Source: Desulfobacterales bacterium | GTDB taxonomy: Bacteria; Desulfobacterota; Desulfobacteria; Desulfobacterales; ETH-SRB1 | DNA length: 64,000 nucleotides | Reading direction: 5' to 3' | NCBI GenBank assembly: GCA_030610995.1 | Contig: JAUWQO010000002.1 | Location: 783-64,782, forward strand | Shown here: one piece after another, positions 1 through 64,000 of the stretch | Layout of the letters: the number at the start of each line of letters is the position of its first letter | How positions within the stretch are numbered: position 1 is the first letter of the stretch | Made by a program: the position numbers and the translations under genes | The notes under the pieces: model-generated | The model's input: the letters and a program-made list of their open reading frames with translations, nothing else | Database searches by the model: none | Told to the model about the DNA's origin: nothing

Positions 1-2
1 TT

Positions 3-239
3 TACTTAGGCGACTTTCTTGGACAGATTGCAAAAGCCGTAACTCCGACAGATATTATTGTAGGAATCGTAAAAGCCCTGTGTTTTGGAATTATTATTAC
101 CGTGACATGCCTCTATCACGGATTCAGCATAAAAAAAAATATTACAGGCCTGCCGGTAGCAACATCAAAAGCAGCCATTGAGTGTTTTTTTTACTGTCTG
201 GTGATAAATGTTGCTATATCAATAATATTTTATCTATAA
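3..239 (+). CDS. MlaE/YrbE-like ABC permease, 3' end only (gene starts upstream of window)
   Basis: Frame 3 is open from the window edge to TAA at 237-239. The translation ...IVGIVKALCFGIIITVTCLYHGFSIKKNITGLPVATSKAAIECFFYCLVINVAISIIFYL has the hydrophobic C-terminal layout of MlaE-type permeases. NBD-like and MCE genes follow. Confidence 0.55.
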   Translation, partial: YLGDFLGQIAKAVTPTDIIVGIVKALCFGIIITVTCLYHGFSIKKNITGLPVATSKAAIECFFYCLVINVAISIIFYL

Positions 240-247
240 CCTAAAAT

Positions 248-394
248 GAGCAATTAGCCATTAGCTTTTAGCTATTAGTCAAACTATATCAAGACGTTAT
301 TAAACAATAACATTTCACCCAATGGGTGATTATAAATAATTATACGAATGCATATTTCATAAGAGCCAACGGCTAATTGCTAACAGCTAATCGC
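248..394. repeat. word-arm palindrome (attagc/gctaat words)
   Basis: Left arm gagcaattagccattagcttttagctattag. Right arm ccaacggctaattgctaacagctaatcgc is its imperfect reverse complement. An AT-rich loop lies between them. Confidence 0.75.
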
Positions 395-412
395 TTAACG
401 TAGGTATAAACA

Positions 413-1084
413 ATGAAGTTGATCGAGCTTTCAGATTATACCCTTTCCCCACTAGGTCAAGGAAACGGCCTTAACCGATTTTATTTTGACCTGTCAAAGG
501 GGGATGTATGTTCCATACAGGCAGATCTGCCGGATGACGCACACCTGTTTCTAAAGGCTATTGCAATGCTTGAGCATCCAACAGACGGCGTTTATCGATT
601 TATGGGAAAAAAGATTAATTTTTTAGACCATAGAAATCTTCTTCCATATAAGAAAAAAATAGGCTATATTGCTACAGACACATCGATGATCAGCAATATG
701 AGTATCAGAGAAAATCTTCTATTAATGCGATACTATTTTGAAAATTCACTCTCCATTGACATAAAGGATAATGTAAAAAATTTATGCGTTATTTTCGACA
801 TTTATGACAAACTGGATATTCGTCCGGGCGAGCTCAGGCCAACGGAGCTGCAAAGCGCCATTGCAATCAGAGAAGTTACCAAATCGCCCGATATACTGTT
901 GTTTGAACGGCCTGAAAATTTCATCAGGCATACAAAATTTGATCTCTTTGCTAAACTCTTTAAAGAAATGTTACTATCCGGACTTCCCGTTGTTTTTATT
1001 TCTTATGATGCAGATTTTGTTAAAAAGTTTTCAAACAGGAAGATACTTATTTCAGGCGGAAACTTGACAACCGTTTCAGCTTAG
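413..1084 (+). CDS. ABC-ATPase-fold protein with degenerate Walker A, signature and Walker B motifs (pseudo-NBD in the MlaF position)
   Basis: 223 aa with NBD-like order (..SMISNMSIRENL.., ..PDILLFERPE.., ..VVFISYDADF..). The P-loop position reads QADLPDDAH, the LSGGQ position reads LRPTEL, and the Walker B D-E reads E-R. Confidence 0.6.
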   Translation: MKLIELSDYTLSPLGQGNGLNRFYFDLSKGDVCSIQADLPDDAHLFLKAIAMLEHPTDGVYRFMGKKINFLDHRNLLPYKKKIGYIATDTSMISNMSIRENLLLMRYYFENSLSIDIKDNVKNLCVIFDIYDKLDIRPGELRPTELQSAIAIREVTKSPDILLFERPENFIRHTKFDLFAKLFKEMLLSGLPVVFISYDADFVKKFSNRKILISGGNLTTVSA

Positions 1085-1105
1085 GTGTTTTGAGTGCATT
1101 GATGG

Positions 1106-1200
1106 CTTAAGGAACCTACCTGCCTGCCAGCAGGTATAAAATAGGCAGAATTCCTTTAACTTTAGGCACTTTAACATACTTTAACATACTTTAGGCACTT
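1106..1200. repeat. composite hairpin with ctttaggcac words
   Basis: cttaaggaa...ttcctttaa stem followed by tandem actttaggcac/actttaacat words. The same words occur at 3456-3499, 37490-37530 and 37650-37690. Confidence 0.7.
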
Positions 1201-1209
1201 ATTAATTCC

Positions 1210-2178
1210 ATGGACTTAGATTTCAGCAAAAAAGAAAAAGCAGTTGGAACATTTATAATCTGCATCATACTTATACTGCTGACTACTGTGGTGATTATCG
1301 GCAGGGGCAAGGACTGGTTTAAAACATACATTATATATTATACTACCTTTGATGAAAGTTATAATCTTAAAGAAAATGCCGCTGTAAAACTATTTAAAGC
1401 CGATATCGGAAAGGTAAAAAAAATTATACTTGTTGAAAACAAAGTTAAGGTTAAGCTGGCCATTTTAGAGGAATATTCTTCCAGAATAAGAAGCGATTCT
1501 GTTGCAATTGTGGAAAGCCCGACATTTATCGGGTCCGAATATATTTCCATTAAACCTGGAAGCGCGGACAGTCCTCTGATACCTGAGGGTGGAGAAATCA
1601 ACTCCACGGCAAAAAAATCGATAGCCGACATCATGTCAGAGTTTCAGGTCGAAGAAACAGCTAAAACGGTTATCAGGATGGTACAGGATATCTCAGAAAT
1701 AATGCAAATAATGCGGGATCCTGATGGCCCTTTTTTTACAACCATCAACAATTTAAACAAAACTATTTCTCATCTTGAAGCTATTACCGGTGATATACAG
1801 GCCGGCAAGGGAACTGTTGGCGGCATACTAAAATCCAGGGAAGTCCTGCAGATCATACTTGATGATCTTGACAAAGTAACTCAGATTCTGGAAAGCATTG
1901 CCGAGGCATCTTCAAAAACGCCTGAAATAATAAATAAGGTTGGAGAGGGAGTATCGGATAGCATCTCAAGCATTAAAAGAATATTAAAAGAGGTGGAAGA
2001 AGGGAGCCGTGATATACCGGAGGTTACACGGTCTACAAAGAGGGGAGTTAACGAAATCAGGGATGGAGTAGAAAATATAGACAAGGTAGTTGAATCGCTT
2101 AAAAAAAATTTTTTGATAAAGCCGAATCTTCCGCCCGAACCAAAAGGCAAAAATATTGATGCCGGCTTGCGACAATAA
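1210..2178 (+). CDS. MlaD/MCE-domain protein with long helical C-terminal region
   Basis: N-terminal TM helix (VGTFIICIILILLTTVVII) followed by an MCE-like region (FDESYNLKENAAVKLFKADIGKVKKI...VESPTFIGSEYISIKPG). It lies directly after the permease and NBD-like genes. Confidence 0.7.
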   Translation: MDLDFSKKEKAVGTFIICIILILLTTVVIIGRGKDWFKTYIIYYTTFDESYNLKENAAVKLFKADIGKVKKIILVENKVKVKLAILEEYSSRIRSDSVAIVESPTFIGSEYISIKPGSADSPLIPEGGEINSTAKKSIADIMSEFQVEETAKTVIRMVQDISEIMQIMRDPDGPFFTTINNLNKTISHLEAITGDIQAGKGTVGGILKSREVLQIILDDLDKVTQILESIAEASSKTPEIINKVGEGVSDSISSIKRILKEVEEGSRDIPEVTRSTKRGVNEIRDGVENIDKVVESLKKNFLIKPNLPPEPKGKNIDAGLRQ

Positions 2179-2182
2179 TTAA

Positions 2183-2305
2183 ATTAACTCAAGTTTCGCA
2201 GCCTTTTTATTTATTAAAGATTTAAACAGTAATGGCCGAAATAAATTTTGGCTCCTTTACCGCCTTGACATTGATAGAAATTAAGGGTGCGAAACTTGAG
2301 TTAAT
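2183..2305. repeat. short element with 18-bp perfect terminal inverted repeats, copy 1 (internally deleted)
   Basis: attaactcaagtttcgca (2183-2200) pairs with tgcgaaacttgagttaat (2288-2305). It shares taatggccgaaataaatttt and tttaccgccttgaca.tgatagaaattaagggtgcgaaa with copy 2. Confidence 0.8.
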
Positions 2306-2321
2306 TGAAAGGAAAATGCCG

Positions 2322-3446
2322 ATGAATTACAAGAAACACATCTTAAAATTATCAACGGGTTTAATAGTAGTTGCAATGCTTGCATGGTTTGGTTGCGCCG
2401 CAAAGACCAGTGTAAGCCGGATCAAGCCTGCCGAAGTTTCTTTGGGAGGCATCCGAACGCTTGCCTTGCTTAAGTTTGAAGGCCGGTTCGGTGAAACTGT
2501 GCGTAGCGATTTCTATAATAAATTAAGCGAGGTGCCGCACTTCAATCTTATCGACATCTCAAAGACAAACGCTCTGGATCAGGTCATCTATGACCAGGTA
2601 GATGATCCAAGATTTTTTCCCGACCTTGAAGGTCTTCACGCAGATGGAGTAATTACCGGGCGGGTAACCTCCAACATAAATGATATCCGTGGACGTGATC
2701 AGGTCCAGATGCAGGAAGGCACGGGACGATATAAAAAAGAGAAAAACATTTTTGGTAAATGGGTGGACGTAGAAATCAAAAAGACAGTGCTCAGACCGGT
2801 GCCATATGTCATACGTCAGGCTTCTCTAACCACCGATTTCAAAGTATTTAACCTGAAAACAAAGCAGATTATAGCGACCGGCAAGGTCACGGAAAATTAC
2901 AATCAAAAGTTTGGCGGCGACAAGGAATATGTTCTTTCCTTTTTAGGAGGAATGAAGTTAAGCAAGTTGCCGGCGCCGAATCAAACCTTAAATGAGCTTT
3001 CCGCTAAAGTCGCCGCACGGCTTGTCGCAAAAATCTCCCCCACTGAGATTGTAAAAGATGTAACATTTGATGACGGAAGCAAATATGGGATTGGGGTCGG
3101 CGGACACAAGCTTGTTAAACGCGGTATCGAATTTGCCAAACGCGGGCTATGGGAAGAGGCCATGGAGATCTGGCAGGATGTGATTAAGGTCGAACCCAAC
3201 AACAGCGCAGCCCACTATAATCTGGGTATGGCTTATGAAAGTTTTGGCGCTTTGAAAAATCTTGAGATAGCAAGAAGTATGTATAAAAAGGCAGCCAGAT
3301 ATGGAGACAACAAGCTTTATATAGAGGCTATAGCAAGAGTGCAGGCTGCAATCAAAGACCACCGGAAGTATGAAGAGCAAAAGAAACTGCTGAAAGAGAC
3401 TCCGGTTAAAAAAAGCGAAGAAGGTGGCGGGTTGCGGATATATTAA
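2322..3446 (+). CDS. lipoprotein with C-terminal TPR-like region
   Basis: Start moved to ATG 2322 (AGGA about 8 nt upstream) because the longer tracked ORF begins inside a repeat element. Lipobox LAWFGC; C-terminal EEAMEIWQDVIKVEPNNSAAHYNLGMAYE resembles a TPR. Confidence 0.55.
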   Translation: MNYKKHILKLSTGLIVVAMLAWFGCAAKTSVSRIKPAEVSLGGIRTLALLKFEGRFGETVRSDFYNKLSEVPHFNLIDISKTNALDQVIYDQVDDPRFFPDLEGLHADGVITGRVTSNINDIRGRDQVQMQEGTGRYKKEKNIFGKWVDVEIKKTVLRPVPYVIRQASLTTDFKVFNLKTKQIIATGKVTENYNQKFGGDKEYVLSFLGGMKLSKLPAPNQTLNELSAKVAARLVAKISPTEIVKDVTFDDGSKYGIGVGGHKLVKRGIEFAKRGLWEEAMEIWQDVIKVEPNNSAAHYNLGMAYESFGALKNLEIARSMYKKAARYGDNKLYIEAIARVQAAIKDHRKYEEQKKLLKETPVKKSEEGGGLRIY

Positions 3447-3455
3447 AAAACTTAC

Positions 3456-3630
3456 AGTGCCTAAAGTATATTAAAGTGCCTAAAATGAGCTAAAGTTAAG
3501 GAATACGCCTTCGGCGCAGCTAATTATAACTTATAATTGTGTAAAAGTTCGCCGAAGGCAAAATATTTGACCAGGATTAACAGGATTTTTTTACTTTTTC
3601 TTATATCCTGATCATCCTGTATATCCTGTC
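3456..3630. repeat. composite of gtgcctaaag words, a cgccttcggcg/cgccgaaggc hairpin and an atcctg-word hairpin
   Basis: Read directly from the sequence. The left half is nearly identical to 37499-37550. Confidence 0.75.
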
Positions 3631-3689
3631 TAAAATTAGCTGAACTATTACAAGAATTCCTTATAAAAATTCAAAGATGGGGGAAGATT

Positions 3690-4871
3690 ATGAAACACAA
3701 TAAAATTATGGGCATATGTCTTGTTTTGGGAATTATATTTCTTTTTGTATCAACCAGTTATAGCAAAATGGTGACGGTTGTAGGGCAGGGAATGGATCGT
3801 AAAAGCGCTATTGCTGATGCCCAGCGGGCTGCAGTCGAACAAGGCATAGGCGCTCTCATCGATTCCAAAACCAGGGTTGCGAACTTTGAGGTTCTGCAGG
3901 ATAGGATTTATTCGAGGGCAAGCGGTTATGTAACTAATTATAATATATTGTCTGAAGGAAAAAGTCCGGACGGCTCAATATACACCGTAACCATGCGGGC
4001 TGACGTACAAACCGCTTCGATTAAAAATGATTTAAAGGCAATCGGCATTCTAATGGCACAGATCGGCAACCCCCGCTTTATGGCGATTTATATTCCTGAA
4101 ACCAGGAGTTCAATGCACAGGGATTCCAGGGTAGTCAGAGCCGCCGAGCAGGCAATTAACGGAGTCTTTGCCAGAAAAGGCTTTATAGTCCTGGACAAAA
4201 TGTTCGTTAATGATGTTTACAGCGAGATAGAGCAAGCCGGCCGGATTGATGTGGATATGGATGACCTTTCCGCTCTTGCCTTAAAATATAAGGCAGACCT
4301 GCTTCTTGTATATGATGTGCATGCGGCGAGCAAGACCGGTGGATCAAGCAGGTATTTTGGCGGCGTCATCGTTGAAATAGCATTGCGTGCCGTTGCTCCG
4401 GCCACTGCAGATCTTATAGCTCAAAAATCGGGCGATCTGTACGTAAAAACCATAAAAGCAGCAGGAAATTATTATGAAAATATGCAGGCTGCAAAGGCTT
4501 CGGATAAATTGGGAAAAGCGATTGCAGATGCTTTAATTGAAGATACACTGTCTTATTTTGAGCGTGCTGTTCACGCTGGAACCCGTTTTGATGTATGGTT
4601 TAGAAACTTTTCAGAACAAGAAACCTATGTAATCGTTGATGTAATTGAGGGAATGACCGCTTTTAAGGACAAGCATGTTAGAAATGAATCGCCTGGAAAT
4701 TTTCAGCTTGATGTAAACTACCAGGGAAGAAAATTCGATTTTAAGCGGGAGCTTTACAGGGGCTTGCAGAATCAGGGCATCCTGTTTGATACTCAGCAGG
4801 CCAAGGGAAATCGTTTTCTGCTTTTCAAGAAAGGAAGCGACAATCCATTTGGCGCTATTAATATTAATTGA
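3690..4871 (+). CDS. secreted protein, N-terminal LPP20/FlgT-N-like region, function unknown
   Basis: Signal peptide (IMGICLVLGIIFLFVSTSYS). GQGMDRKSAIADAQRAAVEQGIGALIDSKT...YVTNYNILSE resembles LPP20/FlgT_N-type domains. The stop codon lies inside the left inverted repeat of a MITE-like element. Confidence 0.45.
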   Translation: MKHNKIMGICLVLGIIFLFVSTSYSKMVTVVGQGMDRKSAIADAQRAAVEQGIGALIDSKTRVANFEVLQDRIYSRASGYVTNYNILSEGKSPDGSIYTVTMRADVQTASIKNDLKAIGILMAQIGNPRFMAIYIPETRSSMHRDSRVVRAAEQAINGVFARKGFIVLDKMFVNDVYSEIEQAGRIDVDMDDLSALALKYKADLLLVYDVHAASKTGGSSRYFGGVIVEIALRAVAPATADLIAQKSGDLYVKTIKAAGNYYENMQAAKASDKLGKAIADALIEDTLSYFERAVHAGTRFDVWFRNFSEQETYVIVDVIEGMTAFKDKHVRNESPGNFQLDVNYQGRKFDFKRELYRGLQNQGILFDTQQAKGNRFLLFKKGSDNPFGAININ

Positions 4872-5080
4872 TGACGTCGTAAAAAGTCGTCACTCCGGTG
4901 AAAACCGGAGTCCAGATGGTTTGCAACTGCTTGAAATGATCCGCCAGAGTGCTTTGGCGGACTTTCGCCGGAATGACGGAAAACACACTCTTTTGTCATT
5001 CCCGCGAAGGCGGGAATCCAGTATCTTGTTTATCCTGTTAATCCTGTCAAAAAAGTTTTGGACTTTTTACGACGCCATCA
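4869..5080. repeat. MITE-like 212-bp element with 20-bp terminal inverted repeats (19/20)
   Basis: tgatgacgtcgtaaaaagtc pairs with gactttttacgacgccatca. Internal hairpin modules recur at 47233-47264 and 51255-51290. Confidence 0.7.
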
Positions 5081-5282
5081 TTATCGCAGGTTACAGTCGA
5101 CTCTATCCGGCGCAAAATCTACCACTTCCAGGCTGTGATCGCCTAACTTCAGCCCATCCAAAAGTTCGGCAAGCTCTTCACTCGTGCCCTTAAAACGCAG
5201 ATCCAGCGCCAGCATTGCTATAATTGGAAAGAGTCTGTTCATTGATTTAATCCTTGCACATACGGACTTGTTGGGAAATTAT

Positions 5283-5846
5283 TTATTGATTATGATGTGG
5301 CGCTACCTTCAGGAAAGATTTGACGCTTCGAATTCCTCCTATACTTTTAGCATGAGCAATAATTTTCTCTATCTCCTTATCTGATCCTACAAGACCCACA
5401 AATACCACGTTGCATTGAACAACTGTTACGTCGACATTGGTTGACCAGATATCCCCATCCTTGATTAGTTTGGCTTTAACTTTTGCTTTAATGACAAGAT
5501 TATCCGTTGTACCACATGGATCACCATCTTTCTTTTTGAGAAGATAGGTGGTTACACCTTTTACCCCTTCAACATTCCCGGCAATTTTAATGGATCTGTT
5601 TTTTTGTTTTTCCGCATCATACTCACCGATTAAGTAAACATGGCCATAATAGCAGGCTATATCAATATCAAAAGTCTTAACTACATCGTCTTCAATAAAT
5701 TTTTGCAGGATCGTGGCCTTAATTTTTGTGTCGCCGGCCATTGTGCGCACATTGCGTTCATCCACGGCCGCACCATAAAAGGTAGTACATCCGGAGCCAA
5801 TTACCAGAAGCGCAAAACATAATATTGCCGCAAAATAGTTTTTCAT
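5283..5846 (-). CDS. BON-domain lipoprotein (OsmY/DolP-like)
   Basis: Lipobox VIGSGC and two BON-like repeats (HVYLIGEYDAEKQK..VEGVKGV and VVFVGLVGSDKEIEKIIAHAKSIGGIRSV). Confidence 0.7.
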   Translation of the reverse strand: MKNYFAAILCFALLVIGSGCTTFYGAAVDERNVRTMAGDTKIKATILQKFIEDDVVKTFDIDIACYYGHVYLIGEYDAEKQKNRSIKIAGNVEGVKGVTTYLLKKKDGDPCGTTDNLVIKAKVKAKLIKDGDIWSTNVDVTVVQCNVVFVGLVGSDKEIEKIIAHAKSIGGIRSVKSFLKVAPHHNQ

Positions 5847-6281
5847 ATATTTTTCTCCATTAAATTGGTGATTATATAACAGATAACAAGTAAAATATCA
5901 AGATCCGCTCTGCACTGTAATTTCTGCCTGAAATTACAGCGCTTTTTCACAGCCTTTAATTAACCCTACAGCGATACTTGGCGTGATTTACTGGGTATAT
6001 TACTAATCCGAGCGTTGTTATTTAGACACTAAAATTCCTTAGGCCTTATGAATCGTTCTTTTAATACAAATGAATGTCAAATGATTATGGCCTCATTAGT
6101 AACTCTTTTCCTTCTGTGCGAAAGATATGCCGAATGATCCTTTGTCTGGATACATAAAACCAGTTCACGCTGGTGAAATAAGTTAGCGCTTATGCCCACT
6201 GCCCCATACTATAAGTGTAAGTGACAGTAAGAATCTTGATTCGCTCTTGAAACCATATTCTCCAGGTTTTTTAAAAGCCTC

Positions 6282-6740
6282 TTATTTTTTCTCAGACAGT
6301 GTCAGAGTCCCTTTAGCGATAGGATTAGTTCCCACAAATGCAACGACCTTGAAAAGGAATAAACTTCCGTATTCCTTCTTGATGGTTGCCTCCAGACGGA
6401 GAGTATCTCCCGGTTTGGCGGGGGTAAAGAATTTAATATCTACATTGGCAAGAAAAAGATTCATCTTATCTTTTCCCATGGATATATTTTCTTTTTCACG
6501 TGTAAGCCCGATAAAAAGTCCACTTGTTTGCGCCAGTGCCTCTGAAACAAGAACTCCCGGCATTATTGGCTGTCCTGGAAAATGGCCGGCAAAAAAGGAT
6601 TCATCAGGCAAGAGATCTTTTTCGGCAATGATTTTTTCTCCCGCTTTAAAATTAATAACCCTGTCTACAAACAGAAAGGGTCTTCTGTGCGGAAGTATTT
6701 CTTCAATAACTGGAATGTCGTAGATGTAATTATTGGTCAT
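6282..6740 (-). CDS. fabZ: FabZ-like 3-hydroxyacyl-ACP dehydratase
   Basis: LPHRRPFLFVDRV and GHFPGQPIMPGVLVSEALAQ hotdog dehydratase motifs. 4-nt overlap with the upstream FabD-like gene. Confidence 0.85.
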   Translation of the reverse strand: MTNNYIYDIPVIEEILPHRRPFLFVDRVINFKAGEKIIAEKDLLPDESFFAGHFPGQPIMPGVLVSEALAQTSGLFIGLTREKENISMGKDKMNLFLANVDIKFFTPAKPGDTLRLEATIKKEYGSLFLFKVVAFVGTNPIAKGTLTLSEKK

Positions 6741-7660
6741 GTCAACTTATCTATTACCTCTGACAGCTTCTCATTATTCGTTGTATTCATAATTTCAATG
6801 TTTCTGTCTATCCACCTGACCGTCCTGAAGAGTGTGGCGCCGGGTCCGACTTCAACAAAAAATTTGTTGTTCATGCTTAGTTTTTTAATCAAATCAACCC
6901 ACAAGACTGGGCGACTCAACTGGGCAGCCATTATGTTTTTTAACTCTCTTTCGTCGGGCATGGCCTCCAGAGATAAGTAAGATATAAGAGGTAGTTGAGG
7001 ATCATTCAAGTGGACGGTTCTGAGTTCTCTTAAAAAGCGTGCACCACTCTTTACCATAAATCTAGAATGATAGGCAGTAGCAACAGATATATTGTAGACG
7101 TCCAGAGCCCCTTCGCTGAGAGAGATTTCCATTGCTTTCGTAACGGAAGAACCGATACCGGAAATGACGATCTGACGCGGTGTGTTAATGATGGCAACTT
7201 CAACTTCTCCTGCCTGCCGGCAGATATGTTTTACTTCTTCGAGGGAAAGACCGAAGATAACTGCCATACTTCCTTCTATTTTTTGGCCTTCACTAAGAAG
7301 GATTTCACCTGCCCGTTTCACGATATGAAGGCTACCCGCAAAATCAAAACAACCTGCTGCATAGGCAGCAGAGTAAAAACCGGAACTGTAACCCGAAACC
7401 ACATCGGGAAGAATATTTTGTGTCGTTAGTATGTCAGTCAGAGCACAACTGACCGTGTAAACTGCAAGTTGGGCATTCAGGTCACGATTCAGTTCTTCTT
7501 CCGGACCTTCAAAGCAGAGCCGGCTTAAGGAAAAACCGAGAAGACGGTCGGCATGGTCAAATATTTCCCGGGCTTCAGGATAGGTCTGATACAAGTCAAA
7601 ACCCATGCCAACATGCTGAGATCCCTGGCCGGGGTATAAAAAGATTGGTCGATAGTTCAA
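6737..7660 (-). CDS. FabD-like acyl-carrier-protein S-malonyltransferase
   Basis: FLYPGQGSQHVGMG N-terminus and a GxSxG nucleophile elbow that reads GYSSG instead of the canonical GHSLG; AYHSRFM. Confidence 0.8.
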   Translation of the reverse strand: MNYRPIFLYPGQGSQHVGMGFDLYQTYPEAREIFDHADRLLGFSLSRLCFEGPEEELNRDLNAQLAVYTVSCALTDILTTQNILPDVVSGYSSGFYSAAYAAGCFDFAGSLHIVKRAGEILLSEGQKIEGSMAVIFGLSLEEVKHICRQAGEVEVAIINTPRQIVISGIGSSVTKAMEISLSEGALDVYNISVATAYHSRFMVKSGARFLRELRTVHLNDPQLPLISYLSLEAMPDERELKNIMAAQLSRPVLWVDLIKKLSMNNKFFVEVGPGATLFRTVRWIDRNIEIMNTTNNEKLSEVIDKLT

Positions 7661-7679
7661 ATTAGATTCTCAATATTAA

Positions 7680-8393
7680 CTATTTTCCTGCTTTTTCCGA
7701 TAATTGTTTTAGTCTTTTTTCAACAACAGTTCTAAATTCTTCATCATCTCTTCTTGTATTCAAAGCATTATTATATGCGTCTTTAGCTTTAGAGAATAAT
7801 TGATTTGCATAGTATCGATCTTCGTCGAATTTTCTCGCTTCCGCTTGTGCACAATAAGCGTCACCCAAAACAATAAGATAATCAGCATTATTTGGTGCAT
7901 AATATAAGGCTTTCTTAATCGTTTTTTTTGCTCTATTACTTCTGTTATTAATTAAGAGACTTCTGGCCACGATATAGTAAAGCTCGTGACGGGGCCCGAT
8001 CGTTTTGTGAAGCCTTTTACCTGTTATATAGGGTTGCTTGATAAGCGTCTTATATGAGCTATCCCCCTTTTCTTTCAGGATGGCACATTTTTCAACCTGA
8101 GCTTTGGCTAACAAAATATTCAATTCAAGATTATTTGGGTTAGCATGTGCTTCACCTGTTAACAGCCGAATCACATCGTCATACTTTTTCTCCTTATACA
8201 ATGCTTCTGCCTGAGCGTATATGTCCGGCTGATCAGACGGAGAAGAAGAATTATCAGCAATCAATATTGGCGCTTCGTTTTTCGATGATTGGATGCCATC
8301 CGAATTCTTGACCCACGATAACGCATCATTAAACGGAACGAAAAGTATTAAAGCTAAAAAGAAACAACTGAAAATGCGAATAAGTTTTTTCAT
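7680..8393 (-). CDS. secreted TPR-like repeat protein
   Basis: Signal peptide, then helical repeats (YAQAEALYKEKKYDDVIRLL.., YLIVLGDAYCAQAE..). 4-nt overlap with the LolA-like gene. Confidence 0.5.
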   Translation of the reverse strand: MKKLIRIFSCFFLALILFVPFNDALSWVKNSDGIQSSKNEAPILIADNSSSPSDQPDIYAQAEALYKEKKYDDVIRLLTGEAHANPNNLELNILLAKAQVEKCAILKEKGDSSYKTLIKQPYITGKRLHKTIGPRHELYYIVARSLLINNRSNRAKKTIKKALYYAPNNADYLIVLGDAYCAQAEARKFDEDRYYANQLFSKAKDAYNNALNTRRDDEEFRTVVEKRLKQLSEKAGK

Positions 8394-9106
8394 TGCGGTT
8401 CTCCTTTCTTAGTAAAGGTTTCTTGATCGTCTCCATCTTGTTCAGGAGCGTTTATTTTAAAGATTCCCGCTGGCAGAGGCTTATTAATCGAAGTAAATTC
8501 AAAATGTATAGAAGTATAATCACCTTCCTTTTCCTTAAAACAAATTATTTCCGGGAGCCACTGCGTTGGCCTCACTTCTATTTCGATCATGTCGATTCGT
8601 TTTGCAATCGCCTTAATTTTAGGGATTAATTTCAGATGATAGGCGCCTGAATTAGTCTTTGAAACAAGCTGGATTGAGTATTGTTTCCGAAATTCTTCAA
8701 TGGACTGGCCGATACCGAGATATTTTTTAAGAAAATTATTTCCGAGATATTTTTCTTTAGTTTTTGATATATCAGGGTAATAGATAAGAAGCAACCCGCT
8801 TTTTATAAGCACCATTACAGATGATGGGCTGATAACTTCAAATAGCATTTTACCTTCTGAATCAAAATAGATTATTCCCTCGGAATACAATGGTTCCTTG
8901 AGTAACCTGGTATTTTTGGTTTGCGCAAACTTTGCCGTCAGGGTTTTCAGACTTTCTGCCTTCTCCTTCATGTTTTTTATCACCCAGCACAATTCCGATT
9001 CCGTATTCAAAGTGGTTCCGGATGGAAAAACAGGGCACGGATTCAGAAACAGGATCAGGCCCATGAATATGAGAACAGCATATCTTTTTAAGGGGCTTTT
9101 TTTCAT
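8390..9106 (-). CDS. LolA-like lipoprotein-carrier-fold protein
   Basis: Start moved to MKKSPLK (ATGA overlap with the rSAM stop). Signal peptide; LKTLTAKFAQTKNTRLLKEPLYSEGIIYF resembles the LolA/LolA-like family seen in aryl-polyene-type clusters. Confidence 0.6.
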   Translation of the reverse strand: MKKSPLKRYAVLIFMGLILFLNPCPVFPSGTTLNTESELCWVIKNMKEKAESLKTLTAKFAQTKNTRLLKEPLYSEGIIYFDSEGKMLFEVISPSSVMVLIKSGLLLIYYPDISKTKEKYLGNNFLKKYLGIGQSIEEFRKQYSIQLVSKTNSGAYHLKLIPKIKAIAKRIDMIEIEVRPTQWLPEIICFKEKEGDYTSIHFEFTSINKPLPAGIFKINAPEQDGDDQETFTKKGEPQ

Positions 9107-10386
9107 GACATATTCTTTAGAGTCTTTTTCCATGCCTGCCGAAAGCCGTAATTCTGTACGCCGTAAAATAGACTATTTCTATTGAAAGGGAAGAGTCTTG
9201 TCAGGATTGATCGATGTCCGTACAATCTCCTGTATGCCCAGTTAAAACCTTCCTGCAATTCTTCAGGGGTCATTTTTTTAGGCCTGAATACAACATGATT
9301 CATATCGTACTTTTCCCAGTTCGTATCGATTATCCTGTTTTCTCTCTGCAAAGTTTTGTAGATTCTCGTTCCCGGAAACGGGGTCAAAACTGAAAACAAA
9401 ACCGCTTCTATATGAGTTTTTTCGATAAAACGTATCACATCGGGAAAGACAGATGAATCATCATGATCCGCACCAAAAATGAATGATCCCTGGATGCCGA
9501 TCCCGTGGTCATGAAGTATCCTAATGGCATCCTTATATTCACTTACGCGGTTGGTTGATTTTCCCATTGCCCGCAGATTTTCCTGCGACAGGGATTCAAA
9601 TCCGATAAAAAGCCCCTTGCAGCCGCTCTTCTGAGCCAGATTCAGAAGTTCTCTGTCTTTAACAACACTCAGGGAGGCTTGGCTGAACCACTTGATTTTC
9701 AGGGGGATAAGCGCCCTGAAAAGTTCTTTTGCATAAGATGGCTTTCCCACAATATTGTCATCGACGAAAAAAAGGAATCCCTTTTCCATCTGACCGATTT
9801 CGCTGATGACATTTTCTACCGGCCTTACACGGTAAGTACGGCCGTAAAAGGAGGTAACAGAACAGAATTCACAGTCAAAGGGACACCCGCGAGTCGTTTG
9901 TACAGTATTTGTAAAGAAATATCCTTTCCTGTTTAAAAGGTTTCGTTTCGGGACAGCAAGCTTGTCGAGACTGCAGAAATTCGCGGATTTGTAAAAGTGT
10001 TGCAGGTTACCGCGTTTAAAGTCTGAAAGCACAAGGGGCCAGGTTTCTTCAGCCTCGCCAATGACCACCGAGTCTGCATGGGTTTTGGCTTCATCATTCA
10101 TCATGGTGGGATGAATGCCGCCTAATACAACGGACACCCCTTTCCCCCTGAAAGCGTCGGCAATTTCATATCCCCTTTTAGCCAGAGGTGTCATGATGGA
10201 AATTGCAACGAGATCCGGCAAATCAGAGAAATCGATAGCATCCACATTTTCATCAATGATGGAAATTTTCCACTCTTTACCGGTAAGAGCAGCCAGTATC
10301 GTAAGGGCAAGATAGGGAAAACGGAAGTAAATTTGTCCCCAGAGACTGTTTTCAGGCCATTTGGGTGCGACTATCAGGAGTTTCAT
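9103..10386 (-). CDS. B12-binding-domain radical SAM enzyme (class B), copy 1
   Basis: N-terminal Rossmann-like MKLLIVAPKWPE...GVSVVLGGIHPT and a CPFDCEFC (CxxxCxxC) cluster motif. Translationally coupled on both sides. Confidence 0.85.
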   Translation of the reverse strand: MKLLIVAPKWPENSLWGQIYFRFPYLALTILAALTGKEWKISIIDENVDAIDFSDLPDLVAISIMTPLAKRGYEIADAFRGKGVSVVLGGIHPTMMNDEAKTHADSVVIGEAEETWPLVLSDFKRGNLQHFYKSANFCSLDKLAVPKRNLLNRKGYFFTNTVQTTRGCPFDCEFCSVTSFYGRTYRVRPVENVISEIGQMEKGFLFFVDDNIVGKPSYAKELFRALIPLKIKWFSQASLSVVKDRELLNLAQKSGCKGLFIGFESLSQENLRAMGKSTNRVSEYKDAIRILHDHGIGIQGSFIFGADHDDSSVFPDVIRFIEKTHIEAVLFSVLTPFPGTRIYKTLQRENRIIDTNWEKYDMNHVVFRPKKMTPEELQEGFNWAYRRLYGHRSILTRLFPFNRNSLFYGVQNYGFRQAWKKTLKNMS

Positions 10387-11282
10387 TTCGCCACCATTTC
10401 AGTGACAGGATCAGGACAATACCACTGGTCGGGATGGCGGCGGATATATTTCTCAAATATTCGGGCTGTCTTGCCAAGATTTTCTTCGATGTCATCATCC
10501 AGGTTTCCTTCCGAAGAGATGGGTATGGCTTCTTCCAATACGCCGAAGTATCTGCCGTCCGGTTGTTTTAGAACAAACGAGGGGATGAGGGCCGCCCCTG
10601 ATTTCATGGCCATAATAACAGGTCCCACCGGGAAAATTACCTTCCTGCCGAAGAAGGTAACCGGCCGTCCCCGTCCGAAAAAATCCCTGTCACCACCCAT
10701 GGCTACAATTCCATTGTTGCGGAGGTATCGCATAATTTTGATGCCGGAGAAAGGCGACCCATGATCCATCTCAATCACACTTATTCCCTTGTCTTTTCTC
10801 AGGTGATTAACCAGGGCATTTGTGGCTGTAGAGTTGTGCGCCATGGCAACCATGGCCAGAGGGTAATTTAGAAGTCTTAACATACTCCCACCGATTTCCC
10901 AGTTACCCACATGGGCCGTCAGAAAAATTGCCCCCTTTCCTTTTTCGAGAGCCTTTTTAAGAATGTCTTCTCCCTTAATATAAGCAAAAAACTTTCTGAT
11001 TTTGTTGGGCGGGAGCTGGGGTATTAAGAAGAAATCCACCATATACTGCCCGTAGTTTATGTAAGTCCGGCGGACCGTTTTTCTAATAAAAGGATCATCC
11101 ACTGGTTTATCCAGGACCATGGAAAGATTACATGCTAATCCATTTCGGTCCCTGCGGGAAAACGCATGAACCAGTAACACCACGATTTTCCCCAGCCAGT
11201 GGCAAATCATAGTGGGCAGATACCGGACTAACAGGAAGATTGCATAATAGAAAATCGGACTGTCAAGTTTATGACTTCTCAT
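10383..11282 (-). CDS. LpxL/HtrB-family lysophospholipid or lipid A-type acyltransferase
   Basis: N-terminal TM segment and the HVGNWE motif (FLTAHVGNWEIGG) typical of this family. Confidence 0.75.
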   Translation of the reverse strand: MRSHKLDSPIFYYAIFLLVRYLPTMICHWLGKIVVLLVHAFSRRDRNGLACNLSMVLDKPVDDPFIRKTVRRTYINYGQYMVDFFLIPQLPPNKIRKFFAYIKGEDILKKALEKGKGAIFLTAHVGNWEIGGSMLRLLNYPLAMVAMAHNSTATNALVNHLRKDKGISVIEMDHGSPFSGIKIMRYLRNNGIVAMGGDRDFFGRGRPVTFFGRKVIFPVGPVIMAMKSGAALIPSFVLKQPDGRYFGVLEEAIPISSEGNLDDDIEENLGKTARIFEKYIRRHPDQWYCPDPVTEMVAK

Positions 11283-12068
11283 TTATTCCTTCCGCGCCGC
11301 ATATTCTGTTTGTATTAATGCACCATACTTCAGGTCAAGATTTTTCTCTATAGCGGATTTTACAGCGGCCGTCAGTTCTTCCTTGTTGTTCTCGTCAAAT
11401 GCACACGGATCAATCGCATTACCTACTATAATCTCCATCTTTACTGGCATCAGCGCCAGGGTGCCTTTAGGCAGTGCGAAACGGCCCCCGTTTACGGTTA
11501 CCGGTAAAATGTGGACACCTGATCTAATGGCCATGGTTGCCCCACCCAGGCGGAATCTCTGCAGGCTGCCATTTTTGCTTCTTGTTCCCTCGGGGAAAAT
11601 AATAATAGAAGTTCCTTTTTTAATTTTTTGAGCGGCCGCTTCCAGGCCCATATATGCATTTTTTCGATTATGTCTGTTGATGTATATGTGTCCCATTTTT
11701 TCAAGGGCGTAGCCAAAGACAGGAACTTTTCTTATCTCCTTCTTGACAATCCATCGTATCTGAAGGGGCAGTTTCCCTATCAGAGCCCAGACGTCAAACA
11801 AACTCTGATGATTTGACATGACTATGTAATTACTGCCTTTATCTATCTTTTCCATGCCTCTGATCTTCACCCTCGTACCGGCAAGGAAAATGTTGAGCAG
11901 AGACCAGAACCTGCCTATGTAATGGACTATGTTTCCATTCCTGTCGAACGGGGAAATCATGATGACAATCAGGCCTAATACGAAAGTATTAAATATGAAG
12001 AAAATCAAGTAAAAAGGACGTGTCAAGGGATACACAACCCAGTAAAAAATGACCTTCAAGATTTCCAT
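11283..12068 (-). CDS. PlsC-family 1-acylglycerol-3-phosphate-type O-acyltransferase
   Basis: NHQSLFD (HX4D) and FPEGTRS motifs; N-terminal TM helices. Confidence 0.85.
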   Translation of the reverse strand: MEILKVIFYWVVYPLTRPFYLIFFIFNTFVLGLIVIMISPFDRNGNIVHYIGRFWSLLNIFLAGTRVKIRGMEKIDKGSNYIVMSNHQSLFDVWALIGKLPLQIRWIVKKEIRKVPVFGYALEKMGHIYINRHNRKNAYMGLEAAAQKIKKGTSIIIFPEGTRSKNGSLQRFRLGGATMAIRSGVHILPVTVNGGRFALPKGTLALMPVKMEIIVGNAIDPCAFDENNKEELTAAVKSAIEKNLDLKYGALIQTEYAARKE

Positions 12069-12191
12069 TTCCGATCCTCATGTTTCCATAAAAAAACTTT
12101 ACAACACATTCTTAATTGTGTTTAATTTCGCTTCCATTTGAAGATTATGCCTGATTTTTATCAAGCGATTTATTATAGATAACATAAAAAA

Positions 12192-12815
12192 ATGTCAAAC
12201 TCAAATTGCAAGACATATCTCGATCTTAAGCAACGAAACGGTAATGTATTGTTGAGCAAGTTTCCTCGAAGGAAACCCGCCCGTGTTTATCTTTCAATCT
12301 GTGTCCTTATCCTGTGTTTGTTCGGATGTTCCACGAAATATACTGTCAAATCTCCCGAATATGATGTTTATGGAGGAGAGGTCAATCAGCATACCCGCTT
12401 GATTCAGGCAGAAAGGAGCAGGATATTTCAGATTCTGACACAGGAAGAAATGCTCAAAAAGATATGCCCGAAAGGGACCATCGTAACTTATGAACCCCCG
12501 TTGCCCTATCAGGCGGGGATGCTGGTCAGGACGAAAATAGATCATATTTTTAAGCTGGAGTGGCGCTCACGGGTAGAGGAAGTAATTACCGACACTAAAA
12601 TCAGGCTTCAGTTCCTGGACGGTTTTTTTGCCGGAGGAACGGAAATCTGGGAATTTGAAAGTATTGGTGAAAGTACTCGAATCACTCAGACGATTATTGT
12701 GAAACCGAAAGGTTTTGTCAGAAAAATGTTCTGGGGTTTAAAGGTCAGGCTTAAACACAATAAAATGGTTGAAACTTTTCTTGACAATTTGCAGAGGGTT
12801 TCCGAAAAGAATTGA
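12192..12815 (+). CDS. SRPBCC (START/polyketide-cyclase-like) lipoprotein
   Basis: Lipobox LCLFGC. The C-terminal 150 aa have an SRPBCC-like pattern (RSRIFQIL...EWRSRVEEV...TEIWEFESIGESTRITQTIIVKPKG). Confidence 0.5.
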   Translation: MSNSNCKTYLDLKQRNGNVLLSKFPRRKPARVYLSICVLILCLFGCSTKYTVKSPEYDVYGGEVNQHTRLIQAERSRIFQILTQEEMLKKICPKGTIVTYEPPLPYQAGMLVRTKIDHIFKLEWRSRVEEVITDTKIRLQFLDGFFAGGTEIWEFESIGESTRITQTIIVKPKGFVRKMFWGLKVRLKHNKMVETFLDNLQRVSEKN

Positions 12816-12846
12816 CCATAATGGTCATAATGGATTGATTGTTCCC

Positions 12847-13728
12847 ATGCAAAAATTAAGTAGCTGCATTCTTTGCAAGGCTTCAAAATTTCGCATTATC
12901 CTACAGAAAGATCAGTGGAAATATTGCCGCTGTCTCAACTGCGGCCTCGTGTCTCTTCATCCACGTCCAACAGTACAGGAATTAATGAAAAATTATGAAG
13001 ACTATCTGCCCACCCCGTCGGAAGAAATAGACAAGTGGGAAAAGATGGTGAAACAGATTATCGATAAATCTGCTGATTTGATCGAGTCCCGAATCAATCC
13101 AGGCAGAGGAAAGTTGCTGGATGTTGGCTGTGGATACGGCTTTTTTCTAAAGGAAATGAAGCTTCGGGGGTGGGATGTAGAAGGGGTGGAGGTATCACAA
13201 ACGGGCAGACAATATTCACAGGACAAATGGAATATCCATGTGTATTCTCAACCACTGGAAGATCTCGACATTCCTGAAAACTCATTTGATGTCGTTACAC
13301 TGTTTTATCTCATTGAGCATGTAAACGATCCCCTGGTGTTACTGAGGGAAGTTAACAGGATTCTCAAACCCGGTGGACTTATTCTCCTTCGCTGGCCTCA
13401 CACGACTCCGATAGTCAGGATACTGGGCCCTCTCAGCAGGAAACTGGATCTTTATCATACACCCTATCATCTCTATGATTTTTCACCAGAGACGATGAAG
13501 ATGCTTCTGGCGATTACTGATTTTAAGAATGTTGAAACAATAATCGGAGGCTATACCCTTCCACCCCGTGAAATATATCAATTGGCATCAATGATTTTCG
13601 GTGGACTGGGCGAAGCCGTGTATTTTTTATCAGGAAGAAATATTTTATTGCCAGGGGTGAGCAAGACAACACTGGCTTTTAAAGTATTGTGTGCGAACAA
13701 CTTTTGCATAAATGGAGTAAGCTGGTGA
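12847..13728 (+). CDS. class I SAM-dependent methyltransferase with N-terminal 4-Cys zinc ribbon
   Basis: Start moved to MQKLSS. CILC...CLNC, then the LLDVGCGYGFF SAM motif. Confidence 0.8.
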   Translation: MQKLSSCILCKASKFRIILQKDQWKYCRCLNCGLVSLHPRPTVQELMKNYEDYLPTPSEEIDKWEKMVKQIIDKSADLIESRINPGRGKLLDVGCGYGFFLKEMKLRGWDVEGVEVSQTGRQYSQDKWNIHVYSQPLEDLDIPENSFDVVTLFYLIEHVNDPLVLLREVNRILKPGGLILLRWPHTTPIVRILGPLSRKLDLYHTPYHLYDFSPETMKMLLAITDFKNVETIIGGYTLPPREIYQLASMIFGGLGEAVYFLSGRNILLPGVSKTTLAFKVLCANNFCINGVSW

Positions 13729-15398
13729 TGGCCCATTTCTTGTTGAAAAAGCCGGCTCTGTCGGTTTTTACTGTACTGATATTGTTGATGCTGACGGTCA
13801 GGATGGTGAATGCCGGCGATACAGGCCCCAAGGTGATCATCATCGAATTCCATGGGCTGAAACGAGGCATTATCGAAAACAACCTGGAGGAATTGCCGCA
13901 TTTCCAAGAACTTATCAATGGTTCTCAAAATAAGCAGTCGCATGTCTACCTCCCTGAAGTTTTCACTACCATCCCCGGTGGGTCCGTGCCGGATACAACT
14001 TCTATGTACACCGGGCTTTACCCCGGGCAAACCGGAGTTGTTTCCACCATCTGGTTTGATCGAAGCACCGCCAGAATACACACAATGATTTCCTATTTTC
14101 AGCAAAGGATCAATCGCATTCTGGAATCCAGGGGAGTCAAAACACTCTTCGACTATGTCGGGGAGGCGGACAAACATTCCATGACCAGCATGCTCATGGT
14201 AAACAAGGGGGCAGACTGGTCATTGAAATCCGGTGCATTCTTCTGGGGAAACGCCTCACTGCTGGGTTTCCTCCGTAACGGATGCTGGTTCCCTGATAGC
14301 AGTTATATCGATGACAGGACACTCAGCGCCTTTCTCACAGGCCATGTATTGTCATATAGAAAAAGTCTGTCCGGAGTCCTCGAGTATCGGCACATGATTC
14401 CTGATCTCATGGTAGTGGAATTGCTCGGGACAGACCTGTTTTCCCACTTTCCGACCCGGGATTTAGTGAAGCAAAATGCTTCTATAGATGAGGTACAGAA
14501 GTATTATACTAAAAATGTCCTGGATCCGCTGGTAGGCAGGTTGATCCGGTTTTTGAAGGAGACGGGGTGTTATGAGGATATCATTTTCTTTCTGATTTCA
14601 GATCATGGCTTCTCGAAAATTAATAAACATATTAGAGATGATACAGTCAATGGCAGTCTCCGCGGGCAGTTTAAACTGCCAGGATTGGAAACGGACAATC
14701 GTCAGGCTGAGGCGGTCATTATGCCGGGGGCCTGCACCAAGGAAATTTACCTCAAAAATCGCCAAACCCGAAATTGGATGGATCCCCCCGGATTGTTAGC
14801 TGATGTCAAGCCGGCAGTTGATCTGCTACTCGTAAATGTGGATATTCTGGAGTGCATAAATACAATGGTAATACGCCAGTATCCCGGTGAGCGATATGAT
14901 GGATTGGAGGAAAAGGATCAGTGGTGGGCTTTCGACTGGCGCACCTATCAAGCAGACGTCAAAGACGACGCTGCATTTCTACGGGCATTGCAACCCTTGA
15001 GTATGCTGGAAAAAAGTTTTGAATTGAAGAAATATGTAGTGCAGGGCCTGAGAAAGCAATACACGAAAGAAACGGCCCCCGACATCAAGCTGATCAATAA
15101 AGAAGGGTTTTACTTCGAACGTAATTTCGACAAGTACGGTCACCATGGCAGTTACTATCCGGATGATTCCATTGTTTCATTCTGGATAGCCGGTCCCGGA
15201 CTGGCTCGCATACTTCCCGGCCGTCATCTCCTTAACAGCCCTGCTTCAACTCTGGATCTGGTTCCGATGGTAACTTACATCCTTGGGATACCGTTGCCCA
15301 AAGGTCTTGATGGAGAGAATCCACTGGTAAGCATTCAGGCCAAACCTGCAGAATTCGGAGCGGTGCCAGCCGATTCAACCGGCAATGATGCCTATTGA
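13728..15398 (+). CDS. alkaline-phosphatase-superfamily enzyme (nucleotide pyrophosphatase/phosphodiesterase-like), secreted
   Basis: ATG at 13728 overlaps the methyltransferase TGA. Signal peptide; PDTTSMYTGLYPGQTGVVS and LISDHGF motifs. Confidence 0.65.
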   Translation: MAHFLLKKPALSVFTVLILLMLTVRMVNAGDTGPKVIIIEFHGLKRGIIENNLEELPHFQELINGSQNKQSHVYLPEVFTTIPGGSVPDTTSMYTGLYPGQTGVVSTIWFDRSTARIHTMISYFQQRINRILESRGVKTLFDYVGEADKHSMTSMLMVNKGADWSLKSGAFFWGNASLLGFLRNGCWFPDSSYIDDRTLSAFLTGHVLSYRKSLSGVLEYRHMIPDLMVVELLGTDLFSHFPTRDLVKQNASIDEVQKYYTKNVLDPLVGRLIRFLKETGCYEDIIFFLISDHGFSKINKHIRDDTVNGSLRGQFKLPGLETDNRQAEAVIMPGACTKEIYLKNRQTRNWMDPPGLLADVKPAVDLLLVNVDILECINTMVIRQYPGERYDGLEEKDQWWAFDWRTYQADVKDDAAFLRALQPLSMLEKSFELKKYVVQGLRKQYTKETAPDIKLINKEGFYFERNFDKYGHHGSYYPDDSIVSFWIAGPGLARILPGRHLLNSPASTLDLVPMVTYILGIPLPKGLDGENPLVSIQAKPAEFGAVPADSTGNDAY

Positions 15399-15416
15399 CA
15401 CTTGCGCTTGATACCA

Positions 15417-17951
15417 TTAGCAAGAATTTTCTTCCCGTCTATGGATCATAGTAAAAATTGCAGGCAGAACGACAATCGAAGCGATCAGGCATGAACTGAC
15501 GCCGATGATAGCCACGTATCCCATACTTTGCAATCCCGGGTAGTGGGCCAGGGCAATAGATCCAAAACCCGCCATAGTAGTCAGAGAGGTCAAAACAACA
15601 GCTCGACCTGTTCCACTCATTTCTTCCGGAATCTCTAAATGACCGGATTGACGGAACGTGTTGGTCAGATGAATCCCGTCATCTATGCCAATTCCGACGA
15701 TCATGGGCAGGACTATTATGTTGAAAAAATTAAAATCCAAACGAAAAATTACCATAATGCCTGTTAAAGTGGCCAGACTGATCATAAGGGGGCATACGCA
15801 GAGCAAAAGTAATTTCAGACTTCGGTAATAAATAAAAAGCACTGTGATAATACACAAACATGCCAACCACAGGGCCGATCCAAGATTGTTGATAATAAGT
15901 TTCTTTAGATCTCCTGTGAGCAGATTCGGACCGGTCAAGGTATAGCTGTCTCTATTAATTCCTTTTTCGTCTAATTCCCGGATGATCATTTCTTTAAATC
16001 GTGTTGTGTCGGCACGTGACCAGAGATCATTCGAGGGAGCGATATAGGTAATTGTTTTAAAATTATTACCCTTTCGAAAGACAAACAAATTTAAGATCTT
16101 CCCGAACTCTTTTCCCCGGAGGGATGATGGGAAAAAGAGTTTTTCTGCTGAGAAGGCCCGGGAGAGGCTTTCAAAATATTCGTCGTACAGATCCAGTTTC
16201 TCAAATCCGTTTTCTTCCAGTGCCGTATTAAATGCCTTTTTGATACGTTTTATATCAAAATCATCGGGATGCTGTCGGATGAATTTTATATTTTTCCTCT
16301 GCTGACTGGGTGAAAGCAGGTATTGGCTTATAGATTTAATGCCTGCGATAATGCCGGAGTTTTTCAGTTCCTTCAGGGTTTCATATATTGAGGTATTGAT
16401 TTCCATGACCTCTGCCTCTGATTTGCCCTGTACTATAAGAAAGGTATTGGCCATGGAACCTCCAAGCCAGCGAGTTACCTTGTCCTGCAGACGGAAGGTT
16501 TCGCTATCGGCGGGACGAAAATTCCTGAGGTTGTCATCAAAATTGATTTTAGTTCCAAGAATGGCCAGTAGGCAAACAATTATAAGTGAGGTTATGATAA
16601 TAACCCCAGGATATTTCCGGAGGTACTTCATGAGGGACATTAGCCCGAAACCGCTGATTGTAATTTTTCTTTTCGAAATTTTTTTGTCTGAGAAAAAGAC
16701 AAGAAGGCATGGAAGAACAAGAGACATGACCACAAGGCAAAATAAAATCCCTGTGCCGGTCACGATGCCAAGTTCTTTAAATCCCCTGAAGTCTGAAATA
16801 GCGATAGAATAAAAAGCGACTGCCGTGGTAATCCCGCCTATTACAATTCCCATTCCGGCTTCCTGAAAAGTTTGCTGCAGTCGGTGTGGTATGTCAAGAT
16901 CTACTTTGTCTTCACCAAAGTAACGGTTGACGATGTGGAGGGCAAAATCAATTCCCAGGCCCATCAGAACACATGAGAAAACGCAGGTAAGGATATTGAG
17001 GCGATGAAAGGCGACGTTGGCGAAGCCTAGTGTCCACAAAAGGCTTATGACCAGAGATACACCGACATAAAAAAGGACTCTCCATGTCCTGAACGACATG
17101 CCAAAGAGAAACATTATACTTAAAAAGGAAGTCAGCAGGGTAACCTTGATATCTCTTTTGGTTGTGGCTTCATCACTGACAGCGATCGGATATCCGCCAG
17201 TGTAAGATATCTTGATGTTCCCCGGCATGTCGTCAAATTGATTGGAGAATTCAGATAAAGAAATATTTTCAAGATGACGAACTTCCACCATTAATTTTTT
17301 GCTGAAGGTAATATCCTGGGGTGGCTTTTCAGGCTTAATAAAGAGGAGATAGGTTTTTCCTTCGCCGGCTTGATAATACCCTTTATATGGCCTGAGCGGC
17401 TGTTTTCCCGCGGGAACGGTTATGTTTTCCTTCAATAATTTTCTGAGTCCCAGTGGGTCGATATAAACAAGCTCTTTCGCTGCAATACCAAACGGTGTCA
17501 TCAAGAGAGTCTTATTTTCAATGACCTGTTTGTGAATTTCGTTATCGGATAATATATGGGTCAATTTCTCAAGGTCTTCTGCCTTCAAAAAGAGAGGAAA
17601 ATATTCAATGAATGTCTGAAATAAAGAGGATAGTTGTTTCTCTTCGCTTTTATATTCCACATCATGGATCAATTGACTCCCGGCAAAGTTTTCTGCCAGG
17701 ATATCAACAAAAGATTCGGATTTCGTTCGGTCATAACCCGGCGGGATCTCAACCAGAGCAATTAAAAGCGAATGACTTCCGATTTCTTCGGTAATCTCGA
17801 AGAAATTATGGACTTCTGTATTGTTTGAAGGGAGGAGAGAAAAAAAGTTAAGATCGAGCTTTAGTTGGGCAGCAAGAATAATTGCGATCAGGGTCAGGAA
17901 GGCAGTAAGGATTAAGATATGTTTGTGGAAACGATATATGATTTGATGCAA
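15417..17951 (-). CDS. MMPL/RND-superfamily predicted exporter
   Basis: 844 aa with two blocks of about six TM helices separated by large soluble loops, the architecture of the predicted exporters found in aryl-polyene-type clusters. Confidence 0.7.
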   Translation of the reverse strand: MHQIIYRFHKHILILTAFLTLIAIILAAQLKLDLNFFSLLPSNNTEVHNFFEITEEIGSHSLLIALVEIPPGYDRTKSESFVDILAENFAGSQLIHDVEYKSEEKQLSSLFQTFIEYFPLFLKAEDLEKLTHILSDNEIHKQVIENKTLLMTPFGIAAKELVYIDPLGLRKLLKENITVPAGKQPLRPYKGYYQAGEGKTYLLFIKPEKPPQDITFSKKLMVEVRHLENISLSEFSNQFDDMPGNIKISYTGGYPIAVSDEATTKRDIKVTLLTSFLSIMFLFGMSFRTWRVLFYVGVSLVISLLWTLGFANVAFHRLNILTCVFSCVLMGLGIDFALHIVNRYFGEDKVDLDIPHRLQQTFQEAGMGIVIGGITTAVAFYSIAISDFRGFKELGIVTGTGILFCLVVMSLVLPCLLVFFSDKKISKRKITISGFGLMSLMKYLRKYPGVIIITSLIIVCLLAILGTKINFDDNLRNFRPADSETFRLQDKVTRWLGGSMANTFLIVQGKSEAEVMEINTSIYETLKELKNSGIIAGIKSISQYLLSPSQQRKNIKFIRQHPDDFDIKRIKKAFNTALEENGFEKLDLYDEYFESLSRAFSAEKLFFPSSLRGKEFGKILNLFVFRKGNNFKTITYIAPSNDLWSRADTTRFKEMIIRELDEKGINRDSYTLTGPNLLTGDLKKLIINNLGSALWLACLCIITVLFIYYRSLKLLLLCVCPLMISLATLTGIMVIFRLDFNFFNIIVLPMIVGIGIDDGIHLTNTFRQSGHLEIPEEMSGTGRAVVLTSLTTMAGFGSIALAHYPGLQSMGYVAIIGVSSCLIASIVVLPAIFTMIHRREENSC

Positions 17952-18054
17952 TGGGAATAACCCCTTGAGCCAGTTTCATGTTAGCTGAAAATACTTTTTC
18001 CGTAAAGCGTTGGCAATATCGGCGTATTTTTGGCATATTCATCTGTTTTATGAG

Positions 18055-18558
18055 TCAGCCGTTCATAAACAGAGTCCATAATTTTAGGATTCCCTCTCCC
18101 AGCCCTAAAAGAAAAGCACATCCCAATATGCTTCCCCCAATCAGAAGCGGATAACCGGTGAGCTTGGAAAATTTCAAGAGTCTCGACAAAAGCACTCCGC
18201 TCCACATGCCGCAACCTTTAAGTGGCAGCGTGGTAATAGCTACAACTCCGGGTGCTCCCATGACCTGCATCCAGCGAAAGAGTTTTGATTTGCTGAGGTT
18301 CTTTCCCTTTTTTATAGTTCTTTCAGAAAACTTTCGTGCCAATAAGCTGTCAGATATTGTGCCGTACAGATGATAGAATAACGGGATCTGAAGCGTATCA
18401 AGCAGAACCACTACGGGCAACAAAAAAGAAGCCTTATATCCCAGAAATTGAGCGCTCAGGATAGCAACAGACCTGCCTCCCACTATATAGAGCGGGATAA
18501 AATATATCACAAAATGTTCTGCAAGATTGTTTTTTAAGAATATTACAAGATCGATCAT
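18055..18558 (-). CDS. small polytopic membrane protein, family uncertain
   Basis: 167 aa with about four hydrophobic helices. Same strand as, and just upstream of, the exporter gene. Confidence 0.4.
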   Translation of the reverse strand: MIDLVIFLKNNLAEHFVIYFIPLYIVGGRSVAILSAQFLGYKASFLLPVVVLLDTLQIPLFYHLYGTISDSLLARKFSERTIKKGKNLSKSKLFRWMQVMGAPGVVAITTLPLKGCGMWSGVLLSRLLKFSKLTGYPLLIGGSILGCAFLLGLGEGILKLWTLFMNG

Positions 18559-18592
18559 AAATTAAGTTATTATTTATACCTGTGAAACATGT

Positions 18593-19429
18593 TTAATGCA
18601 AATTTTTCTTTTTCAAGACGTTTGAAACAGATGTAAAGTTAAAATCATTGAGTAGGCGCCCAAGCCTTTTTTCTGTCCTTTCAACCCGTGCATCAAGAAC
18701 AAACCTTTTAACAAAAGGAAGCCTTATGCGGGGATTGTTCCTGTCAAATTCCCGGGGGTGAAGGAAGATAACAGCAGGTTGACTCTGTCTGTTCAGCTCT
18801 CGTATGGTAGAACGAATAAGATTATAAGGGAAAACCCGCAATCCCCATCCACCGCCCAAGGGGAGATTGACGAGAGGAGTGCTGCCGACCATGGGTGGAA
18901 ATTCCCATAAGCGACCTTCATCGAGTGTCAACCTGTGCGGTATTCTGGAATAATTCTGGTTGCCGATTATGGGTAGAGGTGTCATGCTCGAATCATATTC
19001 AAAACCCTCCTGTCGCAGGATATCAAGAGCCCATAGCGAATCATCTCGGATTGACCACTCAGGTGCTCTATACCCCTTAACAGGTTGGCCGGTTATCTGT
19101 GTAATTATGCTTACGGCTTTTATAAGATCCTGCCGGAACATGTCCGGTGTCATGGTATAGACCTGCCTGTGGGAGTATCCGTGTGTGGCGATTTCGTGGC
19201 CTGCTTTTTCGATTTCCTCAATTAGATCCGGATGTCTTTCAGCGACAAAACCGAGAACAAAAAATGTTGCTTGAACCTTTTTATGAGACAGAATGTCCAG
19301 TATCTTAAATGTATTTGCCGTTACCCGGCTTTCCATATCCGGCCAGCTTGCTTCAGGTATAAATTTTTCTACCCCGCAGATATGAAACCAGTCTTCCAGG
19401 TCTATGGTCAGGATATTTTCAACGGTCAT
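18593..19429 (-). CDS. NodB-type polysaccharide deacetylase (DUF3473-type)
   Basis: ILTIDLEDWFH N-terminus and a HEIATHGYSH metal-binding motif. 4-nt overlap with the ATP-grasp gene. Confidence 0.75.
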   Translation of the reverse strand: MTVENILTIDLEDWFHICGVEKFIPEASWPDMESRVTANTFKILDILSHKKVQATFFVLGFVAERHPDLIEEIEKAGHEIATHGYSHRQVYTMTPDMFRQDLIKAVSIITQITGQPVKGYRAPEWSIRDDSLWALDILRQEGFEYDSSMTPLPIIGNQNYSRIPHRLTLDEGRLWEFPPMVGSTPLVNLPLGGGWGLRVFPYNLIRSTIRELNRQSQPAVIFLHPREFDRNNPRIRLPFVKRFVLDARVERTEKRLGRLLNDFNFTSVSNVLKKKNLH

Positions 19430-20604
19430 AATTTCCTCTTTTTCAGTCGTTGTTTCATGTCCCGGTCATATATGAACGTCAGGGGCGTCAGAATTCTGCC
19501 AAGAACCGGCAAGGGATCTTTGAGGGACAAAATGTCGTAGGATGTATTTTTATTCCAAAAGTGGAAATATTCGGGCATCAAACTCGCTCGCCTGGGATTC
19601 TTTATAAAATGGAGAATATCTCCCGGTAACATCCACCGGCATTGTTTTCCTACTTCGTAATCTTCGACAGGTTTGAACTTTTCATTGCGGGACATGCGAT
19701 AAATAAGATAAGGAAAATTAACACCCGCTTCTACAGACAGGTGTAATGAGCCCCAGAATCTCGGGTTGATCTCCATCAGTTTCGGCACACCGTCACGTGG
19801 GTCAAGCTTGAATTCAACCATGGCTACGCCAAACCAGTCAAGTTTTTTCAGTAAGGACAGAGCCATATCCCGAATATCATCGTACCGGGCGCTTTCTCGC
19901 AGAGTACTTGCTCCTCCCGTTACAGGGTATTCCCTTAATCGTTTGTGCACAAAGGATGCTTTTACCTGTCCTTTCTCGTCCAGAAGAAAAGAGGCGCCAT
20001 AGCCTGTACCCTCGCGGGGAATAAGTTCCTGAATCATGGGGTAAGGGAAATGTTTATGAACCGACATGTATTGTTCTATCAATTCCACGTAGTTTTCAGG
20101 GTAAGTTATCCCCACTGCGCCGGAACTTGTTTTGGGTTTTATGACTACAGGATATGGAAGCGTATCTTTTAGCTCGTTAAGCTGGGAGATATTTTCAATA
20201 TACCAGGTTTTTGGTATGGGAATCCCCTCTTTTTCGGCTAATTGAAGAACCTTGTCCTTACGCCGGGCAAAATCAAGCTTATCAAAGGATACAATCGGAA
20301 CATACGTCAAGCTTGAAAATTCAGAATGATGTTTTGATATGAGATCCATGGTTTCATCTTCCATGGGCAGGAGCATTTGATATGACCGGCGTGACAATTT
20401 ATTGTGAAGAAATTCCAGAAACTCCGCTGGTCTAAGGAGAGGTGAGGGATATACCACTGCCTGATGACAGTATCTGGAAAAAGCGGCAGTTGCCAGACGT
20501 GTGCTTTCGCCCACTGTAACCTTGATACCCTTTTCCCCGAGAGCCCGCACCGCTGCAAGCGACTTTCTCCAATGACCATCCGTAATGAAAACTTCAGAAT
20601 TCAT
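19426..20604 (-). CDS. ATP-grasp-fold ligase
   Basis: 392 aa. YPVVIKPKTSSGAVGITY and MVEFKLDPRDGVPKLMEINPRFWGS fit an ATP-grasp core. Confidence 0.65.
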   Translation of the reverse strand: MNSEVFITDGHWRKSLAAVRALGEKGIKVTVGESTRLATAAFSRYCHQAVVYPSPLLRPAEFLEFLHNKLSRRSYQMLLPMEDETMDLISKHHSEFSSLTYVPIVSFDKLDFARRKDKVLQLAEKEGIPIPKTWYIENISQLNELKDTLPYPVVIKPKTSSGAVGITYPENYVELIEQYMSVHKHFPYPMIQELIPREGTGYGASFLLDEKGQVKASFVHKRLREYPVTGGASTLRESARYDDIRDMALSLLKKLDWFGVAMVEFKLDPRDGVPKLMEINPRFWGSLHLSVEAGVNFPYLIYRMSRNEKFKPVEDYEVGKQCRWMLPGDILHFIKNPRRASLMPEYFHFWNKNTSYDILSLKDPLPVLGRILTPLTFIYDRDMKQRLKKRKL

Positions 20605-20982
20605 AATGAACTCTTTTCATATTTTTGAAGTGGGTTCAATAGATTTTTGATGGATAGTCGCTGTCACTATTTGTTCCTATTTACAGACTCAGACTTTTCT
20701 ATGCTGATTTCAAAACCAGTCACCCCACCATGATACACGATTTAATCTTGTATTTTTTCGTTGTTTTATATGAAGATATAGATCAGAGATAAATTGATTT
20801 GGTTTTATTGCTTGTAACTTCTTGTTATTTAATGATAATGCAACTTTATTACAGGATAGCATTAAAAACTTAATATTGAATTTTTGTCATTTTAGTTTCT
20901 GTTTTTTGGTTTCTATATTACCCTGGAAAAGTCTGAATATAGTTAAATTGTTGCGATTATTGTCATCCAACGGGATTTTGTG

Positions 20983-21177
20983 CTAATAGGTGGGTTGACA
21001 TATATCCGTTCTTTTGAGATCTTCTTCAGGACCGTCAAAACACACGGTCGACAATTTGAAGTTCAGCATTTCATCCGCTTCGTCAATACCTCCCGGCAAG
21101 CGGTCATACAGATCTTTTCCCATACCCACGTACTGTGAGGCACCCTGCCAGGCAAAAATGAATGCCTGTTTGCTCAT
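20983..21177 (-). pseudogene. fabD: fabD 5' fragment (64 codons), truncated
   Basis: MSKQAFIFAWQGASQYVGMGKDLY...DICQP matches the FabD N-terminus but stops after about 64 aa, and PGQGSQ is degraded to WQGASQ. AT-rich non-coding DNA follows. Confidence 0.7.
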
Positions 21178-21204
21178 ATGCTGTGTTACCTGACTAATAT
21201 TGGA

Positions 21205-22194
21205 TTACCATGTTATCAGAGCCGCACCCCAGGTGAGACCGGCCCCGAAAGCGGTAAGCAGCAGAAGATCGCCTTTTTTGAGCAGGTACCCTTTGTCCCG
21301 CATTTCACAAATGGCCAGGGGTATGGAAGCTGCGGAAATATTGCCGTAGCGGGCCACATTGGAATATACCCGTGCGGGATCGATTTTGAGTTTCTTGCCC
21401 ACCTGGTCAAGAATCCGCTGATTGGCCTGATGGGGAACCAGCCAACTCACCTCATCGATCGTCAGCCCATTGGCTGCCAGAATATTCTTACAGACCTCGA
21501 CCATCACGCGGACCGCGTGTTTGAAGACAGCGCGGCCTTCCATTTGCATGAAGTGCTGGCCTTCACCTATGTTCTCAGGCGTGAGGGGCGTTTCAGACGC
21601 TCCATGAGGAATGGTGATAAGCCCGCTCAGCCTGCCGTCGCTGCCCATCCTGAGGTCAGTGATTTTCGGCCGCACGCCATCATCCCGATTGACCACAAAA
21701 GCGGAAGCCCCGTCCCCGAAGAGAATGCAGGAGGAACGATCCTGCCAGTTTACCATGCGCGAGATGCGTTCGGACCCGCAGATAAGGATTTCCAAGGAAG
21801 GATCCTCTGTCAACAAACCGGTCGCCAGCCGCAGGCAATACAAAAAGCCAGAGCAGGCCGCCTGAAGATCGAAGCACCATGCCTTGGAAAGGCCGAGTTT
21901 GCCCTGAATAATGCAGGCTGTGGAAGAAAGTAAACGGTCCGGCGTGAAAGTGGCCAGCATGAAAATATCGATGTCTTCCGGCTCAAGACCAGCATCTTTC
22001 AGCGCTGCGGAGCAGGCGCCGACGGCCAGATCGGAATTGTGAGTGTCATCATCGGTGATATAGCGCTGCTTAATGCCAGTGCGGGTTGAGATCCATTCGT
22101 CATTGATATCAAGTGTTTTGGAAAGATCATCATTGGTAACTTTTTCCCCGGCAACGTATCGGCCGAGACCGGCAATTTTTATCGGATGTTTCAA
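21205..22194 (-). CDS. fabH: 3-oxoacyl-ACP synthase III
   Basis: Cys (AACSGFLY), His (VPHQANQRI) and Asn (YGNISAASIP) triad and the GAGLTWG C-terminus. The TTG start overlaps the stop of the plsX relic. Confidence 0.85.
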   Translation of the reverse strand: MKHPIKIAGLGRYVAGEKVTNDDLSKTLDINDEWISTRTGIKQRYITDDDTHNSDLAVGACSAALKDAGLEPEDIDIFMLATFTPDRLLSSTACIIQGKLGLSKAWCFDLQAACSGFLYCLRLATGLLTEDPSLEILICGSERISRMVNWQDRSSCILFGDGASAFVVNRDDGVRPKITDLRMGSDGRLSGLITIPHGASETPLTPENIGEGQHFMQMEGRAVFKHAVRVMVEVCKNILAANGLTIDEVSWLVPHQANQRILDQVGKKLKIDPARVYSNVARYGNISAASIPLAICEMRDKGYLLKKGDLLLLTAFGAGLTWGAALITW

Positions 22195-22657
22195 CGTGCA
22201 GGTTCTTTCTTCAAGAGAGAAGCATGAGCATTAATCTCGCCCATGAGACCTTCGGAACAGAATTTGGCGGTCGTACTGAGACCGTTGTGGAAGGACGGCG
22301 ACCCGAAAGCGCCGTGCAAAATGGTGCAAATGCCATTGACCCCGATAACATGGCACAACCGTACTGCTCATAAGCGAAACGGTTTTTCAGGTCCGTGAGC
22401 GTGCTTTTCGTGACTGCCCCGCCAAGCTTTTTTACGATACCTCTCTGAAAAACCTCATGTTTGATAATGCGCATTATGCTGCCAGCCATACTTTCCGCCA
22501 GTTTAAGAGTGACATTGCCAATGGAATCCTCACAAACGACCAAGTCCTGATTGCCCCGGAACATGTCCGTGCCTTCAACAAAGCCTTGGTAGTCAAAAAA
22601 GGATCTTAAAATGATAAAGGATAAGAACTTGCTTTTTGAAAGCGGGTGAATCCAAAA
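22191..22657 (-). pseudogene. plsX: plsX 3' portion, 5'-truncated and frameshifted
   Basis: DYQGFVEGTDMFRGNQDLVVCEDSIGNVTLK...YEQYG matches the PlsX C-terminal half. After a 1-nt frame change near 22345-22365 it continues as IGVNGICTILHGAFGS.... The N-terminal roughly 200 codons are absent. Confidence 0.7.
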
Positions 22658-23002
22658 TTATTGATTGTGTGTTGAACGCATGTAGATCGCAACATATAGA
22701 AGCCCATCGGTTGCGGCAACAATGGACACTTAGGTACCAAAGGCGAGCCAAGGTGTCAACCGCTATTTTCTACCAATTTCTTACCCAATTTCAGAAAATT
22801 GCAGGTATTTTGGGCAAAGCTCACCATTTGATCCTGGCAGACTGACGGTCGCATGAAGTACACCAAAGCCTTGCCCGGCGGGGATAGTTGAGCATAATCA
22901 ACAAACAAGCAAAAAAATTATGGCGAATACGTTTGATGGGGAACCTTAATCAGGCAATAACAGCCTACTTTTCAACATCCTTTTAAGGTCCCAACTTTAA
23001 TC

Positions 23003-23031
23003 TTGCACAAAAAAAGTTTCTTTGCTATAAT
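23003..23031 (+). promoter_or_regulatory. candidate sigma-70 promoter of the KR-ACP-TE-KS-CLF-rSAM-GT2 operon
   Basis: TTGCAC (23003-23008), a 17-nt spacer and TATAAT (23026-23031), about 50 nt upstream of the ATG at 23080. Confidence 0.4.
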
Positions 23032-23079
23032 ATGAGGTTAATTTCGTGTATTTTCCTTTATTTGGAATAAGATAATTTT

Positions 23080-23820
23080 ATGGAATTTAAGAATAAAAGA
23101 GTGATTATTACTGGAGCCACCAAAGGTTTGGGGAAAGCGATGGCTCTTGCTTTTGCCCGTGAAGGTGCCTGGGTTGTAATTAATTATTCATCTGATGATA
23201 AAAGCGCACTGGAGACAGAATCAGAAATAAAAAATATAGCGCCAAAATCCCTCCTTTTAAAGGCAGATGTTTCGTCCAGGACCGATGTCGAGAAAATGAT
23301 AAGCAATGTCCTGGAACAATGGGAATATGTGGATATTCTGGTCAACAACGCCGGAATTATCAGGGACAAATTGCTTATGTTTCTTAATGAGGAGGATTGG
23401 GATCGGGTGATTGATGTCAACCTGAAAGGCACTTATCTCTGTTCAAGGTCTATTATAAAAACGATGATAGGTAGAAAGTCCGGACGGATTATAAATATCA
23501 CGTCTCCTTCCGCACTTAAAGGCAGAATCTGCCAGACAAATTATTCGGCTTCGAAAGGCGCAATTATCTCCTTTACCAAATCTCTTTCCAGGGAGATGGC
23601 CAGGATCGGCATTACGGTAAATGCTGTTTGCCCGGGGGTCATTTCCACGGCTATGACAGAAAACCTGGATGAGAAAACGAAGAAAGAATTTTTAAATATG
23701 ATCCCAATGGGTAGATTTGGTAATCCGGAAGACATTGCCGAGGCTGTCCTTTTTTTGGCTTCAGAAAAGGCACGATATATTACTGGCCATGTGTTGGTTG
23801 TCGATGGTGGTTTGGGCTAA
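23080..23820 (+). CDS. fabG: FabG-like 3-oxoacyl-ACP reductase (SDR)
   Basis: TGATKGLG, NNAG and YSASK motifs; 246 aa. Confidence 0.85.
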   Translation: MEFKNKRVIITGATKGLGKAMALAFAREGAWVVINYSSDDKSALETESEIKNIAPKSLLLKADVSSRTDVEKMISNVLEQWEYVDILVNNAGIIRDKLLMFLNEEDWDRVIDVNLKGTYLCSRSIIKTMIGRKSGRIINITSPSALKGRICQTNYSASKGAIISFTKSLSREMARIGITVNAVCPGVISTAMTENLDEKTKKEFLNMIPMGRFGNPEDIAEAVLFLASEKARYITGHVLVVDGGLG

Positions 23821-23844
23821 AATAAAAATCGCAAGAGGTAGAGA

Positions 23845-24123
23845 GTGAAGGAAATCGTCAACAATTTAGAGGCATTGATCGAATTTCTCAAGAAAATGAT
23901 CATTGATACTCTTAAATTGGAAGATATCACTGTTGAAGGAATCGGGGATGATACCCCTCTTTTCAGGGAAGGACTGGGACTTGATTCCCTGGATGCCCTT
24001 GAACTTGTTGTGGCCATAGAGAAAAATTTCAATGTTATTATTGAAGATGAGAATGTTGGCAAAAAAGCTTTCGAGTCAGTCAGAGCCCTTGCTATATTCA
24101 TACAGGAAGAATATGGAGAATAG
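23845..24123 (+). CDS. dedicated acyl carrier protein (not AcpP-like)
   Basis: 92 aa, GTG start, LGLDSLDALELV phosphopantetheine site. Confidence 0.85.
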   Translation: MKEIVNNLEALIEFLKKMIIDTLKLEDITVEGIGDDTPLFREGLGLDSLDALELVVAIEKNFNVIIEDENVGKKAFESVRALAIFIQEEYGE

Positions 24124-24126
24124 CCC

Positions 24127-24549
24127 ATGCAATGGGTAGAGACAGAGGAGACAGTTCGATTTAACGAGGTAGATCAATGGGGTATGGTCTGGTACGGCCA
24201 CTACATGGCATGGTTTGAAGTTGGCAGAATGTTTTTACTGCGGCGATTCGATCTTTTGCCAAAGCAAATGGTTGAGTTAGGATATATTGCACCTGTAATC
24301 ACTTTAAAATGTGATTTTAAACACCCGGCAGCATGCGGAGACTTGATTATTATCAGGACAACGATAGTCAAGCCGGAAATTGCTGTCTTAACATTTAAAT
24401 TTGAGATATTGCTTAAAGAACAGGGCACTCTTTTGGCCCGGGGAGAGACTACGCAGGTTCTTTTAACAACCGATAATAAAATGATTTATCGACTGACAGG
24501 TGAACTTGAAAAGCGAATAAACAACCTGTTAAATTATTGTCAAAAATAG
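24127..24549 (+). CDS. hotdog-fold (4HBT/YbgC-like) thioesterase
   Basis: VRFNEVDQWGMVWYGHYMAWFEVGR N-terminal motif; 140 aa. Confidence 0.75.
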   Translation: MQWVETEETVRFNEVDQWGMVWYGHYMAWFEVGRMFLLRRFDLLPKQMVELGYIAPVITLKCDFKHPAACGDLIIIRTTIVKPEIAVLTFKFEILLKEQGTLLARGETTQVLLTTDNKMIYRLTGELEKRINNLLNYCQK

Positions 24550-24593
24550 TAAAGTATCTCAAATATACTCAAGAATTTATTCTGGGAAAATAG

Positions 24594-25817
24594 ATGAATA
24601 AAGATACATCCAGGCGGGTGGCTGTAACAGGTCTTGGTATAATCACGTCCATCGGGAATTCCGTGCCCGTGTTCAGAGAAGGGCTCTTCAGCGGAAAATG
24701 TGGAATTGAGCCGATATCGCTTTTTGACACCACCGGCTTTTCATGCCATTCTGCCGGGCAGATAAAAAACATAGATTTGGAAGGCTTTTTTAATCCCCGT
24801 GAGATAAAGCGGAATTCCAGGTGTGATCTTTTGGGGCTCATAGCAGCCGACGAGGCCCTGTCAGACTTCGGACTGGATATTGCAAAATACACCAAAGAGA
24901 GAATCGGTGTTGTTCTGGGAGGTGGTGCAGGCGGTATGCTCTCCTGGGAGAAATATCGGCGTGCCTTATGGTTAAAAACCAGACCAAGACCTTCCCTTCT
25001 TCTTCCCACTGCACCCTGCACCTTGACGGATCTTGTTGCCAGTCGCTATAAACTAACCGGATTAAGAGCTACCATTTGTACAGCCTGTTCTTCCAGCGCC
25101 ACGTCGATTGGTTATGGTTTCGACTTGATTCGCTCAGGTGACCAGGATATTGTTGTCACCGGTGGAAGTGAATCTCTTTCAGAATTAACTTTTTCCGGCT
25201 TCCATTCTTTAAGACTAATGGATCCTGAGTATTGCCGTCCCTTTGACAGGCACCGGCGCGGCCTTTCATTAGGGGAGGGGGCTGCAATCCTCGTACTGGA
25301 AGATTATGAGCGTGCTGAAGATAGGAATGCAACCATTTACGCAGAAGTGCTTGGCTATGCAACAAATTCAGATGCCGTACACATTACATCCCCGGATGCC
25401 GAAGGGATGAGCCGAACAATGGTACAAGCTTTAAGAAATGCAAATATCGATGTAGATCAAGTAGACTACATCAATGCCCACGGAACGGCTACCAGGATAA
25501 ACGATAAGATGGAAACCAGGGCTATAAAGAAAGTTTTTCACGATAAGCGCACAGGAGATTTAACAATTAGTTCCACAAAATCCATGGTTGGACACTGTCT
25601 TGGCGCTGCGGGGGCAATCGAGGGAGTAACTACAGTCCTCGCTTTGCATGAGCAGGTTGTTCCACCGACGATACATTTGGAGTTTCCTGATCCGGATTGT
25701 GATCTGGATTATGTGCCTGATTATTCCAGGAAAAAGGAAATTAATTTTGCCATGAGCAACTCGTTTGCATTTGGAGGGAATAATGCATCGGTTGTATTTG
25801 CAAGAAGTAAAGTATAA
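24594..25817 (+). CDS. FabF/FabB-type beta-ketoacyl synthase (active KS)
   Basis: Cys (CTACSSS), His (INAHGTAT) and His (KSMVGHCLGAAG) triad are all present. Confidence 0.9.
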   Translation: MNKDTSRRVAVTGLGIITSIGNSVPVFREGLFSGKCGIEPISLFDTTGFSCHSAGQIKNIDLEGFFNPREIKRNSRCDLLGLIAADEALSDFGLDIAKYTKERIGVVLGGGAGGMLSWEKYRRALWLKTRPRPSLLLPTAPCTLTDLVASRYKLTGLRATICTACSSSATSIGYGFDLIRSGDQDIVVTGGSESLSELTFSGFHSLRLMDPEYCRPFDRHRRGLSLGEGAAILVLEDYERAEDRNATIYAEVLGYATNSDAVHITSPDAEGMSRTMVQALRNANIDVDQVDYINAHGTATRINDKMETRAIKKVFHDKRTGDLTISSTKSMVGHCLGAAGAIEGVTTVLALHEQVVPPTIHLEFPDPDCDLDYVPDYSRKKEINFAMSNSFAFGGNNASVVFARSKV

Positions 25818-25840
25818 ATAAAAGAGTTCAAGAGTATTCA

Positions 25841-27061
25841 ATGATCGAAATTGCCGTTACAGGTATAGGTGTCATCAGTCCATTGGGTATAGGTCGGGAA
25901 ACCTTCTGGGAAAGCTGCCGGAAGGCAAAGACGGGAATAAAGAAGATCACATCCTTCGACACTACATCTTTACGATCTAATATAGCCGGCTGGATTGATG
26001 ATTTTAATCCACGGCACTTTCTGCCACCGAAAAGTTATCGGCGAATGGGTAGAGTTTCAAGGATGGCAGTTGCCTCCAGCGTGGAAGCATTGCAAGACAG
26101 CGGACTTGACATGAATAGTATCGACAGGGAAAGAATTGCTGTCATCATGGGAACTTCATACGGAAGCAGTTCTCATATAGAAGATTTTTATATAAGCCTT
26201 CTCGAGGAGGGACCTCGGGGAGCCCATCCTTTTCTTTTCCCGGAAACTGTACCTAATGCCCCTGCAAGCTATATTGCCATGTTTCATGGTATAACAGGTC
26301 CCAATAATACCTTCTGCCAGAACGAACTTTCCGCGGAAAATGCCATAATGTATGCCCGGAATCTCCTGTTGCAAAATCTGGTGGACGTTGTCCTGGTGGG
26401 TGGGGCTGATGAGTTGTCAGCAATGCAGTATACCTGTTATGATGCCGTAGGCGCCCTAAACAAGGTCAGGGCAGAAAAAGGTGAAACTATCAGACCCGAA
26501 CCCGGAAGCGGTCTTGTTCTTGGGGAAGGAGCCGGAATCCTGGTTATGGAAAGAATCGATGTGGCACGTAAGCGAGATGCAAAAATATACGGAGTGCTGA
26601 AATCGGGTGTCATCAGAGGTGGTATAACAGACATTGGGCATTATGAAATTGAAGGCGAGCAGATGGCACGGGCTGTATTTCTTGCTATAGAAGATGCCGG
26701 CATGGATCCATCTGAAATTGATCAGATAGATATTTCTGCCAATTTTACCGGTGAACTTGATAGAATGGAATATAACCAGCTCAGGAAAATCTTCATAGGA
26801 CGAAACAATAATCTGGAAGTGACGCCTTTGAAATATCTTATGGGTGATTTTGGAGGCGCCGGGATCAGCAGGGCGGCGGCTATTCTTCTGAGCATTTATA
26901 ACAAACTGCCTCTTCCAACCGTAAATGCTGAAGCATTAAGAAGTGAAGCCGGAAATTTCCCGGTGTGGAATACTTCCCCGACCGGCAAAACAGATACGGC
27001 CCTGATGACAAGTTCCACGTTTGGCGGTGGAACAAGCAGCCTGATCTTTGCCAGGAAGTAA
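25841..27061 (+). CDS. KS-fold protein lacking the catalytic triad (chain-length-factor-like partner)
   Basis: By manual alignment the Cys position is Glu162 (codon 26324-26326, TFCQNELSAEN). The His motifs read ISANFTGE and KYLMGDFGGAG. Confidence 0.8.
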   Translation: MIEIAVTGIGVISPLGIGRETFWESCRKAKTGIKKITSFDTTSLRSNIAGWIDDFNPRHFLPPKSYRRMGRVSRMAVASSVEALQDSGLDMNSIDRERIAVIMGTSYGSSSHIEDFYISLLEEGPRGAHPFLFPETVPNAPASYIAMFHGITGPNNTFCQNELSAENAIMYARNLLLQNLVDVVLVGGADELSAMQYTCYDAVGALNKVRAEKGETIRPEPGSGLVLGEGAGILVMERIDVARKRDAKIYGVLKSGVIRGGITDIGHYEIEGEQMARAVFLAIEDAGMDPSEIDQIDISANFTGELDRMEYNQLRKIFIGRNNNLEVTPLKYLMGDFGGAGISRAAAILLSIYNKLPLPTVNAEALRSEAGNFPVWNTSPTGKTDTALMTSSTFGGGTSSLIFARK

Positions 27062-27070
27062 TGAATAATT

Positions 27071-28462
27071 ATGAAAGTTCTTCTTGTCTCACCTAATATA
27101 GAGTCATTACCCGATCCCGTTTTCCCACTTGGTTTAGCATACATAACCGCCGCCTTGAAACAGAACGGAACGCAGTGCCAGATTCTGGATCTCTGTTTTG
27201 TCGAAGATTATGAAGCCTCGATTGCATATACCATAAAATCTTTCCAACCCGACATTATTGGCCTGTCGTTAAGAAATATTGATAACGTTAGCTATCCGAA
27301 TTATGTCACATACCTTCCTTTTTACCATCAGGTCGTGCAGGAAATCAGGAAGCAAAGCGAGGCGATCATCGTCGCAGGGGGAAGTGCTTTTGCCCTGTTG
27401 CCTGAATTACTTCTGGAGTATCTCGGTGCAGATTTTGGCATTGCAGGTGAAGGTGAATCCTCCTTTGTCAGGCTTGTTAACGATCTAAAAGGGGGGAAGA
27501 ACATACAGGATTTTCCTGAACCAAAAATTATAAACAATCATTCCGGAATCATTGAAGATCTGGATACCCTTCCACTTCCTGACAGATCAGAATTCGACAA
27601 CGAGGCCTATTTGAAATTTGGAGGAATGGGCAATATTCAGACCAAAAGAGGTTGTCCGTTCAAGTGTATTTACTGTACCTACCCGATCATTGAAGGAAAA
27701 AAGGTAAGATTACGGAGTCCGAAACTTGTCTGTGACGAGATTGAGGACATGCTGAAATACGGGACAGACAATATCTTCTTTGTCGATAACACGTTTAATT
27801 ATCCTACCAGTCATGCCGAAGCAATCTGCCGTGAGATCATTAATCGGAAATTTCCTGTTAAATGGAGTTGTTATGCCAATCCGGGATTTATCACCCCTAA
27901 TCTTATTGAATTGATGCTCGATGCAGGTTGCACGGGAGTGGAATTTGGGAGTGATGCCGCTCATCAGACCATGCTGGTCAATCTTGGGAAAAACTTTACT
28001 GTTGATGATCTCAGGAGTGCCTCGGACATTTGCAGGCAGAAGGGAATGTCATTCTGTCATTCCCTTCTTTTGGGAGGACCGGGCGAGACAATGGAAAGTG
28101 TACATCAAACAGTGAATGCCATACTTGAAATGTCTCCCACTGCCGCTATCTGTATGATTGGTATCAGGGTATTTCCGGGTACCCGGTTATCTTCCATAGC
28201 AGTGGAAGAAGGGACCATTCCGCATGATGCGGATTTTTTACAACCCGTGTTTTACCTATCCCCTGCCATAGAAAATGAAATTCTGCCATTCATCGAACAA
28301 TTTTCAAAAGAAAACCGGAACTGGATATTTCCCGGCATGAACATTAATATGAATGCAAATCTGCAAAGGAAACTGCGTCGTTTCGGAATCAAGGGGCCTT
28401 TGTGGGAGTACATGAAGACCGGAAAGAGGTTGAGGAGTATGCGTGAAAATCTGGGCAAATAA
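27071..28462 (+). CDS. B12-binding-domain radical SAM enzyme (class B), copy 2
   Basis: MKVLLVSPNIESLPDPVFPLGLAYI...AIIVAGGSAF Rossmann-like N-terminus and a CPFKCIYC cluster motif. Confidence 0.85.
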   Translation: MKVLLVSPNIESLPDPVFPLGLAYITAALKQNGTQCQILDLCFVEDYEASIAYTIKSFQPDIIGLSLRNIDNVSYPNYVTYLPFYHQVVQEIRKQSEAIIVAGGSAFALLPELLLEYLGADFGIAGEGESSFVRLVNDLKGGKNIQDFPEPKIINNHSGIIEDLDTLPLPDRSEFDNEAYLKFGGMGNIQTKRGCPFKCIYCTYPIIEGKKVRLRSPKLVCDEIEDMLKYGTDNIFFVDNTFNYPTSHAEAICREIINRKFPVKWSCYANPGFITPNLIELMLDAGCTGVEFGSDAAHQTMLVNLGKNFTVDDLRSASDICRQKGMSFCHSLLLGGPGETMESVHQTVNAILEMSPTAAICMIGIRVFPGTRLSSIAVEEGTIPHDADFLQPVFYLSPAIENEILPFIEQFSKENRNWIFPGMNINMNANLQRKLRRFGIKGPLWEYMKTGKRLRSMRENLGK

Positions 28463-28549
28463 CAGGTTTTTATTATGGCAAGAGGGATGGCGCATAATTT
28501 TTATTTGTGACGTTAGTGAGGAGTTTCATAGCGAAAGAGGTAATAGATA

Positions 28550-29596
28550 ATGTCAAAAATCTGCGTAGTCATTCCAGCATATAATGCAACTCAAACTATA
28601 AGGGATGTGGTCAAGGGATCGTTACAATATGTTTCTGATGTAATTGTTGCAGATGATGGTTCAACGGACAATACGGCTGATATTGCTGCCGAAGCAGGCG
28701 CCAGGGTCATGTTGATCGAGAAGAATTTTGGAAAAGGAAATGCATTGAAGGCGCTTTTCCGGAAGGCTATCGATGAAGGATATGATGCCGTAATAAGTGT
28801 GGATGCCGATGGGCAGCATGATCCTGCTGATATCCCCCGTTTCATTGAATCGCATTATAACTGTCCTGAATCCGTTATTGTTGGTTCCAGGATGCATCAC
28901 ATACATAAGATCCCGAGAGGGCGGTATAATTCGATGCATGTCGCGCGGTTCTATGTCTCTCTCGGTGCAAATCAATTCATAGAGGATACGCAGTGTGGTT
29001 TCAGACTCTATCCTCTCTCAACAGTCAAAAACATTCTTCTGACAACCGATCGATATGTGACGGAAACGGAATTTTTGTTAAAAGCGGGAGATTCGGGCGC
29101 CAAAATACGATCTCTTGAAATCGAAACGATATACAGCAATAATGTAAGCTACTTCAAACCTGTAACAGATATTGTTGCCATATCTTTCTATGTTATTTCT
29201 TATCTTCCCACCAAATGGTTTTTAGAGGCAATATCATCTGACAGGCCGAACACCTATTCACGGAACAATTTTCGAGATCTCATCGGCAAAAACAAAATAT
29301 TAGATATGGCCTTTGAGATATTTTCCGTGCTCACTGTTTTTCTTGTTCCTCCCTTTTTCATGATCCTGCGGCTTTTATTATCTCCTTTTATTAAAAATAA
29401 TTTTGCTTCAACCCGAAAGCTTCACTGCGGTTTCTTTAGAATTCTGATTACGACGTATCTGATTCCGCTCCTCTTGATCATTGCACCTGTAGAGAAGTTT
29501 TTAAACACCTCCGGCGTCAAGGTAAAGCTTGTGAACAGGTTTCTTAAGTATGTCGTTCCGTCTTTTCCGGGGGGACAGGGAAAGTATATACTGTAA
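28550..29596 (+). CDS. family 2 glycosyltransferase with C-terminal membrane domain
   Basis: VVIPAYNA...VADDGSTDNT...SVDADGQHD GT-A motifs, followed by about four TM helices. Confidence 0.8.
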   Translation: MSKICVVIPAYNATQTIRDVVKGSLQYVSDVIVADDGSTDNTADIAAEAGARVMLIEKNFGKGNALKALFRKAIDEGYDAVISVDADGQHDPADIPRFIESHYNCPESVIVGSRMHHIHKIPRGRYNSMHVARFYVSLGANQFIEDTQCGFRLYPLSTVKNILLTTDRYVTETEFLLKAGDSGAKIRSLEIETIYSNNVSYFKPVTDIVAISFYVISYLPTKWFLEAISSDRPNTYSRNNFRDLIGKNKILDMAFEIFSVLTVFLVPPFFMILRLLLSPFIKNNFASTRKLHCGFFRILITTYLIPLLLIIAPVEKFLNTSGVKVKLVNRFLKYVVPSFPGGQGKYIL

Positions 29597-29651
29597 GTGT
29601 CACAAATTCAAGACCATGGCGCATCTCTGGTTTCTTCCGTCTGATTTTGTT

Positions 29652-30200
29652 TTACTTTCCTATTGAATTCGCCAGAATAAAATCACCTAATAAAAAACCC
29701 ATCTTTTGCGCGAGTGACCTGTCGGCACCCCCAAAGCTCCATGCGGATGCGAAGGCATTCGGTGCTCCTATCAATTCTTTTTGAGCAATTACCATACCGT
29801 CAGCATCTATGAGTTTAACGTCTATATTCATGTTGGATCGTCCTGCAAATGCCCCGGCCCAGAAGCGAGCCGCCCCGGCGACAACCCTTAAACTCGTGAC
29901 ATTCATATCCACATACATAGTCGATCCCGTATATGAATTACCGCTATCCTGCTCTGTTTTCTTATATATGAGTTTCATCTGAAGATAATTGATTGCACTC
30001 TGCCTGCATTCCATCATCGGTCCCTCAGGGGCCTTAACGCCGGGATTTGCCGTAAAGTTTCTGAAGATGACGTTTTCGTACTTGAGATTTGCCTTTATGT
30101 CTGAGATCGATACTTTCTGTACAGGCGTTCTTACGGCACATGCGGTTACAAAGAAAATACAAACTACTAATAGAATATAATCCTTTGCTGACGATCTCAT
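29652..30200 (-). CDS. lipoprotein, DUF4410-like
   Basis: Lipobox FFVTAC. RFWAGAFAGRSNMNIDVKLIDADGMVI resembles DUF4410-type lipoproteins. Confidence 0.45.
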   Translation of the reverse strand: MRSSAKDYILLVVCIFFVTACAVRTPVQKVSISDIKANLKYENVIFRNFTANPGVKAPEGPMMECRQSAINYLQMKLIYKKTEQDSGNSYTGSTMYVDMNVTSLRVVAGAARFWAGAFAGRSNMNIDVKLIDADGMVIAQKELIGAPNAFASAWSFGGADRSLAQKMGFLLGDFILANSIGK

Positions 30201-30492
30201 ATTATGTTCCCTCCTTCTCTCAAATATATAATTGTTCTAAACTTACTTTCTCTCGTTGAGGCATGAAAAAATACATCCCGTTACTCATAGCAAAAATTTT
30301 CATAAAGGGCAAGAATTTATTTTCTATGGCAAGTGATGGATAAGAACGGGCCCATAAATAAGTAACCAAATCATGCTTAAAAGATAGTTGTTTACTTATT
30401 TATGGATGTCCCGCATTCCCCGCAAAAGTAAAATCTGTGGCGGACATGGGTGGGAAATGAGAAGGCCGAATATCTCATGGGGTATCGATGAA

Positions 30493-30834
30493 TTACTTAC
30501 AATAGACAAAGCCATCCTTTCCCTTGGCACACGCCTTTTGGTCAAACGGTTCATTTCTCGCTGGGAAAAACTTTAGAACGTTCTCAAGGAATTTTTCACT
30601 AGGTTCTATTGGCTCTCCCTGTGTATAGATTCCATGTTGCCATAACACATCTCCTCTTGTTGCATCGATAAAAACGAAATAAGATTCTACCATATCACTG
30701 ATATGACCATGACCATATGCTCCAAACATTCCAGCATTGAATTTATTGATCGCAGTATTTAAAAAAATGAAATGTGGTGACACCATACCTGTCCCCATAT
30801 GTTTTTTGTATTCTACCCTGGGGCATGGGGACAT
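30493..30834 (-). CDS. hypothetical protein (possibly a gene fragment)
   Basis: 113-aa ORF with no signal peptide and no motif I recognise. Confidence 0.3.
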   Translation of the reverse strand: MSPCPRVEYKKHMGTGMVSPHFIFLNTAINKFNAGMFGAYGHGHISDMVESYFVFIDATRGDVLWQHGIYTQGEPIEPSEKFLENVLKFFPARNEPFDQKACAKGKDGFVYCK

Positions 30835-30863
30835 CCCATGAAATTATGCGTTTCTATTATCAA

Positions 30864-31223
30864 TTATAATATCTTGCCAAAAACAGCATTTTTACCGCAC
30901 AATTTATCAATCCTGGCTTGAACAATACAATTTTTCAGATTATCTTTACCACTTACAAAAACAGGAACATAGTTTGAAGTTATTCCTTTCAAATGGCCTG
31001 TAGATCTTGATCGTGCGCCTTCTATTAAGAGTTCCACCTTTTCCCCGACAAGTTTTTGATAAAACGCCATTTTCTTATTATTTCCAAGCTCTCGCATTTT
31101 TTGACATCTTATTTTGATAGTATCCGTGGAGATTTGGTCCGGATAGCTGTTTGCGGGTGTTCCCTTGCGGGCGGAAAACGGAAAAACATGCAGATAGGTT
31201 CCTGGTAGTTTTTTTATTAGCCT
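30864..31223 (-). pseudogene. 3' fragment of an MtaB/MiaB-type methylthiotransferase (TRAM-domain end)
   Basis: The open frame reads LHVFPFSARKGTPANSYPDQIS...KVELLIEGARSRSTGHLKGITSNYVPVFV, matching the C-terminal roughly 115 aa of that family. The radical SAM core is absent. Confidence 0.55.
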
Positions 31224-31278
31224 TTAGTGTCGCAAAGCGGCATAATTTTCATAAATTACTTTAAGTATCGTTGTAAGG

Positions 31279-31620
31279 TTAACATGTTAAATGAAAACAG
31301 GCGCCGACCCTTTTTATAGATGACAGTTCATTATAAATTTTCATTGCCTTCTGGTTTGGCTGCGCAACAAACCTTATGCCTTTTTTAAGAAGCAGTTTAT
31401 CAAGTCCAGACTCAGGCCTCATCAATCCGCTGACACCGGTACCGGCAATAATGACTTCCGGATTAGATTCAACAAGTTTGTTTATATCGTCCAATGAAAG
31501 GCTGTGCCCTTTTCTCCGCCACCACGAATCATCTACATGTCCGTCAGGATAGATAATAAGGTCTGAAGTATATTGTTTTCCTTTAATAACAATGACCCCA
31601 AATGAACAGCTTGTAATCAC
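31279..31620 (-). CDS. Mth938-like (DUF498) domain protein
   Basis: 113 aa. SFGVIVIKGKQYTSDLIIYPDG...EVIIAGTGVSGLM pattern. Confidence 0.55.
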   Translation of the reverse strand: MITSCSFGVIVIKGKQYTSDLIIYPDGHVDDSWWRRKGHSLSLDDINKLVESNPEVIIAGTGVSGLMRPESGLDKLLLKKGIRFVAQPNQKAMKIYNELSSIKRVGACFHLTC

Positions 31621-31628
31621 TTTATTCC

Positions 31629-31846
31629 TCTATGCCCCTGATACCCCCATAAGCACTTAAATAAGCATTTTTTTAACCCCAGAGTAGTTGAGTAAAATTC
31701 ACAATTGACAATTAGCAATTGATTGTTGACAATTTGTATTAACAAATTAAGTAGTTATCGACACCGACCCATTTTGTATAATAATCAATAATCAATTGTG
31801 AATTACTAATTGTTAATGATTTCCCCCTTATTTGAGCGCCTATGCC
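31629..31846. repeat. nested palindrome (caattg/aattagc words)
   Basis: aaattcacaattgacaattagcaattgattgttgac faces aatcaataatcaattgtgaattactaattgttaat. Confidence 0.65.
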
Positions 31847-31984
31847 TAATACACCACGGAATTCTTGATTTTTCGTTAGAAACGATACTATTAATATATG
31901 ATATAAATCAAGCAACAATTCTAATTATGGCATTTTTTCTTTTACAATAATATCAAATAGTACAGATAAAATCGATATGTATTG

Positions 31985-32142
31985 ACTCAAGTTTCGCCCC
32001 CATTTTATTTATCTAAAGCTTTAAACTATAATGGCCGAAATAAATTTTTAGAGCGAAACATCAATATTATTTCACTTTAAAAATTGAATTCGGCCATTTA
32101 CCGCCTTGACACTGATAGAAATTAAGGGTGCGAAATTTGAGT
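31985..32142. repeat. short terminal-inverted-repeat element, copy 2 (full length)
   Basis: actcaagtttcgc pairs with gcgaaatttgagt (12/13). Contains an inner aatggccgaa/ttcggccatt hairpin that copy 1 lacks. Confidence 0.8.
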
Positions 32143-32143
32143 G

Positions 32144-32173
32144 TTGACATTAATTTTATTGATTTGGTATTAT
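32144..32173 (+). promoter_or_regulatory. candidate sigma-70 promoter for the cytochrome/sensor operon
   Basis: TTGACA (32144-32149), an 18-nt spacer and TATTAT (32168-32173), at the right edge of repeat copy 2. Confidence 0.3.
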
Positions 32174-32208
32174 TTACAAAATTTAAATTATGACTACAGG
32201 TGATTAAA

Positions 32209-32739
32209 ATGACCAAGTTCAAGTTTATTATTATTCTATTCATAGCCTTACTCCTTGAGGCAATTTTCTGTTCCCTCACGCCATCCTTGTTCCAACTCGG
32301 CGCCCGCGATGTTTTTGCCGCTGAAGAGCAATATTATATCGGCAACAGGAAATGCCGCCTCTGTCATTTCGAATACTTTAAGGGATGGGAAAAAGACCCC
32401 CATGCCAATGCCTTTGTACGGCTGGGAAGGATGCAAAACAACCCCTATTGTTTGAAATGTCACACCACAGGTTATCGCGAACCTCAGGGTTTTGTCAGCG
32501 AAAAGATTACACCGGAATTAAGGGGTGTCCAGTGCGAGGCCTGCCACGGACCAGGCAGCAAACACAAGGACAGCCCCTATGACAAGGAGGCGCTTCCGAT
32601 TGGAAGAAAAATAGATTATCAAAGTGTCTGCATTAAATGTCATGATCGCAACTGGACACCGGAATTTGATTATGAAAAATACCGGAAGCGGATTGAACAC
32701 AAAATCGAGCCTAAAGTAAAAAAAGAGGTGTCTCCATAG
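32209..32739 (+). CDS. tetrahaem cytochrome c
   Basis: Four CxxCH motifs (CRLCH, CLKCH, CEACH, CIKCH) and a signal peptide. ATG 32209 has AGGTGA 6 nt upstream. Confidence 0.85.
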   Translation: MTKFKFIIILFIALLLEAIFCSLTPSLFQLGARDVFAAEEQYYIGNRKCRLCHFEYFKGWEKDPHANAFVRLGRMQNNPYCLKCHTTGYREPQGFVSEKITPELRGVQCEACHGPGSKHKDSPYDKEALPIGRKIDYQSVCIKCHDRNWTPEFDYEKYRKRIEHKIEPKVKKEVSP

Positions 32740-33603
32740 ATGAAAAACATCAAAGAAATTAAAATCGCCTTTAGTATCTGTATTGTTCTCTTTCTTATTA
32801 TCAGCTCCATTGTTTTATTAAATGTCAGGGCAATCCCGAAATACTCCCATATGATCGACAGCGGAAAAGAGATACAGGAGTTAGTATCGGAGATGAAATT
32901 ACAGGCAAAGAGTTATCTCCTCCACCATAACGATGACGCGTTAGACAATATTAAAGATAAAATAAGCGAATTGCGAGAGATACTCTCTTTTTATGAAAAA
33001 CCAGCGTTTGCCGGAAAGCCGGAAGACTTTTTCGAATTTTCCATCTGGGAAGAGACCATAAACATTTATGAGCGATTGTTCGATCAGCTCGTTCTATATC
33101 ATGAAGCCATTGATAAAAACATCGCCGAGATAAGAGATTTAGAAAAAAATATTCTCGCGGTCATATATTCAAAAATGAATCCCGAGCGCGGCATCATTGC
33201 CCTGCAGGAGATTCGCATACATGAAAAGGGGTACATCATCTACCGAAATCATTCCAGACCTCCGGATGAAATCGCTTTTGAGGATAAGCGGAAGGAAGCA
33301 GTGACAAATCTTTTGATCTGGTCGCAGAAGGATAAGAGGATTGGGGAATTAATGAGCAAAGACAACCTGCTCTTTAACGAGATTATAAAGAACTATGAGT
33401 ATCAGGATAATACCTTGCGTGCCCTAAAAACAGAGGGTAAAAAAGTAAGAAACATAGCCGAAAAATTTTTGAAAAAAGGAGGTATGGAATTATATACTAT
33501 TTATCGTCGCTGCGCTTTTCTTTGCGTAATCCTTTTGATTGTATGTCTAATCGCCGCCGTTCCGATTGCAATAACCCTGATTTCTGATAAGAAGCGGAGC
33601 TGA
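32740..33603 (+). CDS. bitopic membrane protein with coiled extracytoplasmic region, unknown function
   Basis: N- and C-terminal TM helices. Abuts the cytochrome stop codon and precedes the kinase gene. Confidence 0.45.
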   Translation: MKNIKEIKIAFSICIVLFLIISSIVLLNVRAIPKYSHMIDSGKEIQELVSEMKLQAKSYLLHHNDDALDNIKDKISELREILSFYEKPAFAGKPEDFFEFSIWEETINIYERLFDQLVLYHEAIDKNIAEIRDLEKNILAVIYSKMNPERGIIALQEIRIHEKGYIIYRNHSRPPDEIAFEDKRKEAVTNLLIWSQKDKRIGELMSKDNLLFNEIIKNYEYQDNTLRALKTEGKKVRNIAEKFLKKGGMELYTIYRRCAFLCVILLIVCLIAAVPIAITLISDKKRS

Positions 33604-33611
33604 GTTCACAT

Positions 33612-35549
33612 ATGCAATCCCCAAAAGACATGGGCATCCGGGCCAAGATTATAGCGGCTATGATTGCATTGCTTGTCTTCATAGCGCTGCTATCCTTCTG
33701 GGCCAGCTATATGCACGAAAAAAAGAGCCTTCTTACCAACATGCAGGATAATGCCGTTATCTTGAATCGTGCATTGATTATCAGTATCACAAACCAGAAA
33801 ATTATTGCCGAAAAGGTAAACCTGCAAACGCTCGTGGAGGAATTGTCCCTGACTGAAGGGATTTTCGGCGTATGGGTCATAGATAGTAGTTGTCGAATTA
33901 CATCCGCCACATTCAGGGAGCAGGTTGGGGAAGTTGCATCCTCCCATCTAATTTCAAATGCATTAGAAAATGGTTACTATGTCAGCGGATTTGACACCAA
34001 AATGGGAGAGCAGGTCTATTCAGCGGTTTACCCTCTTAAAAAGGGTGATAAGATTCTGGGGTTGTTAGAGGTTGCCTTTGAATTGCGCGAATATCTGCGT
34101 GCGCGCCCAAGAGATCAGGTGCAACTTGCCGCCCAGATGAAGAGAGACAGCCGCATCATGGCTGAATCGCTCAGTTACAGTATCGAAAACATGCGGGATG
34201 TAAACGAACTGATCCATATTCAAAGATTAGTGGACAGATTAACAGTGGAATCCGAGATTATTTCCCGGATAATGATTGTCGACGACAACAGCCGTATCAC
34301 AGCGTGCAGTGACTTGAGTAAAGTCGGCACGATTGCCGCTGATAAGGGGGTTAAGGCAATTATCAATGGGGCGGAAATCTACACCAGGTTAGCCCCACGT
34401 CAAAAAATATATATGTTTGATATGCCGCTGAGAATCGATGATGAATTTAAAGGAGTGGTAAGTATCGGTTATGATGCAACAGAGTATTATGCGCGTTTGT
34501 CTGAAATCTTCCGCTTTGGGATGCTGATCTCCGGTATGGGTATTCTTATGGGGATACTCCTCTCCTTTCAAGTAGCCAACCCAATTATTAGACCCATCCA
34601 GCGCCTGACAGAAGTTACAAAAGGACTGGCAGCAGGAGATCTTTCTCAAAGGGCTGCTGTAAACTCCAAAGATGAGATTGGCGCTCTGGCTGTGGCCTTC
34701 AACAAGATGGCTGAAGATCTGGCCTATTCAAAAGACAAAATAGATCAATATAGCAAGACCCTTGAAAAAAAGGTACGGCAACGCACCCAGGATTTGGAAA
34801 AAACCAACCGGGAATTAATAGTAACCCAAAATGAGCTGATGGAATCCAACATAGCCAAGTCAGAATTCTTAGGCATAACCTCTCATGAGCTTCGCACACC
34901 CCTGACCACCCTTTTGGGATACAGCGAGCTCCTCCTGACAAGAGATTTGACGGAAAAACAGAAAAAGGAATTTTTGGGCTTTATTAATGAGGAATCGATC
35001 CACCTGAGCAAGATTGTTGATGATCTGCTCGATATCTCACGGATAGGAGCTCAAAAGGATTTTGGGCTTGTAAAAAAGCCTGTCGATTTAGCTGATATCT
35101 TATTGAAAAACACTAACTTTTATTCCGGAGTAGAGACCGGCAAAAGCATTATTGTAGATACGGAAGAAAATCTTCCCCTTGTAAGCGCGGATAAAGAAAG
35201 AATAGACCAGGTTGTGAAGAACATTCTTGATAATGCAATTAAATACTCTCCGGACGGCGATATTGTGTGCAAGGCTTTTGCGAAAGATGATATGGTCTGG
35301 ATTGGCATACAAGATTACGGCATTGGAATATCAAAGCAGGATCTTCCCTATATCTTTGATAAGTTTTTCCGGGTAAAGCGAAAGAAAACAGCTAAAATCG
35401 TCGGCACAGGTCTTGGTATGTCCATTGTAAAACATATTGTAGAATCTCATAATGGAAAGATAGATATAGAAAGCGAACTTGGGAAAGGAACAACGATTGT
35501 TTTCGGACTTCCTCGACTACTCGACTACGTTCGGAAGGATACAGACTAA
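33612..35549 (+). CDS. HAMP-domain sensor histidine kinase
   Basis: HAMP (IQRLTEVTKGLAAGDLSQRA...IGALAVAFNKMAEDL), H-box (SHELRTPL) and HATPase G-boxes. Confidence 0.85.
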   Translation: MQSPKDMGIRAKIIAAMIALLVFIALLSFWASYMHEKKSLLTNMQDNAVILNRALIISITNQKIIAEKVNLQTLVEELSLTEGIFGVWVIDSSCRITSATFREQVGEVASSHLISNALENGYYVSGFDTKMGEQVYSAVYPLKKGDKILGLLEVAFELREYLRARPRDQVQLAAQMKRDSRIMAESLSYSIENMRDVNELIHIQRLVDRLTVESEIISRIMIVDDNSRITACSDLSKVGTIAADKGVKAIINGAEIYTRLAPRQKIYMFDMPLRIDDEFKGVVSIGYDATEYYARLSEIFRFGMLISGMGILMGILLSFQVANPIIRPIQRLTEVTKGLAAGDLSQRAAVNSKDEIGALAVAFNKMAEDLAYSKDKIDQYSKTLEKKVRQRTQDLEKTNRELIVTQNELMESNIAKSEFLGITSHELRTPLTTLLGYSELLLTRDLTEKQKKEFLGFINEESIHLSKIVDDLLDISRIGAQKDFGLVKKPVDLADILLKNTNFYSGVETGKSIIVDTEENLPLVSADKERIDQVVKNILDNAIKYSPDGDIVCKAFAKDDMVWIGIQDYGIGISKQDLPYIFDKFFRVKRKKTAKIVGTGLGMSIVKHIVESHNGKIDIESELGKGTTIVFGLPRLLDYVRKDTD

Positions 35550-35915
35550 ATGAAAAAGATATTGATAGTCGATGACGAGAAAAAAGTAAGAAGGCTGGTA
35601 GAAGTCACGCTTTCTATAGACGAGCTTGAGATTCTGCATGCATCATCAGGCGAAGAGGGCTTAATGAAAGCACGAGAGTCCATGCCGGATATTATTTTAC
35701 TTGATGTTATGATGCCGGGGTTGGATGGTATTGAGGTATGCAGGCTTCTCAAAAAAGACCCTGCCACAAAGCATATCTATATCATTATGCTTACAGCCAA
35801 AGGACAACAAGCGGATAAGAAAAAGGGGTTTGCCGCAGGCGCTGACGAATATTTTGTAAAGCCGTTTAGTCCCATGAACTTGATGGATAAGATAAATAAG
35901 ATTCTTAATAAATAG
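35550..35915 (+). CDS. single-domain CheY-like response regulator
   Basis: ILIVDDE...ILLDVMMPGLDG...MLTAKG receiver motifs; 121 aa. Confidence 0.9.
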   Translation: MKKILIVDDEKKVRRLVEVTLSIDELEILHASSGEEGLMKARESMPDIILLDVMMPGLDGIEVCRLLKKDPATKHIYIIMLTAKGQQADKKKGFAAGADEYFVKPFSPMNLMDKINKILNK

Positions 35916-35972
35916 TCGAGTAGTCGAGTGGGAAATTGGTCGAGTGGTTAACTACTCGACCACTCGACCAAT
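35914..35972. repeat. ggtcgagt-word hairpin
   Basis: aattggtcgagtggttaac faces tactcgaccactcgaccaatt. The same words occur at 37222-37273 and 52961-53106. Confidence 0.8.
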
Positions 35973-35992
35973 TAAAAAGGAGAAAACACATT

Positions 35993-37222
35993 TTGCAAAA
36001 GATATGGCTTGGCATTATCGCGATTTTGATAGGTCTTGGTGTTTATAGCCTTTACGGCTATCTTCAGTTGGAATTGCCGCTGATAGAAGAGAGAATGGAT
36101 TTAAAGCAGCCGGTGGCCTCAGATATTCTTCCCGCTCCCGGCGTAACTTCCAATGAGATAGTAATCGGTTCATCTCTGGCTCTTGGCGGACATGCGGGCT
36201 TTTTGGGAACGCAATACCTGCACGGCGCTATGTGCTTGATCGAGCAAATAAACAGCGAGGGCGGCATCCACCACCGCAAGATCAGGCTGATTGCCCATGA
36301 TGATGGATATGATCCGCCGCGATGTGTAACCAACACAAACCGGTTAATCTATAAAGACAAGGTGTTTTGCCTTTTCTGTTATGTGGGAACACCGACCACT
36401 GTAAAGATCATAGACATCGTTGAAAAGACCAAGACCCCGCTTCTCGGTATTTTTAGCGGAGCCGATAAGCTCCGTTTTCCTTTCCGGCACTATATCTTTA
36501 ATGTTCGATCATCTTACTACCACGAAACCAATGCTATTGTCCGTTATTTTGTGGAGAAAAAAGGGCTGCGCCGCATAGCAGTATTCTATCAATATGACGA
36601 CTATGGCCTTGACGGGCTTAAAGGGACACAGATCGCCCTGCAAAAATATAATCTTTCTCCAGTGGCCACGGGAAGTTTTGTAAGGGGAACCGTAGAGATC
36701 AAGGAAGCCCTTGATAAGATTCGATCTTCTAAGGCAAAGGCTGTCATCATGATAGGGACCTACAGCCCGTGTGCCGAGTTTATAAAAGAGGCCAGGGCCG
36801 GCGGGTATAATCCTTTATTTCATAATGTCTCTTTTGTTGGGGGAGATAAACTGGTCCAGGAGCTTGGTGATTTTGCTGAGGGGGTCTTGATTACCCAGGT
36901 TGTGCCTCCGCCTACTGAACGGCTTCTTCTGCCTGCATGCGAGCAATATTCCCGTCTGTTAGCCAAGTATTATCCGCAGGATAACCCAAACTTTGTAGGT
37001 TTTGAAGGTTTTATTAACGCCAGAATCCTGATCGAAGCCTTGAGACGGGCAGGGCGAGATATTTCGAGGGAAGGGTTTATCAGGGCACTAGAGTCTATTA
37101 AAGAACATTATGTAGGAATCGGAGCGGTTATTAATTTCGGACCGCGGGATCACCAGGGGATGGATGACGTATACCTTACTCAGGTCAGGGATGGGCACCT
37201 GCGGCTTATATTATATAAGTAA
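35993..37222 (+). CDS. membrane-anchored LivK-like (PBP type 1) ligand-binding protein
   Basis: Start uncertain. TTG 35993 follows AGGAG, whereas the tracked start lies inside a repeat. One TM helix, then a branched-chain amino acid binding-protein-like fold (IVIGSSLALGGHAGFLG...). Confidence 0.7.
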   Translation: MQKIWLGIIAILIGLGVYSLYGYLQLELPLIEERMDLKQPVASDILPAPGVTSNEIVIGSSLALGGHAGFLGTQYLHGAMCLIEQINSEGGIHHRKIRLIAHDDGYDPPRCVTNTNRLIYKDKVFCLFCYVGTPTTVKIIDIVEKTKTPLLGIFSGADKLRFPFRHYIFNVRSSYYHETNAIVRYFVEKKGLRRIAVFYQYDDYGLDGLKGTQIALQKYNLSPVATGSFVRGTVEIKEALDKIRSSKAKAVIMIGTYSPCAEFIKEARAGGYNPLFHNVSFVGGDKLVQELGDFAEGVLITQVVPPPTERLLLPACEQYSRLLAKYYPQDNPNFVGFEGFINARILIEALRRAGRDISREGFIRALESIKEHYVGIGAVINFGPRDHQGMDDVYLTQVRDGHLRLILYK

Positions 37223-37273
37223 ATTGGTCGAGTAGGAAATTAGTCGAGTCGAAAATAGTTGACCACTCGACCG
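37222..37273. repeat. ggtcgagt-word hairpin
   Basis: aaattggtcgagtaggaaattagtcgagtcgaaaatagttgaccactcgacc. Confidence 0.75.
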
Positions 37274-37368
37274 CATAAAAAAGAATTCGGGGTTGGCGTC
37301 CCATAAGCGCTAAGTCGTTTTGTAAACATTCACAGGTTGCATTTATGCCATACGGAGTTGTTTTGAAA

Positions 37369-37745
37369 GATGAACGTCCAACACCCGTCCGCCTCGCAAG
37401 CGAAGCGTTGCGGGCAGGTCGAACATTGAACGTCGAATAATGATGTCGCTCCGCTCCTCAAATTAGCGCACCTTCGGTGCGAACATAAGTGCCTTGTGAG
37501 CTAAAGTATATTAAAGTGCCTAAAGTTAAGGAATGCGCCTTCGGCGCTGCCAGTTTTAATTTTTTTCACCATACAACTTTGCTCATTTTGTTTCTATCTG
37601 AACTTATAACCAAGCCCTGAAAATCTATAGCACGCCGAAGGCGTACCACAACTTTAGGCATTTTAGGCACTTTAGCTCACTTTAGTTTTTATTCATCTTT
37701 TCCCATTCAACATTCGATGTTGGACGTTCGATGTTCGATGTTCAT
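37369..37745. repeat. composite palindrome of about 380 bp (gttcgatg words, gtgcctaaag words, cgccttcggcg stem)
   Basis: Left-arm modules (gatgaacgtccaacac, gagctaaagtatattaaagtgcctaaag, gcgccttcggcg) reappear in reverse-complement order on the right (cgccgaaggcg, ctttaggcattttaggcactttagctc, gatgttggacgttcgatg). Confidence 0.75.
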
Positions 37746-37765
37746 TTTTTTCAGTTTACTTTTTA

Positions 37766-37778
37766 GTGGCGTCCCCAA
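37766..37778. repeat. 13-nt direct repeat gtggcgtccccaa (copy of the tRNA-Glu 3' end), putative distal att site
   Basis: Identical to 43594-43606, which covers the 3' acceptor end of tRNA-Glu. Confidence 0.55.
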
Positions 37779-38723
37779 AGATACTCCTTGTTTACCCGTG
37801 CTGCTATATTAGCATTAAAAACTATTGTAAATATTACGAATTCTATCCAACCAAGAGACATAGAAAGCCCACCGATATACTAAAATCAGCAAGTGATAGC
37901 CACAATCTCACACAACAATATTAAAGCCAAAAATATATCAGATGATTTTTTACATCATTGTCATATATACTATTTTGGCCCAATTGTCCTTGTGTGAATA
38001 ACGGTGGGTTTTTCTTATGGGAAGGGCGTGTCTATGGTACCCCTGCAAAGTATTTTACACTTGCCCATTCAGCACCGCTTCAATCTTTAACATAGTGTAA
38101 TAGTATAGTAATTACAGCATAGTATAGAATACAGTTTTCTATAAGTTGTTGACAACCAGCGGTACAGAACTGTAATTTAAAACACCATTATAACCATAAC
38201 AAAAGCAGGTATAATTGGTCAGGAAAAAGCGATTACAGTCCGACACAAATAATAAATCATATTGACTTAACCTAATCAAAAGACACAGAAAAACCTGCTG
38301 TGGAATTAATCTTACTTGTTTTTTTCTTGGCAGGACGTTATAAATGATAAGGACGGTGCTTTTATGATTTGTATTTAAAAGAACCACGTCCACCTGAAAT
38401 TTAAGGTGTCATGAAGATATCTGTGGGAATAGTCAGAAACTATATAATAACTGGATAGGGTGTAGGAGAATTAAAAGATTATGTATCTCCCCAGTCATTC
38501 TGTTATAATGTCAAGACTTTTTATTCGGCAAAATCGCACGATAATACCCTTAGCAGGGGGTTTTATCGTGCAAAATTACCCTATTTTTCTTTTTCGCAGG
38601 CAATAATGCACGAAAACAAATCGGGCTTATAGGCCCACTACATCAAAGTTCTCCGGCCAAGATTAACCGGATATTCACATTGGAATCATTGCAAAAAGGA
38701 GCCTGAGAGGCTAAAATTTTAAT

Positions 38724-39047
38724 ATGAGCATTACACTCAAACGGATTATCGAACTTGTTGAACGCAAAGATATTAAAATATCTGATCATGGTTATGATGA
38801 ATTGGCTGAAGATGGCATTTTTGTTAGGGACGTTTTGCTCGGTATTAAGGAAGCCATAGTAATTGATGATTATCCTGACTACATAAAAGGACCATGTGTA
38901 TTAGTGTTACAGAAAGATTCTGAGATTAATCCGATCCATGTGGTATGGGGAATTCCCAAAGGCGCCAGGTCGCCAGCTGTTTTGGTTACCGCTTACAGGC
39001 CGGATCCAGCCAAATGGTCAAGTGATTTCATAAGGAGAATGTCATGA
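38724..39047 (+). CDS. DUF4258-family toxin-like protein
   Basis: [14 protein letters not shown]...[30 protein letters not shown] matches the DUF4258 pattern. Confidence 0.75.
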
Positions 39048-39313
39048 GGAAGAGACAACATAAAAAATTAGTACACGAAGGACAATATGTGGCCGAAGTT
39101 GAAATCGAACTGATTGATACTGATGAAGGTTGGTCGCCTTATTTGTCCCTTGATGATGCATTGAAGCTTGATGATGTGCGAGATGCTCTTCGTAGAGGGG
39201 ATTTGCACAAAGCAGGTCGACTCGCTCGTGTTTTTACTTTGACCCCTGTCGCACTTGATACCGCCGGAGAACAAGGCACTGCACCTGACCGCCAACAGCT
39301 CGGCGGTTTTTGA
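39044..39313 (+). CDS. putative cognate antitoxin
   Basis: 89 aa, 4-nt overlap with the DUF4258 gene. No motif recognised. Confidence 0.4.
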
Positions 39314-39425
39314 AATGCTCTGCTCCGTATCAAAGCAGGTGGTTTTTCAAGGTTCAGCGCCCCGCAGTGTTGGAGGCAGGTGAGTTCTGTGTTATGGCCA
39401 CTACAAATTTGAAAAGGTAAATCTA

Positions 39426-39635
39426 ATGAGTAAAGAAGTTAAACCAGAATTTATTGTCAGCAAACATAATGAGAAATATTGGATTGAAATCATAGATGAA
39501 ACTGGTTTTTGTATTTCTCGTGCGGGATTAATGGGTTTTAGTCTTTCACAGGAATCAACTTCAAAGGAAGATGCTCAGAAAATAGCAGATATTTTGAACG
39601 ACAATATCGAAAAAATTTTATTTACACCATTTTAA
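39426..39635 (+). CDS. hypothetical small protein
   Basis: 69-aa ORF with a plausible AAGG ribosome-binding site upstream. Confidence 0.35.
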   Translation: MSKEVKPEFIVSKHNEKYWIEIIDETGFCISRAGLMGFSLSQESTSKEDAQKIADILNDNIEKILFTPF

Positions 39636-40176
39636 AAAGGCGCACCTACACAGGACATAAAAAGTATTTTTATTAGTAGGTTTGTGCAATAACAAAGCAA
39701 TGAACCCGAAAGAAAAAGCTATGGCACTTTTTGTATTTTGCATATTTCACTGTTGAATATAGCTTTTGCCAGCGCATCATCAGCTTTTTCTTCCAGTTAT
39801 TGCTGCCGTTATTTAAAGGGTAAATTTCTTGGCATAGTAGTATAATAGTATTGTATAATCATCAACTTATCCATCATTCCCCAGATATCACCTGTCAAAT
39901 GCGAGCGTTGATGCGTTTGCAAACTTTCTTGTTCGTAGTGCTGGTTTTGGCGATATTATCCATACACCAGGTGATAATATGTTTGGTGATATTGAATACG
40001 GTAGGCAACTTGCTGTCTTCATGATGCACTACAATGTTGAGGGATAGTAATTTACAGCTTTGTTTATAACGGCATTTGATAACTGGAAAAACCGAACAAT
40101 GCCATACACCCGACCGCTACAGTCGCTGCGCTCCTTTCGCGTCGGGTGATGGCTGGCGTTGGGGTGCAAAAAAAAT

Positions 40177-40527
40177 ATGAGAAAAGCTGAAGCACTGATA
40201 CTTGCAGAAGAAAAATATGGGATTAACCTCAACCAAGGGAATACGCATTTTTCTTCGGTTAACTCAGCCAAGCCTGTATGGTGGTTTGAGATTCCAATAT
40301 CAAAAATTGAAAATAATGAGTTTCAAGTCATCAATCAAGTTGTTGAACAATCGGGTGATGTACTTCTATTTCAAGTCCCAGTCATATTTTTTAGAGATAA
40401 TTTGTCTGGTCTAAAAATCAGGTCAATTAAACAAATGATTTGTTTAGAAATCGACATATATACCTTTCAAAATAGAGTTGGTTCTGCAAAGCAATATTTT
40501 AAACAATTCTTGTTGGAGAAGAATTAA
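40177..40527 (+). CDS. hypothetical protein
   Basis: 116 aa counted from ATG 40177. No recognisable motif. Confidence 0.4.
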   Translation: MRKAEALILAEEKYGINLNQGNTHFSSVNSAKPVWWFEIPISKIENNEFQVINQVVEQSGDVLLFQVPVIFFRDNLSGLKIRSIKQMICLEIDIYTFQNRVGSAKQYFKQFLLEKN

Positions 40528-40675
40528 TTAAATAGAGCCCCCAACAAACGGCTGCAGTTGACGGCCTCCGCAATTTTGCGGCCTATTGTTGTCCAATATT
40601 ACGCATTCATTTACTGCTTCGAATCAAGTTCAGTATGGGCCGCAACTGAGCCAGGGTTAGGCATCAGGAATAATT

Positions 40676-41368
40676 ATGGCAATTTTCAAAGGAACAATTC
40701 AGGAATTTCATCACTTTATCGGGCCGAGAATTCGAAACGCAATAAATAATTTAACCAGAAAATATCGGCAAAACCTGAAGGGTATTTGTGAAGGTTGCGG
40801 TCAAAAAAAAGAGCTGCACTCAGCACACATCCATGGCCGCGAACGACGAACAATAATTGAAGCAATTTTAAAATCTTACACCAACAGCGAAATTATTCAT
40901 TGCAACATTGAAGAAGCAGAAAACAAAATTCTCAACGCTCATCTGCCAATTGGAAGTTGTTTCAAATTTTTATGCCACACCTGCCATGTCACCTATGATT
41001 CAAATGTAATAATCACAAAACATATCAAGGAAAGTACCGTTTTGCCAAACGGTCAAAATAAAGAAAGCGAAGAAATTAAAAAAGTAAGAAGAAAGATCCC
41101 GCGGTGGATTAAAAACCCCCATCAAATTAATAGCAGAATCCTTGTTGCCTTTCTGAAGTTGAAAAATAATAATATTCACGTAACTCCAACGGTTTTACGA
41201 GAGCATTGTAGTGAAATAAACGACTTTGAAGGCAATTACAATCAAATGAAAAATTTTGGTGAAAAAAATAATGCGAAAGTTTTCGAAGAAATTAACAACA
41301 CAATTGAACTGTGGAAGCCAGTAGAAAGTTTCATAATTGAATCATTCGAAATACATAAAAATGCCTAA
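40676..41368 (+). CDS. HNH-motif nuclease-like protein with C-terminal helical domain
   Basis: CEGCG...ELHSAHIHG...N...LCHTCH arrangement resembles a CxxC/His-Me finger. Confidence 0.5.
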   Translation: MAIFKGTIQEFHHFIGPRIRNAINNLTRKYRQNLKGICEGCGQKKELHSAHIHGRERRTIIEAILKSYTNSEIIHCNIEEAENKILNAHLPIGSCFKFLCHTCHVTYDSNVIITKHIKESTVLPNGQNKESEEIKKVRRKIPRWIKNPHQINSRILVAFLKLKNNNIHVTPTVLREHCSEINDFEGNYNQMKNFGEKNNAKVFEEINNTIELWKPVESFIIESFEIHKNA

Positions 41369-41440
41369 CAAAACTTTTACAGCGGACCGCAAAAAGCCGC
41401 GGCCGCTGAAAAGCGACGTTATTTATAAGGAAAAATAAAA

Positions 41441-42034
41441 ATGGCCCAATATCATTCTGAAAACTTAGCACCACATTATAAAAGATTGATGGTATTTGTT
41501 GATGGTTCTAATTTACTAATTGAGATGTCCAGGATAATTTCTATACCTTTCAGGGCAGAGAAACCTCCGTTTGCGGCGATTGATTTAGCTCACCGAATTG
41601 TTAACAATGTGTATAAAAATGTAAAAGAATTTGTAAAAATTAGAAGATACTGGTTTTCGTCTTATAAAGCGGATGATAAATATTACAATAAGCTTTGTAA
41701 ATATCTCCGTATGTTAGATTTTGAGCCTGTTTTATTTAAACAACGAAATGGCAAAGAGAAGGGTGTTGACATAGCTTTGACAATGGAGATGCTAATAAAC
41801 GCCTTTAACCAGAACTTCGATGTCGGTTTGCTAATAGCCGGTGATGACGATTATTTTGGCTTAATAAATGAAGTAAAGCGATATGGTCCGATAATTATGG
41901 GTGCGTTTTTTGAAAACGGTCTTTCAGAACGACTTCCGATGGCATTTGATAATTTTCATAATTTGGACAAATATTTTAATGATGATAGTTGCAATGAGTA
42001 CATACAGAGAATCAAAAACCAAATTTCGCCATAA
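41441..42034 (+). CDS. NYN/LabA-like (PIN-fold) domain protein
   Basis: MVFVDGSNL...GVDIALTMEML...LIAGDDDY acidic motifs of NYN domains. Confidence 0.7.
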   Translation: MAQYHSENLAPHYKRLMVFVDGSNLLIEMSRIISIPFRAEKPPFAAIDLAHRIVNNVYKNVKEFVKIRRYWFSSYKADDKYYNKLCKYLRMLDFEPVLFKQRNGKEKGVDIALTMEMLINAFNQNFDVGLLIAGDDDYFGLINEVKRYGPIIMGAFFENGLSERLPMAFDNFHNLDKYFNDDSCNEYIQRIKNQISP

Positions 42035-42733
42035 ATATAGATAACACATATGAGTCTTTCCGTGTCAACAGGCAATAAAAAGTTAATGAGATAAAGCTAA
42101 GCTTTTCCCTATATCCTTTTTTAACAAGCAAACTCCCTGACTTAAATTCTAAATTAATTAATCTGCTACAAACACATATGAATCAAACATCTACCCTTAT
42201 TCACAGATAGTTGCGATATTTATATGTAATCTGCAACATCGTCATCTGCAACCCAATTGCCATTATTACTTCCTAACTTATCTTCAAAAATGCCTTTTAG
42301 ACTTCCTCACAGGCCATATAAGAGCACTTCCATCCCTTACGCAATGAATGGCATTAGTTAATCGAATCCATTATTTTATTTTTTTCTTAATTTATCATTG
42401 TCATAATCTTTTATCCGACCAGATTTATTGTCTGCGGTACCTATGATATGATGACGTAGAGCCTTTCGCGGCTTATTTATTAATGCCCCCCCTATCCTCA
42501 CTTCTTTATAATAAAAACATCAGACTGATAACAAAATAAACTGAAGTAATTTATATCATTAATTAGGAGCCATTTTCCCCCCGCGGGCAGATGGCTTTTT
42601 TTGTTTTGAAAGGAGGATAATAGAAACAGCATAACGAAAGAAGACTTAAAACAATAATCATAAAACAGAAACAAAGAGCCTTTATTGTCGGATATTCCGG
42701 CTTTAAGGGCTTTTTTGTTTGAAGGAGGATAAC

Positions 42734-42949
42734 ATGACAAGGCAGCAGGAAAAGGAATATCAGGAGACAGAAATGTTGCGGGAGATACTATACAAAGCAT
42801 TAGCAGGTAAAAAGTTTCGTCTGGATTGCGGACACCACATAACTTTCGGACATTTCCTTGGAAATGATATTACTATTTTCAATGGGAAAAGATGTAAAAT
42901 TATATGTTCACAGTGCGGATATTATAAAAAAGTCGACGGTGATAAATGA
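42734..42949 (+). CDS. small Cys/His-rich protein (possible zinc ribbon)
   Basis: ATG 42734 follows AGGAGG. CGHH...CSQC. Confidence 0.35.
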   Translation: MTRQQEKEYQETEMLREILYKALAGKKFRLDCGHHITFGHFLGNDITIFNGKRCKIICSQCGYYKKVDGDK

Positions 42950-43326
42950 AAGCGTTTACCAAGAAGTTTAATTTGGCGAACATTTAAACTTCGTTTTCCT
43001 GATAGGATTTCAGATACAACTCCTTGGCTACCTAATTCCGATAAATCGCTTTGTGTCAAATTAAGTTCTTTCATAAAATATTTTAGGGCATCAATTGGAT
43101 CGCCTTCTGAAAATGGGAAATGTTCTTTATCATAAGCTTCTATTAACGTTCCAACAGTATCCATCAATACGGCTAATGGATGTTTTTCATCATTTCCAAC
43201 TTTGTCAATCAATTGATCTAAAAAAGTTGCCAAATTGTCATATTCGTCTTCTGTGCCGGGAACTGATAAAAAAGGGGCTAACGGTTGCCATTTATTTGAT
43301 ATTTCATCCAGACTATACATAACCAT
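42922..43326 (-). CDS. higA: HigA-family HTH antitoxin
   Basis: 134 aa. C-terminal XRE-type HTH (LTQSDLSELGSQGVVSEILSGKRSLNVRQIKLLGKRF). Confidence 0.75.
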   Translation of the reverse strand: MVMYSLDEISNKWQPLAPFLSVPGTEDEYDNLATFLDQLIDKVGNDEKHPLAVLMDTVGTLIEAYDKEHFPFSEGDPIDALKYFMKELNLTQSDLSELGSQGVVSEILSGKRSLNVRQIKLLGKRFHLSPSTFL

Positions 43327-43329
43327 GAT

Positions 43330-43540
43330 TCATTCCTTCCATTTACCTTTGTCATATTCTGCATGTGATAATACATGACGAACATAGAGCTTGTTGCGAT
43401 TGAAATGTATTGCTGCAACCAAACGTACTTTGTTTCCACCGATATTAAATACAGTCAATTTGCTTACCCTATCAGCATTAGGGAAATGCTCTTTTAGTTT
43501 AGTGAACGAACTAAAATTTTGGAAAGCGGGATGTCCTGAA
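43330..43540 (-). pseudogene. higB: higB toxin, 5'-truncated (no start codon)
   Basis: The frame reads ...KLKEHFPNADRVSKLTVFNIGGNKVRLVAAIHFNRNKLYVRHVLSHAEYDKGKWKE*, which matches the HigB C-terminal two thirds. About 30 N-terminal codons are missing. Confidence 0.7.
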
Positions 43541-43550
43541 CCAAAACAAA

Positions 43551-43582
43551 TAAAAAAAGGACTTAGATTTTTCTAAGTCCTT
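43551..43582 (-). terminator. intrinsic terminator downstream of tRNA-Glu
   Basis: On the minus strand, aaggacttag-aaaaat-ctaagtcctt is followed by a T-run. Confidence 0.6.
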
Positions 43583-43594
43583 GATTTTTTTTTG

Positions 43595-43672
43595 TGGCGT
43601 CCCCAACCGGATTTGAACCGGTGCTGCCGGCGTGAAAGGCCGGTGTCCTGGGCCAGGCTAGACGATGGGGAC
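43595..43672 (-). tRNA. tRNA-Glu (UUC), CCA encoded
   Basis: Hand-folded cloverleaf GTCCCCA...CCGGC-CTTTCAC-GCCGG...ACCGG-TTCAAAT-CCGGT-TGGGGAC-G-CCA. Confidence 0.95.
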
Positions 43673-43679
43673 GCATATA

Positions 43680-43755
43680 TGGTGGGCCGTGCGCGGCTCG
43701 AACGCGCGACTCTCTGCTTAAAAGGCAGATACTCTACCAACTGAGTTAACGGCCC
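43680..43755 (-). tRNA. tRNA-Lys (UUU), CCA encoded
   Basis: Hand-folded cloverleaf GGGCCGT...TCTGC-CTTTTAA-GCAGA...GCGCG-TTCGAGC-CGCGC-ACGGCCC-A-CCA. Confidence 0.95.
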
Positions 43756-43837
43756 TGTTAAAAAAACAAATATCTTAATGATAAGTTTTATTCTTGTCAA
43801 TAAAAATAGTTGTAATACTATAGCCCTTTGAAAAAAA

Positions 43838-43875
43838 TCAGACAGGATAACAGGATAAACAAGATTTTGTTTCGA
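43838..43875. repeat. aggata-word arm (reverse complement of the atcctgt words)
   Basis: Its reverse complement caaaatcttgtttatcctgttatcctgtctg nearly equals 5025-5047. Confidence 0.7.
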
Positions 43876-43941
43876 GTAAACAAACAAGGTTAAGTCTTGC
43901 TCTAATTAGCCAGTAAATCATAAAAAATCATATCCTGAGAA

Positions 43942-44125
43942 ATGAAATACAGAGAATTGACTGAGAAAATCATTGGCTGTGCATATAGAGTTTACAATCG
44001 AATGGGTTATGGTTTTAAGTTTAACTATTAATTTCGGTGAACGGAAAGCCCGCCCACCTCGTCTGAGCTCGCAATGGCGGGCGGGTTGAAATCAAACGCA
44101 AAGTAAGGGATTTTGATGAGGATTT
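43942..44125 (+). pseudogene. GxxExxY-family (PD-(D/E)XK-like) gene relic with internal deletion
   Basis: MKYRELTEKIIGCAYRVYNRMGYGF is the family N-terminus, then a stop. LTINFGERK and VEIKRKV C-terminal pieces lie in other frames around a GC hairpin insert. Confidence 0.6.
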
Positions 44126-44160
44126 ACCCTCCAGAGGCGGACAAGCATGATGAATTTTGA

Positions 44161-44199
44161 TGTTTTAATCCTGAATATCGTGTTAATCTTGTCAAAGAA
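44161..44199. repeat. atcctg-word arm facing 43838-43875
   Basis: ttttaatcctgaatatcgtgttaatcttgtcaaag. Confidence 0.55.
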
Positions 44200-44232
44200 G
44201 TCTTTTTTGAAAGACCTAAATTGCTACGAATA

Positions 44233-45681
44233 TTATTTGCGCCAGAATTCAGGCACAAGAAGGATTATTACTGTGTAAATTTCCAGCCTTCCCAAAAGCA
44301 TGCACCATATAAGCAGCCATTTGCCGGCAAACGGTATCTGCGTATAGTTGTCGGCCGGTCCGACAATCCCAAAACCCGGCCCTATGTTTCCGATAGTGGC
44401 TGCAACCGCGCCAAAAGAGGTAATAAAATCCACCCCCATGCCTGCGAGCAGGATAGCGCAAAAAGCAAAAAGGCTCATATAAAGGGCGAGAAACCCTAAA
44501 ATACTCCTCATTATATCATCTGAAACCGCTTTGCCTCCCATTTTTATTTGCTTAACCGCATGTGGATGAATAAGGGAAAACAGCTCTTTGTAACAATACT
44601 TAAAACAAAGCATGACACGGATGCATTTCATACCTCCGCCTGTTGAACCTGCTGAGGCCCCCATAAACATGCAAAATAAAAGGATAAGCTGGGACATGGC
44701 AGGCCATTTTTCGTAATCGGCTGTCGCATAGCCCGTAGTCGTAATAATAGAGACCACCTGAAAAGCTCCAAAGCGCAAAGCCTCGCCGATTTTTTCATAT
44801 ATTGAGCCATAAACATTAAATGACACGACAATAACCAAGAAAAAAACAACACCAAGAAAAAATCGGCACTCTGAATTGCGCCAGAAAGCAAGCGGTTTTC
44901 CTCTGAGCATCTGATAATGAAGCGAAAAATTTATCCCGGCAAGCAACATAAAAAAAATGATTACAACATCAAAATACAGGCTGTTGTAATGAGCGATTGA
45001 AGCATTTTTTGTTGAAAATCCACCTGTCGGCATTGTTGTGAATGTATGACACAAAGCTTCATAAAGATTCATGCCCCCTATCAACAGAAGAACAAGTTCT
45101 GCCAGAGAAATGATGGCATAAACCTTCCAAAGAATCATGGCCGTATCCCTTATTCGTGGCTTTAGCTTGTCCGGGACAGGGCCTGGTATTTCCGCCTTGT
45201 AAAGCTGCATGCCGCCGACCCCTAAAAATGGAAGGATAGCCACAGATAAGAGTATGATACCCATACCGCCAAGCCACTGGATAAAGCTTCTCCAGAAAAG
45301 GAGCCCTTTTGATACAGCCTCTATGTTGGTTAAAATCGATGCTCCTGTTGTGGTAAACCCGGAAACCGATTCAAAAAAAGCATCCACGAAAGAACTTACT
45401 TCACCACTCAGATAAAACGGTAATGCTCCGAACAGACCTACAACCGTCCACGCGACGGCCACGATTGCTATGCCTTCCCGCTGGCTGATGAATTCAGCCT
45501 TAGCTTTCCTGAAAGATAGGTGAAGCAAAAAACCTGAACATATCGTTATCACAATAGACTTTAAAATGGGAATAACGCTTTGGTCATTGAAATAAAGGCC
45601 GACAATAAGGGGCAATATCATGGTCAGCCCCAAAAAAATGGTCAACACGCCAACGATATTAATTAGATAACGCCAGCGCAT
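44233..45681 (-). CDS. trkH: Trk-type potassium uptake membrane subunit
   Basis: 482 aa, polytopic, with repeated M1-P-M2-like units (..TTTGASI.., ..MPTGGFS.., ..TTTGYAT.., ..IGNIGPG..). Confidence 0.9.
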   Translation of the reverse strand: MRWRYLINIVGVLTIFLGLTMILPLIVGLYFNDQSVIPILKSIVITICSGFLLHLSFRKAKAEFISQREGIAIVAVAWTVVGLFGALPFYLSGEVSSFVDAFFESVSGFTTTGASILTNIEAVSKGLLFWRSFIQWLGGMGIILLSVAILPFLGVGGMQLYKAEIPGPVPDKLKPRIRDTAMILWKVYAIISLAELVLLLIGGMNLYEALCHTFTTMPTGGFSTKNASIAHYNSLYFDVVIIFFMLLAGINFSLHYQMLRGKPLAFWRNSECRFFLGVVFFLVIVVSFNVYGSIYEKIGEALRFGAFQVVSIITTTGYATADYEKWPAMSQLILLFCMFMGASAGSTGGGMKCIRVMLCFKYCYKELFSLIHPHAVKQIKMGGKAVSDDIMRSILGFLALYMSLFAFCAILLAGMGVDFITSFGAVAATIGNIGPGFGIVGPADNYTQIPFAGKWLLIWCMLLGRLEIYTVIILLVPEFWRK

Positions 45682-47046
45682 TTAAAAATACTCCAGTTTA
45701 ACTGCGAGGATTTTCTCAACCTTCGGGATGGCCTGTTTTCTTGCGAATATTATTATCATGTCACCAGGATTTATAATGGAATCGCCGGCAGGGATAATAA
45801 AATTCTCTTCGCTTATTATGCCGGCAACAAGCGCCCCTTTTGGGAATGAAATATTCTTTAGAGGTTTGCCCACTATGTCTGAAGTTTCAAGAGCCACCGC
45901 CTCCATGAATTCAGCCTGCTCACCTTTAATTGATATGGAGGAAAGCACCTTGCCGCGACGAATATGCTGCAAAATTGTATTGATCGCAGAAAGTCGGGGG
46001 CTGACAACCTGTTCAATCCCGATGGTCGACATCAAGGGAAAATAGCTGAACTTGCTGATCTTTGTGATTGTTTTGCGCGCTCCCATTTGTTTGGCAAGGA
46101 GCGAAGCTAAAATATTAATCTCCTCATCGTTTGTCAGTGTGACAACCACATCAATATCCTGGATATTTTCCTCTTTCAGGAGTTCCTGGTCAGAACCGTC
46201 TCCATGGAGCACAACAACCTTATTCAATTGCTCGGCTAACTTGGCGCATCGGTCGGAACTTTTTTCAATTATTTTGGTATAAACAGGTTTTTCATCAAGC
46301 AACCTGGCTAATCTTATTCCTATTTTTCCTCCTCCTATTATAAGAATGCGTTGCGCAGGCTCTGCATACTTATCAAAAACAGTTAGAGTATCTAATAGTT
46401 TTTTTTCTTCACAAATAAAATATACAAGGTCGCCGGCCAATAACACGTCATCTCCACTTGGAATAATCAGCTTTTCTTTGCGGATAATGACAACAATAAG
46501 AGGCCTTTGTTTTTCTGATATGCTGGAAAGCTCTGAGAGACGGGTTCCGGCTAATCGCGCATCCTTATCTAAACGAATCCCGATAAATTTGATAAGACCA
46601 TCTGCAAATTCTCCGACATCGACGACACCAGGCATATTCATCATTCTGTCAATTGTTTTTACAACCTCAATCTCAGGGTTGATTACGGTGTCTATATGAG
46701 GAGCATATTTACGGAAATTATCATGGTATTGATCGAAATCGGCATTCCGTATGCGGGCAAGCTTTTTTGTTGATGGAGAAAGTATGTCTGCGACAAGACA
46801 TGCCACAAGATTTGCTTCATCACTGTTCGTCACGGCAAGGACTATTTCAGCATCTTTAATACCTGCTTCACCAAGTGCTATCGGGCTGCTTCCTGACCCG
46901 TTTACAACCTGGGCATCTATATTATCAGATACGCGACGGATTGCTTCATGATCCTTGTCAATAACAACTACATCTTTGTTTTCGTTGACCAGGCGTCTGG
47001 CAACATTAAAACCCACCTCGCCTGCGCCTATAATTACGACTTTCAA
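45682..47046 (-). CDS. trkA: Trk system NAD-binding subunit
   Basis: Two RCK/NAD-binding repeats (VVIIGAGEVG, ILIIGGGKIG); 454 aa. Confidence 0.9.
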   Translation of the reverse strand: MKVVIIGAGEVGFNVARRLVNENKDVVVIDKDHEAIRRVSDNIDAQVVNGSGSSPIALGEAGIKDAEIVLAVTNSDEANLVACLVADILSPSTKKLARIRNADFDQYHDNFRKYAPHIDTVINPEIEVVKTIDRMMNMPGVVDVGEFADGLIKFIGIRLDKDARLAGTRLSELSSISEKQRPLIVVIIRKEKLIIPSGDDVLLAGDLVYFICEEKKLLDTLTVFDKYAEPAQRILIIGGGKIGIRLARLLDEKPVYTKIIEKSSDRCAKLAEQLNKVVVLHGDGSDQELLKEENIQDIDVVVTLTNDEEINILASLLAKQMGARKTITKISKFSYFPLMSTIGIEQVVSPRLSAINTILQHIRRGKVLSSISIKGEQAEFMEAVALETSDIVGKPLKNISFPKGALVAGIISEENFIIPAGDSIINPGDMIIIFARKQAIPKVEKILAVKLEYF

Positions 47047-47232
47047 TTATAAATGCTCCTTTACGAAACGTGTTAGGTGTTAAGTGTCAGGTTTATAAAA
47101 CAAGACGTCTGCAGTGAGCTAGAGCGGCACCCGCCAAAAACCGGACTTTTTGTTCAGGCATTACTTAAGTTATTTGAAAGTACCAATTTCGAAGATTAAG
47201 GCAAAACGCTTTTGTATAATTAGGCGTAATTA

Positions 47233-47264
47233 CTGGATTCCCGCCTTCGCGGGAATGACAAAAG
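47233..47264. repeat. 32-nt module identical (inverted) to 4990-5021
   Basis: ctggattcccgccttcgcgggaatgacaaaag is the exact reverse complement of cttttgtcattcccgcgaaggcgggaatccag. Confidence 0.9.
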
Positions 47265-47574
47265 CGTGTGTTTTTGACTTTACGAATTTAACAATATTTA
47301 CTTTTGGGATGGTGTACTATAGACATTTTCATGTGTCAATTGTTGACGAGCAGGATGCACAGGCAGATGACCCCCAAAAGGGTTATCCAGTCGCTTCTGT
47401 TTGATGAAAGGGACTTGTTTGTCCGTCTTTCCGAGTAACACATCTTGGTTCTATGGCAAGGATACCGGCCACGGCAAGCCTGACCTCTCCGGTGTCAGGC
47501 AAAAGAAGCCCGTTTAAATGCCGCAAAAAGTGAAGCATATGCTGTCTTGCGAAGCTGTATGGAATGATTTGTGT

Positions 47575-48495
47575 TCATATGTGAAAACAATCACCATAAA
47601 CAACCTTTTTGATTGATCCGTCTGCGAGTTTCAATATCAACGCTCCGTTTTCATCCACATCTATTGCGAGCCCTTCAGATGTATCATGGCTTGTTACTAC
47701 CTTTACGCGGCGGTTAAGGGTTGTTGTATATTTTTTCCATTCGGGGATTATGTCGTCAAAGACCGTATTATTAATGCAGGTTTCGAATTCATCCAGAAAC
47801 TTAGAAAGGAGCTGTTTTCTTGATATTTTTTTCCCGAGAATAGATCTTAATGACGTGGCTGTTGGTTCTTTTGGCGTTGGATTGTTATTCACATTTATAC
47901 CAAGACCGATATTTATAAAAGAGACCATATCTGCTTCCGCCTCTATTTCAGACAGCATCCCGGAGATCTTTCCGCCATTGACCAGTATGTCGTTTGGCCA
48001 CTTGACCATGGCATTAATACAAAACATTTGACGTAACAATTGAGCAAGAACAAGTGAGGCTGCAAAATTGAGCCTCAGGCTTAATACAGGAGGTATCTGC
48101 GGCCTTAGCACAATGGTAAAATAGAGCCCCCCTTCTGAAGAATGCCAGATCCTCTTTAAACGACCTCTGCCCTTTTTCTGGCATCCGGCTATTACAACAG
48201 TAAAATGTGGACACCCCTTCCTGGCAAGCTCTCCGGCAATATCCATTGTTGAGGTTACTTTGGGGAAAAAGTGGATTTTTGATTCTCTATCTGGAAATTC
48301 CCATGGGAAAAGGGCGTCAATAGAGCCTATAAGCCGGTATCCCGTTGTGGTTGCAATAATATTATATCCGAACCCCTGAAGTTTGCGGATATGTTTCCAT
48401 ATAGAAACTCTTGAAATCCCAAGCTCAGAACTAAGCGCCTCGCCTGAAACAATCCCTTTTTTTCTTTTGAATATTTTAAGTATCTGTCCCTTCAT
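47575..48495 (-). CDS. birA: bifunctional biotin-protein ligase / bio operon repressor
   Basis: N-terminal HTH (LSSELGISRVSIWKHIRKL) and the KKGRGRLKRIW biotin-binding loop. Confidence 0.9.
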   Translation of the reverse strand: MKGQILKIFKRKKGIVSGEALSSELGISRVSIWKHIRKLQGFGYNIIATTTGYRLIGSIDALFPWEFPDRESKIHFFPKVTSTMDIAGELARKGCPHFTVVIAGCQKKGRGRLKRIWHSSEGGLYFTIVLRPQIPPVLSLRLNFAASLVLAQLLRQMFCINAMVKWPNDILVNGGKISGMLSEIEAEADMVSFINIGLGINVNNNPTPKEPTATSLRSILGKKISRKQLLSKFLDEFETCINNTVFDDIIPEWKKYTTTLNRRVKVVTSHDTSEGLAIDVDENGALILKLADGSIKKVVYGDCFHI

Positions 48496-48620
48496 ATCTG
48501 GCCCTTCATATTTGGCCCTTCATATTTGGTTAACCGTTTAAGTTTACGAGGTTAACCAAATATGCGCTATGTGTCAATAATATTTGACGGGAGCAAAATC
48601 TAATATAAATTTGAGCAAAT

Positions 48621-48810
48621 GTAACAGTTCAGCCACCAAGACACAAAGAGACCTTTGCATAACCCCCACTTTTGCCCAATTTTGGTCATTGCGAGGAGCA
48701 AAGCGACGCGGCAATCTCGTAGCTTATCAATGTGTTATGAGATTGCTTCGCTTCGCTCGTAATGACAATACTTGAATTATGCAAAGGTCTTACAAAGTCA
48801 CAAAGGAGGG
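48621..48810. repeat. nested hairpin element, copy A (cacaaag words, gacctttgcataa stem, cattgcgaggagcaaagcgacgcggcaatctc stem)
   Basis: gacctttgcataa (48650-48662) pairs with ttatgcaaaggtc (48777-48789). The inner arms are 48686-48718 and 48739-48766. Confidence 0.85.
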
Positions 48811-48991
48811 ATATGATTGATTACTCAAAATCTATATCGGATTTTGGGATAAAATTTTAGGTTGACTGTTTCATTTATCTGACCTAATTATTAAAGATTC
48901 TTTCAGCTTGTTGGAGCGAAGCGTAAATCCCGTCTCGCGGGGCTCCAGTCCCACTTTCGGGCGGGTTTTAATCATAAAAAAAGCAGATGAT

Positions 48992-49789
48992 ATGCCTTTT
49001 TCAATCGCCCTTGCAGGAAAGGGAGGCACAGGAAAAACAACTTTAGCAGGCATGCTGATTAAATATTTAGTCGGCAAGGGGAAAATCCCTGTCCTTGCGA
49101 TAGATGCCGATTCCAATGCTAATTTAAATGAGGTGCTTGGCCTTGAAGTTGCCGATACGCTCGGCAATGCCCGCGAAGAAATGAAAAGCGGCAAAGTTCC
49201 CGTCAGTATGAGCAAGAATGTTTTTATGTCAATGAAACTGGAACAGGCTATAATTGAGGCAGACGGATATGACCTGTTGGTTATGGGACAGCCTGAAGGG
49301 GCGGGCTGTTATTGTGCTGTAAATAATCTTCTTGCAGGATTTATGGAACGGCTGAGCGACAATTATCCTTATATTGTCATGGATAATGAGGCTGGAATGG
49401 AGCATATAAGCCGGCTGACCACAAAAAATGTTGATCTTCTTCTCGTTGTTTCCGACACATCAAGACGCGGTCTTCAGACTGCCTCAAGAATCAATGAACT
49501 CGCAAAAAATCTCAGCGTAGTGGCCGGCAAAAGCTATCTTGTTCTAAACAGGGCAAATGAGCCTTTGCCCGATCCTGTCCGTAATATGATTAAAAATGAG
49601 GAGCTTGAGCTTGTGGGAACAATACCTGAGGATAGTGCGGTATACGAATATGATTTAAATGGACGTCCAACAATCGAACTGCCAAATGATAATCCGGCCG
49701 TAAAAGCGGCATTTATGATATTTGATAAAATTATTAACGTAAAAGGTCAGCCACTAAGTCACAAAGGCACAAAGAAGGGCTATGATTGA
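48992..49789 (+). CDS. cooC: CooC/AcsF-type Ni-insertion ATPase (MinD/ParA fold)
   Basis: Start moved to MPFSIAL. GKGGTGKTT P-loop and the GAGCYCAVNN CxC motif. The last roughly 12 codons are encoded by a repeat element. Confidence 0.8.
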   Translation: MPFSIALAGKGGTGKTTLAGMLIKYLVGKGKIPVLAIDADSNANLNEVLGLEVADTLGNAREEMKSGKVPVSMSKNVFMSMKLEQAIIEADGYDLLVMGQPEGAGCYCAVNNLLAGFMERLSDNYPYIVMDNEAGMEHISRLTTKNVDLLLVVSDTSRRGLQTASRINELAKNLSVVAGKSYLVLNRANEPLPDPVRNMIKNEELELVGTIPEDSAVYEYDLNGRPTIELPNDNPAVKAAFMIFDKIINVKGQPLSHKGTKKGYD

Positions 49790-49976
49790 GGAATTGCGAA
49801 TTGAGGGATTGAGGGATTAAGGGATTAAGATCAGCAGAATACCTTCAATTCCTAAATTCCCAAATTCCTCAATTCGCAATTAAGCGAAGCGAATCTCTAA
49901 ATTCCTAAATTGTAGATTTCAAAAGAATTATATTATAATCTTGGTGTCTTCGTGTCTTTGTGGCTGAACTATTACT
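49747..49976. repeat. nested hairpin (cacaaag outer words, gagggatt/aattcc inner words)
   Basis: Outer arm tcagccactaagtcacaaaggcacaaag faces ttggtgtcttcgtgtctttgtggctga. Inner arm ttgcgaattgagggattgagggattaagggattaag faces cttcaattcctaaattcccaaattcctcaattcgcaa. Confidence 0.85.
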
Positions 49977-50034
49977 TATTAACTAAAGGTTAGTCATGAA
50001 ATGTCCGGGCTAACCGCTACTTGAAGAGAAGTAT

Positions 50035-50988
50035 ATGAAAAAAACAGGTTTTTTATTTGATGAAAGATATCTGCTTCATGATACCGGTTCCTATCATCCG
50101 GAAGCGCCTGCAAGACTTCAGGCTGTTTACCAGGGAATAAAAGAGGCTGGTCTTCTTTCCAGGCTCACTTTGATTCATGCCAGCCTTTCGGATCTAAAAT
50201 GGATCGAGGCTGTACATGACAAAGAATATATTAAGCGATTTAAAATGGCCTGTCTTGCAGGCAACTCGACATTCGACTGCCCCGATAACCACATATGTCC
50301 GGCAACATATGAGACAGCGCTTCTGGCCGTTGGAGGTATCCTTGATACAACACGTCTTGTCATGAACGCCGAAATCGACAATGCCTTCTGTGCTGTGCGG
50401 CCTCCCGGGCACCATGCTGAAATCAACAAAGCAATGGGATTTTGCTATTTCAACAATGTGGCAATTGCAGCAAGGTATCTGCAAAAAGAATGGAGCATAA
50501 AAAGGGTTGGAATTGTTGATTTTGATGTTCATCATGGCAACGGTACGCAGCATATATTTGAAGATGACCCAAATATCTTTTATTATTCAATCCACCAGCA
50601 CCCTTCATTTGCTTATCCAGGCACAGGAAGGGAATTTGAAGAGGGAGAAGGGGCCGGATTGGGATTTACCAAGAATTCTCCGGTATTACCGGGCAGTGGG
50701 GATAGTGAGTATAAACGCCTTATAAAAAGGGATTTTTTTCCTGCCTTTGAATCATTTAAGCCCGAGGTAATTATTGTGTCGTCCGGCTTTGATAGTCATG
50801 TTGATGATGATATGTCGGATATCAAACTGTCAACTGAAGCGTTTTCTTGGATAATAAAAAGCTTGGTTGAAATGGCTGATAAGTATTCAAACAAAAGGCT
50901 GATTTCCGTCCTTGAAGGGGGATACTCCCTTAAACGTCTTCCCGAGCTTGCAAAAAACCATGTTGAAATTTTATTAAATCATAAATAA
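50035..50988 (+). CDS. histone-deacetylase-family amidohydrolase (AcuC-like)
   Basis: RPPGHHA, DFDVHHGNGTQ and EGGY motifs. Confidence 0.85.
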   Translation: MKKTGFLFDERYLLHDTGSYHPEAPARLQAVYQGIKEAGLLSRLTLIHASLSDLKWIEAVHDKEYIKRFKMACLAGNSTFDCPDNHICPATYETALLAVGGILDTTRLVMNAEIDNAFCAVRPPGHHAEINKAMGFCYFNNVAIAARYLQKEWSIKRVGIVDFDVHHGNGTQHIFEDDPNIFYYSIHQHPSFAYPGTGREFEEGEGAGLGFTKNSPVLPGSGDSEYKRLIKRDFFPAFESFKPEVIIVSSGFDSHVDDDMSDIKLSTEAFSWIIKSLVEMADKYSNKRLISVLEGGYSLKRLPELAKNHVEILLNHK

Positions 50989-51000
50989 ATAATAAAAATT

Positions 51001-51331
51001 GTAACGGCTTAGCCACCAAGACACAAAGTCACAAAGGAAAGACATATTTTTCAAAACCTTATATGAAAGGAAGAATTGAGACCTTTGAATAACCGCTGTT
51101 TTAGTCATTGCAAGGAGCAAAGCGACGCGGCAATCTCGTGGATTATCAATGTGTTGTGAGATTGCTTCGCTTCGCTCGCAATGACAATATAGGCATCTTG
51201 CAAAGGTCTCGAATTCATTCTCCAAAAAATTTACAGATATTGCTTTTTACTGTGCATAAGAAATATCCGCCAGAGCCCGTTGGCGGATTAGAATCTTAGT
51301 GTCTTTGTGACTTTGTGGCTGAACTATTACT
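51001..51331. repeat. nested hairpin element, copy B of 48621-48810, with extra modules
   Basis: Carries the same cattgcaaggagcaaagcgacgcggcaatctc...gagattgcttcgcttcgctcgcaatgac core. The outer agccaccaagacacaaagtcacaaagg faces gtgtctttgtgactttgtggct. Confidence 0.85.
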
Positions 51332-51393
51332 AAAAATTGAATATAATTTTTAAACAAAACAAGATGTCTTGAACAAAAGTAGTGGAGGGGAAA

Positions 51394-52071
51394 ATGTTTG
51401 TCAGCAAATCGATGACTAAAAAGGTTATCACAATCAACAAAGATGCTGATATTTTTGAGGCAAAGGAGAAAATGGCCGAGCATCGAATACGTCATCTTCC
51501 GGTTGTAACAAAGGATTATCACCTGATCGGAATCGTTTCGGATCGTGACATTAGAAGCGCCATGCCATCAATGTCTTTAAACGATTACAACAGCAAAAAA
51601 ATAAAGGCTAACATTGCAAAGCTCCTAATAAAGGACATCATGACAATAGATCCTATTGCCATTTCTCCATTGCATACCATTCAAGATGCTCTTGTGCTTA
51701 TCCAGAAGACACGTGTTGGGGCGTTTCCTGTTGTAGATGAAAAGGGAAAGCTCAGAGGTATTATCTCTGTACGCGATCTTCTTCGTGCGTTTATCAATGT
51801 TATGGGTATGGAAGACCCCGGAACATTAATGTGCATCATTGTGGAAGAAAAGTTAGGCCAGATGAAAAAAATTATCGACGCAATAACTGAAGAACACATT
51901 TCTTTTGGAAGCATTATGGTAGCAAGATACTGGGATAAAGAAAAACGGGCGGTTTTCCCATATCTATTGACTCAAAATATAACCCCTTTAAAGAAAAAAT
52001 TTAAAAAGATGGGGTATGAGATTCTCGACCCGATGAAATGGTATATTGATCAGCTGCCAAAAAACGAATGA
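51394..52071 (+). CDS. CBS-pair protein with ACT-like C-terminus (AcuB-like)
   Basis: Two CBS motifs (HRIRHLPVV..GIVSDRDI, VGAFPVVDEKGKLRGIISVRDL) and a C-terminal domain of about 80 aa. Confidence 0.65.
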   Translation: MFVSKSMTKKVITINKDADIFEAKEKMAEHRIRHLPVVTKDYHLIGIVSDRDIRSAMPSMSLNDYNSKKIKANIAKLLIKDIMTIDPIAISPLHTIQDALVLIQKTRVGAFPVVDEKGKLRGIISVRDLLRAFINVMGMEDPGTLMCIIVEEKLGQMKKIIDAITEEHISFGSIMVARYWDKEKRAVFPYLLTQNITPLKKKFKKMGYEILDPMKWYIDQLPKNE

Positions 52072-52123
52072 CGCCATCAAGGTTGGTTTTGTTTAAAGGA
52101 TTTCAAAGGGAGAGCTTTGAAAA

Positions 52124-52963
52124 ATGCTTATAAAATCCTGGGGATCGAGAGGTTCCATTCCTGTTTCAGGTAAAGAATATCTCAAGTATGGCGGTGACAC
52201 CGCATGTATAGAAATCAGGGCAAAAAGCAATGATATCATAATTATTGATGCCGGAACCGGGATTCGAAGGCTCGGCAATAAATTGATGGGAGAGAAAAAC
52301 TCTACCTATAACATCATCTTCACCCATGCCCATTGGGATCACGTAATGGGACTTCCCTTTTTTAAGCCTCTATATTTTAAAAACACCACACTGCGGATGC
52401 ACAAATGTCCCTTTCACAGTAAATTCGTGGAAAACATACTTCCCAAGCTGATGTCTCCTCCTAACTTTCCTGTAAAATTCTCCAATTTAAAGGCAAACAT
52501 ATATTACGAAGAAGCATGCTCCAAAGAATTTAAGATCGGATCAGTATCGATAATCCCTATCCGTATCAGCCATCCCAACGGCGGCAGTGGATATAAATTC
52601 ATTGAAGATAATAAAACTTTTGTTTTTCTGACAGACAATGAACTTGGTTTTGTCCATCCCGGAGGCCTTTCATATAAAGACTATCTGGAGTTTTCTTCAG
52701 GCGCTCATCTGCTTATTCATGACGCCGAATACACGCCTGACGATTATGAAAACTATATAGGATGGGGGCATTCTGAATATACTCGTGTGCTGGATCTATC
52801 CTTTGAAGCCGGAGTAAAAAAATTGGGCCTGTTCCATTTAAACCAGGAAAGAACAGACAGAGAAATGGATGATATTGTCAAAAAATGCAAAACCATCATA
52901 GCTCAAAAAGGAGAAAACCTTGAATGCTTTGGTGTCGGCAGCGATATGACCTTTGAGCTTTAG
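52124..52963 (+). CDS. MBL-fold metallo-hydrolase
   Basis: FTHAHWDH zinc-binding motif; 279 aa. Confidence 0.75.
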   Translation: MLIKSWGSRGSIPVSGKEYLKYGGDTACIEIRAKSNDIIIIDAGTGIRRLGNKLMGEKNSTYNIIFTHAHWDHVMGLPFFKPLYFKNTTLRMHKCPFHSKFVENILPKLMSPPNFPVKFSNLKANIYYEEACSKEFKIGSVSIIPIRISHPNGGSGYKFIEDNKTFVFLTDNELGFVHPGGLSYKDYLEFSSGAHLLIHDAEYTPDDYENYIGWGHSEYTRVLDLSFEAGVKKLGLFHLNQERTDREMDDIVKKCKTIIAQKGENLECFGVGSDMTFEL

Positions 52964-53106
52964 TTCGCTTTGCTCACAATTGGTCGAGTGGTTGATTAGT
53001 CGAGTAGTTGAGTAGTTAACCACTCGACCATTTTCCCACTCGACCACTCGACTATTTTCCCACTCGACCATTTTCCCACTCGACCAATTGTGAGCAAAGC
53101 GAACTA
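52961..53106. repeat. perfect 31-bp inverted repeat with ggtcgagt-word interior; probable bidirectional terminator
   Basis: tagttcgctttgctcacaattggtcgagtgg (52961-52991) is the exact reverse complement of 53076-53106. Both convergent TAG stop codons lie in the stem. Confidence 0.85.
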
Positions 53107-54459
53107 AGTTTTGTTTTTCAGTTTTTTATAGAGGTAGCTTCGCTTAACCCCTATTGATTCGGCTGTTTTTGCAACATTATTATCGTGTTGCAAAAGTTTT
53201 TTTTGGATAAATGCTTTTTCAAAGGCCTTTTTTGCATCCTTTAAAAAATCGATTATAAACAACTGCGATTCAACAAGCCCCAAACCTTCCCCAAGGTTTG
53301 AATTATATGGCGCCGGTATATCGGAAACATCAATTATATCGTTTTCCGTCATGATAGCCATCCGCTCCACAAGATTCTTCAGTTCTCTGACATTTCCCGG
53401 CCATGAGTAGGCACATAAAATATCGAGCGCTTCTCTGGTTATTTTCTTTCTTTTACTGTGATTTTGTTTTGTGCTTTCATCTAAAAAGGTTTCAACAAGA
53501 AGCGGAATATCCTCGCAACGACTCTTCAGGTTTGGGACTTCGATAGGTATTACATTTAACCGAAAGTAAAGATCCTCTCTAAAGCTTCCATTTTCAATCT
53601 CCCTTTCAAGATCTTTGTTGCTGGCGGCAATTATTCTGACATTGACACTTAATGTTCTGCTTCCTCCGACACGCTGGAATTTTTGTTCCTGCAACACGCG
53701 AAGAATTTTGGCCTGTGTTTTTAAACTCATATCCCCTACTTCATCAAGGAAAATCGTTCCATTGCTTGCCAGCTCAAATTTGCCTCTTTTCTTGCCGGTC
53801 GCTTCAGTAAACACCCCTTTCTCGTGGCCAAACAGCTCGCTTTCAATCAATTCTTCCGGAATTGCGGCGCAACTGACATCAATAAAGGGTTGATCCACCC
53901 TTGGGCTTAACTGGTGAATTGCACGCGCAACAAGCTCCTTGCCTGTGCCGTTTTCTCCTGTGATAAGGATCCATGCATCTGTCGGGGCTGCAATCGCTAT
54001 CTGCTTTTTCAGAGCCACGGTTGGAGAGCTGTCTCCGTTTATCGAGTGCTTTTCTATTGTCTTTTTTCGAAGATATCTGTTTTCCTCTTCAAGCCTCCTG
54101 AAGTTTAGCGCATTATTAATCGCAACAATTACCTTCTCAATCGAAAGCGGTTTTTCAATTAAATCAAACGCTCCAAGCTTTGTGGCCCTAACAGCGGTTT
54201 CTATTGTCCCGTGCCCCGATATTATTATTACCTGGATAAAGGCATTATTTTTTTTTATCTCCTTTAATGTCTCAATTCCGTCGATACCCGGCATCCATAT
54301 ATCAAGCAAAACAAGATCCGGTGACTCGCTATCTATAATCTTTAAGGCTTCATAACCATTGGTGGCCGTTATGACCTCAAAACCTTCATCATAAAGTAGA
54401 CCGCTTAAAGACTGGAGTATGGATGGTTCGTCGTCAACAATCAGAATAGATGGAAACAT
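53104..54459 (-). CDS. ntrX: sigma-54-dependent response regulator (NtrC/NtrX family)
   Basis: Receiver domain, AAA+ domain (GENGTGKELVARAIH) and a Fis-type HTH (AKTAESIGVKRSYLYKKLK). Confidence 0.75.
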   Translation of the reverse strand: MFPSILIVDDEPSILQSLSGLLYDEGFEVITATNGYEALKIIDSESPDLVLLDIWMPGIDGIETLKEIKKNNAFIQVIIISGHGTIETAVRATKLGAFDLIEKPLSIEKVIVAINNALNFRRLEEENRYLRKKTIEKHSINGDSSPTVALKKQIAIAAPTDAWILITGENGTGKELVARAIHQLSPRVDQPFIDVSCAAIPEELIESELFGHEKGVFTEATGKKRGKFELASNGTIFLDEVGDMSLKTQAKILRVLQEQKFQRVGGSRTLSVNVRIIAASNKDLEREIENGSFREDLYFRLNVIPIEVPNLKSRCEDIPLLVETFLDESTKQNHSKRKKITREALDILCAYSWPGNVRELKNLVERMAIMTENDIIDVSDIPAPYNSNLGEGLGLVESQLFIIDFLKDAKKAFEKAFIQKKLLQHDNNVAKTAESIGVKRSYLYKKLKNKT

Positions 54460-54520
54460 ATGATCTCCTTTAAATATTTTCGACCTGTATAGCCGCTATA
54501 GTTCTAAAGATAATTCATGG

Positions 54521-54620
54521 GGTTCGCTTCGCTTAATTGCGAATTTAGGGATTCAGGAATTTGGGAATTGAAGGTATTCTACTGATTTTTAATTCCTCAA
54601 TCCCTTAATCCCTTAATCGC
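54521..54620. repeat. inverted, diverged copy of the 49791-49893 gagggatt/aattcc element
   Basis: ggttcgcttcgcttaattgcgaatttagggattcaggaatttgggaattgaaggtattct...aattcctcaatcccttaatcccttaatcgc. Confidence 0.8.
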
Positions 54621-56854
54621 TACACCGGCAGCTCTATTACAAGTTTGGCGCCCTTAGGCTGGTTATCCTGCGCCTGTATCATACCGTTATGATCAGCAAC
54701 AATCGTGCTGACAATTGTCAGGCCTAATCCCATGCCTGTCTTTTTTGTTGAAAAATAGGGTTCAAAAAGATGTGTTTTGTCTTCATCAGAAATGCCTGGG
54801 CCATTATCGGCAACCTCTATCCGAACAATGTTTAAGATAGGATCATTGGTTAATTTAATCGAAATTTTGCCATTTGCTTTAATCGAAGCAATGGCATTAT
54901 CAACAAGATTAATCATAGCCTGCTTAATCTGCCTGCGATCAATATTTAAAGGCGGAATATCCTCCGTCATGCTGATTTCGAAATCTATATTTTGATGCCC
55001 TTCTTTGTATAGCGCCACAGTCTCTTCAATAATGGGCGGCAGGTCGCAGAACTCGGGATTTGCCGCCGGAAATCTTGCAAACGCGGAAAATTCATTTACC
55101 AGGTTCCGAATCAAATCCACATGATCAATTATCATCTGAATACATTCCTCAAAAACCGGTTCGTTTATCTGTTTTGAATATCTTCTTTTCAGACGCTGAG
55201 CCGAAAGAACGACCGGGGTTAAAGGGTTTTTAACTTCATGGGCAATCCTGCGCGCGACTTCACGCCATGCCGCAATACGCTGGCCCTTTTCCAGTTCCGT
55301 AAGGTCATCAAAGACCATTACTATGCCCATATGGTTTCCAATATCGTCTCTAAGCGCATTAACATGCATCATAAAACTACGCTGCCTTCCTTCTATTGTT
55401 AATCTAAGCGGAAGAGTAACATCATCCTTCAGGGATCTGGTTAGATTATCAATTATTTCTTCTGCGAGATTCAGATGTTGGCCTTTAAGCAGATTTTTAT
55501 AATTTTTATTCAGCATATCCTCAGGTCTGAGAGCAAGCATTTTTTCAGCCGACTTGTTTATGGTTGATACAAGCCCGCTTGGACCAAGAGTTATTACGCC
55601 GGCAGAAACATTCTTTAATACTATTTCCATATGCTGCCGTCTTTTTTCTATCTCAACATTTTGTTCGCGAAGCATACCTGCGGAAAGCTCTAATTGTTCT
55701 CTGCTCATCTGCAAATCTTTTGTCATCTTATTAAATGAATCAACAAGACTGCCGATTTCAGTATCAGCCACAGGGCCGATGCTGAATCCCAAATCTCCTT
55801 CCGCAACCCTTCGCGTCCCCTCGGCAAGCTCCTTAATCGGTATTGTGATAGATTTCGCCAGGTAAAATCCAAACCATATCGCGCAAAAAACAACAAGTAG
55901 CGCCACGATTGAAAGGATTATATAATAGGTTGTCTGGATCGGTTTCTTAAGAAGTATTATCTGTTGATATTCTTCAAAACCTCTTGATATGGATGCCATA
56001 TTTTCAGAAAGATCAGTGGGAATCAAAACCGACAATACAACAAATCCTTTGGCATCTGCGTGATTTGTGCCAAAAGGAATGGTTCCAATCGTTCTTATCA
56101 GCTCCCCTTCCGGAATTTTTTCAAAAACCGACCTTACCCCTTTTAGCTCTATATCCTTTTGAAAACCATCAGCAGAAACAATGCTAAAAGGCTTGTCTTC
56201 CAGTTCCCTAACAAGGGCAAATGTGAGCCGGTTTGCATTCACGCTGTAAATTTCAACAGCATCAATATTAAATGCCCGTTGAACAACCTGGACATAGTGG
56301 GAAAGGGCTTTCCTTTTTTTTTCAGCCAGAAGTTTTTTGGTATTTATCTGGTAGGCAATTCTTTCCAGATAAAACCGGTTATTTTCTTCTGCATGATCAT
56401 ATACGCGCCTTCCTACAAGCAATGAGTTTTCAAGAGCCTGCTCTACGGGGACATTAAACCAAAATTCAATGCTGGTTGTAATAAAGGTAATTGAAAAGAA
56501 AAAAAGTACAATCGTAGGCAAAAGAGTAAGCGCGATAAAGGCGGCCACAAGTCTCGTGCGAAGCTTTGCCCCCATTACCTTGCGCTTTCTATCGTAGAGC
56601 AACTTTACCAGATTTCTAAACACAAGAAATATCAACAGGATAAGCAACAGCAAATTGATGTTGATTAATATGAACATCAATATTGTGTTGGAAATTGGGA
56701 TATCTGCCCCAAAATGTATTACCTTGTGCTCAGCAAAGGTCAGAATGGCAATGACAAAGATAACTATGACAATCAGAATGCCTTCACGTTTCCGCCTTTT
56801 GCGTTCCTCTTCTGAAATATAAGATTTTGGACTTTTGAATATATTATTGCTCAT
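54620..56854 (-). CDS. ntrY: NtrY-like sensor histidine kinase (TM-HAMP-PAS-HisKA-HATPase)
   Basis: 744 aa. HAMP (IKELAEGTRRVAEGDL), H-box (AHEVKNPLTP) and G-boxes. Confidence 0.7.
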   Translation of the reverse strand: MSNNIFKSPKSYISEEERKRRKREGILIVIVIFVIAILTFAEHKVIHFGADIPISNTILMFILININLLLLILLIFLVFRNLVKLLYDRKRKVMGAKLRTRLVAAFIALTLLPTIVLFFFSITFITTSIEFWFNVPVEQALENSLLVGRRVYDHAEENNRFYLERIAYQINTKKLLAEKKRKALSHYVQVVQRAFNIDAVEIYSVNANRLTFALVRELEDKPFSIVSADGFQKDIELKGVRSVFEKIPEGELIRTIGTIPFGTNHADAKGFVVLSVLIPTDLSENMASISRGFEEYQQIILLKKPIQTTYYIILSIVALLVVFCAIWFGFYLAKSITIPIKELAEGTRRVAEGDLGFSIGPVADTEIGSLVDSFNKMTKDLQMSREQLELSAGMLREQNVEIEKRRQHMEIVLKNVSAGVITLGPSGLVSTINKSAEKMLALRPEDMLNKNYKNLLKGQHLNLAEEIIDNLTRSLKDDVTLPLRLTIEGRQRSFMMHVNALRDDIGNHMGIVMVFDDLTELEKGQRIAAWREVARRIAHEVKNPLTPVVLSAQRLKRRYSKQINEPVFEECIQMIIDHVDLIRNLVNEFSAFARFPAANPEFCDLPPIIEETVALYKEGHQNIDFEISMTEDIPPLNIDRRQIKQAMINLVDNAIASIKANGKISIKLTNDPILNIVRIEVADNGPGISDEDKTHLFEPYFSTKKTGMGLGLTIVSTIVADHNGMIQAQDNQPKGAKLVIELPV

Positions 56855-56879
56855 AATAGGTGCGGAGAAATTCCGGCTT

Positions 56880-57449
56880 TCAGTAGATAAAATCTATTGT
56901 ATACCAGTCTGTTTCAACGTCCCATAAAGAAACAAAGAACAGGATATAATGCAGATAAAAGGGAAGGGTTAGTTTGCCGAGTTCTGCCTTGGCTCTTATT
57001 TGATACTGGCTGCCTTTCTGCAGACTGCCAAGCGGAATAATTTTTAAGCTGTCAATTTCGGCCATCAGCTTTTTGGCCTCTTCAAAAGATTGTGTAACAG
57101 ACGGCTTATCCTTTTCCCATGACCGTGTAACAACAAATTCCTTCTTCAGGCTATTGTATTTAATCCTATGGGTTATCTTTATATCAGCCATCTTATTATC
57201 AAACCACATATTACGGGCCCGGTACAGGGTAATATAGAAGGAAAAGGTTGCCTGCACCCCTTTTAGAACAGCTTTTTTTATCTTATCATTAAAAGCCCCT
57301 TCAACATTAAGAAAAACTAAAAGATCATCGCGTGTGTTGGTGACAATTATATTGGTCAGCCTTGCCTCATGTGCAAAGGCTGCATTTTGCATAACCAGTA
57401 ATATGCAAAAAAATATGATGCTAATTTTGCGACAAAGCAATGATAACAT
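56880..57449 (-). CDS. DUF4390-like periplasmic protein
   Basis: Signal peptide. It occupies the position upstream of ntrY that DUF4390 genes take elsewhere. Confidence 0.5.
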   Translation of the reverse strand: MLSLLCRKISIIFFCILLVMQNAAFAHEARLTNIIVTNTRDDLLVFLNVEGAFNDKIKKAVLKGVQATFSFYITLYRARNMWFDNKMADIKITHRIKYNSLKKEFVVTRSWEKDKPSVTQSFEEAKKLMAEIDSLKIIPLGSLQKGSQYQIRAKAELGKLTLPFYLHYILFFVSLWDVETDWYTIDFIY

Positions 57450-57460
57450 AATATGCGTAA

Positions 57461-57770
57461 GCGTTCACGGAACGTTGAAATTAGAAATTGGAAATCAATG
57501 TCATTAACTTAAGGAGTAGATGTCGCTGTGGGAGCGGCTTTTAGCCGCGATTGTAGCTTTGGAGCGCACATTTTTTCGTGGCTGAAAGCCACTCCCACAA
57601 ACAAAATTAGCTTAAGTTAATGGCATTGAATTAGAAATTGGAAATCTGGCCTTCATACTTTTGTGCTGTTCTTCCCAATTCCCAATTCCTAATTTCCAAT
57701 TTCTATTTTAATCTCTCCCCAATTTCTACTTTCCAATTTCAAGTTTCAAGCCGTGAACGTCTACAATATA
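57461..57770. repeat. nested palindrome of about 310 bp (gaaattggaaat words, REP-like tgtgggagcggc core)
   Basis: gcgttcacgg pairs with ccgtgaacgt, caatgtcattaacttaag with cttaagttaatggcattg, and gtgggag with ctcccac. Confidence 0.8.
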
Positions 57771-57877
57771 TAAGCGGCAACTTAAAAATAAGGGTCTCAA
57801 TTGAGGAAGAAGGCTTTTATTAATAACGGATACTTTCTTAAATGGCAAGTGATTTCAGGAAACAGGAGTCTTGTGCC

Positions 57878-58759
57878 TCATTTGGGCATTTCGACAATAT
57901 CCTGCATTATCTTGGTTTCCCATGATTCTTTTTGTGCAAAGAATTTTTTCAGGAATGCGTGATTAAAAAAATGGCCTGATTTGCTCACCTTAACATGGCC
58001 TAAAACAGGCATGCCGAGAAGGGCAAAATCGCCTATGCAGTCAAGAAGTTTATGCCGCACGAACTCATCCTTATAGCGCAAACCATTCTTTGAGAGTATG
58101 TTTTCCCTATCTATTACAACAACGTTATCTAATGAACCGCCGCGGGCAAGCCCAAAACGTTTCATATCTTCATATTCATGCAAGAAACCAAAAGTTCTGG
58201 CCCTGCATACTTCGCGCTCAAATACTTCGTCTGAAAGTTCTATGGTATAAGATTGTTTTTTAACGAGAGTATGATCATAATCTATATTGCAGGTTATTTT
58301 ATATGAAGATTCAGGATATATGCCGACAAATTTCCCGTTTTCTTCCAACTCAATCGGCTCTTTTACCACAAAAAAACAGCGCTGACCGTCTTGCTCCTTT
58401 ATGCCTGCCGCCATTATTGATGAGGTAAAAACTTCGGCGCTGCCGTCCATTATCGGCATCTCGTAGCCGTCAATTTCAACCAGGGCATTATCAATTGATA
58501 AACCTGCAAAAGTTGCCATAAGATGCTCTATGGTTGAAACAATAAACCCATTATATCCTATTACGGTTGCAAGGCTTGTATCCACGACCATATTAAAATG
58601 GGCGGATATGCTCGGGCTGTCTGGAAGGTCTATTCTTTTGAATTTGATGCCATGATTTACCGGCGCGGGTTTGATTGTCAAATTAACCTTTTTGCCTGAA
58701 TGAATGCCTACGCCGGAGCAGTTGATTAATCCGGCGACAGTTCTTTGCTTGAAATGCAT
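57878..58759 (-). CDS. lpxC: UDP-3-O-acyl-N-acetylglucosamine deacetylase
   Basis: QRTVAGLINCSGVGIHSG N-terminus, EHLMAT, HKLLD motifs. Confidence 0.9.
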   Translation of the reverse strand: MHFKQRTVAGLINCSGVGIHSGKKVNLTIKPAPVNHGIKFKRIDLPDSPSISAHFNMVVDTSLATVIGYNGFIVSTIEHLMATFAGLSIDNALVEIDGYEMPIMDGSAEVFTSSIMAAGIKEQDGQRCFFVVKEPIELEENGKFVGIYPESSYKITCNIDYDHTLVKKQSYTIELSDEVFEREVCRARTFGFLHEYEDMKRFGLARGGSLDNVVVIDRENILSKNGLRYKDEFVRHKLLDCIGDFALLGMPVLGHVKVSKSGHFFNHAFLKKFFAQKESWETKIMQDIVEMPK

Positions 58760-58982
58760 ATAATTACCTGCTTTCTAATACCTAAGTTGAGCCCTTTTTT
58801 ACATACTTATCAAATAAACACAATACCAAATTAGGCATCCTTCATTTGCCAGTTTACACTTTTTAAAGGTGGTTTCTATCTTCGGCCGGGAACATGAATA
58901 TGAAGGCACTTATTTCTGTGTGATCGTACAAGTTTAAAAAAAGTGTCAACTACTTTTGCCCTGTTTTGAAAGATGCCCCAAA

Positions 58983-61900
58983 TTATTTGATATCCGCATG
59001 ATAAGCCTGAAGAGATTTTACCCCGGCTTTTCCTGTTCTTCGCGCGGCAATTCCCTTGGCGGCTGCCAGCGCTGCAGCCGTAGTGGTAATATTTAAAATC
59101 TTATACTCGATCGCCGCTTTCCGGATATAGGAATCGTCATCCTTGCTCTCCTTTCCACTGGGCGTGTTGATAATCAGATGGATTTCTCCATTTTTGACAG
59201 CATCCACAATGTGCGGCCTGCCATATCCCAGTTTGCGGATAGTTTCCGACTCAATGCCATGTTCTTGCAGAAAATTATGTGTTCCCTTTGTAGCCAGGAT
59301 CTTGAACCCTAACTCACCGAACAACCTGGCCGGTTCCAGGGCGCTCGGCTTGTCTTTGTCAGCAACGGTAATAAGAACGGTTCCCTCAATCGGCAGTGAT
59401 AGTTGAGTTGCTTTCTGGGCTTTAAAAAAAGCAAGGCCAAATGAATCCGCCAGCCCCAAAACTTCTCCGGTAGACCGCATTTCCGGCCCCAGGAGGGGAT
59501 CGACTTCAGGAAACATTTTAAATGGGAGCACAGCCTCCTTAACGCCGAAATAGGGGATATGCTTTGCTTTCAGGTTGAGATCAGAGATTTTTTTGCCCAT
59601 AACCACCTGGGTGGCAAGCCGTGCCATAGAGATGTTACAAACTTTGGAAACAATCGGCACTGTGCGTGAGGCCCTGGGATTGGCTTCCAGAATATAAACA
59701 GTGTCATTTGCGATAGCATACTGGATATTCATAAGCCCGATCACATTGAGCTCGATGGCAATCTTTTTTGTGTATTCGTAAATGGTCTCTAAGTGTTTCA
59801 AAGGGATGCTCACCGGAGGAACTACACACGCGGAATCGCCGGAATGCACACCTGCCAGTTCAATATGCTCCATAACCGTGGGAACAAAGGCATCGGTTCC
59901 GTCGGCAATCGCATCTGCTTCAGCTTCAATGGCGTTTTCCAGGAATTTGTCGATCAGTATCGGGCGCTTTGGTGAAACATCTACGGCTGCCGACATATAA
60001 TGCATAAGCATTTCTTCGTCATGGACAACTTCCATGGCGCGTCCGCCAAGAACGTAAGAGGGACGAACCATTAATGGGTATCCGATTCTTTCAGCTATTT
60101 CGAGGGCCTTTTCCAGGGTGCTGGCCATGCCGGATTCGGGTTGGGGAATTTTCAGCTTGCGCATAACCTTACGGAATCGGTCCCGATCCTCTGCCAGATC
60201 TATTGTTTCAGGAGAAGTCCCTAAAATTTTGACTCCTGCTTTTTCCAGGTCATTGGCGATATTCAGGGGCGTTTGCCCCCCGAACTGGATAATAACCCCT
60301 TCTGGTTTTTCCTTTTCATAAATACTTAATACATCTTCAACGGTAAGCGGTTCAAAATAAAGCTTGTCCGAAGTATCGTAATCAGTAGAAACTGTCTCAG
60401 GGTTGCAATTAACCATTATCGATTCATACCCTGCATCACGGATAGTAAATGCAGCATGCACGCAGCAGTAGTCAAACTCAATTCCCTGCCCTATACGATT
60501 GGGGCCTCCGCCAAGCACCATGATTTTTTTGCGATCGCTTACCTCGATTTTATCCGGCGCATTATAAGTGGAATAGTAATAGGCGGCGTTTTCAACGCCG
60601 CTGACCGGCACAGGTTCCCATGCCTCGACAATCCCAAGCGAAATACGCTTTTCCCTGATATCCTTTTCTGAAATCCCGAGAAGAAGGGAAAGATATTTGT
60701 CTGCAAATCCGTCCTTTTTCGCGCGGATGAGCAGATCATCCGGAAGTATCTTTCCGTTGTATGTTAGAATCTCTTCTTCAAGATCTACCAGTTCCTTCAT
60801 CTGTTTAATAAACCAGGGCTTAATATGGGTAAGCTCATAAAGATCCTGGATGTCGGCTCCTTTGCGCAGAGCCTCGTACATAATAAACTGGCGTTCGCTT
60901 GTGGGGATAACCAGCATATTCATTAATTCAGTTAGAGACTTTTTATTGAAGTCTCTGGCAAAACCAAGACCATAGCGGTTTATCTCAAGGGATCGGATTG
61001 CTTTTTGAAACGCCTCCTTGTAATTTTTCCCGATGCTCATGGCTTCGCCAACAGCGCGCATCTGGGTTCCAAGCTTATCCTCAACGCCCTCGAATTTTTC
61101 AAAAGCCCATCTGGCAAATTTTACTACCACATAATCACCGGAAGGGGTATATTTTTCAAGGGTGCCGTCACGCCAGTAGGAAATTTCATCCAGGGTCAGA
61201 CCACCGGCAAGCATGGCGGAAATAAAGGCAATCGGAAAACCGGTTGCCTTGGATGCCAGGGCGGACGATCTGGAAGTTCTCGGGTTAATTTCTATAATAA
61301 CAACCTTGTCTGTTTTGGGATCATGTGCGAATTGAACATTTGTGCCGCCGATAACTTCGATTGCCTCGACAATATCATAAGCATACTTCTCAAGACGCTT
61401 TTGCAGCTTGGAATCAATAGTCATCATCGGCGCCGTGCAAAAAGAATCACCGGTGTGAACACCCATGGCATCGACATTTTCGATAAAGCAAACAGTAACC
61501 ATCTGGTTTTTAGCGTCCCGTACCACTTCCAGTTCAAGCTCTTCCCATCCCAGGACCGATTCTTCAACCAGAATCTGGTTTACAAGGCTTTCAGCCAAAC
61601 CGCGTTTAGCGATAATGCGAAGTTCTTCAACATTATAGACCAAACCGCCGCCGGTGCCGCCCATTGTATAGGCCGGACGAATCACAACAGGGTAACCCAG
61701 TTCCACAGCAACTTTTTCAGCGTCTTCAACTTTGTTTACCGTTTGGCCCTTCGGCATTTCAATGCCAAGCCGCTCCATGGTTTTTTTGAAGGCCGTGCGA
61801 TCTTCTCCTCGCTTAATAGCATCGACAGTTACACCGATGACCTTCACATTGTATTCATCCAGAACGCCTGCCTGCGCCAGTTCAGATGATAAATTCAAGG

Positions 61901-62183
61901 CGGACTGACCCCCTAAATTCGGCAGCAGGGCATCGGGGCGTTCCTCTTTGATAATCTCTGTTAATACTTTAACATTAAGAGGTTCGATATATGTAACATC
62001 AGCCGTTCCCGGGTCAGTCATGATTGTTGCAGGATTCGAGTTCACCAGAACGATTTCATAACCGAGAGAACGCAGAGCTTTGCATGCCTGAGTGCCGGAA
62101 TAATCGAATTCACACGCCTGGCCAATGATAATAGGGCCTGAACCGATGATAAGTACCTTTTTTACGTCGTCGCGTTTTGGCAT
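58983..62183 (-). CDS. carB: carbamoyl-phosphate synthase large subunit
   Basis: Start moved to MPKRDDVKKVLIIGSGPIIIGQACEFDYSG; the 25-codon tracked extension is repeat DNA. Duplicated ATP-grasp halves and an MGS-like C-terminus. Confidence 0.95.
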   Translation of the reverse strand: MPKRDDVKKVLIIGSGPIIIGQACEFDYSGTQACKALRSLGYEIVLVNSNPATIMTDPGTADVTYIEPLNVKVLTEIIKEERPDALLPNLGGQSALNLSSELAQAGVLDEYNVKVIGVTVDAIKRGEDRTAFKKTMERLGIEMPKGQTVNKVEDAEKVAVELGYPVVIRPAYTMGGTGGGLVYNVEELRIIAKRGLAESLVNQILVEESVLGWEELELEVVRDAKNQMVTVCFIENVDAMGVHTGDSFCTAPMMTIDSKLQKRLEKYAYDIVEAIEVIGGTNVQFAHDPKTDKVVIIEINPRTSRSSALASKATGFPIAFISAMLAGGLTLDEISYWRDGTLEKYTPSGDYVVVKFARWAFEKFEGVEDKLGTQMRAVGEAMSIGKNYKEAFQKAIRSLEINRYGLGFARDFNKKSLTELMNMLVIPTSERQFIMYEALRKGADIQDLYELTHIKPWFIKQMKELVDLEEEILTYNGKILPDDLLIRAKKDGFADKYLSLLLGISEKDIREKRISLGIVEAWEPVPVSGVENAAYYYSTYNAPDKIEVSDRKKIMVLGGGPNRIGQGIEFDYCCVHAAFTIRDAGYESIMVNCNPETVSTDYDTSDKLYFEPLTVEDVLSIYEKEKPEGVIIQFGGQTPLNIANDLEKAGVKILGTSPETIDLAEDRDRFRKVMRKLKIPQPESGMASTLEKALEIAERIGYPLMVRPSYVLGGRAMEVVHDEEMLMHYMSAAVDVSPKRPILIDKFLENAIEAEADAIADGTDAFVPTVMEHIELAGVHSGDSACVVPPVSIPLKHLETIYEYTKKIAIELNVIGLMNIQYAIANDTVYILEANPRASRTVPIVSKVCNISMARLATQVVMGKKISDLNLKAKHIPYFGVKEAVLPFKMFPEVDPLLGPEMRSTGEVLGLADSFGLAFFKAQKATQLSLPIEGTVLITVADKDKPSALEPARLFGELGFKILATKGTHNFLQEHGIESETIRKLGYGRPHIVDAVKNGEIHLIINTPSGKESKDDDSYIRKAAIEYKILNITTTAAALAAAKGIAARRTGKAGVKSLQAYHADIK

Positions 62184-62194
62184 CAAAAACCCTT

Positions 62195-62372
62195 TCGATT
62201 GATGATTGATGATTTTCGATTGATGATTTATTGAGTCGCTTCGCTCCGTCTTTTTCAATAAAAGACACTGTCATTAATCTAAGGGCTCGCTTAAAAATAT
62301 TGAATCAAACCTTTCTGTTAATGACCTTGAAATAAAATCGGCAGAATACCTTCAATCGACAATCATCAATTG
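62195..62372. repeat. gattgatgat-word palindrome upstream of carB
   Basis: tcgattgatgattgatgattttcgattgatgatt faces caatcgacaatcatcaattg. It shares the gcagaataccttcaat module with 49834-49849 and, inverted and diverged, with about 54570-54590. Confidence 0.75.
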
Positions 62373-62427
62373 TAACTATGAAACATACAGGTCACAACCG
62401 ACATATCCGTTTGTTTTTAGCCAGAGT

Positions 62428-63834
62428 TTACTTATAATAGCTTGATCCATCCCAGCAATGGGTACATAATTTATTTTTTGGCAGACCCACGGCCTTCACA
62501 AGATCTTCCAGTTTTTGAAATTTTAATGATGTAAGCTTTAATCTTTTTCTTATTGTGTCTATCATCGCCATATTTCTTTCTGATCCGGCAGTGGCATATT
62601 CATCCAGAAATTTATCATCACTTCCTTCAAGTTCTTTAATCGCTTTTCGGCCGGCAAGATTAAGTGTCGATCGCGATATTGAAAAGTTGAGGAAATCACA
62701 GGGATAAATTAAAACCGGGCAGGCCGGGCGCATGTGAACTTCCAGCGCGCCGTAATCGAATAACATTTGAACATTGTCCTGCAACTGGGTGCCCCTTACA
62801 ATTGAATCATCACAAAAAAGAATCTTTTTACCCTCTATCATAGATCTAACAGGAATCAGTTTCATTTTTGCAACAATATCTCTTCTGTGTTGACTTTGCG
62901 GCATAAAGCTTCTGGGCCAGGTTGGTGTGTATTTAACAAAGGGGCGTTTGTACGGGATTTTTTTTCCATTTGCATAGCCGATTGCGTGAGCAATTCCCGA
63001 GTCCGGTATTCCTGCGGCAAAATCTACTTTTGTTTTGTCATTTTTTGCAAGAGAATATCCACACCTGTACCTGACCGACTCCACATTGATTTCCTCGTAA
63101 TCAGATGCCGGATAACCGTAATAAACCCACAGGAAAGTACATATTTGCATTTTGCTTTCCGGCTTTTTTCTCTGCTCATATCCATCCGGCGTCAGGAAAA
63201 CAATTTCGCCCGGCCCAAGATGTTTTTCAATATCATATCCAAGGTTAGGGAATGCGCATGTTTCTGAGGATGCTGCATACGCACCTTCTTTCTTTCCAAT
63301 GGCAACAGGTGTTCTCCCTAATTTGTCCCTTGCGGCAAAAATCCCGTTTTCCGTAAGCAAAAGCATTGAGCATGAGCCTTGAATGAGTTTTTGAGCATTT
63401 TCAATTCCCTCTTCAAAGGATCCTTTTTCACAAATTAACATTGCCGCTAATTCCGTCGGGTTTGTCACGCCGCCACTGGTCTCGGAAAAATGCATTTTTT
63501 TTGCAAATTCTTCCCTGACCAGCTCCTCAATATTGTTGATTTTCCCAACCGTAACAATTGCGAATGTTCCCAAATGGGAACCAATAATAAGCGGCTGGGA
63601 ATCGTTGTCGCTGATAACTCCGATACCCTTGTCTCCCTTTAATTTCGGAAGATCAGGCTCAAACTTGGACCGGAAATAGTCATTTTCAATGTTATGGATG
63701 GATCTTGTAAATCCTTTAGCATTTTTAACAGCCATGCCTCCCCGTTTTGTCCCAAGATGAGAATGATAATCGGTTCCGTAAAACAGATCATCGGCACAAT
63801 CTTCTTTTGAAACACTTCCAAACAAACCACCCAT
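62428..63834 (-). CDS. amidophosphoribosyltransferase (PurF)-like protein without the N-terminal Cys nucleophile
   Basis: Ntn-amidotransferase-like N-terminal half and a PRTase motif (FCDDSIVRGTQ). The N-terminus reads MGGLFG where PurF has MCGI. AGGAG lies 8 nt upstream of the ATG. Confidence 0.75.
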   Translation of the reverse strand: MGGLFGSVSKEDCADDLFYGTDYHSHLGTKRGGMAVKNAKGFTRSIHNIENDYFRSKFEPDLPKLKGDKGIGVISDNDSQPLIIGSHLGTFAIVTVGKINNIEELVREEFAKKMHFSETSGGVTNPTELAAMLICEKGSFEEGIENAQKLIQGSCSMLLLTENGIFAARDKLGRTPVAIGKKEGAYAASSETCAFPNLGYDIEKHLGPGEIVFLTPDGYEQRKKPESKMQICTFLWVYYGYPASDYEEINVESVRYRCGYSLAKNDKTKVDFAAGIPDSGIAHAIGYANGKKIPYKRPFVKYTPTWPRSFMPQSQHRRDIVAKMKLIPVRSMIEGKKILFCDDSIVRGTQLQDNVQMLFDYGALEVHMRPACPVLIYPCDFLNFSISRSTLNLAGRKAIKELEGSDDKFLDEYATAGSERNMAMIDTIRKRLKLTSLKFQKLEDLVKAVGLPKNKLCTHCWDGSSYYK

Positions 63835-64000
63835 GATGAATAACTCCTATTTCTGTCTGTTCAGATCGCAGCTTTGTTTAATAAATCCCAAAAGGGAATC
63901 TTTCATTAAAGAATATATAACTCGGAGGGCCACAAATTGCGCAAATTATTGAGTTTTTTTATTAAGATGTTTCGCTTTTTCAAAAAATTTATCTAATTCA

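Follow-up and report, generated by a model that had tools for sequence, protein, structure and literature searches.

Intergenic palindromes of a Desulfobacterales genome are probably stacked mobile elements with tandem 7–8-base word arms

The palindromes in the housekeeping intergenic spacers of the window (the whole stretch of 64,000 nucleotides analysed here, from an uncultured, sulfate-reducer-like Desulfobacterales bacterium) are probably stacked mobile elements whose arms consist of tandem 7–8-base words, rather than purpose-built hairpins. The spacers themselves would have received insertions of small, non-autonomous mobile elements of several families, namely MITEs and small-cassette derivatives without a gene. 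The initial annotation of this DNA, which had invoked a dedicated generating or maintenance mechanism, or selection for insulating hairpins, is partly supported: there are several families, modules are shared between sites, and repeats are missing from the lipid cluster and the island, as it had claimed.

Dispersed short repeats are found in 15 of the 27 window spacers of at least 60 nt, and in nearly all of those that belong neither to the lipid cluster nor to the island, in agreement with the statement that most spacers carry them; genome-wide, the share is 62% of spacers. With gene boundaries taken from a crude in-house ORF caller, short repeats (at least five copies) make up 30% of intergenic versus 0.6% of coding bases in the whole genome, and the density of tandem arrays (TRF score of at least 30) is 126 per 100 kb between genes versus 5.2 within them for period 7, and 80 versus 4.9 for period 8, about 25-fold higher between genes for arrays of period 7 or 8. 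The genome holds 1362 arrays (53 per 100 kb, while 1 Mb of unrelated loci has 9.6 per 100 kb), with ~145 heptamers and 139 octamers in use as words, and 76% of the intergenic arrays lie inside sequence repeated at least five times. Array pairs no more than 300 nt apart are reverse complements in 246 cases and direct in 56. Relative to shuffles, the MFE z-score is below −4 in 30% of spacers versus 1% of matched coding segments, and reaches −14 in the spacer at 52964–53103. This genome-wide census, in which repeats, arrays, inverted pairs and folding all exceed the controls by far, establishes that the nested spacer palindromes are real and that the repeats are concentrated between genes; word arrays and inverted arms were recovered at every site named in the initial annotation.

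Two word-armed families end in GTAA, with inverted repeats of the IS66 type (GTAAGCG..., GTAAYAGTTCAGCC...), and both have 8 bp of AT-rich target sequence duplicated at their flanks: the shell family, with the TIR GTAAYAGTTCAGCCAC, and the AAATTGG family, with the TIR GTAAGCGTTCACGG. The flanking 8-mers are identical in at least seven of eight positions in 15 of 28 paired shell copies and in 16 of 30 AAATTGG copies. Both duplications are perfect for the complete shell copies of the window. The first copy, 49739–49975 (+), runs from GTAAAAGGTCAGCCAC to GTGGCTGAACTATTAC between two copies of TTATTAAC (49731–49738 and 49976–49983), and its interior holds a GAGGGATT/AATTCCTA hairpin (49792–49881) with the core at 49834–49849. 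The second, 51001–51330 (+), lies between two copies of TAAAAATT (50993–51000 and 51331–51338), and holds an M2 MITE (51078–51210) and an M4 hairpin (51265–51288). M2, the 'LRFARNDN' module, is itself a TIR-bounded element (TIR GAGACCTTTG) with 5-bp duplications, GAATT in this copy and ACAAA in the copy at 48648–48791, which breaks a solo left end of the shell family (GTAACAGTTCAGCCAC and CACAAAG words; 48621–48815, +); an uninterrupted reference copy is found at C180:53222. Elements are nested within elements, the inner ones with their own duplication, as for an AAATTGG copy with CCAAATTA on either side (C34:13885), and this insertion of element into element gives rise to the 'onion' palindromes and to the discrete modules common to several sites. 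Three findings count against the mobile-element reading: some 'nested' copies replace the interior rather than insert into it (e.g., C139:19089), a recognisable GTAA-type end is present within 60 nt of only 18% of the intergenic arrays, and ends and duplications could not be defined for the GGTCGAGT, GATTGAT, TTCGATG and GAGGGATT/core hairpins. The description of the repeats as no simple REP or MITE family holds insofar as there are several families, but the elements are MITE-like, with TIRs and 8-bp or 5-bp duplications.

The modules are common to sites with different words, as had been described. The 32-nt M1 hairpin at 47233–47264 (−), GTCATTCCCGCGAAGGCGGGAATCC, is the exact reverse complement of 4990–5021; the repeat shared by 48680 and 51099 is 111 nt long, with 89% identity; GCAGAATACCTTCAAT is present at 49834, ~54560–54575 (minus strand) and 62341, and the ATCCGCCAGAG hairpin at 4940 and 51265. 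The element at 4869–5080, bounded by the 20-nt TIRs TGATGACGTCGTAAAAAGTC and GACTTTTTACGACGCCATCA (inverted repeat, 95%), contains ATCCTGT words and three GC-rich REP-like hairpins, M5, M4 and M1 (4990–5021), which have 29, 87 and 85 genomic copies, respectively. A composite at 3452–3651 combines GTGCCTAAAG words, the GC hairpin cgccttcggcg, ATCCTGT words (3602–3629) and a shell-type right terminus, AGCTGAACTATTAC, at ~3638–3651. The TTCGATG-word element at 37380–37755, with up to 65 other copies, has a GC hairpin inserted in its left arm, a GTGCCTAAAG-word hairpin (37492–37685) nested in its centre, and its right arm at 37713–37743. Words of the AGCTAAT/ATTAGC type form a hairpin at 249–395 (arms 249–278 and 360–395, centre of ~80 nt, spacer z = −7.4), and CAATTG/AATTGAC words another at 31697–31817, while an inverted repeat with 39-nt arms (ACTCAAGTTTCGC...) at 2179–2309 has a sister copy at 31981–32142. 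At 1137–1193 (+), an array of ACTTTAGGCAC/ACTTTAACAT words that forms a right arm comes after the core-like motif GGCAGAATTCCTTTAAC, and the left arm is absent. The GGTCGAGT octamer builds a palindrome between response-regulator and substrate-binding-protein genes (35913–35973), a short hairpin immediately 3' of a stop codon (37222–37284), and a 148-nt palindrome (52960–53107) that exactly spans the gap between convergent genes, including both stop codons. A GAGGGATT/core hairpin lies upstream of an NtrX-like regulator gene (54523–54618, −), and a hairpin of GATTGAT words that includes the core (GGCAGAATACCTTCAAT at ~62341) between a purF-like gene and carB (62197–62375, +), the true start of carB being near 62183.

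Comparison with congeners, whose genes are ~91% identical, reveals orthologous spacers that are empty or hold a different element. In congener G006, the spacer of 249–395 is instead occupied by an element of the GAGGGATT/core type that has a shell end, that of 1137–1193 by a different element with TFYEFIK-type TIRs, and that of 3452–3651 is empty (~54 nt versus 243 nt here). The site at 49739–49975 is empty in G001 and G006, with a single TTATCAAC; the spacer of 52960–53107 has AGCTAAA words in G001, TGAACC words in G005 and is empty in G006; and the spacer of 57457–57764 measures 0–57 nt in G001, G005 and G006. The element at 54523–54618 is shared with G006, where it has a 37-nt internal duplication and another word count, and its site is empty in G005 and taken by GGTTCAC-word elements in G001 and G004. 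The spacer of 62197–62375 is reduced to 0–10 nt in G005 and G006, and the same insertion is present in G004. These empty and differently occupied spacers speak for insertion and turnover, not for maintenance; no indication of a dedicated generating mechanism was found.

The initial annotation had proposed a search for RAYT transposases, and the genome has ten PF01797 hits; the RAYT-like proteins are of ~320 aa, with a C-terminal domain that resembles the end of DnaA, and the NF047646 cut-off is exceeded by one of them. GTAG-tagged REPs, present in 75 and 12 copies in the genome, flank two of the RAYT genes. Nested at 57520–57600 is a REPIN-like doublet with 52 copies, and the M5 hairpin carries a CGTC tag. 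As in REP/REPIN–RAYT systems and BIMEs, short GC-rich hairpins occur in dozens of copies and modules form mosaics. The word hairpins might accordingly be REPIN-like and owe their movement, in single-stranded form, to the genome's own RAYT-like Y1 (HUH) transposases. However, the RAYT-flanking REPs are other than the modules of the window, the long, AT-rich word arms do not resemble REPs, and Y1 transposition leaves no target duplication, whereas duplications of 8 and 5 bp are observed here. We consider such an origin very improbable.

The ends of the mobile elements resemble those of another family. IS66 inverted repeats begin with GTAAGCG, and 8-bp direct repeats are made (PMC11946415); in ISDge4, the TIR is GTAACTGCTCAGCA and the direct repeat measures 8 bp (PMC12898284). 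Like IS66 insertion sequences and the MITEs and mobile insertion cassettes derived from them, the elements here have TIRs starting with GTAAGCG or GTAA and 8-bp direct target duplications, and the shell TIR GTAAYAGTTCAGCC is close to that of ISDge4 (PMC12898284, PMC11946415). They are also, like IS66-derived MITEs, small and devoid of a transposase gene, so their movement must rely on a transposase in trans. IS66 DDE genes are present in 9 of 18 genomes of the bacterial family, and congener G001 has a 3.3-kb IS66 copy with the TIR GTAACTATTCAGGGG. No IS66 transposase was found in this assembly, a difference from IS66 elements and a point against the mobile-element reading. Two further differences are the subterminal arms of tandem 7–8-nt words, of which the full IS66 copy of G001 has none, and a PF05635 passenger gene that one family here carries or derives from. 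We propose that an IS66-family DDE transposase would move the GTAA-ended families in trans, and that subterminal sequence would expand, contract and homogenise by replication slippage into tandem 7–8-nt word arms. Through such slippage-driven change, the arrays would split into subfamilies (GATTGAT, GATTGAA, GATTGTC, GATTGAGG) faster than the unique centre. We note that slippage alone does not explain the restriction to periods 7 and 8, a point against the mobile-element reading.

The AAATTGG family derives by internal deletion from a ~430-nt cassette that has a PF05635 ('23S rRNA intervening-sequence protein') gene between the same ends. An intact PF05635 ORF lies inside an AAATTGG element at C153, G003 and G001 have the full cassette, complete with its two TIRs and a 7/8 duplication, and deletion variants retain pieces of the ORF. 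In the window copy at 57457–57764 (−), GTAAGCGTTCACG...CGTGAACGTCTAC, the centre is formed by the last codons and the stop codon of the gene, and the left arm holds a TIR-bounded insert (57485–57639) with a REPIN-like GTGGGAGCGGC hairpin pair. The 23S rRNA intervening sequences with an ORF (Coxiella burnetii, Leptospira; S23p/PF05635) similarly have a PF05635 gene in the loop of a terminal-inverted-repeat stem, and are selfish, share the orientation of the transcription unit in which they lie and are tolerated there (PMC4990558). Unlike those insertions in rRNA helix 25 or 45, the elements here lie between protein-coding genes, mostly without an ORF, and bear ends and duplications indicative of a DDE transposase, a type of enzyme not known to move intervening sequences. 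PF05635 genes number 11 in this genome and 4–19 per genome across the bacterial family, and at least six of seven examined here lie between inverted word arrays, with words varying by gene. These numbers, together with the descent of the AAATTGG family, would suit a separate class of selfish cassettes, with the four-helix-bundle PF05635 protein as partner, the words as putative binding sites and the IS66-like ends acquired secondarily. We consider this distinctly unlikely, as the families with defined ends all show DDE-type duplications and the 1362 arrays compare with only 11 PF05635 genes; moreover, we know of no catalytic activity of PF05635.

Other systems share single traits with the mobile elements described here. 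Neisseria has Correia elements and Geobacter has Chunjie MITEs, both of them abundant MITEs of operons and spacers whose RNA folds into long hairpins; such elements can bring promoter-like hexamers and affect transcript processing. The spacer elements here are likewise abundant long-hairpin MITEs inside operons, but Correia elements are a single family with TA duplications and without tandem-word arms, whereas the elements here belong to many families, are nested and make duplications of 8 or 5 bp. Heptamer repeats between genes are also known from the cyanobacterial STRR sequences. Those of TAACTGA occur in Beggiatoaceae, Cyanobacteria and Bacteroidetes (PMC4679880). In these systems, as here, tandem 7-nt units are confined to spacers and have a set orientation relative to the downstream gene, and close relatives have shorter, repeat-free spacers. 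The arrays here differ in being inverted pairs inside TIR-bounded elements and in their many heptamers and octamers, TAACTGA being outside the 40 commonest.

The elements are positioned 0–20 nt past stop codons or 7–60 nt ahead of start codons, and are biased in orientation: 43:2 for the AAATTGG centre motif relative to flanking genes (22:0 for complete copies), 29:10 for the core and 28:11 for the TATAAT end of the shell. In 42 of 58 cases, the core faces the 5' end of a gene that has the same orientation, and shell and core modules have a TATAAT or TAGAAT hexamer ahead of the right arm. A ~55-nt centre (…TAGAATACCTTCAAT) is conserved across five genera, between arms of differing words, and is nearly identical in another genus (L084); the core 15-mer is found in 18 of 19 genomes of the bacterial family. 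All this favours the view of the initial annotation, by which the host keeps or generates the hairpins for a function between cistrons, be it as insulators, terminators, RNA-processing sites or promoter modules, and mobility is secondary. Against it stand the target-site duplications, which show insertion, and the close relatives that evidently manage with empty orthologous spacers. Selection for terminator-like insulating hairpins is not supported: there is no sign of intrinsic terminators (13 terminator-like sites versus 15.9 expected), the stems are rich in A and T, and word variants do not follow a mirrored order in the two arms. There is no sign of sigma-70 promoters (46 sigma-70-like sites versus 37.6 ± 5.8) and no match to a known RNA family in Rfam, and the sense strand folds only slightly better than the antisense (58% versus 41%), with equal folding of the AAATTGG element in both orientations. 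We judge host-kept units to be unlikely.

Two observations also run counter to the mobile-element reading: core-type elements combine a conserved centre with variable arms, the reverse of a transposase-recognised element, and a bias of 43:2 is unexpected from neutral DDE transposition. If, inside operons, mobile elements survive only in an orientation and position neutral to expression, this would account for the orientation bias, and their RNA hairpins are probably processed in the manner of intervening sequences. With so strong a bias in orientation and so conserved a centre, a function or constraint that acts on transcription may still play a part.

The word-armed palindromes of the window belong to a phenomenon that is real and genome-wide. 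The window covers positions 783–64782 of contig C59 in a draft genome of 3.02 Mb (200 contigs, 42% G+C), and its CarB protein shares ~80% identity with proteins from metagenome bins of Thermodesulfobacteriota/Desulfobacterales. In a Tandem Repeats Finder survey of the whole genome (score of at least 30), period-7 and period-8 arrays occur at 126 and 80 per 100 kb of intergenic DNA, against 5.2 and 4.9 per 100 kb of coding DNA. Together with the multiples 14 and 16, these periods reach ~25 times the coding density in intergenic DNA, whereas the remaining periods are enriched at most ~six-fold, with far fewer arrays, and periods 6 and 12 show no enrichment. Overall, 53 such arrays are present per 100 kb, compared with 9.6 per 100 kb in a 1-Mb sample of unrelated genomes. 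Their vocabulary is limited to ~145 heptamers and 139 octamers, a few of which are used dozens of times; TAACTGA (canonical AACTGAT) is absent among the 40 commonest heptamers, and the unit is not that of the TAACTGA/STRR heptamer repeats.

The initial annotation described these spacers as palindromes of repeated words with shared modules, and the genome-wide census agrees, giving both the strong intergenic excess and an inverted pairing of the arrays. Within 300 nt, reverse-complement partners number 246 and direct partners 56 (4.4-fold, ~217 loci). Folding z-scores below −4 are found for ~30% of spacers versus 1% of length-matched coding segments, and the 140-nt spacer at 52964–53103 reaches z = −14. 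By self-comparison, short repeats with at least five other copies make up 30% of intergenic bases (197 kb) versus 0.6% of coding bases, and occupy 62% of spacers of at least 60 nt genome-wide and 15 of 27 in the window. Each module that had been named was recovered in its place or directly beside it; the shared 32-nt module at 47233–47264 is the exact reverse complement of 4990–5021. The lipid cluster and the island had been described as repeat-free, and nearly all of the 12 window spacers without repeats indeed fall within the island or the 24-kb lipid cluster.

Two word-armed families have defined ends. The shell family carries GTAAYAGTTCAGCCAC at each end. Its complete copy at 49739–49975 starts with GTAAAAGGTCAGCCAC, ends with GTGGCTGAACTATTAC and is flanked on both sides by TTATTAAC, a perfect duplication; two congeners, in which this site is empty, have TTATCAAC once. 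The complete shell at 51001–51330 is likewise flanked by a perfect duplication, TAAAAATT. Genome-wide, the flanking 8-mers are identical at seven or more of eight positions in 15 of 28 paired shell copies, with 77 additional solo ends. The AAATTGG family, written GTAAGCGTTCACGG...CCGTGAACGGCTAC, has the ends GTAAGCGTTCACGG and GTAGCCGTTCACGG, and the same level of identity (at least 7/8) is found in 16 of its 30 complete copies. The hallmark of IS66 is the combination of inverted repeats starting with GTAAGCG and direct repeats of 8 bp (PMC11946415), and the shell end resembles that of ISDge4, a member of the ISBst12 group (PMC12898284). Both families thus combine the GTAA(GCG)-type terminal inverted repeats (TIRs) and the 8-bp target duplication by which IS66-derived MITEs are recognized.

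The elements also sit inside one another. The module read as 'LRFARNDN' (M2) is an element in its own right, bounded by GAGACCTTTG ends and by duplications of 5 bp, ACAAA and GAATT, as read against an uninterrupted shell copy. An AAATTGG element lying within a shell has its own duplication, CCAAATTA, and the onion structure therefore arises at least partly from insertion into earlier insertions. In another AAATTGG element, the insert at 57485–57639 has its own 29-nt inverted ends (AATGTCATTAACTTAAG...) and the same 18 nt of word array (AATTAGAAATTGGAAATC) on both sides, which is a long duplication or else a chance product of the array. In some shells (C139:19089-19313 compared with C71:3943-4102), cargo substitutes ~110 nt of the interior between constant flanks and without duplication, which suggests recombination or deletion besides insertion.

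The IS66 transposase (PF03050) has no match in the genome under study, an absence that weighs little because the assembly is a draft in 200 contigs. Among the genomes of the family, 9 of 18 encode it, and congener G001 has a 3.3-kb IS66 copy with ends GTAACTATTCAGGGG, a TIR that is similar but not identical. A recognizable GTAA-type end lies within 60 nt of only 18% of arrays. An automated scan of 211 hairpin loci for target duplications gave 10% versus 5.5%, figures that carry no weight because the scan did not recover the known AAATTGG duplications. In sum, nested non-autonomous mobile elements whose arms are tandem words are the best explanation for the spacers. Since MITEs, REPs and nested insertions are all familiar phenomena, the basic answer is an ordinary one.

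The orthologous spacers of four same-genus genomes and one sister-genus genome, collinear with 44–64 kb of the window, show turnover of this content, the site being empty or holding a different element in congeners. Congener genes share ~91% nucleotide identity, yet spacer lengths differ by up to 340 nt. The purF–carB spacer is 230 nt in the window and 0–10 nt in two species, and the window's insertion is also found in the related genome G004. The spacer following the MBL-fold gene holds a GGTCGAGT palindrome in the window, AGCTAAA words in G001, TGAACC words in G005 and nothing in G006, and three further spacers near the window start show the same differences in occupancy. Gain and loss of these sequences therefore proceed on the time scale of speciation.

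The initial annotation had also suggested a dedicated generating or maintenance mechanism and had proposed a search for REP-associated Y1 transposases (RAYTs); ten RAYT-like genes are present in the genome. The small GC-rich hairpin modules M1 (85 copies), M4 (87) and M5 (29), as well as a REPIN-like doublet (52), are all REP-like. Two RAYT-like Y1 transposase genes (C56:4894-5223 and C146:61361-61687) have GTAG-tagged REPs of their own as flanking repeats (GTAGGGGCGGGTTTATCCCGCC, 75 copies; CACGTAGGACGGCCCTACC, 12 copies), in what looks like a classical REP–RAYT arrangement distinct from the word hairpins. These flanking REPs differ from the window modules, and the other RAYT-like genes are without flanking repeats. 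In addition, REPIN–RAYT systems are characterized by the lack of a target duplication, whereas the three families examined have duplications of 8 bp or 5 bp. We note that RAYT-like proteins of ~320 aa (C78:3013-3966 and C139:10841-11848) have a C-terminal domain like the C-terminal DNA-binding domain of DnaA, and that proteins of this kind number about ten per genome across the whole order.

Some word-armed hairpins share a conserved centre, the core, of ~55 nt (GGAATCGCTTCGCTCTGTC-TTTTTGTTATAAAATTAA-TAGAATACCTT), which is flanked by arms of differing words, i.e., GATTGAT, TTCGATG, GAGGGATT, CTTCGACATT, GTGCCTAAAG and GGTCGAGT. The centre is nearly identical in another genus, and its 15-mer is present in 18 of 19 genomes of the family and hardly at all elsewhere in the order. 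Core counts are based on 14–16-mers only; a 10-mer search with one mismatch performs no better than its reversed control (388 versus 371). GATTGA is common to several arm words and the end of the core runs on into the first word of the right arm (CTTCAAT), so the arms read as fast-evolving arrays, homogenized by slippage, around a slower unique centre. The core was also considered as a gene remnant, a candidate that was set aside: the centre halves are 19–26 nt apart in most copies, and an ORF-bearing long form was not found.

The AAATTGG family, in turn, has a gene-bearing parent. The genome holds 11 genes of PF05635, the '23S rRNA intervening-sequence protein' (S23p), and at least six of the seven examined are flanked by inverted word arrays. 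On contig C153, an intact PF05635 ORF of 117 aa lies within an AAATTGG element in the order inverted repeat, words, ribosome-binding site, ORF and ...AGTACAAAAGCATGA, and it is precisely this final stretch that the gene-less AAATTGG copies conserve as their centre. Longer MITE variants of the family keep other pieces of the ORF, and congeners G003 and G001 have complete cassettes with both ends and a 7/8 duplication, AAATAAGG/AACTAAGG. The window copy at 57457–57764 retains only the final PF05635 codons, stop codon included, and thus represents a decayed cassette of the 23S rRNA intervening-sequence type. Intervening sequences in 23S rRNA carry the S23p ORF inside a stem cleaved by RNase III, and their origin was still termed unclear in a 2016 study of the Coxiella element (PMC4990558). 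In the AAATTGG parent (C153, G001 and G003), the TIRs form a stem whose loop contains the PF05635 ORF; the elements seen here sit between protein-coding genes. That the word-armed hairpins are gene-less forms of the PF05635 cassette, moving on IS66-type ends, is possible, though we consider it rather unlikely. Were it so, the tandem words would be putative binding sites for the transposase or for a PF05635 multimer.

In 43 of 45 cases (p = 6e-11), and in 22 of 22 complete copies, the AAATTGG centre points in the direction of its co-directional flanking genes; the biases of core and shell are weaker. The AAATTGG hairpin is equally stable in both orientations, and the asymmetric centre must therefore matter. 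The PF05635 ORF runs in the favoured sense, in which the loop is purine-rich; we infer that the C/U-rich loop of the rare sense might invite Rho-dependent polarity. If the word-armed hairpins are gene-less cassettes, the strictly oriented copies, and likewise the ~55-nt conserved centre, would be putative RNA-processing or expression modules within operons.

Insulating hairpins, the other explanation offered in the initial annotation, did not hold up in their terminator-like form: 13 sites are present between 47 and 63 kb, compared with 15.9 ± 4.5 in shuffles. A GC-rich stem followed by a T tract was called in the same interval, among the repeat modules, only for the small M4 hairpin and for none of the word-armed hairpins. 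A test of selection on RNA structure by G·U asymmetry gives a mild folding advantage of the sense strand, and none for AAATTGG. The order of word variants is not mirrored between the arms, and pairing is thus not finely maintained. At the gathering threshold, Rfam matches in the window are two tRNAs only, and at E ≤ 1 the additional matches are chance ones, including miRNA models on hairpins. A sigma-70 promoter was considered for the core (TAGAAT) and the shell (TATAAT) and is not supported: the hexamers are present, no −35 element lies at 16–18 nt by hand, and a scan is unenriched. Sigma-54 and IHF readings of the core were negative by hand comparison, with GC at −12 and WATCAANNNNTTR both absent.

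The genes flanking the spacers are ordinary housekeeping ones, i.e., trkAH, birA, carB, lpxC, a purF-like gene, two-component systems and parts of ABC transporters. The longest carB ORF begins at a TTG ~75 nt upstream of the CarB profile start, and the extra codons (62183–62258) are the left arm of a GATTGAT hairpin; repeats of this kind inflate ORF calls. The called start of birA is spanned by 3.5 copies of a 14-nt unit, TATCTGGCCCTTCA, at 48481–48529. On a larger scale, G006 is collinear on either side of 5860–31279 and of 31628–44228, yet lacks both blocks, with ~0.7 kb in place of the 24-kb lipid cluster and ~2.2 kb in place of the two-component/ABC genes and the island; the lipid cluster is thus a within-genus indel. 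The right edge of the repeat-free island (37.8–43.6 kb) bears two minus-strand tRNA genes (43598–43755), consistent with the island having integrated beside tRNA genes.

At ~200 kb, or 30% of intergenic DNA, the load of these elements is unusually high for a 3-Mb genome. As a practical consequence, they generate false ORFs and move called start codons, as in the carB call that is ~75 nt too long, and their turnover between species with 91% identical genes means that the content of spacers might be used as a fine-scale marker in an uncultured lineage. The origin of ORF-bearing 23S rRNA intervening sequences has reportedly been unclear since the 1990s, and a PF05635 cassette that has IS66-type ends and an 8-bp duplication, and from which dozens of gene-less copies descend, provides a concrete and testable way in which they could spread. 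In addition, through these elements the tandem 7–8-nt arrays, whose presence in Beggiatoaceae, Cyanobacteria and Bacteroidetes lacks an explanation (PMC4679880), are linked with the arms of defined mobile elements. If the word-armed hairpins are indeed gene-less PF05635 cassettes, the ORF-bearing 23S rRNA intervening sequences and the heptamer and octamer arrays of several phyla would be one class of transposase-mobilized cassette.

Follow-up and report, generated by a model that had tools for sequence, protein, structure and literature searches.

Gene clusters of the family considered here were described in 2009 by Rattray et al. (PMC2649909) from Kuenenia, Desulfotalea, Geobacter, and Pelobacter, with a route to polyunsaturated products proposed for the clusters shared by Kuenenia and Desulfotalea. 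Clusters called "ladderane" by antiSMASH have been reported from Desulfobacterota, and in anammox bacteria a heterodimer in which a ketosynthase (KS) is paired with a chain-length factor (CLF) decarboxylates malonyl-ACP and thereby primes itself (bioRxiv 10.64898/2026.05.19.726425). Our literature search found no paper assigning a product to any family member in any organism, which agrees with the first-pass annotation of this DNA, where no characterised product was known.

We have analysed a window of 64,000 nucleotides from an uncultured relative of sulfate reducers, which contains a tightly organised lipid-biosynthesis gene cluster of 23 kb. Its gene set is syntenic with those that Rattray et al. 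(PMC2649909) reported from Kuenenia, Desulfotalea, Geobacter, and Pelobacter. We consider that positions 6282-29596 probably form a single dedicated cluster for lipid biosynthesis and export of the TIGR04072-containing "ladderane-type" family, whose members are type II FAS/PKS-like. This family with vitamin-B12 radical enzymes is widespread and was already noticed in 2009, and the present cluster is a member. It is laid out as two divergent pairs, making four operons, and its genes are tightly packed, with stops overlapping starts in the ORF coordinates. All genes listed earlier were present, and their coordinates and domains agreed with the ORF coordinates and the Pfam and NCBIfam scans. The BON gene at 5283-5846, previously given as the left edge, is present but is not conserved with the cluster (0/37 and 0/10 loci); accordingly, the true left border is placed near 6282.

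Conservation is given as presence within 10 kb of the second B12 radical SAM gene (rSAM2) in 37 loci, namely the GTDB genome loci having at least 8 kb on either side of an rSAM2 homologue. The synthase operon (23080 to 29596, plus strand) was confirmed by Pfam and NCBIfam scans to have the content described before, consisting of a ketoreductase (KR), ACP, thioesterase, KS, triad-less partner, rSAM, and GT2. The KR is a FabG-type 3-oxoacyl-ACP reductase (23080..23820; TIGR01830, 302 bits, cutoff 298; 31/37 loci). It is followed by a dedicated 92-aa ACP with a DSL serine (23845..24123; PF00550, 43 bits; 30/37), which scores 39.5 bits against the AcpP cutoff of 70.45, and by a hotdog thioesterase of 4HBT/YbgC type (24127..24549; PF03061, PF13279; 27/37). 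The KS (24594..25817; PRK07314, 416 bits, cutoff 387; 33/37) is predicted to be active through Cys165-His296-His334, a triad kept in 65 of 66 homologues; against the fabF model it reaches 432 bits, short of the 494 required of an equivalog. Its partner, which resembles a CLF (25841..27061; 31/37), has Glu, Ser, and Asp at the triad positions. The pairing and the dead triad are both conserved: the KS directly adjoins the partner in 42 of 45 loci, and none of the three triad residues is present in 58 of 59 partner homologues, the remaining one (L047) keeping the third His. In the Geobacter-type partner the first position is Phe and the third Arg, matching G. sulfurreducens NP_951518, for which Phe163 and Arg333 were tabulated by Rattray et al. 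(PMC2649909), and Kuste2805 also has Phe163. Among solved structures, the KS best matches 9s5h_B (330 bits), and 9s5h_C is the second-best match of the CLF. The operon ends with a GT2 (28550..29596; PF00535, 83 bits; 25/37, usually adjoining NodB) whose closest families are polyprenyl-phosphate glycosyltransferases; its NCBIfam matches to AglJ, PpgS, and ArnC are all below cutoff, and its best solved structures are ArnC and DPMS. The near-consensus promoter proposed ahead of the operon was found as TGCACA-N16-TATAAT with an extended -10 TG (23004..23031, plus strand; 10/12 match) and is kept in a 95%-identical relative (L002), but it is weak evidence because such sites are common in this AT-rich DNA (52 found against 37 expected).

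Of the two B12-binding radical SAM enzymes, rSAM2 (27071..28462, plus strand; motif CPFKCIYC) matches TIGR04072 (rSAM_ladder_B12), titled "lipid biosynthesis B12-binding/radical SAM protein", with 405 bits against a cutoff of 360, and homologues from Brocadiaceae (L053, 428 bits) and Geobacter argillaceus (L071, 387 bits) also pass this model. Its next-best models are BzaD (222 bits), TsrM (199), and PhpK (147), and its best solved structure is TsrM 6wte (160 bits). In the window its gene comes directly downstream of that for the CLF, and in most related loci it adjoins KR, thioesterase, or CLF genes. The other enzyme, rSAM1 (9103..10386, minus strand; PF02310 and PF04055; motif CPFDCEFC), belongs to an unnamed family; its best named models are BchE (127 bits), HpnR (98), and HpnJ (86), and it falls far short of the cutoff of each. 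Orthologues of rSAM1 with 39-53% identity occur within 10 kb of rSAM2 in 22 of the 37 loci, and the genes most often found right beside it encode the LpxL-type acyltransferase, the ACP, and the FabD-like protein (29/82 each).

The minus-strand operon (12068 to 6282) is tightly coupled as claimed earlier, with four overlapping junctions (6737/6740, 8390/8393, 9103/9133, and 10383/10386) and one abutment (11282/11283). Besides rSAM1, it encodes a PlsC-type lysolipid acyltransferase (11283..12068; HQSLFD; PF01553, 103 bits; TIGR00530 domain, 117 bits, cutoff 103) kept in Desulfobacterales-type relatives and L024, and an LpxL/HtrB/PatA-type acyltransferase (10383..11282; PF03279, 127 bits; HVGNWE at residue 124). 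The latter is present in all 10 rSAM1-anchored loci and in 16/37 rSAM2-flanking loci, and its top NCBIfam match is the PIM acyltransferase PRK07920 (124 bits, below cutoff). They are followed by a LolA-like periplasmic lipid carrier (8390..9133; PF03548, 36 bits), with other divergent LolA-like ORFs in the Geobacter locus L071 and in L024, and by a secreted TPR protein (7680..8393; weak TPR matches) kept only in the close relatives L090, L092, and L102. The last two genes encode a divergent FabD-like malonyl-CoA:ACP transacylase, in which GYSSG replaces GHSxG (6737..7660; PF00698, 119 bits; TIGR00128, 234 bits, short of its cutoff, 261; 17/37), and a FabZ-type 3-hydroxyacyl-ACP dehydratase (6282..6740; PF07977, 95 bits; NF000582, 123 bits, above the cutoff of 113; 23/37).

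The middle genes named before, from the SRPBCC lipoprotein to the ATP-grasp, were likewise recovered. On the plus strand lie an SRPBCC-like lipoprotein (12192..12815; weak PF03364 match, 20 bits; lipobox LFGC), with copies of 45-88% identity in eight loci (L086, L090, L092, L093, L096, L098, L099, and L103), and a class I SAM methyltransferase with an N-terminal 2xCxxC zinc ribbon (12769..13728; PF13489, 84 bits; CILC...CLNC), having orthologues of 37-52% identity in clusters of Brocadiaceae (L053), Dissulfurispiraceae (L059), and Planctomycetia (L067). These precede a phosphodiesterase-like enzyme of the alkaline phosphatase (AP) superfamily (13689..15398; PF01663, 75.5 bits), kept only in closer relatives (L090, 90%; L092, L096, and L102, about 37%). 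On the minus strand lie an MMPL/RND-type lipid exporter best matching HpnN (15417..17951; PF03176, 109 bits; TIGR03480, 270 bits, below the cutoff of 752; 20/37), the small membrane protein Sm_multidrug_ex (18055..18558; PF06695, 42.6 bits; 8/37, and 100% identical in L002), and a carbohydrate de-N-acetylase with NodB and DUF3473 domains (18593..19429; PF01522, PF11959; 23/37), whose usual direct neighbours are GT2 or ATP-grasp. The ATP-grasp ligase (19426..20604; CPS-like, PRK12767 type; PF15632, PF02655) is found in 11 of the 37 loci, including Brocadiaceae L053 (54%) and Dissulfurispiraceae L059 (49%), and is absent from the Geobacter-type clusters.

The rSAM2 homologue loci occur in Desulfobacterota, including Geobacter relatives, in Nitrospirota, and in anammox Planctomycetota, where rSAM2 is accompanied by KS, triad-less partner, ACP, KR, thioesterase, GT2, NodB, rSAM1, and often ATP-grasp. 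The window, the Geobacter relatives, and Brocadiaceae have the same gene set in a wholly different gene order, and this retention of the set despite shuffling between lineages indicates one functional unit. The co-conservation on which the first-pass annotation had let its reading depend was examined by synteny in relatives, and the rSAM (22/37 for rSAM1), NodB, and ATP-grasp genes were found with the KS/CLF core in the proportions given above, so that the reading is not refuted on this point. The claim of a single dedicated lipid cluster is supported, considering that the company of this core with the rSAMs, the deacetylase, the GT2, the acyltransferase, and the exporter is conserved in different orders and phyla. 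The left operon is kept together with the SRPBCC, methyltransferase, AP-family, and MMPL genes in relatives from metagenomes whose rSAM1 is 60-87% identical. Since ATP-grasp, PlsC, SRPBCC, AP-family, and LolA-like genes of the window type are restricted to certain lineages, they are considered accessory rather than core.

We propose the following route. The FabD-like transacylase would put malonate onto the cluster's own ACP, and the KS and its partner may form a KS/CLF heterodimer primed by decarboxylation of malonyl-ACP, as in the anammox homologues (bioRxiv 10.64898/2026.05.19.726425). Such self-priming would make an aryl or acyl starter ligase unneeded, and the pair would build a special acyl chain on that ACP. 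Each elongation round would be processed by the KR and the FabZ-like dehydratase, and since the cluster has no enoyl reductase, the chain may remain unsaturated or use a housekeeping reductase. Both cobalamin radical SAM enzymes would then tailor unactivated carbons, rSAM1 possibly on acyl-ACP or on the assembled lipid. For rSAM2, C-methylation of an ACP-bound intermediate would be the single most likely chemistry, because its nearest named relatives BzaD, TsrM, and PhpK are cobalamin-dependent methyltransferases; against this, the likeness is at family level only (222 bits, where the BzaD model requires 450), and class B radical SAM enzymes also catalyse cyclisations and ring contractions, as in BchE and HpnJ. 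The GT2 and the NodB deacetylase may supply an amino-sugar head group, perhaps aided in this lineage by the ATP-grasp ligase and by the phosphodiesterase-like enzyme. The two acyltransferases, aided by the thioesterase, would transfer the chain from ACP to a glyco- or lyso-lipid anchor, and the HpnN-like pump and the LolA-like carrier would bring the product to the outer membrane. Each of these biochemical steps is our inference.

The missing enoyl reductase would also suit the route proposed by Rattray et al., which would be oxygen-independent and yield polyunsaturated fatty acids or hydrocarbons, and D. psychrophila, which carries syntenic clusters, has unusual polyunsaturated hydrocarbons according to the literature. 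However, that link is putative, and the phytoene-desaturase-like oxidoreductases behind the proposal, like enoyl reductases, did not turn up in the scanned ORFs of the 64-kb window, although L053 has one of the former. For a hydrocarbon product, head-group, acyltransferase, and outer-membrane export genes would be unexpected. Accordingly, we regard this route as unlikely.

It is similarly improbable that the locus merely juxtaposes a paralogous FAS module, phospholipid/lipid A acyltransferases, and exopolysaccharide-type deacetylase, ATP-grasp, and GT2 genes. With 269.5 bits, the NodB protein almost reaches the cutoff (276) of TIGR03006, the model for the "XrtA-system polysaccharide deacetylase", and an exopolysaccharide role would fit it too, which counts against the single-cluster reading, and the ATP-grasp, PlsC, and AP genes are lineage-restricted. 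Moreover, L001 has only CLF and rSAM2, and L013, L027, and L028 have only KS, CLF, and rSAMs, indicating that the rSAM module can function without nearby head-group or export genes. Nevertheless, NodB and GT2 stay near rSAM2 across phyla despite complete reshuffling, and the divergent operons of relatives have a common control region of 169 bp.

A true aryl-polyene (APE) or flexirubin-type pigment cluster, with the ligase for its aryl starter encoded at another place in the genome, seems less likely still. The vocabulary of KS, CLF, ACP, KR, dehydratase, hotdog thioesterase, LPLAT acyltransferases, GT2, LolA-like, and MMPL is common to both, there are weak flexirubin matches, and the anammox version of the cluster has a FlxY-like ligase (440 bits). 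However, every score lies below its curated cutoff (PRK09185, 288 against 407; PRK09116, 287 against 470; PRK09184, 65 against 70 for the ACP; FlxB_rubin_SDR, 269 against 340 for the KR; LolA2_flexi, 71.5 against 125 for the LolA-like protein), and the KS is nearer FabF. We know of no B12 radical SAM enzyme in characterised APE clusters, which also counts against a pigment. Since KS, CLF, ACP, KR, and LolA-like all fall short while rSAM2 passes TIGR04072, the framing as a novel "aryl-polyene-like" combination was not sustained. The reported lack of a starter gene stands in that the ORFs scanned in the window included no ammonia-lyase, aryl/acyl-CoA ligase, or other AMP-ligase; it is qualified by an intact FabH inside the cluster, though in a lineage-specific insertion, and by the self-priming anammox homologues. 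Ladderane (concatenated cyclobutane) lipids are very unlikely, since, although the TIGR04072 rSAM and KS/CLF pair are homologous to anammox candidate clusters, the literature holds ladderanes unique to anammox bacteria and reports none detected in D. psychrophila despite its syntenic clusters, and the phytoene-desaturase-like and SPASM-rSAM genes of anammox clusters are absent from the window.

Within the cluster, the ATP-grasp gene is separated from the KR gene by 2476 bp, and this gap contains the lineage-specific insertion of 2.3 kb (20684..22981, minus strand), with an N-terminal fabD fragment (20983-21177), the intact fabH (21205-22194; 383 bits, cutoff 249), and the C-terminus of a plsX, which is frameshifted (22191-22564). 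L002, L003, and L005 lack the insertion, their ATP-grasp and KR genes being 169 bp apart, and in 95%-identical relatives the export/head-group and synthase operons diverge from this common region. The first-pass annotation had overlooked the Sm_multidrug_ex gene, this insertion between the divergent operons, and the closest relatives of the cluster. The inserted piece recurs in an independent contig (L164) with 98.5% identity.

We have assigned the second of the two B12-binding radical SAM enzymes of the cluster (rSAM2, 27071-28462, plus strand) to NCBIfam family TIGR04072, which it matches with 405.4 bits, over the curated cutoff of 360. The family carries the short name rSAM_ladder_B12 and the product name 'lipid biosynthesis B12-binding/radical SAM protein', and the rSAM2 homologues in syntenic anammox and Geobacter loci also exceed its cutoff (428 bits for the copy in the Brocadiaceae locus L053). 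Judged by this match and by synteny, the cluster is a Desulfobacterales-type member of a widespread TIGR04072 'ladderane-type' family. This family has been recognised since 2009; the gene combination is not new. A search with the rSAM2 protein gave more than 6000 relatives at E <= 1e-20, the best 120 being 63-95% identical, and an exact look-up of the window's rSAM2 sequence returned no record. Scanning GTDB, at one genome per species, for two conserved rSAM2 motifs gave at least 600 candidate stretches, and among the matches listed 521 of 600 encoded an rSAM2 relative. The best 80 loci came from Desulfobacterales, Syntrophales, Geobacter relatives, Desulfobulbia, Nitrospirota, Dissulfurispiraceae and Brocadiaceae/Planctomycetia, with Oryzomonas japonica and Geobacter argillaceus as cultured carriers.

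Every gene in the list of the first-pass annotation was reproduced, with its coordinates, in the ORF table and the Pfam/NCBIfam scans. The minus-strand operon, running from 12068 to 6282, encodes a PlsC-type acyltransferase (HQSLFD), an LpxL/HtrB-type acyltransferase (HVGNWE), the other B12-radical SAM enzyme (rSAM1, 9103-10386; CPFDCEFC), a LolA-like protein, a TPR protein, a FabD-like transacylase and FabZ. Its tight coupling, reported before, is confirmed by stop/start overlap at four junctions and one abutting pair; the transacylase is divergent, showing GYSSG where GHSxG is expected. The plus-strand operon, from 23080 to 29596, encodes a FabG-type ketoreductase (KR), a 92-aa ACP, a hotdog thioesterase (TE), an active ketosynthase (KS, 24594-25817), a triad-less KS partner (CLF, 25841-27061), rSAM2 (CPFKCIYC) and a GT2 glycosyltransferase that, both by family and by solved structure, is matched best by polyprenyl-phosphate glycosyltransferases (AglJ, PpgS, ArnC, DPMS). 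The near-consensus promoter proposed earlier is found as a site at 23004-23031 that scores 10/12, has an extended -10 and is kept in a close relative, but it is weak evidence, because such sites are frequent in the AT-rich DNA here. Of the two middle operons, that on the plus strand encodes an SRPBCC-like lipoprotein, a zinc-ribbon methyltransferase and an alkaline-phosphatase-family (AP-family) enzyme, and that on the minus strand an ATP-grasp ligase, a NodB+DUF3473 deacetylase, a Sm_multidrug_ex small membrane protein, which the earlier list lacked, and an HpnN-like MMPL transporter. Among the scanned ORFs of the 64-kb window there was no enoyl reductase, AMP-ligase, ammonia-lyase or phytoene-desaturase-like gene, and an Rfam scan of the whole window gave two tRNAs only, with no cobalamin or other riboswitch. 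The remainder of the window is housekeeping, with histidine kinases, Trk, BirA and CarB.

The BON lipoprotein (5283-5846), which had been taken as the left edge of the cluster, is rejected as a member, being absent from all related loci, among them an 87%-identical relative that reaches 7 kb past FabZ. The DUF4410 lipoprotein on the right side is likewise not co-conserved and was seen in one distant locus only. Therefore, we place the functional unit at about 6282-29596. The DUF6340/TPR protein, the FlgT_N-like protein and the BON lipoprotein at 2232-5846 are predicted envelope proteins upstream, not conserved with the cluster.

Candidate 'ladderane' FAS-II clusters of the anammox bacterium Kuenenia were described by Rattray et al. 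2009 (PMC2649909), namely kuste3335-3352 and the small kuste2802-2805, which has a B12 rSAM, FabF and a non-canonical FabB; the synteny with Desulfotalea psychrophila was called 'striking' there, and Geobacter and Pelobacter were said to have similar clusters. In our presence/absence matrices and gene maps, in which Desulfotalea was not among the loci, the window is syntenic with anammox and Geobacter-type clusters. Locus L053 has the order ATP-grasp, NodB, KS, CLF, methyltransferase, KS, short KS-like, FlxY/PaaK-like ligase, SPASM rSAM, TIGR04072 rSAM, ACP, FabZ, methyltransferase, MMPL, amine-oxidase/phytoene-desaturase-like, GT2, a content closely resembling that of kuste3335-3352 as described in PMC2649909. 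On the one hand, the window and L053 have in common the TIGR04072 rSAM, an active KS with a triad-less partner and a dedicated ACP, together with FabZ, KR, a SAM methyltransferase, NodB deacetylase, ATP-grasp, GT2 and MMPL. On the other hand, extra KS copies, the PaaK/FlxY-like ligase, the SPASM rSAM and the phytoene-desaturase-like oxidoreductase belong to the anammox version and are lacking from the window. The last three, known from the anammox/Desulfotalea versions, are all in L053 and were not found among the scanned window ORFs; considering that they are variable, we regard them as accessory rather than defining. The window, from a non-anammox host, adds the AP-family enzyme, the SRPBCC lipoprotein, the LolA-like protein, and rSAM1 with the LpxL-type and PlsC-type acyltransferases. 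The combination of rSAM1 with the LpxL-type gene is common to the window, Geobacter relatives and some Planctomycetia. The closest relative contig of the window is labelled Desulfobacteraceae.

Identity with anammox 'Cluster I' (kuste3603-3608) was considered and rejected on gene content. That cluster, found in ladderane producers only, joins amxACP, amxFabZ, FabF2, FabFmut, a phytoene-desaturase-like enzyme and a B12-rSAM in one operon, whereas the scanned ORFs of the window include no desaturase-like gene, and FabZ sits in a separate operon.

Non-anammox phyla, Desulfobacterota among them, have been noted to carry clusters that antiSMASH calls 'ladderane', with 'unknown functions' (PMC9902471), and our literature search on the non-anammox clusters found bioinformatic or single-protein structural work only, with no paper assigning a product. 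Ladderanes were not obtained by heterologous expression in E. coli (PMC4790861). Ladderane biosynthesis itself is still unsolved, and genetic manipulation is impossible in every anammox bacterium. The only acyl lipids proposed as rSAM-modified are ladderanes and jawsamycin (2026 review, PMC13459092).

The main evidence that the cluster is one functional unit is that the same gene set is retained across phyla despite reshuffling. We compared 24 window proteins with all loci by tblastn, resolving paralogue cross-matches, and counted the 37 loci in which the rSAM2 homologue has 8 kb or more on either side. The homologue was accompanied by KS in 33 of the 37 loci, by CLF-like and KR genes in 31 each, ACP in 30, TE in 27, GT2 in 25, NodB and FabZ in 23 each, rSAM1 (at least 35% identity) in 22, MMPL in 20, FabD-like in 17, LpxL-type in 16 and ATP-grasp in 11. 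In arrangements of the window type rSAM1 and rSAM2 are 17 kb apart, and for these the rSAM1 count is too low. The results bear out a single dedicated lipid cluster and show that the KS/CLF and TIGR04072 rSAM module, the second B12-rSAM and a glycolipid-type set for head group and export are conserved together as one unit. Missing co-conservation of the rSAM, deacetylase or ATP-grasp genes with the KS/CLF core had been named as a possible refutation, and this does not apply: the rSAM and deacetylase genes are co-conserved with the core, and the ATP-grasp gene, although lineage-restricted, is also found in anammox and Dissulfurispiraceae clusters at 49-54% identity.

In a metagenome scan anchored on rSAM1, the left half (FabZ, FabD, TPR, LolA, rSAM1, LpxL, PlsC, then SRPBCC, methyltransferase, AP, MMPL) was conserved where rSAM1 was 60-87% identical. 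The order in G. argillaceus (L071) is wholly unlike that of the window, NodB-GT2-...-LpxL-ACP-rSAM1-...-FabD-TE-rSAM2-KR-KS-CLF-FabZ-LolA-like-...-MMPL, and the Brocadiaceae order differs again from both. The rSAM2 gene lies directly downstream of CLF in the window and adjoins KR, TE or CLF in most related loci. The commonest neighbours of rSAM1 are LpxL-type acyltransferase, ACP and FabD-like genes, and NodB usually neighbours a GT2 or ATP-grasp gene.

The KS has an intact C165/H296/H334 triad, and CLF has E162/S299/D336 at the same positions. This division is conserved: Cys-His-His is kept in 65 of 66 KS homologues, and all three residues are gone in 58 of 59 partner homologues. In the L004-L161 alignment, the CLF residue replacing the catalytic Cys is Glu/Asp/His in the Desulfobacterales/Syntrophales clade, Phe in the Geobacter type and variable in Planctomycetota; a 'QN[ED/H]' motif is kept in the clade of the window. 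In the Geobacter-type partner, Phe replaces the Cys and Arg the second His; for G. sulfurreducens NP_951518, matching residues are listed in Table 2 of Rattray et al. 2009 (PMC2649909), and Phe163 is also present in Kuste2805. By family models the KS is closest to FabF, and among solved structures it matches 9s5h_B (330 bits) about as well as FabF (326 bits) and better than Iga11 (249 bits). The ACP scores 39.5 bits against the AcpP model TIGR00517, under the cutoff of 70.45, and is thus a dedicated ACP distinct from housekeeping AcpP; it is 43-47% identical to the ACPs of anammox and Planctomycetia clusters. The best solved-structure match of the ACP (23845-24123) is 9ls6_A with 67 bits, compared with about 29 bits for ordinary AcpPs.

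The framing of the cluster as aryl-polyene-like (APE-like) holds for its gene vocabulary only. This does resemble that of APE and flexirubin clusters in KS/CLF, own ACP, KR, DH and hotdog TE, and the LolA-like carrier, MMPL/RND-type exporter, LPLAT acyltransferases and GT2 glycosyltransferase were all found in the window. However, every APE and flexirubin model stayed below its curated cutoff. The KS/CLF/ACP models PRK09185 (288 < 407), PRK09116 (287 < 470), PRK06519 (57 < 320) and PRK09184 (65 < 70), which we take to represent E. coli APE-cluster proteins, the ApeI-like model (23.8 < 28.5), FlxB (269 < 340) and LolA2_flexi (71.5 < 125) all failed on the window proteins, and FlxY was not found; the FlxY-like ligase of the anammox variant reaches 440 bits against a cutoff of 520. 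Of the DarA/DarB resorcinol genes expected in a flexirubin cluster, DarB gave weak cross-matches to FabH and KS only. Nor do the scanned window ORFs contain an AMP-binding or lyase domain for aryl starter activation, whether ApeH-type or by ammonia-lyase and CoA ligase. Also unlike APE/flexirubin clusters, the window has two cobalamin rSAMs, a deacetylase and an ATP-grasp gene. Considering these scores and that the KS is closest to FabF, we conclude that the cluster would work like an APE cluster in outline and is, by its sequences, not a member of that family.

A second parallel, by analogy only, is the set HpnI/HpnK/HpnJ/HpnN for hopanoid side-chain tailoring and export, with the same combination of a glycosyltransferase, a de-N-acetylase, a cobalamin rSAM and an HpnN-like exporter for a membrane lipid. 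This parallel raises the possibility that one of the rSAMs acts on the head group rather than the chain. HpnN is the best model for the MMPL transporter, and both rSAMs match HpnJ and HpnR weakly, but the equivalog scores are far below their cutoffs (HpnN 270 < 752; HpnJ 86 and 101 < 578). The window deacetylase is NodB-type rather than HpnK-type, no hopanoid genes were found in the window, and its lipid would be acyl-based, whereas a hopanoid is a triterpenoid.

Solved-structure sequence searches gave no specific functional assignment. The methyltransferase matched generic class I methyltransferases only, none named as an anammox enzyme, and the window FabZ matched ordinary FabZ at least as well as the entries that we read as anammox FabZ. 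The best solved structure for rSAM2 was TsrM (6wte); rSAM1 gave an unnamed rSAM (9ccb, 58 bits), its best models being BchE, HpnR and HpnJ (86-127 bits).

In highly reducing type II PKS and KS-CLF systems, such as ishigamide Iga11/Iga12 and anammox amxFabF2/amxFabFmut, the gene of an active KS stands beside that of a catalytically dead homologue, as it does in the window. At the Cys position, actinorhodin-type CLFs have Gln, the window CLF has Glu and amxFabFmut has Val or Thr. According to a 2026 preprint, anammox FabF2 and FabFmut make up a KS/CLF-like heterodimer; it decarboxylates malonyl-ACP, and its preference is for short chains. By analogy, a heterodimer is expected of the window KS and CLF, which would set chain length and prime itself by malonyl-ACP decarboxylation, so that the 'missing' starter module would not be needed. 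The cluster has KR and DH genes and no ER gene, and the acyl chain would be tailored by the two cobalamin rSAMs. For rSAM2, the single most likely chemistry is C-methylation, because the named families that come nearest to it are methyltransferases, namely BzaD (222 bits), TsrM (199) and PhpK (147); cyclisation or ring contraction of the BchE/HpnJ type would be the alternative. An amino-sugar head group would be made by GT2 and the NodB deacetylase, with ATP-grasp in the lineage of the window. The chain would reach this anchor through the two acyltransferases (LpxL/PatA-type and PlsC-type) and the thioesterase, and the HpnN-like MMPL and LolA-like proteins would export the product.

We consider it rather unlikely that the TIGR04072 rSAM, the second B12-rSAM or both form C-C bonds, as ring closures or cross-links, on an unsaturated chain bound to the ACP, which would yield a hitherto undescribed class of carbocyclic or heavily branched outer-membrane glycolipids in non-anammox anaerobes. 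If this were true, the chemistry would either precede ladderane biosynthesis in evolution or shed light on its mechanism, and the Geobacter relatives, which carry the same module and are cultivable (L047, O. japonica, and L071, both from isolates), would offer an access route missing in the anammox field. In any case, identifying the product in a cultured carrier would give a function to two large orphan rSAM families, provide a new bacterial envelope lipid and set limits on models of ladderane assembly. The chemistry of the family is an attractive problem, approachable in cultured Geobacter relatives, and the window itself is one further uncultured example without a new principle.

The 2.5 kb separating the ATP-grasp and KR genes are not intergenic DNA. 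Alignment with relatives defined a clean 2298-bp insertion at 20684-22981, exactly within the promoter region that the divergent operons share. Besides fabH, which is intact (383 bits; cutoff 249), the insertion holds the C-terminal part of plsX, with a frameshift, and a fabD stub made up of its first 64 codons. In L002, L003 and L005, contigs with proteins 90-95% identical, only 169 bp separate the ATP-grasp gene from KR, and this stretch is a control region common to the divergent operons. The insertion is probably real rather than an assembly chimera, because a 98.5%-identical copy lies on an independent small contig (L164) and an identical FabH on three more contigs. FabH was considered as a conserved starter enzyme and rejected: the insertion is absent from the 90-95% identical relatives and carries gene fragments on both flanks, and FabH is present in 1 of the 37 related loci only. 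The insertion is a slice of a housekeeping FAS locus specific to this lineage and does not belong to the conserved pathway.

Partial clusters were also observed. A 3.4-Mb Desulfobacterales chromosome (CP070789; L001, 8748-11383) carries just two genes of the set, for the triad-less KS partner (63% identity) and the TIGR04072 rSAM (68%), with no active KS or further cluster gene within 10 kb; the dead KS and rSAM pair may be a minimal conserved module. Two Nitrospirota loci (L027, L028) have KS-CLF with three B12-rSAMs and nothing else of the set. These loci show that head-group and export genes are not obligatorily adjacent to the KS/CLF/rSAM genes. The number of B12-rSAM paralogues per cluster ranges from one to four, and the O. 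japonica locus has three rSAM1-like genes, rSAM2 and a SPASM rSAM; the partial clusters and varying paralogue number fit a tailoring role. Finally, GT2 (28550-29596) is only 42-47% identical in L007, L008, L010 and L011, well below the other cluster proteins (about 65-80%), which suggests its replacement there by a paralogous glycosyltransferase, possibly with a different head-group sugar.

Follow-up and report, generated by a model that had tools for sequence, protein, structure and literature searches.

Gene clusters of the antiSMASH 'ladderane' type (Rattray 2009, PMC2649909; PMC9902471) have been noticed since 2009, and the radical SAM (rSAM) family TIGR04072, which NCBIfam names 'lipid biosynthesis B12-binding/radical SAM protein', has long been suspected of a part in building the ladderane lipids of anammox bacteria. 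The proposed ladderane genes of anammox Cluster I (Kuenenia KustE3603-3608) encode amxACP, amxFabZ, a phytoene-dehydrogenase-like protein (PDH), amxFabF2, amxFabFmut and a B12-rSAM. The anammox homologue has proved resistant to expression, and there are no genetic methods for anammox bacteria (PMC10139942). On the reactions of TIGR04072, reviews up to 2026 give proposals only (PMC13459092); indeed, neither the product of this cluster class nor the reaction of the family has been demonstrated (PMC13459092, PMC9902471, PMC10139942). A literature search for a characterised cobalamin rSAM linked to a KS-CLF pair found none.

Aryl polyene (APE) and flexirubin clusters provide another comparison. 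With the window (the whole stretch of 64,000 nucleotides that was analysed), they share an ApeE/F-like ACP, a KS-CLF pair, a FabG/FlxB-like ketoreductase, a FabA/ApeI-like dehydratase, a thioesterase, an LpxL-type acyltransferase, a GT2, a LolA-like protein and an MMPL exporter. Canonical APE clusters are not known to contain radical SAM genes, whereas the window has two of class B, here termed copy 1 and copy 2. The sequence-only reading had considered this pair unusual, which is true in relation to canonical APE clusters but not within the 'ladderane' class, where two such genes are normal, since 29 of the 47 loci examined carry at least two. Among the ORFs scanned from 6282 to 29596, none has the AMP-binding domain of an adenylating, ApeH-type enzyme for aryl-starter activation.

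The lipid cluster and the copy 2 operon

The region is best explained as an aryl-polyene-like ('ladderane-type') lipid cluster of about 23 kb (6282-29596) in an uncultured Desulfobacterota bacterium, and copy 2 as the last biosynthetic enzyme of an operon with the order FabG-ACP-thioesterase-KS-CLF-rSAM-GT2 (Table 1). A scan from FabG to GT2 gave no convincing terminator; the + strand has two hairpins that resemble terminators, fewer than shuffled sequence would lead one to expect, and both fall within the copy 2 ORF. In relatives, the block running from the MMPL gene to the ATP-grasp gene (15417-20604) is syntenic with the FabG-to-rSAM operon. The ACP has as its best PDB match 9ls6 (66.9 bits, with the runner-up at 29 bits), which is the aryl-polyene ACP of Acinetobacter baumannii (PMC12624758).

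Table 1. Features of the cluster, of copy 2 and of its cofactor sites; residue numbers are those of copy 2
Feature	Position	Strand	Basis or remark
FabA/ApeI-like dehydratase	6282-6740	-	
FabD-like acyltransferase	6737-7660	-	
TPR protein	7680-8393	-	
LolA-like lipid carrier	8390-9133	-	
Copy 1, class-B rSAM, 427 aa	9103-10386	-	other unnamed subfamily; between LolA-like and LpxL-like genes
LpxL-type acyltransferase	10383-11282	-	
PlsC-type acyltransferase	11283-12068	-	
MMPL/RND exporter	15417-17951	-	
Small export protein	18055-18558	-	
Polysaccharide deacetylase	18593-19429	-	
ATP-grasp	19426-20604	-	
Promoter-like site	23004-23031		before FabG
FabG-type ketoreductase	23080-23820	+	first gene of the operon
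Dedicated ACP, aryl-polyene (ApeE/F)-like	23845-24123	+	Pfam PP-binding
4HBT/YbgC-type hotdog thioesterase	24127-24549	+	
Active FabF-type ketosynthase (KS)	24594-25817	+	
CLF-type KS-fold protein	25841-27061	+	Cys-His-His replaced by Glu/Ser/Asp
AGGAAG, Shine-Dalgarno-like	27053-27058	+	within the CLF gene, at its 3' end; 12 nt ahead of the copy 2 ATG
Copy 2, cobalamin-binding rSAM protein, 463 aa	27071-28462	+	ORF, Pfam, TIGR04072
B12-binding Rossmann domain, residues 11-135	27101-27475	+	Pfam PF02310, 65.8 bits
Arg68 codon, RNxD motif, loop after strand 3	27272-27274	+	aligns with TsrM Arg69
Radical_SAM domain, residues 191-349		+	Pfam PF04055, 72.2 bits
CxxxCxxC [4Fe-4S] motif CPFKCIYC, residues 195-202 (C195, C199, C202)	27653-27676	+	direct reading
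Thr241 codon	27791-27793	+	aligned to TsrM Glu273, which ligates the unique Fe
GT2 glycosyltransferase	28550-29596	+	hydrophobic C-terminal half; 87 nt past copy 2

The main structural claims made earlier from the letters were borne out. The ORF of copy 2, which begins with MKVLLVSPNIESLPDPVFPLGLAYI in translation, was read directly together with its CPFKCIYC motif; it starts just past the CLF-like gene, 9 nt separating the stop codon of the latter (TAA, 27059-27061) from the ATG at 27071; and the upstream partners do form a KS/CLF pair, the second protein having Glu, Ser and Asp at the positions of the KS triad Cys-His-His. Copy 2 is a real gene because it has more than 6000 homologues at E<=1e-20, the best of them 95% identical; at E<=1e-30, the homologues comprise 2546 representatives of 50%-identity clusters. 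The nearest database records are from Desulfobacteraceae, Syntrophaceae and Deltaproteobacteria MAGs. Orthology of the KS and CLF to chains B and C of PDB 9s5h, a two-KS heteromer, was considered and rejected: the scores tie with those of ordinary FabF (329.7 versus 326 bits for the KS, 174.9 versus 181 bits for the CLF) and give no signal.

Family membership and the relation to copy 1

Copy 2 matches TIGR04072 (rSAM_ladder_B12) at 405.4 bits, above the curated NCBIfam cut-off of 360 bits, with residues 2-447 aligned to positions 1-440 of the 443 in the model. A six-frame search of the genome with this model gave the same locus (405.2 bits) as the sole match above the cut-off. Both the architecture of the family (an N-terminal B12-binding domain and a radical SAM core with CxxxCxxC) and its setting (a lipid or FAS-like neighbourhood with ACP and KS) are present. 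By its sequence, copy 2 is therefore a member of a named but biochemically uncharacterised family, an already known kind of protein and not a new one. Within TIGR04072, it belongs to a lower-scoring group (360-426 bits), whereas the 'core' group scores 565-672 bits; the synteny is KS-CLF-rSAM in the clade of copy 2 and rSAM1-like-rSAM-(rSAM)-GT2-LpxL-ACP-KS-CLF in the core clade.

Other identities were tried and rejected: BzaD (TIGR04385; 222.1 bits against a cut-off of 450), TsrM (TIGR04428, tryptophan 2-C-methyltransferase; 198.6 against 500), PhpK (147 against 600), BchE (78 against 481), and AprD4 and HpnJ/HpnR, which lie far under their respective cut-offs. The outcome that would have spoken against a lipid enzyme, namely a porphyrin or antibiotic methylase whose adjacency is not conserved, is contradicted on both counts: the models of such families fail, and the adjacency to KS/CLF is kept.

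As for copy 1, it has the B12-binding and Radical_SAM domains of copy 2 plus a weak DUF4070 tail, and it lies in the same cluster, which together would be the grounds for regarding the two copies as redundant duplicates that carry out one reaction. This explanation is barely conceivable and is already effectively refuted. The pairwise alignment (BLASTP) gives 28% identity over 266 residues (E 1e-23), limited to the rSAM core and leaving the B12 domains unaligned; the best family match of copy 1 is BchE-like and sub-threshold, whereas that of copy 2 is TIGR04072 above the cut-off; and the Arg of the RNxD motif of the copy 2 family is missing in copy 1. Moreover, in the tree, where copy 1 served as the outgroup for rooting, its branch is longer than 5 substitutions per site, and one genome (G074) carries a separate orthologue of about 50% identity for each copy, the two being about 9 kb apart on a single contig (C54). 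The 28% identity and the differing families rule out a recent duplication and make the copies old paralogues, so the earlier view of one architecture, clearly diverged and serving two functions, holds. Copy 1 is best explained as a separate, non-redundant class-B enzyme that probably acts at a different step from copy 2.

Fold, cofactor residues and the predicted reaction

The AF2 model of copy 2 (pLDDT 83) has a TsrM-like fold: the top Foldseek matches are TsrM (TMq 0.82-0.85, E 1e-32), which is also the best solved-structure match by sequence (PDB 6WTE/6WTF; 159.7 bits, both domains) and, alone among PDB entries, has an alignment that takes in the B12 domain too. TsrM, a tryptophan C2-methyltransferase, and copy 2 have in common the fold and the Arg under the corrin. 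However, their identity is only 23-24%, copy 2 is about 100 residues shorter and has no counterpart of the iron ligand Glu273, and TsrM belongs to thiopeptide biosynthesis, copy 2 to a lipid context. More distant matches of the same fold class are CysS (9n1b-d) and TokK (7kdx/7kdy), at 14-17% identity and TMq 0.63-0.69. CysS and TokK were crystallised with pantetheinylated substrates, and CysS and TokK/ThnK show that class-B enzymes can methylate pantetheinylated intermediates, although these proteins are larger and have additional domains, and TokK carries a Trp under the cobalt where copy 2 has Arg (PMC13331322).

Arg68 follows strand 3 of the model (residues 62-66). The RNxD Arg is found in 184 of 186 relatives of copy 2, and the equivalents of C195, C199 and C202 in all 186. 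In TsrM, Arg69 shields the lower face of cobalamin (PMC8992657, PMC13331322) and favours heterolytic methyl transfer (PMC8992657). A conserved Arg of this kind is so far known only from the non-radical TsrM, and its meaning in copy 2 is uncertain. The position of Thr241 is mostly V, I, A, T or L among the same relatives (hydrophobic or small in about 96%), with Glu in seven. In TsrM, Glu273 ligates the unique iron, stops SAM from binding to the cluster and so precludes radical cleavage of SAM; with Thr in its place, normal radical initiation is therefore possible in copy 2.

These residues bear on the question of whether a radical is involved at all. One possibility is that copy 2 is a TsrM-like non-radical methylase, in which a nucleophilic sp2 carbon, for example of a beta-ketoacyl-ACP enol(ate) or of a polyene or aryl group, attacks methylcob(III)alamin with no 5'-deoxyadenosyl radical. 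TsrM heads both the sequence and the structure matches, Arg68 is near-invariant, and BzaD, the next-best family, methylates an aromatic carbon. The missing iron-ligating Glu and a score for the TsrM model far under its cut-off make this mechanism improbable nonetheless.

The reading that we prefer, at a probability of about 0.55, is that copy 2 is an in-line radical tailoring enzyme that probably C-methylates the ACP-tethered chain. The enzyme would act in line on the ACP- or pantetheine-tethered chain made by the KS-CLF pair. SAM bound to the iron that is left open in the [4Fe-4S] cluster would yield a 5'-deoxyadenosyl radical that abstracts hydrogen from the substrate, and the cobalamin, whose lower face Arg68 would keep free of a ligand, would donate a methyl group; given this delivery of methyl by cobalamin, C-methylation of the growing chain would be the most likely reaction. 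The modified acyl chain would then pass to its anchor by way of the LpxL/PlsC-type acyltransferases and the GT2, and the MMPL and LolA-like proteins would carry out the export. Methylation is the commonest chemistry of class-B enzymes; OxsB, BchE, the GDGT ring synthase and ThnL do otherwise.

Conserved neighbours and the parallel with anammox Cluster I

In nine of nine loci of the clade (49-95% identity; L009-L012, L070, L071, L082-L084), a CLF gene lies directly upstream of the rSAM gene, overlapping it by 4 nt in two. Across 47 related loci, KS/CLF is found within 10 kb in 36, as is ACP (also 36/47). TIGR04072 exceeds its cut-off in 55 of the 301 genomes sampled from the phylum, and phylum-wide, the neighbourhoods of the copy 2 family are clusters of ACP, KS, LpxL, GT2, MMPL and LolA genes. 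The copy 2 family is co-inherited with the lipid cluster. A genome of the same genus (G078) is without both rSAMs.

Another possibility is that copy 2 modifies a different target, either the GT2 sugar or head group or an unrelated metabolite, and that its adjacency to the CLF reflects co-regulation only. The GT2 gene does begin close downstream, and the structural match ranked second is AprD4, which modifies sugars. Moreover, a sister subclade (L078-L080) at about 40% identity, still above the TIGR04072 cut-off, lies outside lipid clusters and without ACP/KS context, so that context cannot fix the substrate for the entire family. Against this, the upstream CLF is kept throughout the clade while the GT2 shifts (in L070, L071 and L084 it precedes the KS, and in L082 and L083 the pair has no GT2 next to it), and in the complete genome of L082, the CLF and rSAM genes alone stay joined, detached from the cluster. 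A target other than the chain thus seems quite doubtful.

By its published description, anammox Cluster I follows the same logic as the window: a dedicated ACP, a hotdog protein, an active KS with a dead-triad KS, and a terminal cobalamin rSAM. The differences are several. The host is an anammox planctomycete, as against a Desulfobacterota-type bacterium; beside the ACP stands FabZ, where the window has the 4HBT thioesterase, the sole dehydratase among the cluster ORFs scanned being FabA-like and 17 kb away; the dead triad of amxFabFmut is reported as Val/Thr plus Glu/Cys/Asn, not Glu/Ser/Asp; and the window cluster, unlike Cluster I, has aryl-polyene-type anchoring and export genes.

This parallel raises the question of whether copy 2 is not a methylase but a radical enzyme that forms C-C bonds, cyclises or rearranges an unsaturated ACP-bound chain. 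The role proposed for the B12-rSAM of Cluster I is indeed cyclobutane formation, the TIGR04072 model is named for ladderane clusters, and the order amxACP-amxFabZ-PDH-FabF2-FabFmut-B12 rSAM parallels ACP-hotdog-KS-CLF-rSAM in the window. The B12-rSAM GDGT ring synthases offer an analogue, and there are class-B enzymes that do not methylate (10.1101/2025.10.20.683597). In addition, no enoyl reductase was found among the cluster genes scanned, where a FabA/ApeI-like dehydratase is present, which makes unsaturated intermediates plausible. However, carriers outside the anammox group, Desulfotalea among them, produce no ladderanes (PMC2649909), the scanned cluster ORFs contain no phytoene-dehydrogenase-like gene (amine-oxidase/PDH domain) such as Cluster I has, and BzaD and TsrM, which among characterised enzymes stand nearest to copy 2 in sequence and fold, are both methyltransferases. 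Such chemistry is accordingly rather unlikely.

Returning to the tailoring of a tethered chain, a broader proposal can be put forward tentatively: TIGR04072 proteins might be obligate in-line partners of KS-CLF pairs that, with a hybrid of a TsrM-type, Arg-shielded cobalamin and an unblocked radical SAM cluster, iteratively alkylate or ring-close an ACP-tethered enoyl or polyenoyl chain during its elongation. The CLF+rSAM pair stays joined even where it is detached from the other cluster genes.

To the specialist, copy 2 will be no surprise but one more example of a class already flagged by antiSMASH and NCBIfam. Non-anammox members of TIGR04072 like copy 2 are nevertheless alternative entry points to the family, and the conserved coupling of CLF to rSAM, the invariant Arg beneath the cobalamin and the lack of the Glu that blocks the iron are handles for testing. 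If the obligate partnership with KS-CLF is true, a reaction solved in a non-anammox carrier would also show how the homologous enzyme of anammox bacteria works, and ladderane biosynthesis would be opened to experiment.

Family membership of copy 2

Copy 2, a B12-binding/radical SAM (rSAM) protein, is encoded by gene six of the co-directional row FabG-ACP-thioesterase-KS-CLF-rSAM-GT2, in which CLF stands for a KS-fold protein without the Cys-His-His triad. Its ATG is separated by 9 nt from the TAA stop of the CLF gene (27059-27061) and is preceded, 12 nt 5', by an AGGAAG motif; Pfam places a B12-binding domain at residues 11-135 and a Radical_SAM domain at 191-349. The sequence-only reading, which had described a 463-aa ORF with a CPFKCIYC motif just 3' of a CLF-like gene, was accurate. 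A terminator scan found none that was convincing inside the FabG-to-GT2 row.

Features of the cluster in the window
Feature	Position	Strand	Remarks
Copy 1 rSAM	9103-10386	-	427 aa
Promoter-like site	23004-23031		10/12 matches, with TG
FabG-type KR	23080-23820	+
ACP	23845-24123	+
4HBT thioesterase	24127-24549	+
FabF-type KS	24594-25817	+
KS-fold protein (CLF)	25841-27061	+	Glu/Ser/Asp replacing Cys-His-His
Copy 2 rSAM	27071-28462	+	463 aa; N-terminus MKVLLVSPNIESLPDPVFPLGLAYI; CPFKCIYC at residues 195-202
GT2	28550-29596	+

Copy 2 scores 405.4 bits, against a cut-off of 360, on TIGR04072 (rSAM_ladder_B12), an NCBIfam equivalog named 'lipid biosynthesis B12-binding/radical SAM protein'. The other NCBIfam families tried fell far under their cut-offs (score/cut-off in bits: BzaD 222/450, TsrM 199/500, PhpK 147/600, AprD4 107/500, HpnJ 101/578, BchE 78/481). 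Because copy 2 passes TIGR04072 and fails all the characterised families, it does not group with a characterised non-lipid family, a possibility raised in the earlier reading. A profile search of the window's genome (3.02 Mb, 200 contigs, 93% complete) found exactly one TIGR04072 member, alongside several other class-B (cobalamin-dependent) paralogues.

Two radical SAM enzymes in an aryl-polyene-type cluster

When the copy 2 protein was searched against the window by tblastn, copy 1 was the sole paralogue found. The C-terminal portion of copy 2 has a further, weak match (30265-30393, minus strand; 35% over 43 aa, E 0.09) in the zone where the first reading placed a MiaB/MtaB-type gene fragment. 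Copy 1 has the same two Pfam domains plus a weak DUF4070 tail, and it passes no NCBIfam cut-off (best, BchE at 127/481; TIGR04072, 78 bits). Within the radical SAM core the two copies are 28% identical over 266 residues, and no alignment was obtained between their B12 domains; with identity confined to the core and different best families, they are separate enzymes and not a recent duplicate, as had been proposed. Their joint presence had also been considered unusual in comparison with aryl-polyene gene sets, but in this class of cluster it is the norm: within 10 kb, at least two class-B rSAMs occur in 29 of 47 loci, and KS/CLF and ACP in 36/47 each.

On the other strand, upstream of the row, are genes for an ATP-grasp protein, a polysaccharide deacetylase, a small export protein and an MMPL exporter and, further on, PlsC- and LpxL-type acyltransferases, copy 1, a LolA-like protein, a TPR protein, a FabD-like acyltransferase and a FabA/ApeI-like dehydratase; the same stretch carries plus-strand genes for an SRPBCC protein, a methyltransferase and a phosphodiesterase. 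Neither an enoyl reductase nor an AMP-ligase was seen among the cluster genes of the window. The closest solved relative of the ACP is the aryl-polyene ACP of Acinetobacter baumannii (9ls6; PMC12624758), at 66.9 bits versus 29 for the next. The cluster is an aryl-polyene scaffold for biosynthesis, anchoring and export to which radical SAM enzymes have been added.

A fabH that looks intact and a fragment of plsX (21205-22564, minus strand) separate the cluster's two divergent halves; the fragment covers only profile positions 217-289 of the FA_synthesis domain. This insert is specific to the window's genome, since in three relatives at 90-95% identity (L009-L011) no fabH separates ATP-grasp from FabG.

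Relatives and the CLF-rSAM pair

More than 6000 proteins match copy 2 at E<=1e-20, those named being from Desulfobacterales or 'Deltaproteobacteria' MAGs; the nearest genome records, at 90-95% identity, are MAGs assigned to Desulfobacteraceae and Syntrophaceae. In a sample of 301 genomes of the window's phylum, 55 contain TIGR04072 proteins above the cut-off, and the scores are bimodal (565-672 versus 360-426 bits), with copy 2 in the lower group. About 20 kb was fetched around 40 TIGR04072 matches, the window's cluster proteins were mapped on and a tree was built, which gave well-supported clades, each with a characteristic local gene order ([X] being the TIGR04072 gene). Clade (i), the high-scoring group, has hotdog-KS-rSAM1-like-[X]-(third rSAM)-GT2-LpxL-ACP-KS-CLF; clade (ii), ACP-KS-[X]-KS-KS-hotdog; clade (iii), hotdog-rSAM1-rSAM1-[X]-FabG-KS-CLF; and clade (iv), to which the window belongs, KS-CLF-[X].

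The adjacency to KS/CLF noted in the window is conserved: the CLF gene lies directly upstream of the rSAM gene in all nine clade (iv) loci examined (L009-L012, 71-95% identity; L082-L084, 65-68%; L070 and L071, 49-50%), with an overlap of 4 nt in two of them. The position of GT2 is not constant among related loci. In L082 (8748-11383; CP070789.1, 2517324-2538706), from a complete Desulfobacterales MAG genome, CLF (63%) and the TIGR04072 rSAM (68%) overlap by 4 nt, and FabG, ACP, thioesterase and active KS are all absent within 10 kb; together the two may form a functional unit that can be detached. In L084, a 65% relative, the cluster is syntenic apart from a gene for a SPASM-type, non-B12 rSAM (886-2256, minus strand) that separates the MMPL gene from the small-export gene; the set of rSAMs in such clusters differs between genomes.

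A sister subclade at about 40% identity (L078, 9310-10728; L079, 9350-10777; L080, 4387-5811) scores 361-367 bits on TIGR04072. As these proteins pass the cut-off outside any ACP or KS context, the model also lets in paralogues whose role probably lies outside lipid synthesis. Action of copy 2, with its adjacent CLF, on a non-acyl substrate is improbable.

The cluster is variably present within the genus, since a 100% complete congeneric genome, G078, lacks both class-B copies (its best TIGR04072 match, at 211 bits, is another paralogue). In G074, a genome from a different family in the phylum, 50%-identity orthologues of the two copies share a contig and are separated by about 9 kb. Together with the locus survey, these genomes indicate that the two rSAMs are distinct, long-standing parts of a single cluster, which is acquired or lost as one unit.

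Active site and proposed reaction

The best PDB match by sequence is the tryptophan C-methyltransferase TsrM (6wte, 159.7 bits); no other entry aligns over the B12 domain as well. An AlphaFold2 model (43 sequences, mean pLDDT 83, pTM 0.85) retrieved four TsrM chains as its top Foldseek matches (E about 1e-32, TMq 0.82-0.85), ahead of AprD4, MgmA, OxsB, CysS and TokK. The C-terminal helix (residues 426-456; 28346-28438) is modelled at low confidence (pLDDT <50), and invariant residues lie in or just before it (W418, F420, P421, G422, N426, L435, R436, G439, G442, P443, W445, E446); its role may be in docking or in association with a membrane.

In TsrM, the loop following strand 3 carries Arg69, which closes off the lower face of cobalamin (PMC8992657, PMC13331322); Glu273, a ligand of the unique iron, prevents radical SAM cleavage. 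In the HMMER alignment, Arg69 pairs with Arg68 of copy 2, which follows strand 3 of the model (residues 62-66) within an RNxD motif and is kept in 184 of 186 relatives, a set made up of the locus proteins and 150 representatives from clustering at 50%; in copy 1 this position is not Arg. Glu273 pairs with Thr241, a position that is mostly V/I/A/T/L and is Glu in 7/186. This pattern suggests that cobalamin would be handled as in TsrM and that the [4Fe-4S] cluster would be free to bind SAM and make a 5'-deoxyadenosyl radical, like ordinary class-B methylases. TsrM-like polar methylation, with which the Arg would agree and the missing Glu would not, is unlikely.

Methylation of an ACP-tethered chain is the most likely mechanism: CLF and rSAM are tightly coupled, the characterised enzymes closest to copy 2 are methyltransferases, CysS and TokK set a precedent by acting on pantetheinylated substrates, and class-B enzymes are predominantly methylases. 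Copy 2 would abstract a hydrogen from a pantetheine/ACP-tethered chain made by the KS-CLF pair, the methyl group of methylcobalamin would then be transferred to the chain, and the tailored chain would be handed to the acyltransferases, GT2 and the exporter.

Another possibility is a cyclase or rearrangement enzyme, the role proposed in anammox ladderane synthesis. Rattray et al. (2009) reported that Kuenenia fatty-acid clusters with SAM-radical genes are syntenic with clusters in Desulfotalea, Geobacter and Pelobacter, and that ladderanes were not found in Desulfotalea (PMC2649909). Cluster I, the anammox set proposed for ladderane synthesis, comprises amxACP, amxFabZ, PDH, amxFabF2, amxFabFmut and a B12-rSAM, and recent work showed that the two FabF homologues in it form a KS/CLF-like heterodimer. 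The ACP-hotdog-KS-CLF-rSAM logic is common to both, whereas the window's cluster lacks PDH and FabZ and is set in an aryl-polyene-type export framework. Clusters of the antiSMASH 'ladderane' type have been reported from many phyla, Desulfobacterota among them. Cyclisation or rearrangement is somewhat less remote than the other alternatives but still rather unlikely, and methylation remains favoured.

Copy 2 is a real gene. It adds a member to a known but uncharacterised family, and its cluster too is of a known class. What is new here is modest: a clade-specific coupling of CLF and rSAM, a bimodal family structure and an active-site pattern in which the Arg is present and the Glu absent.
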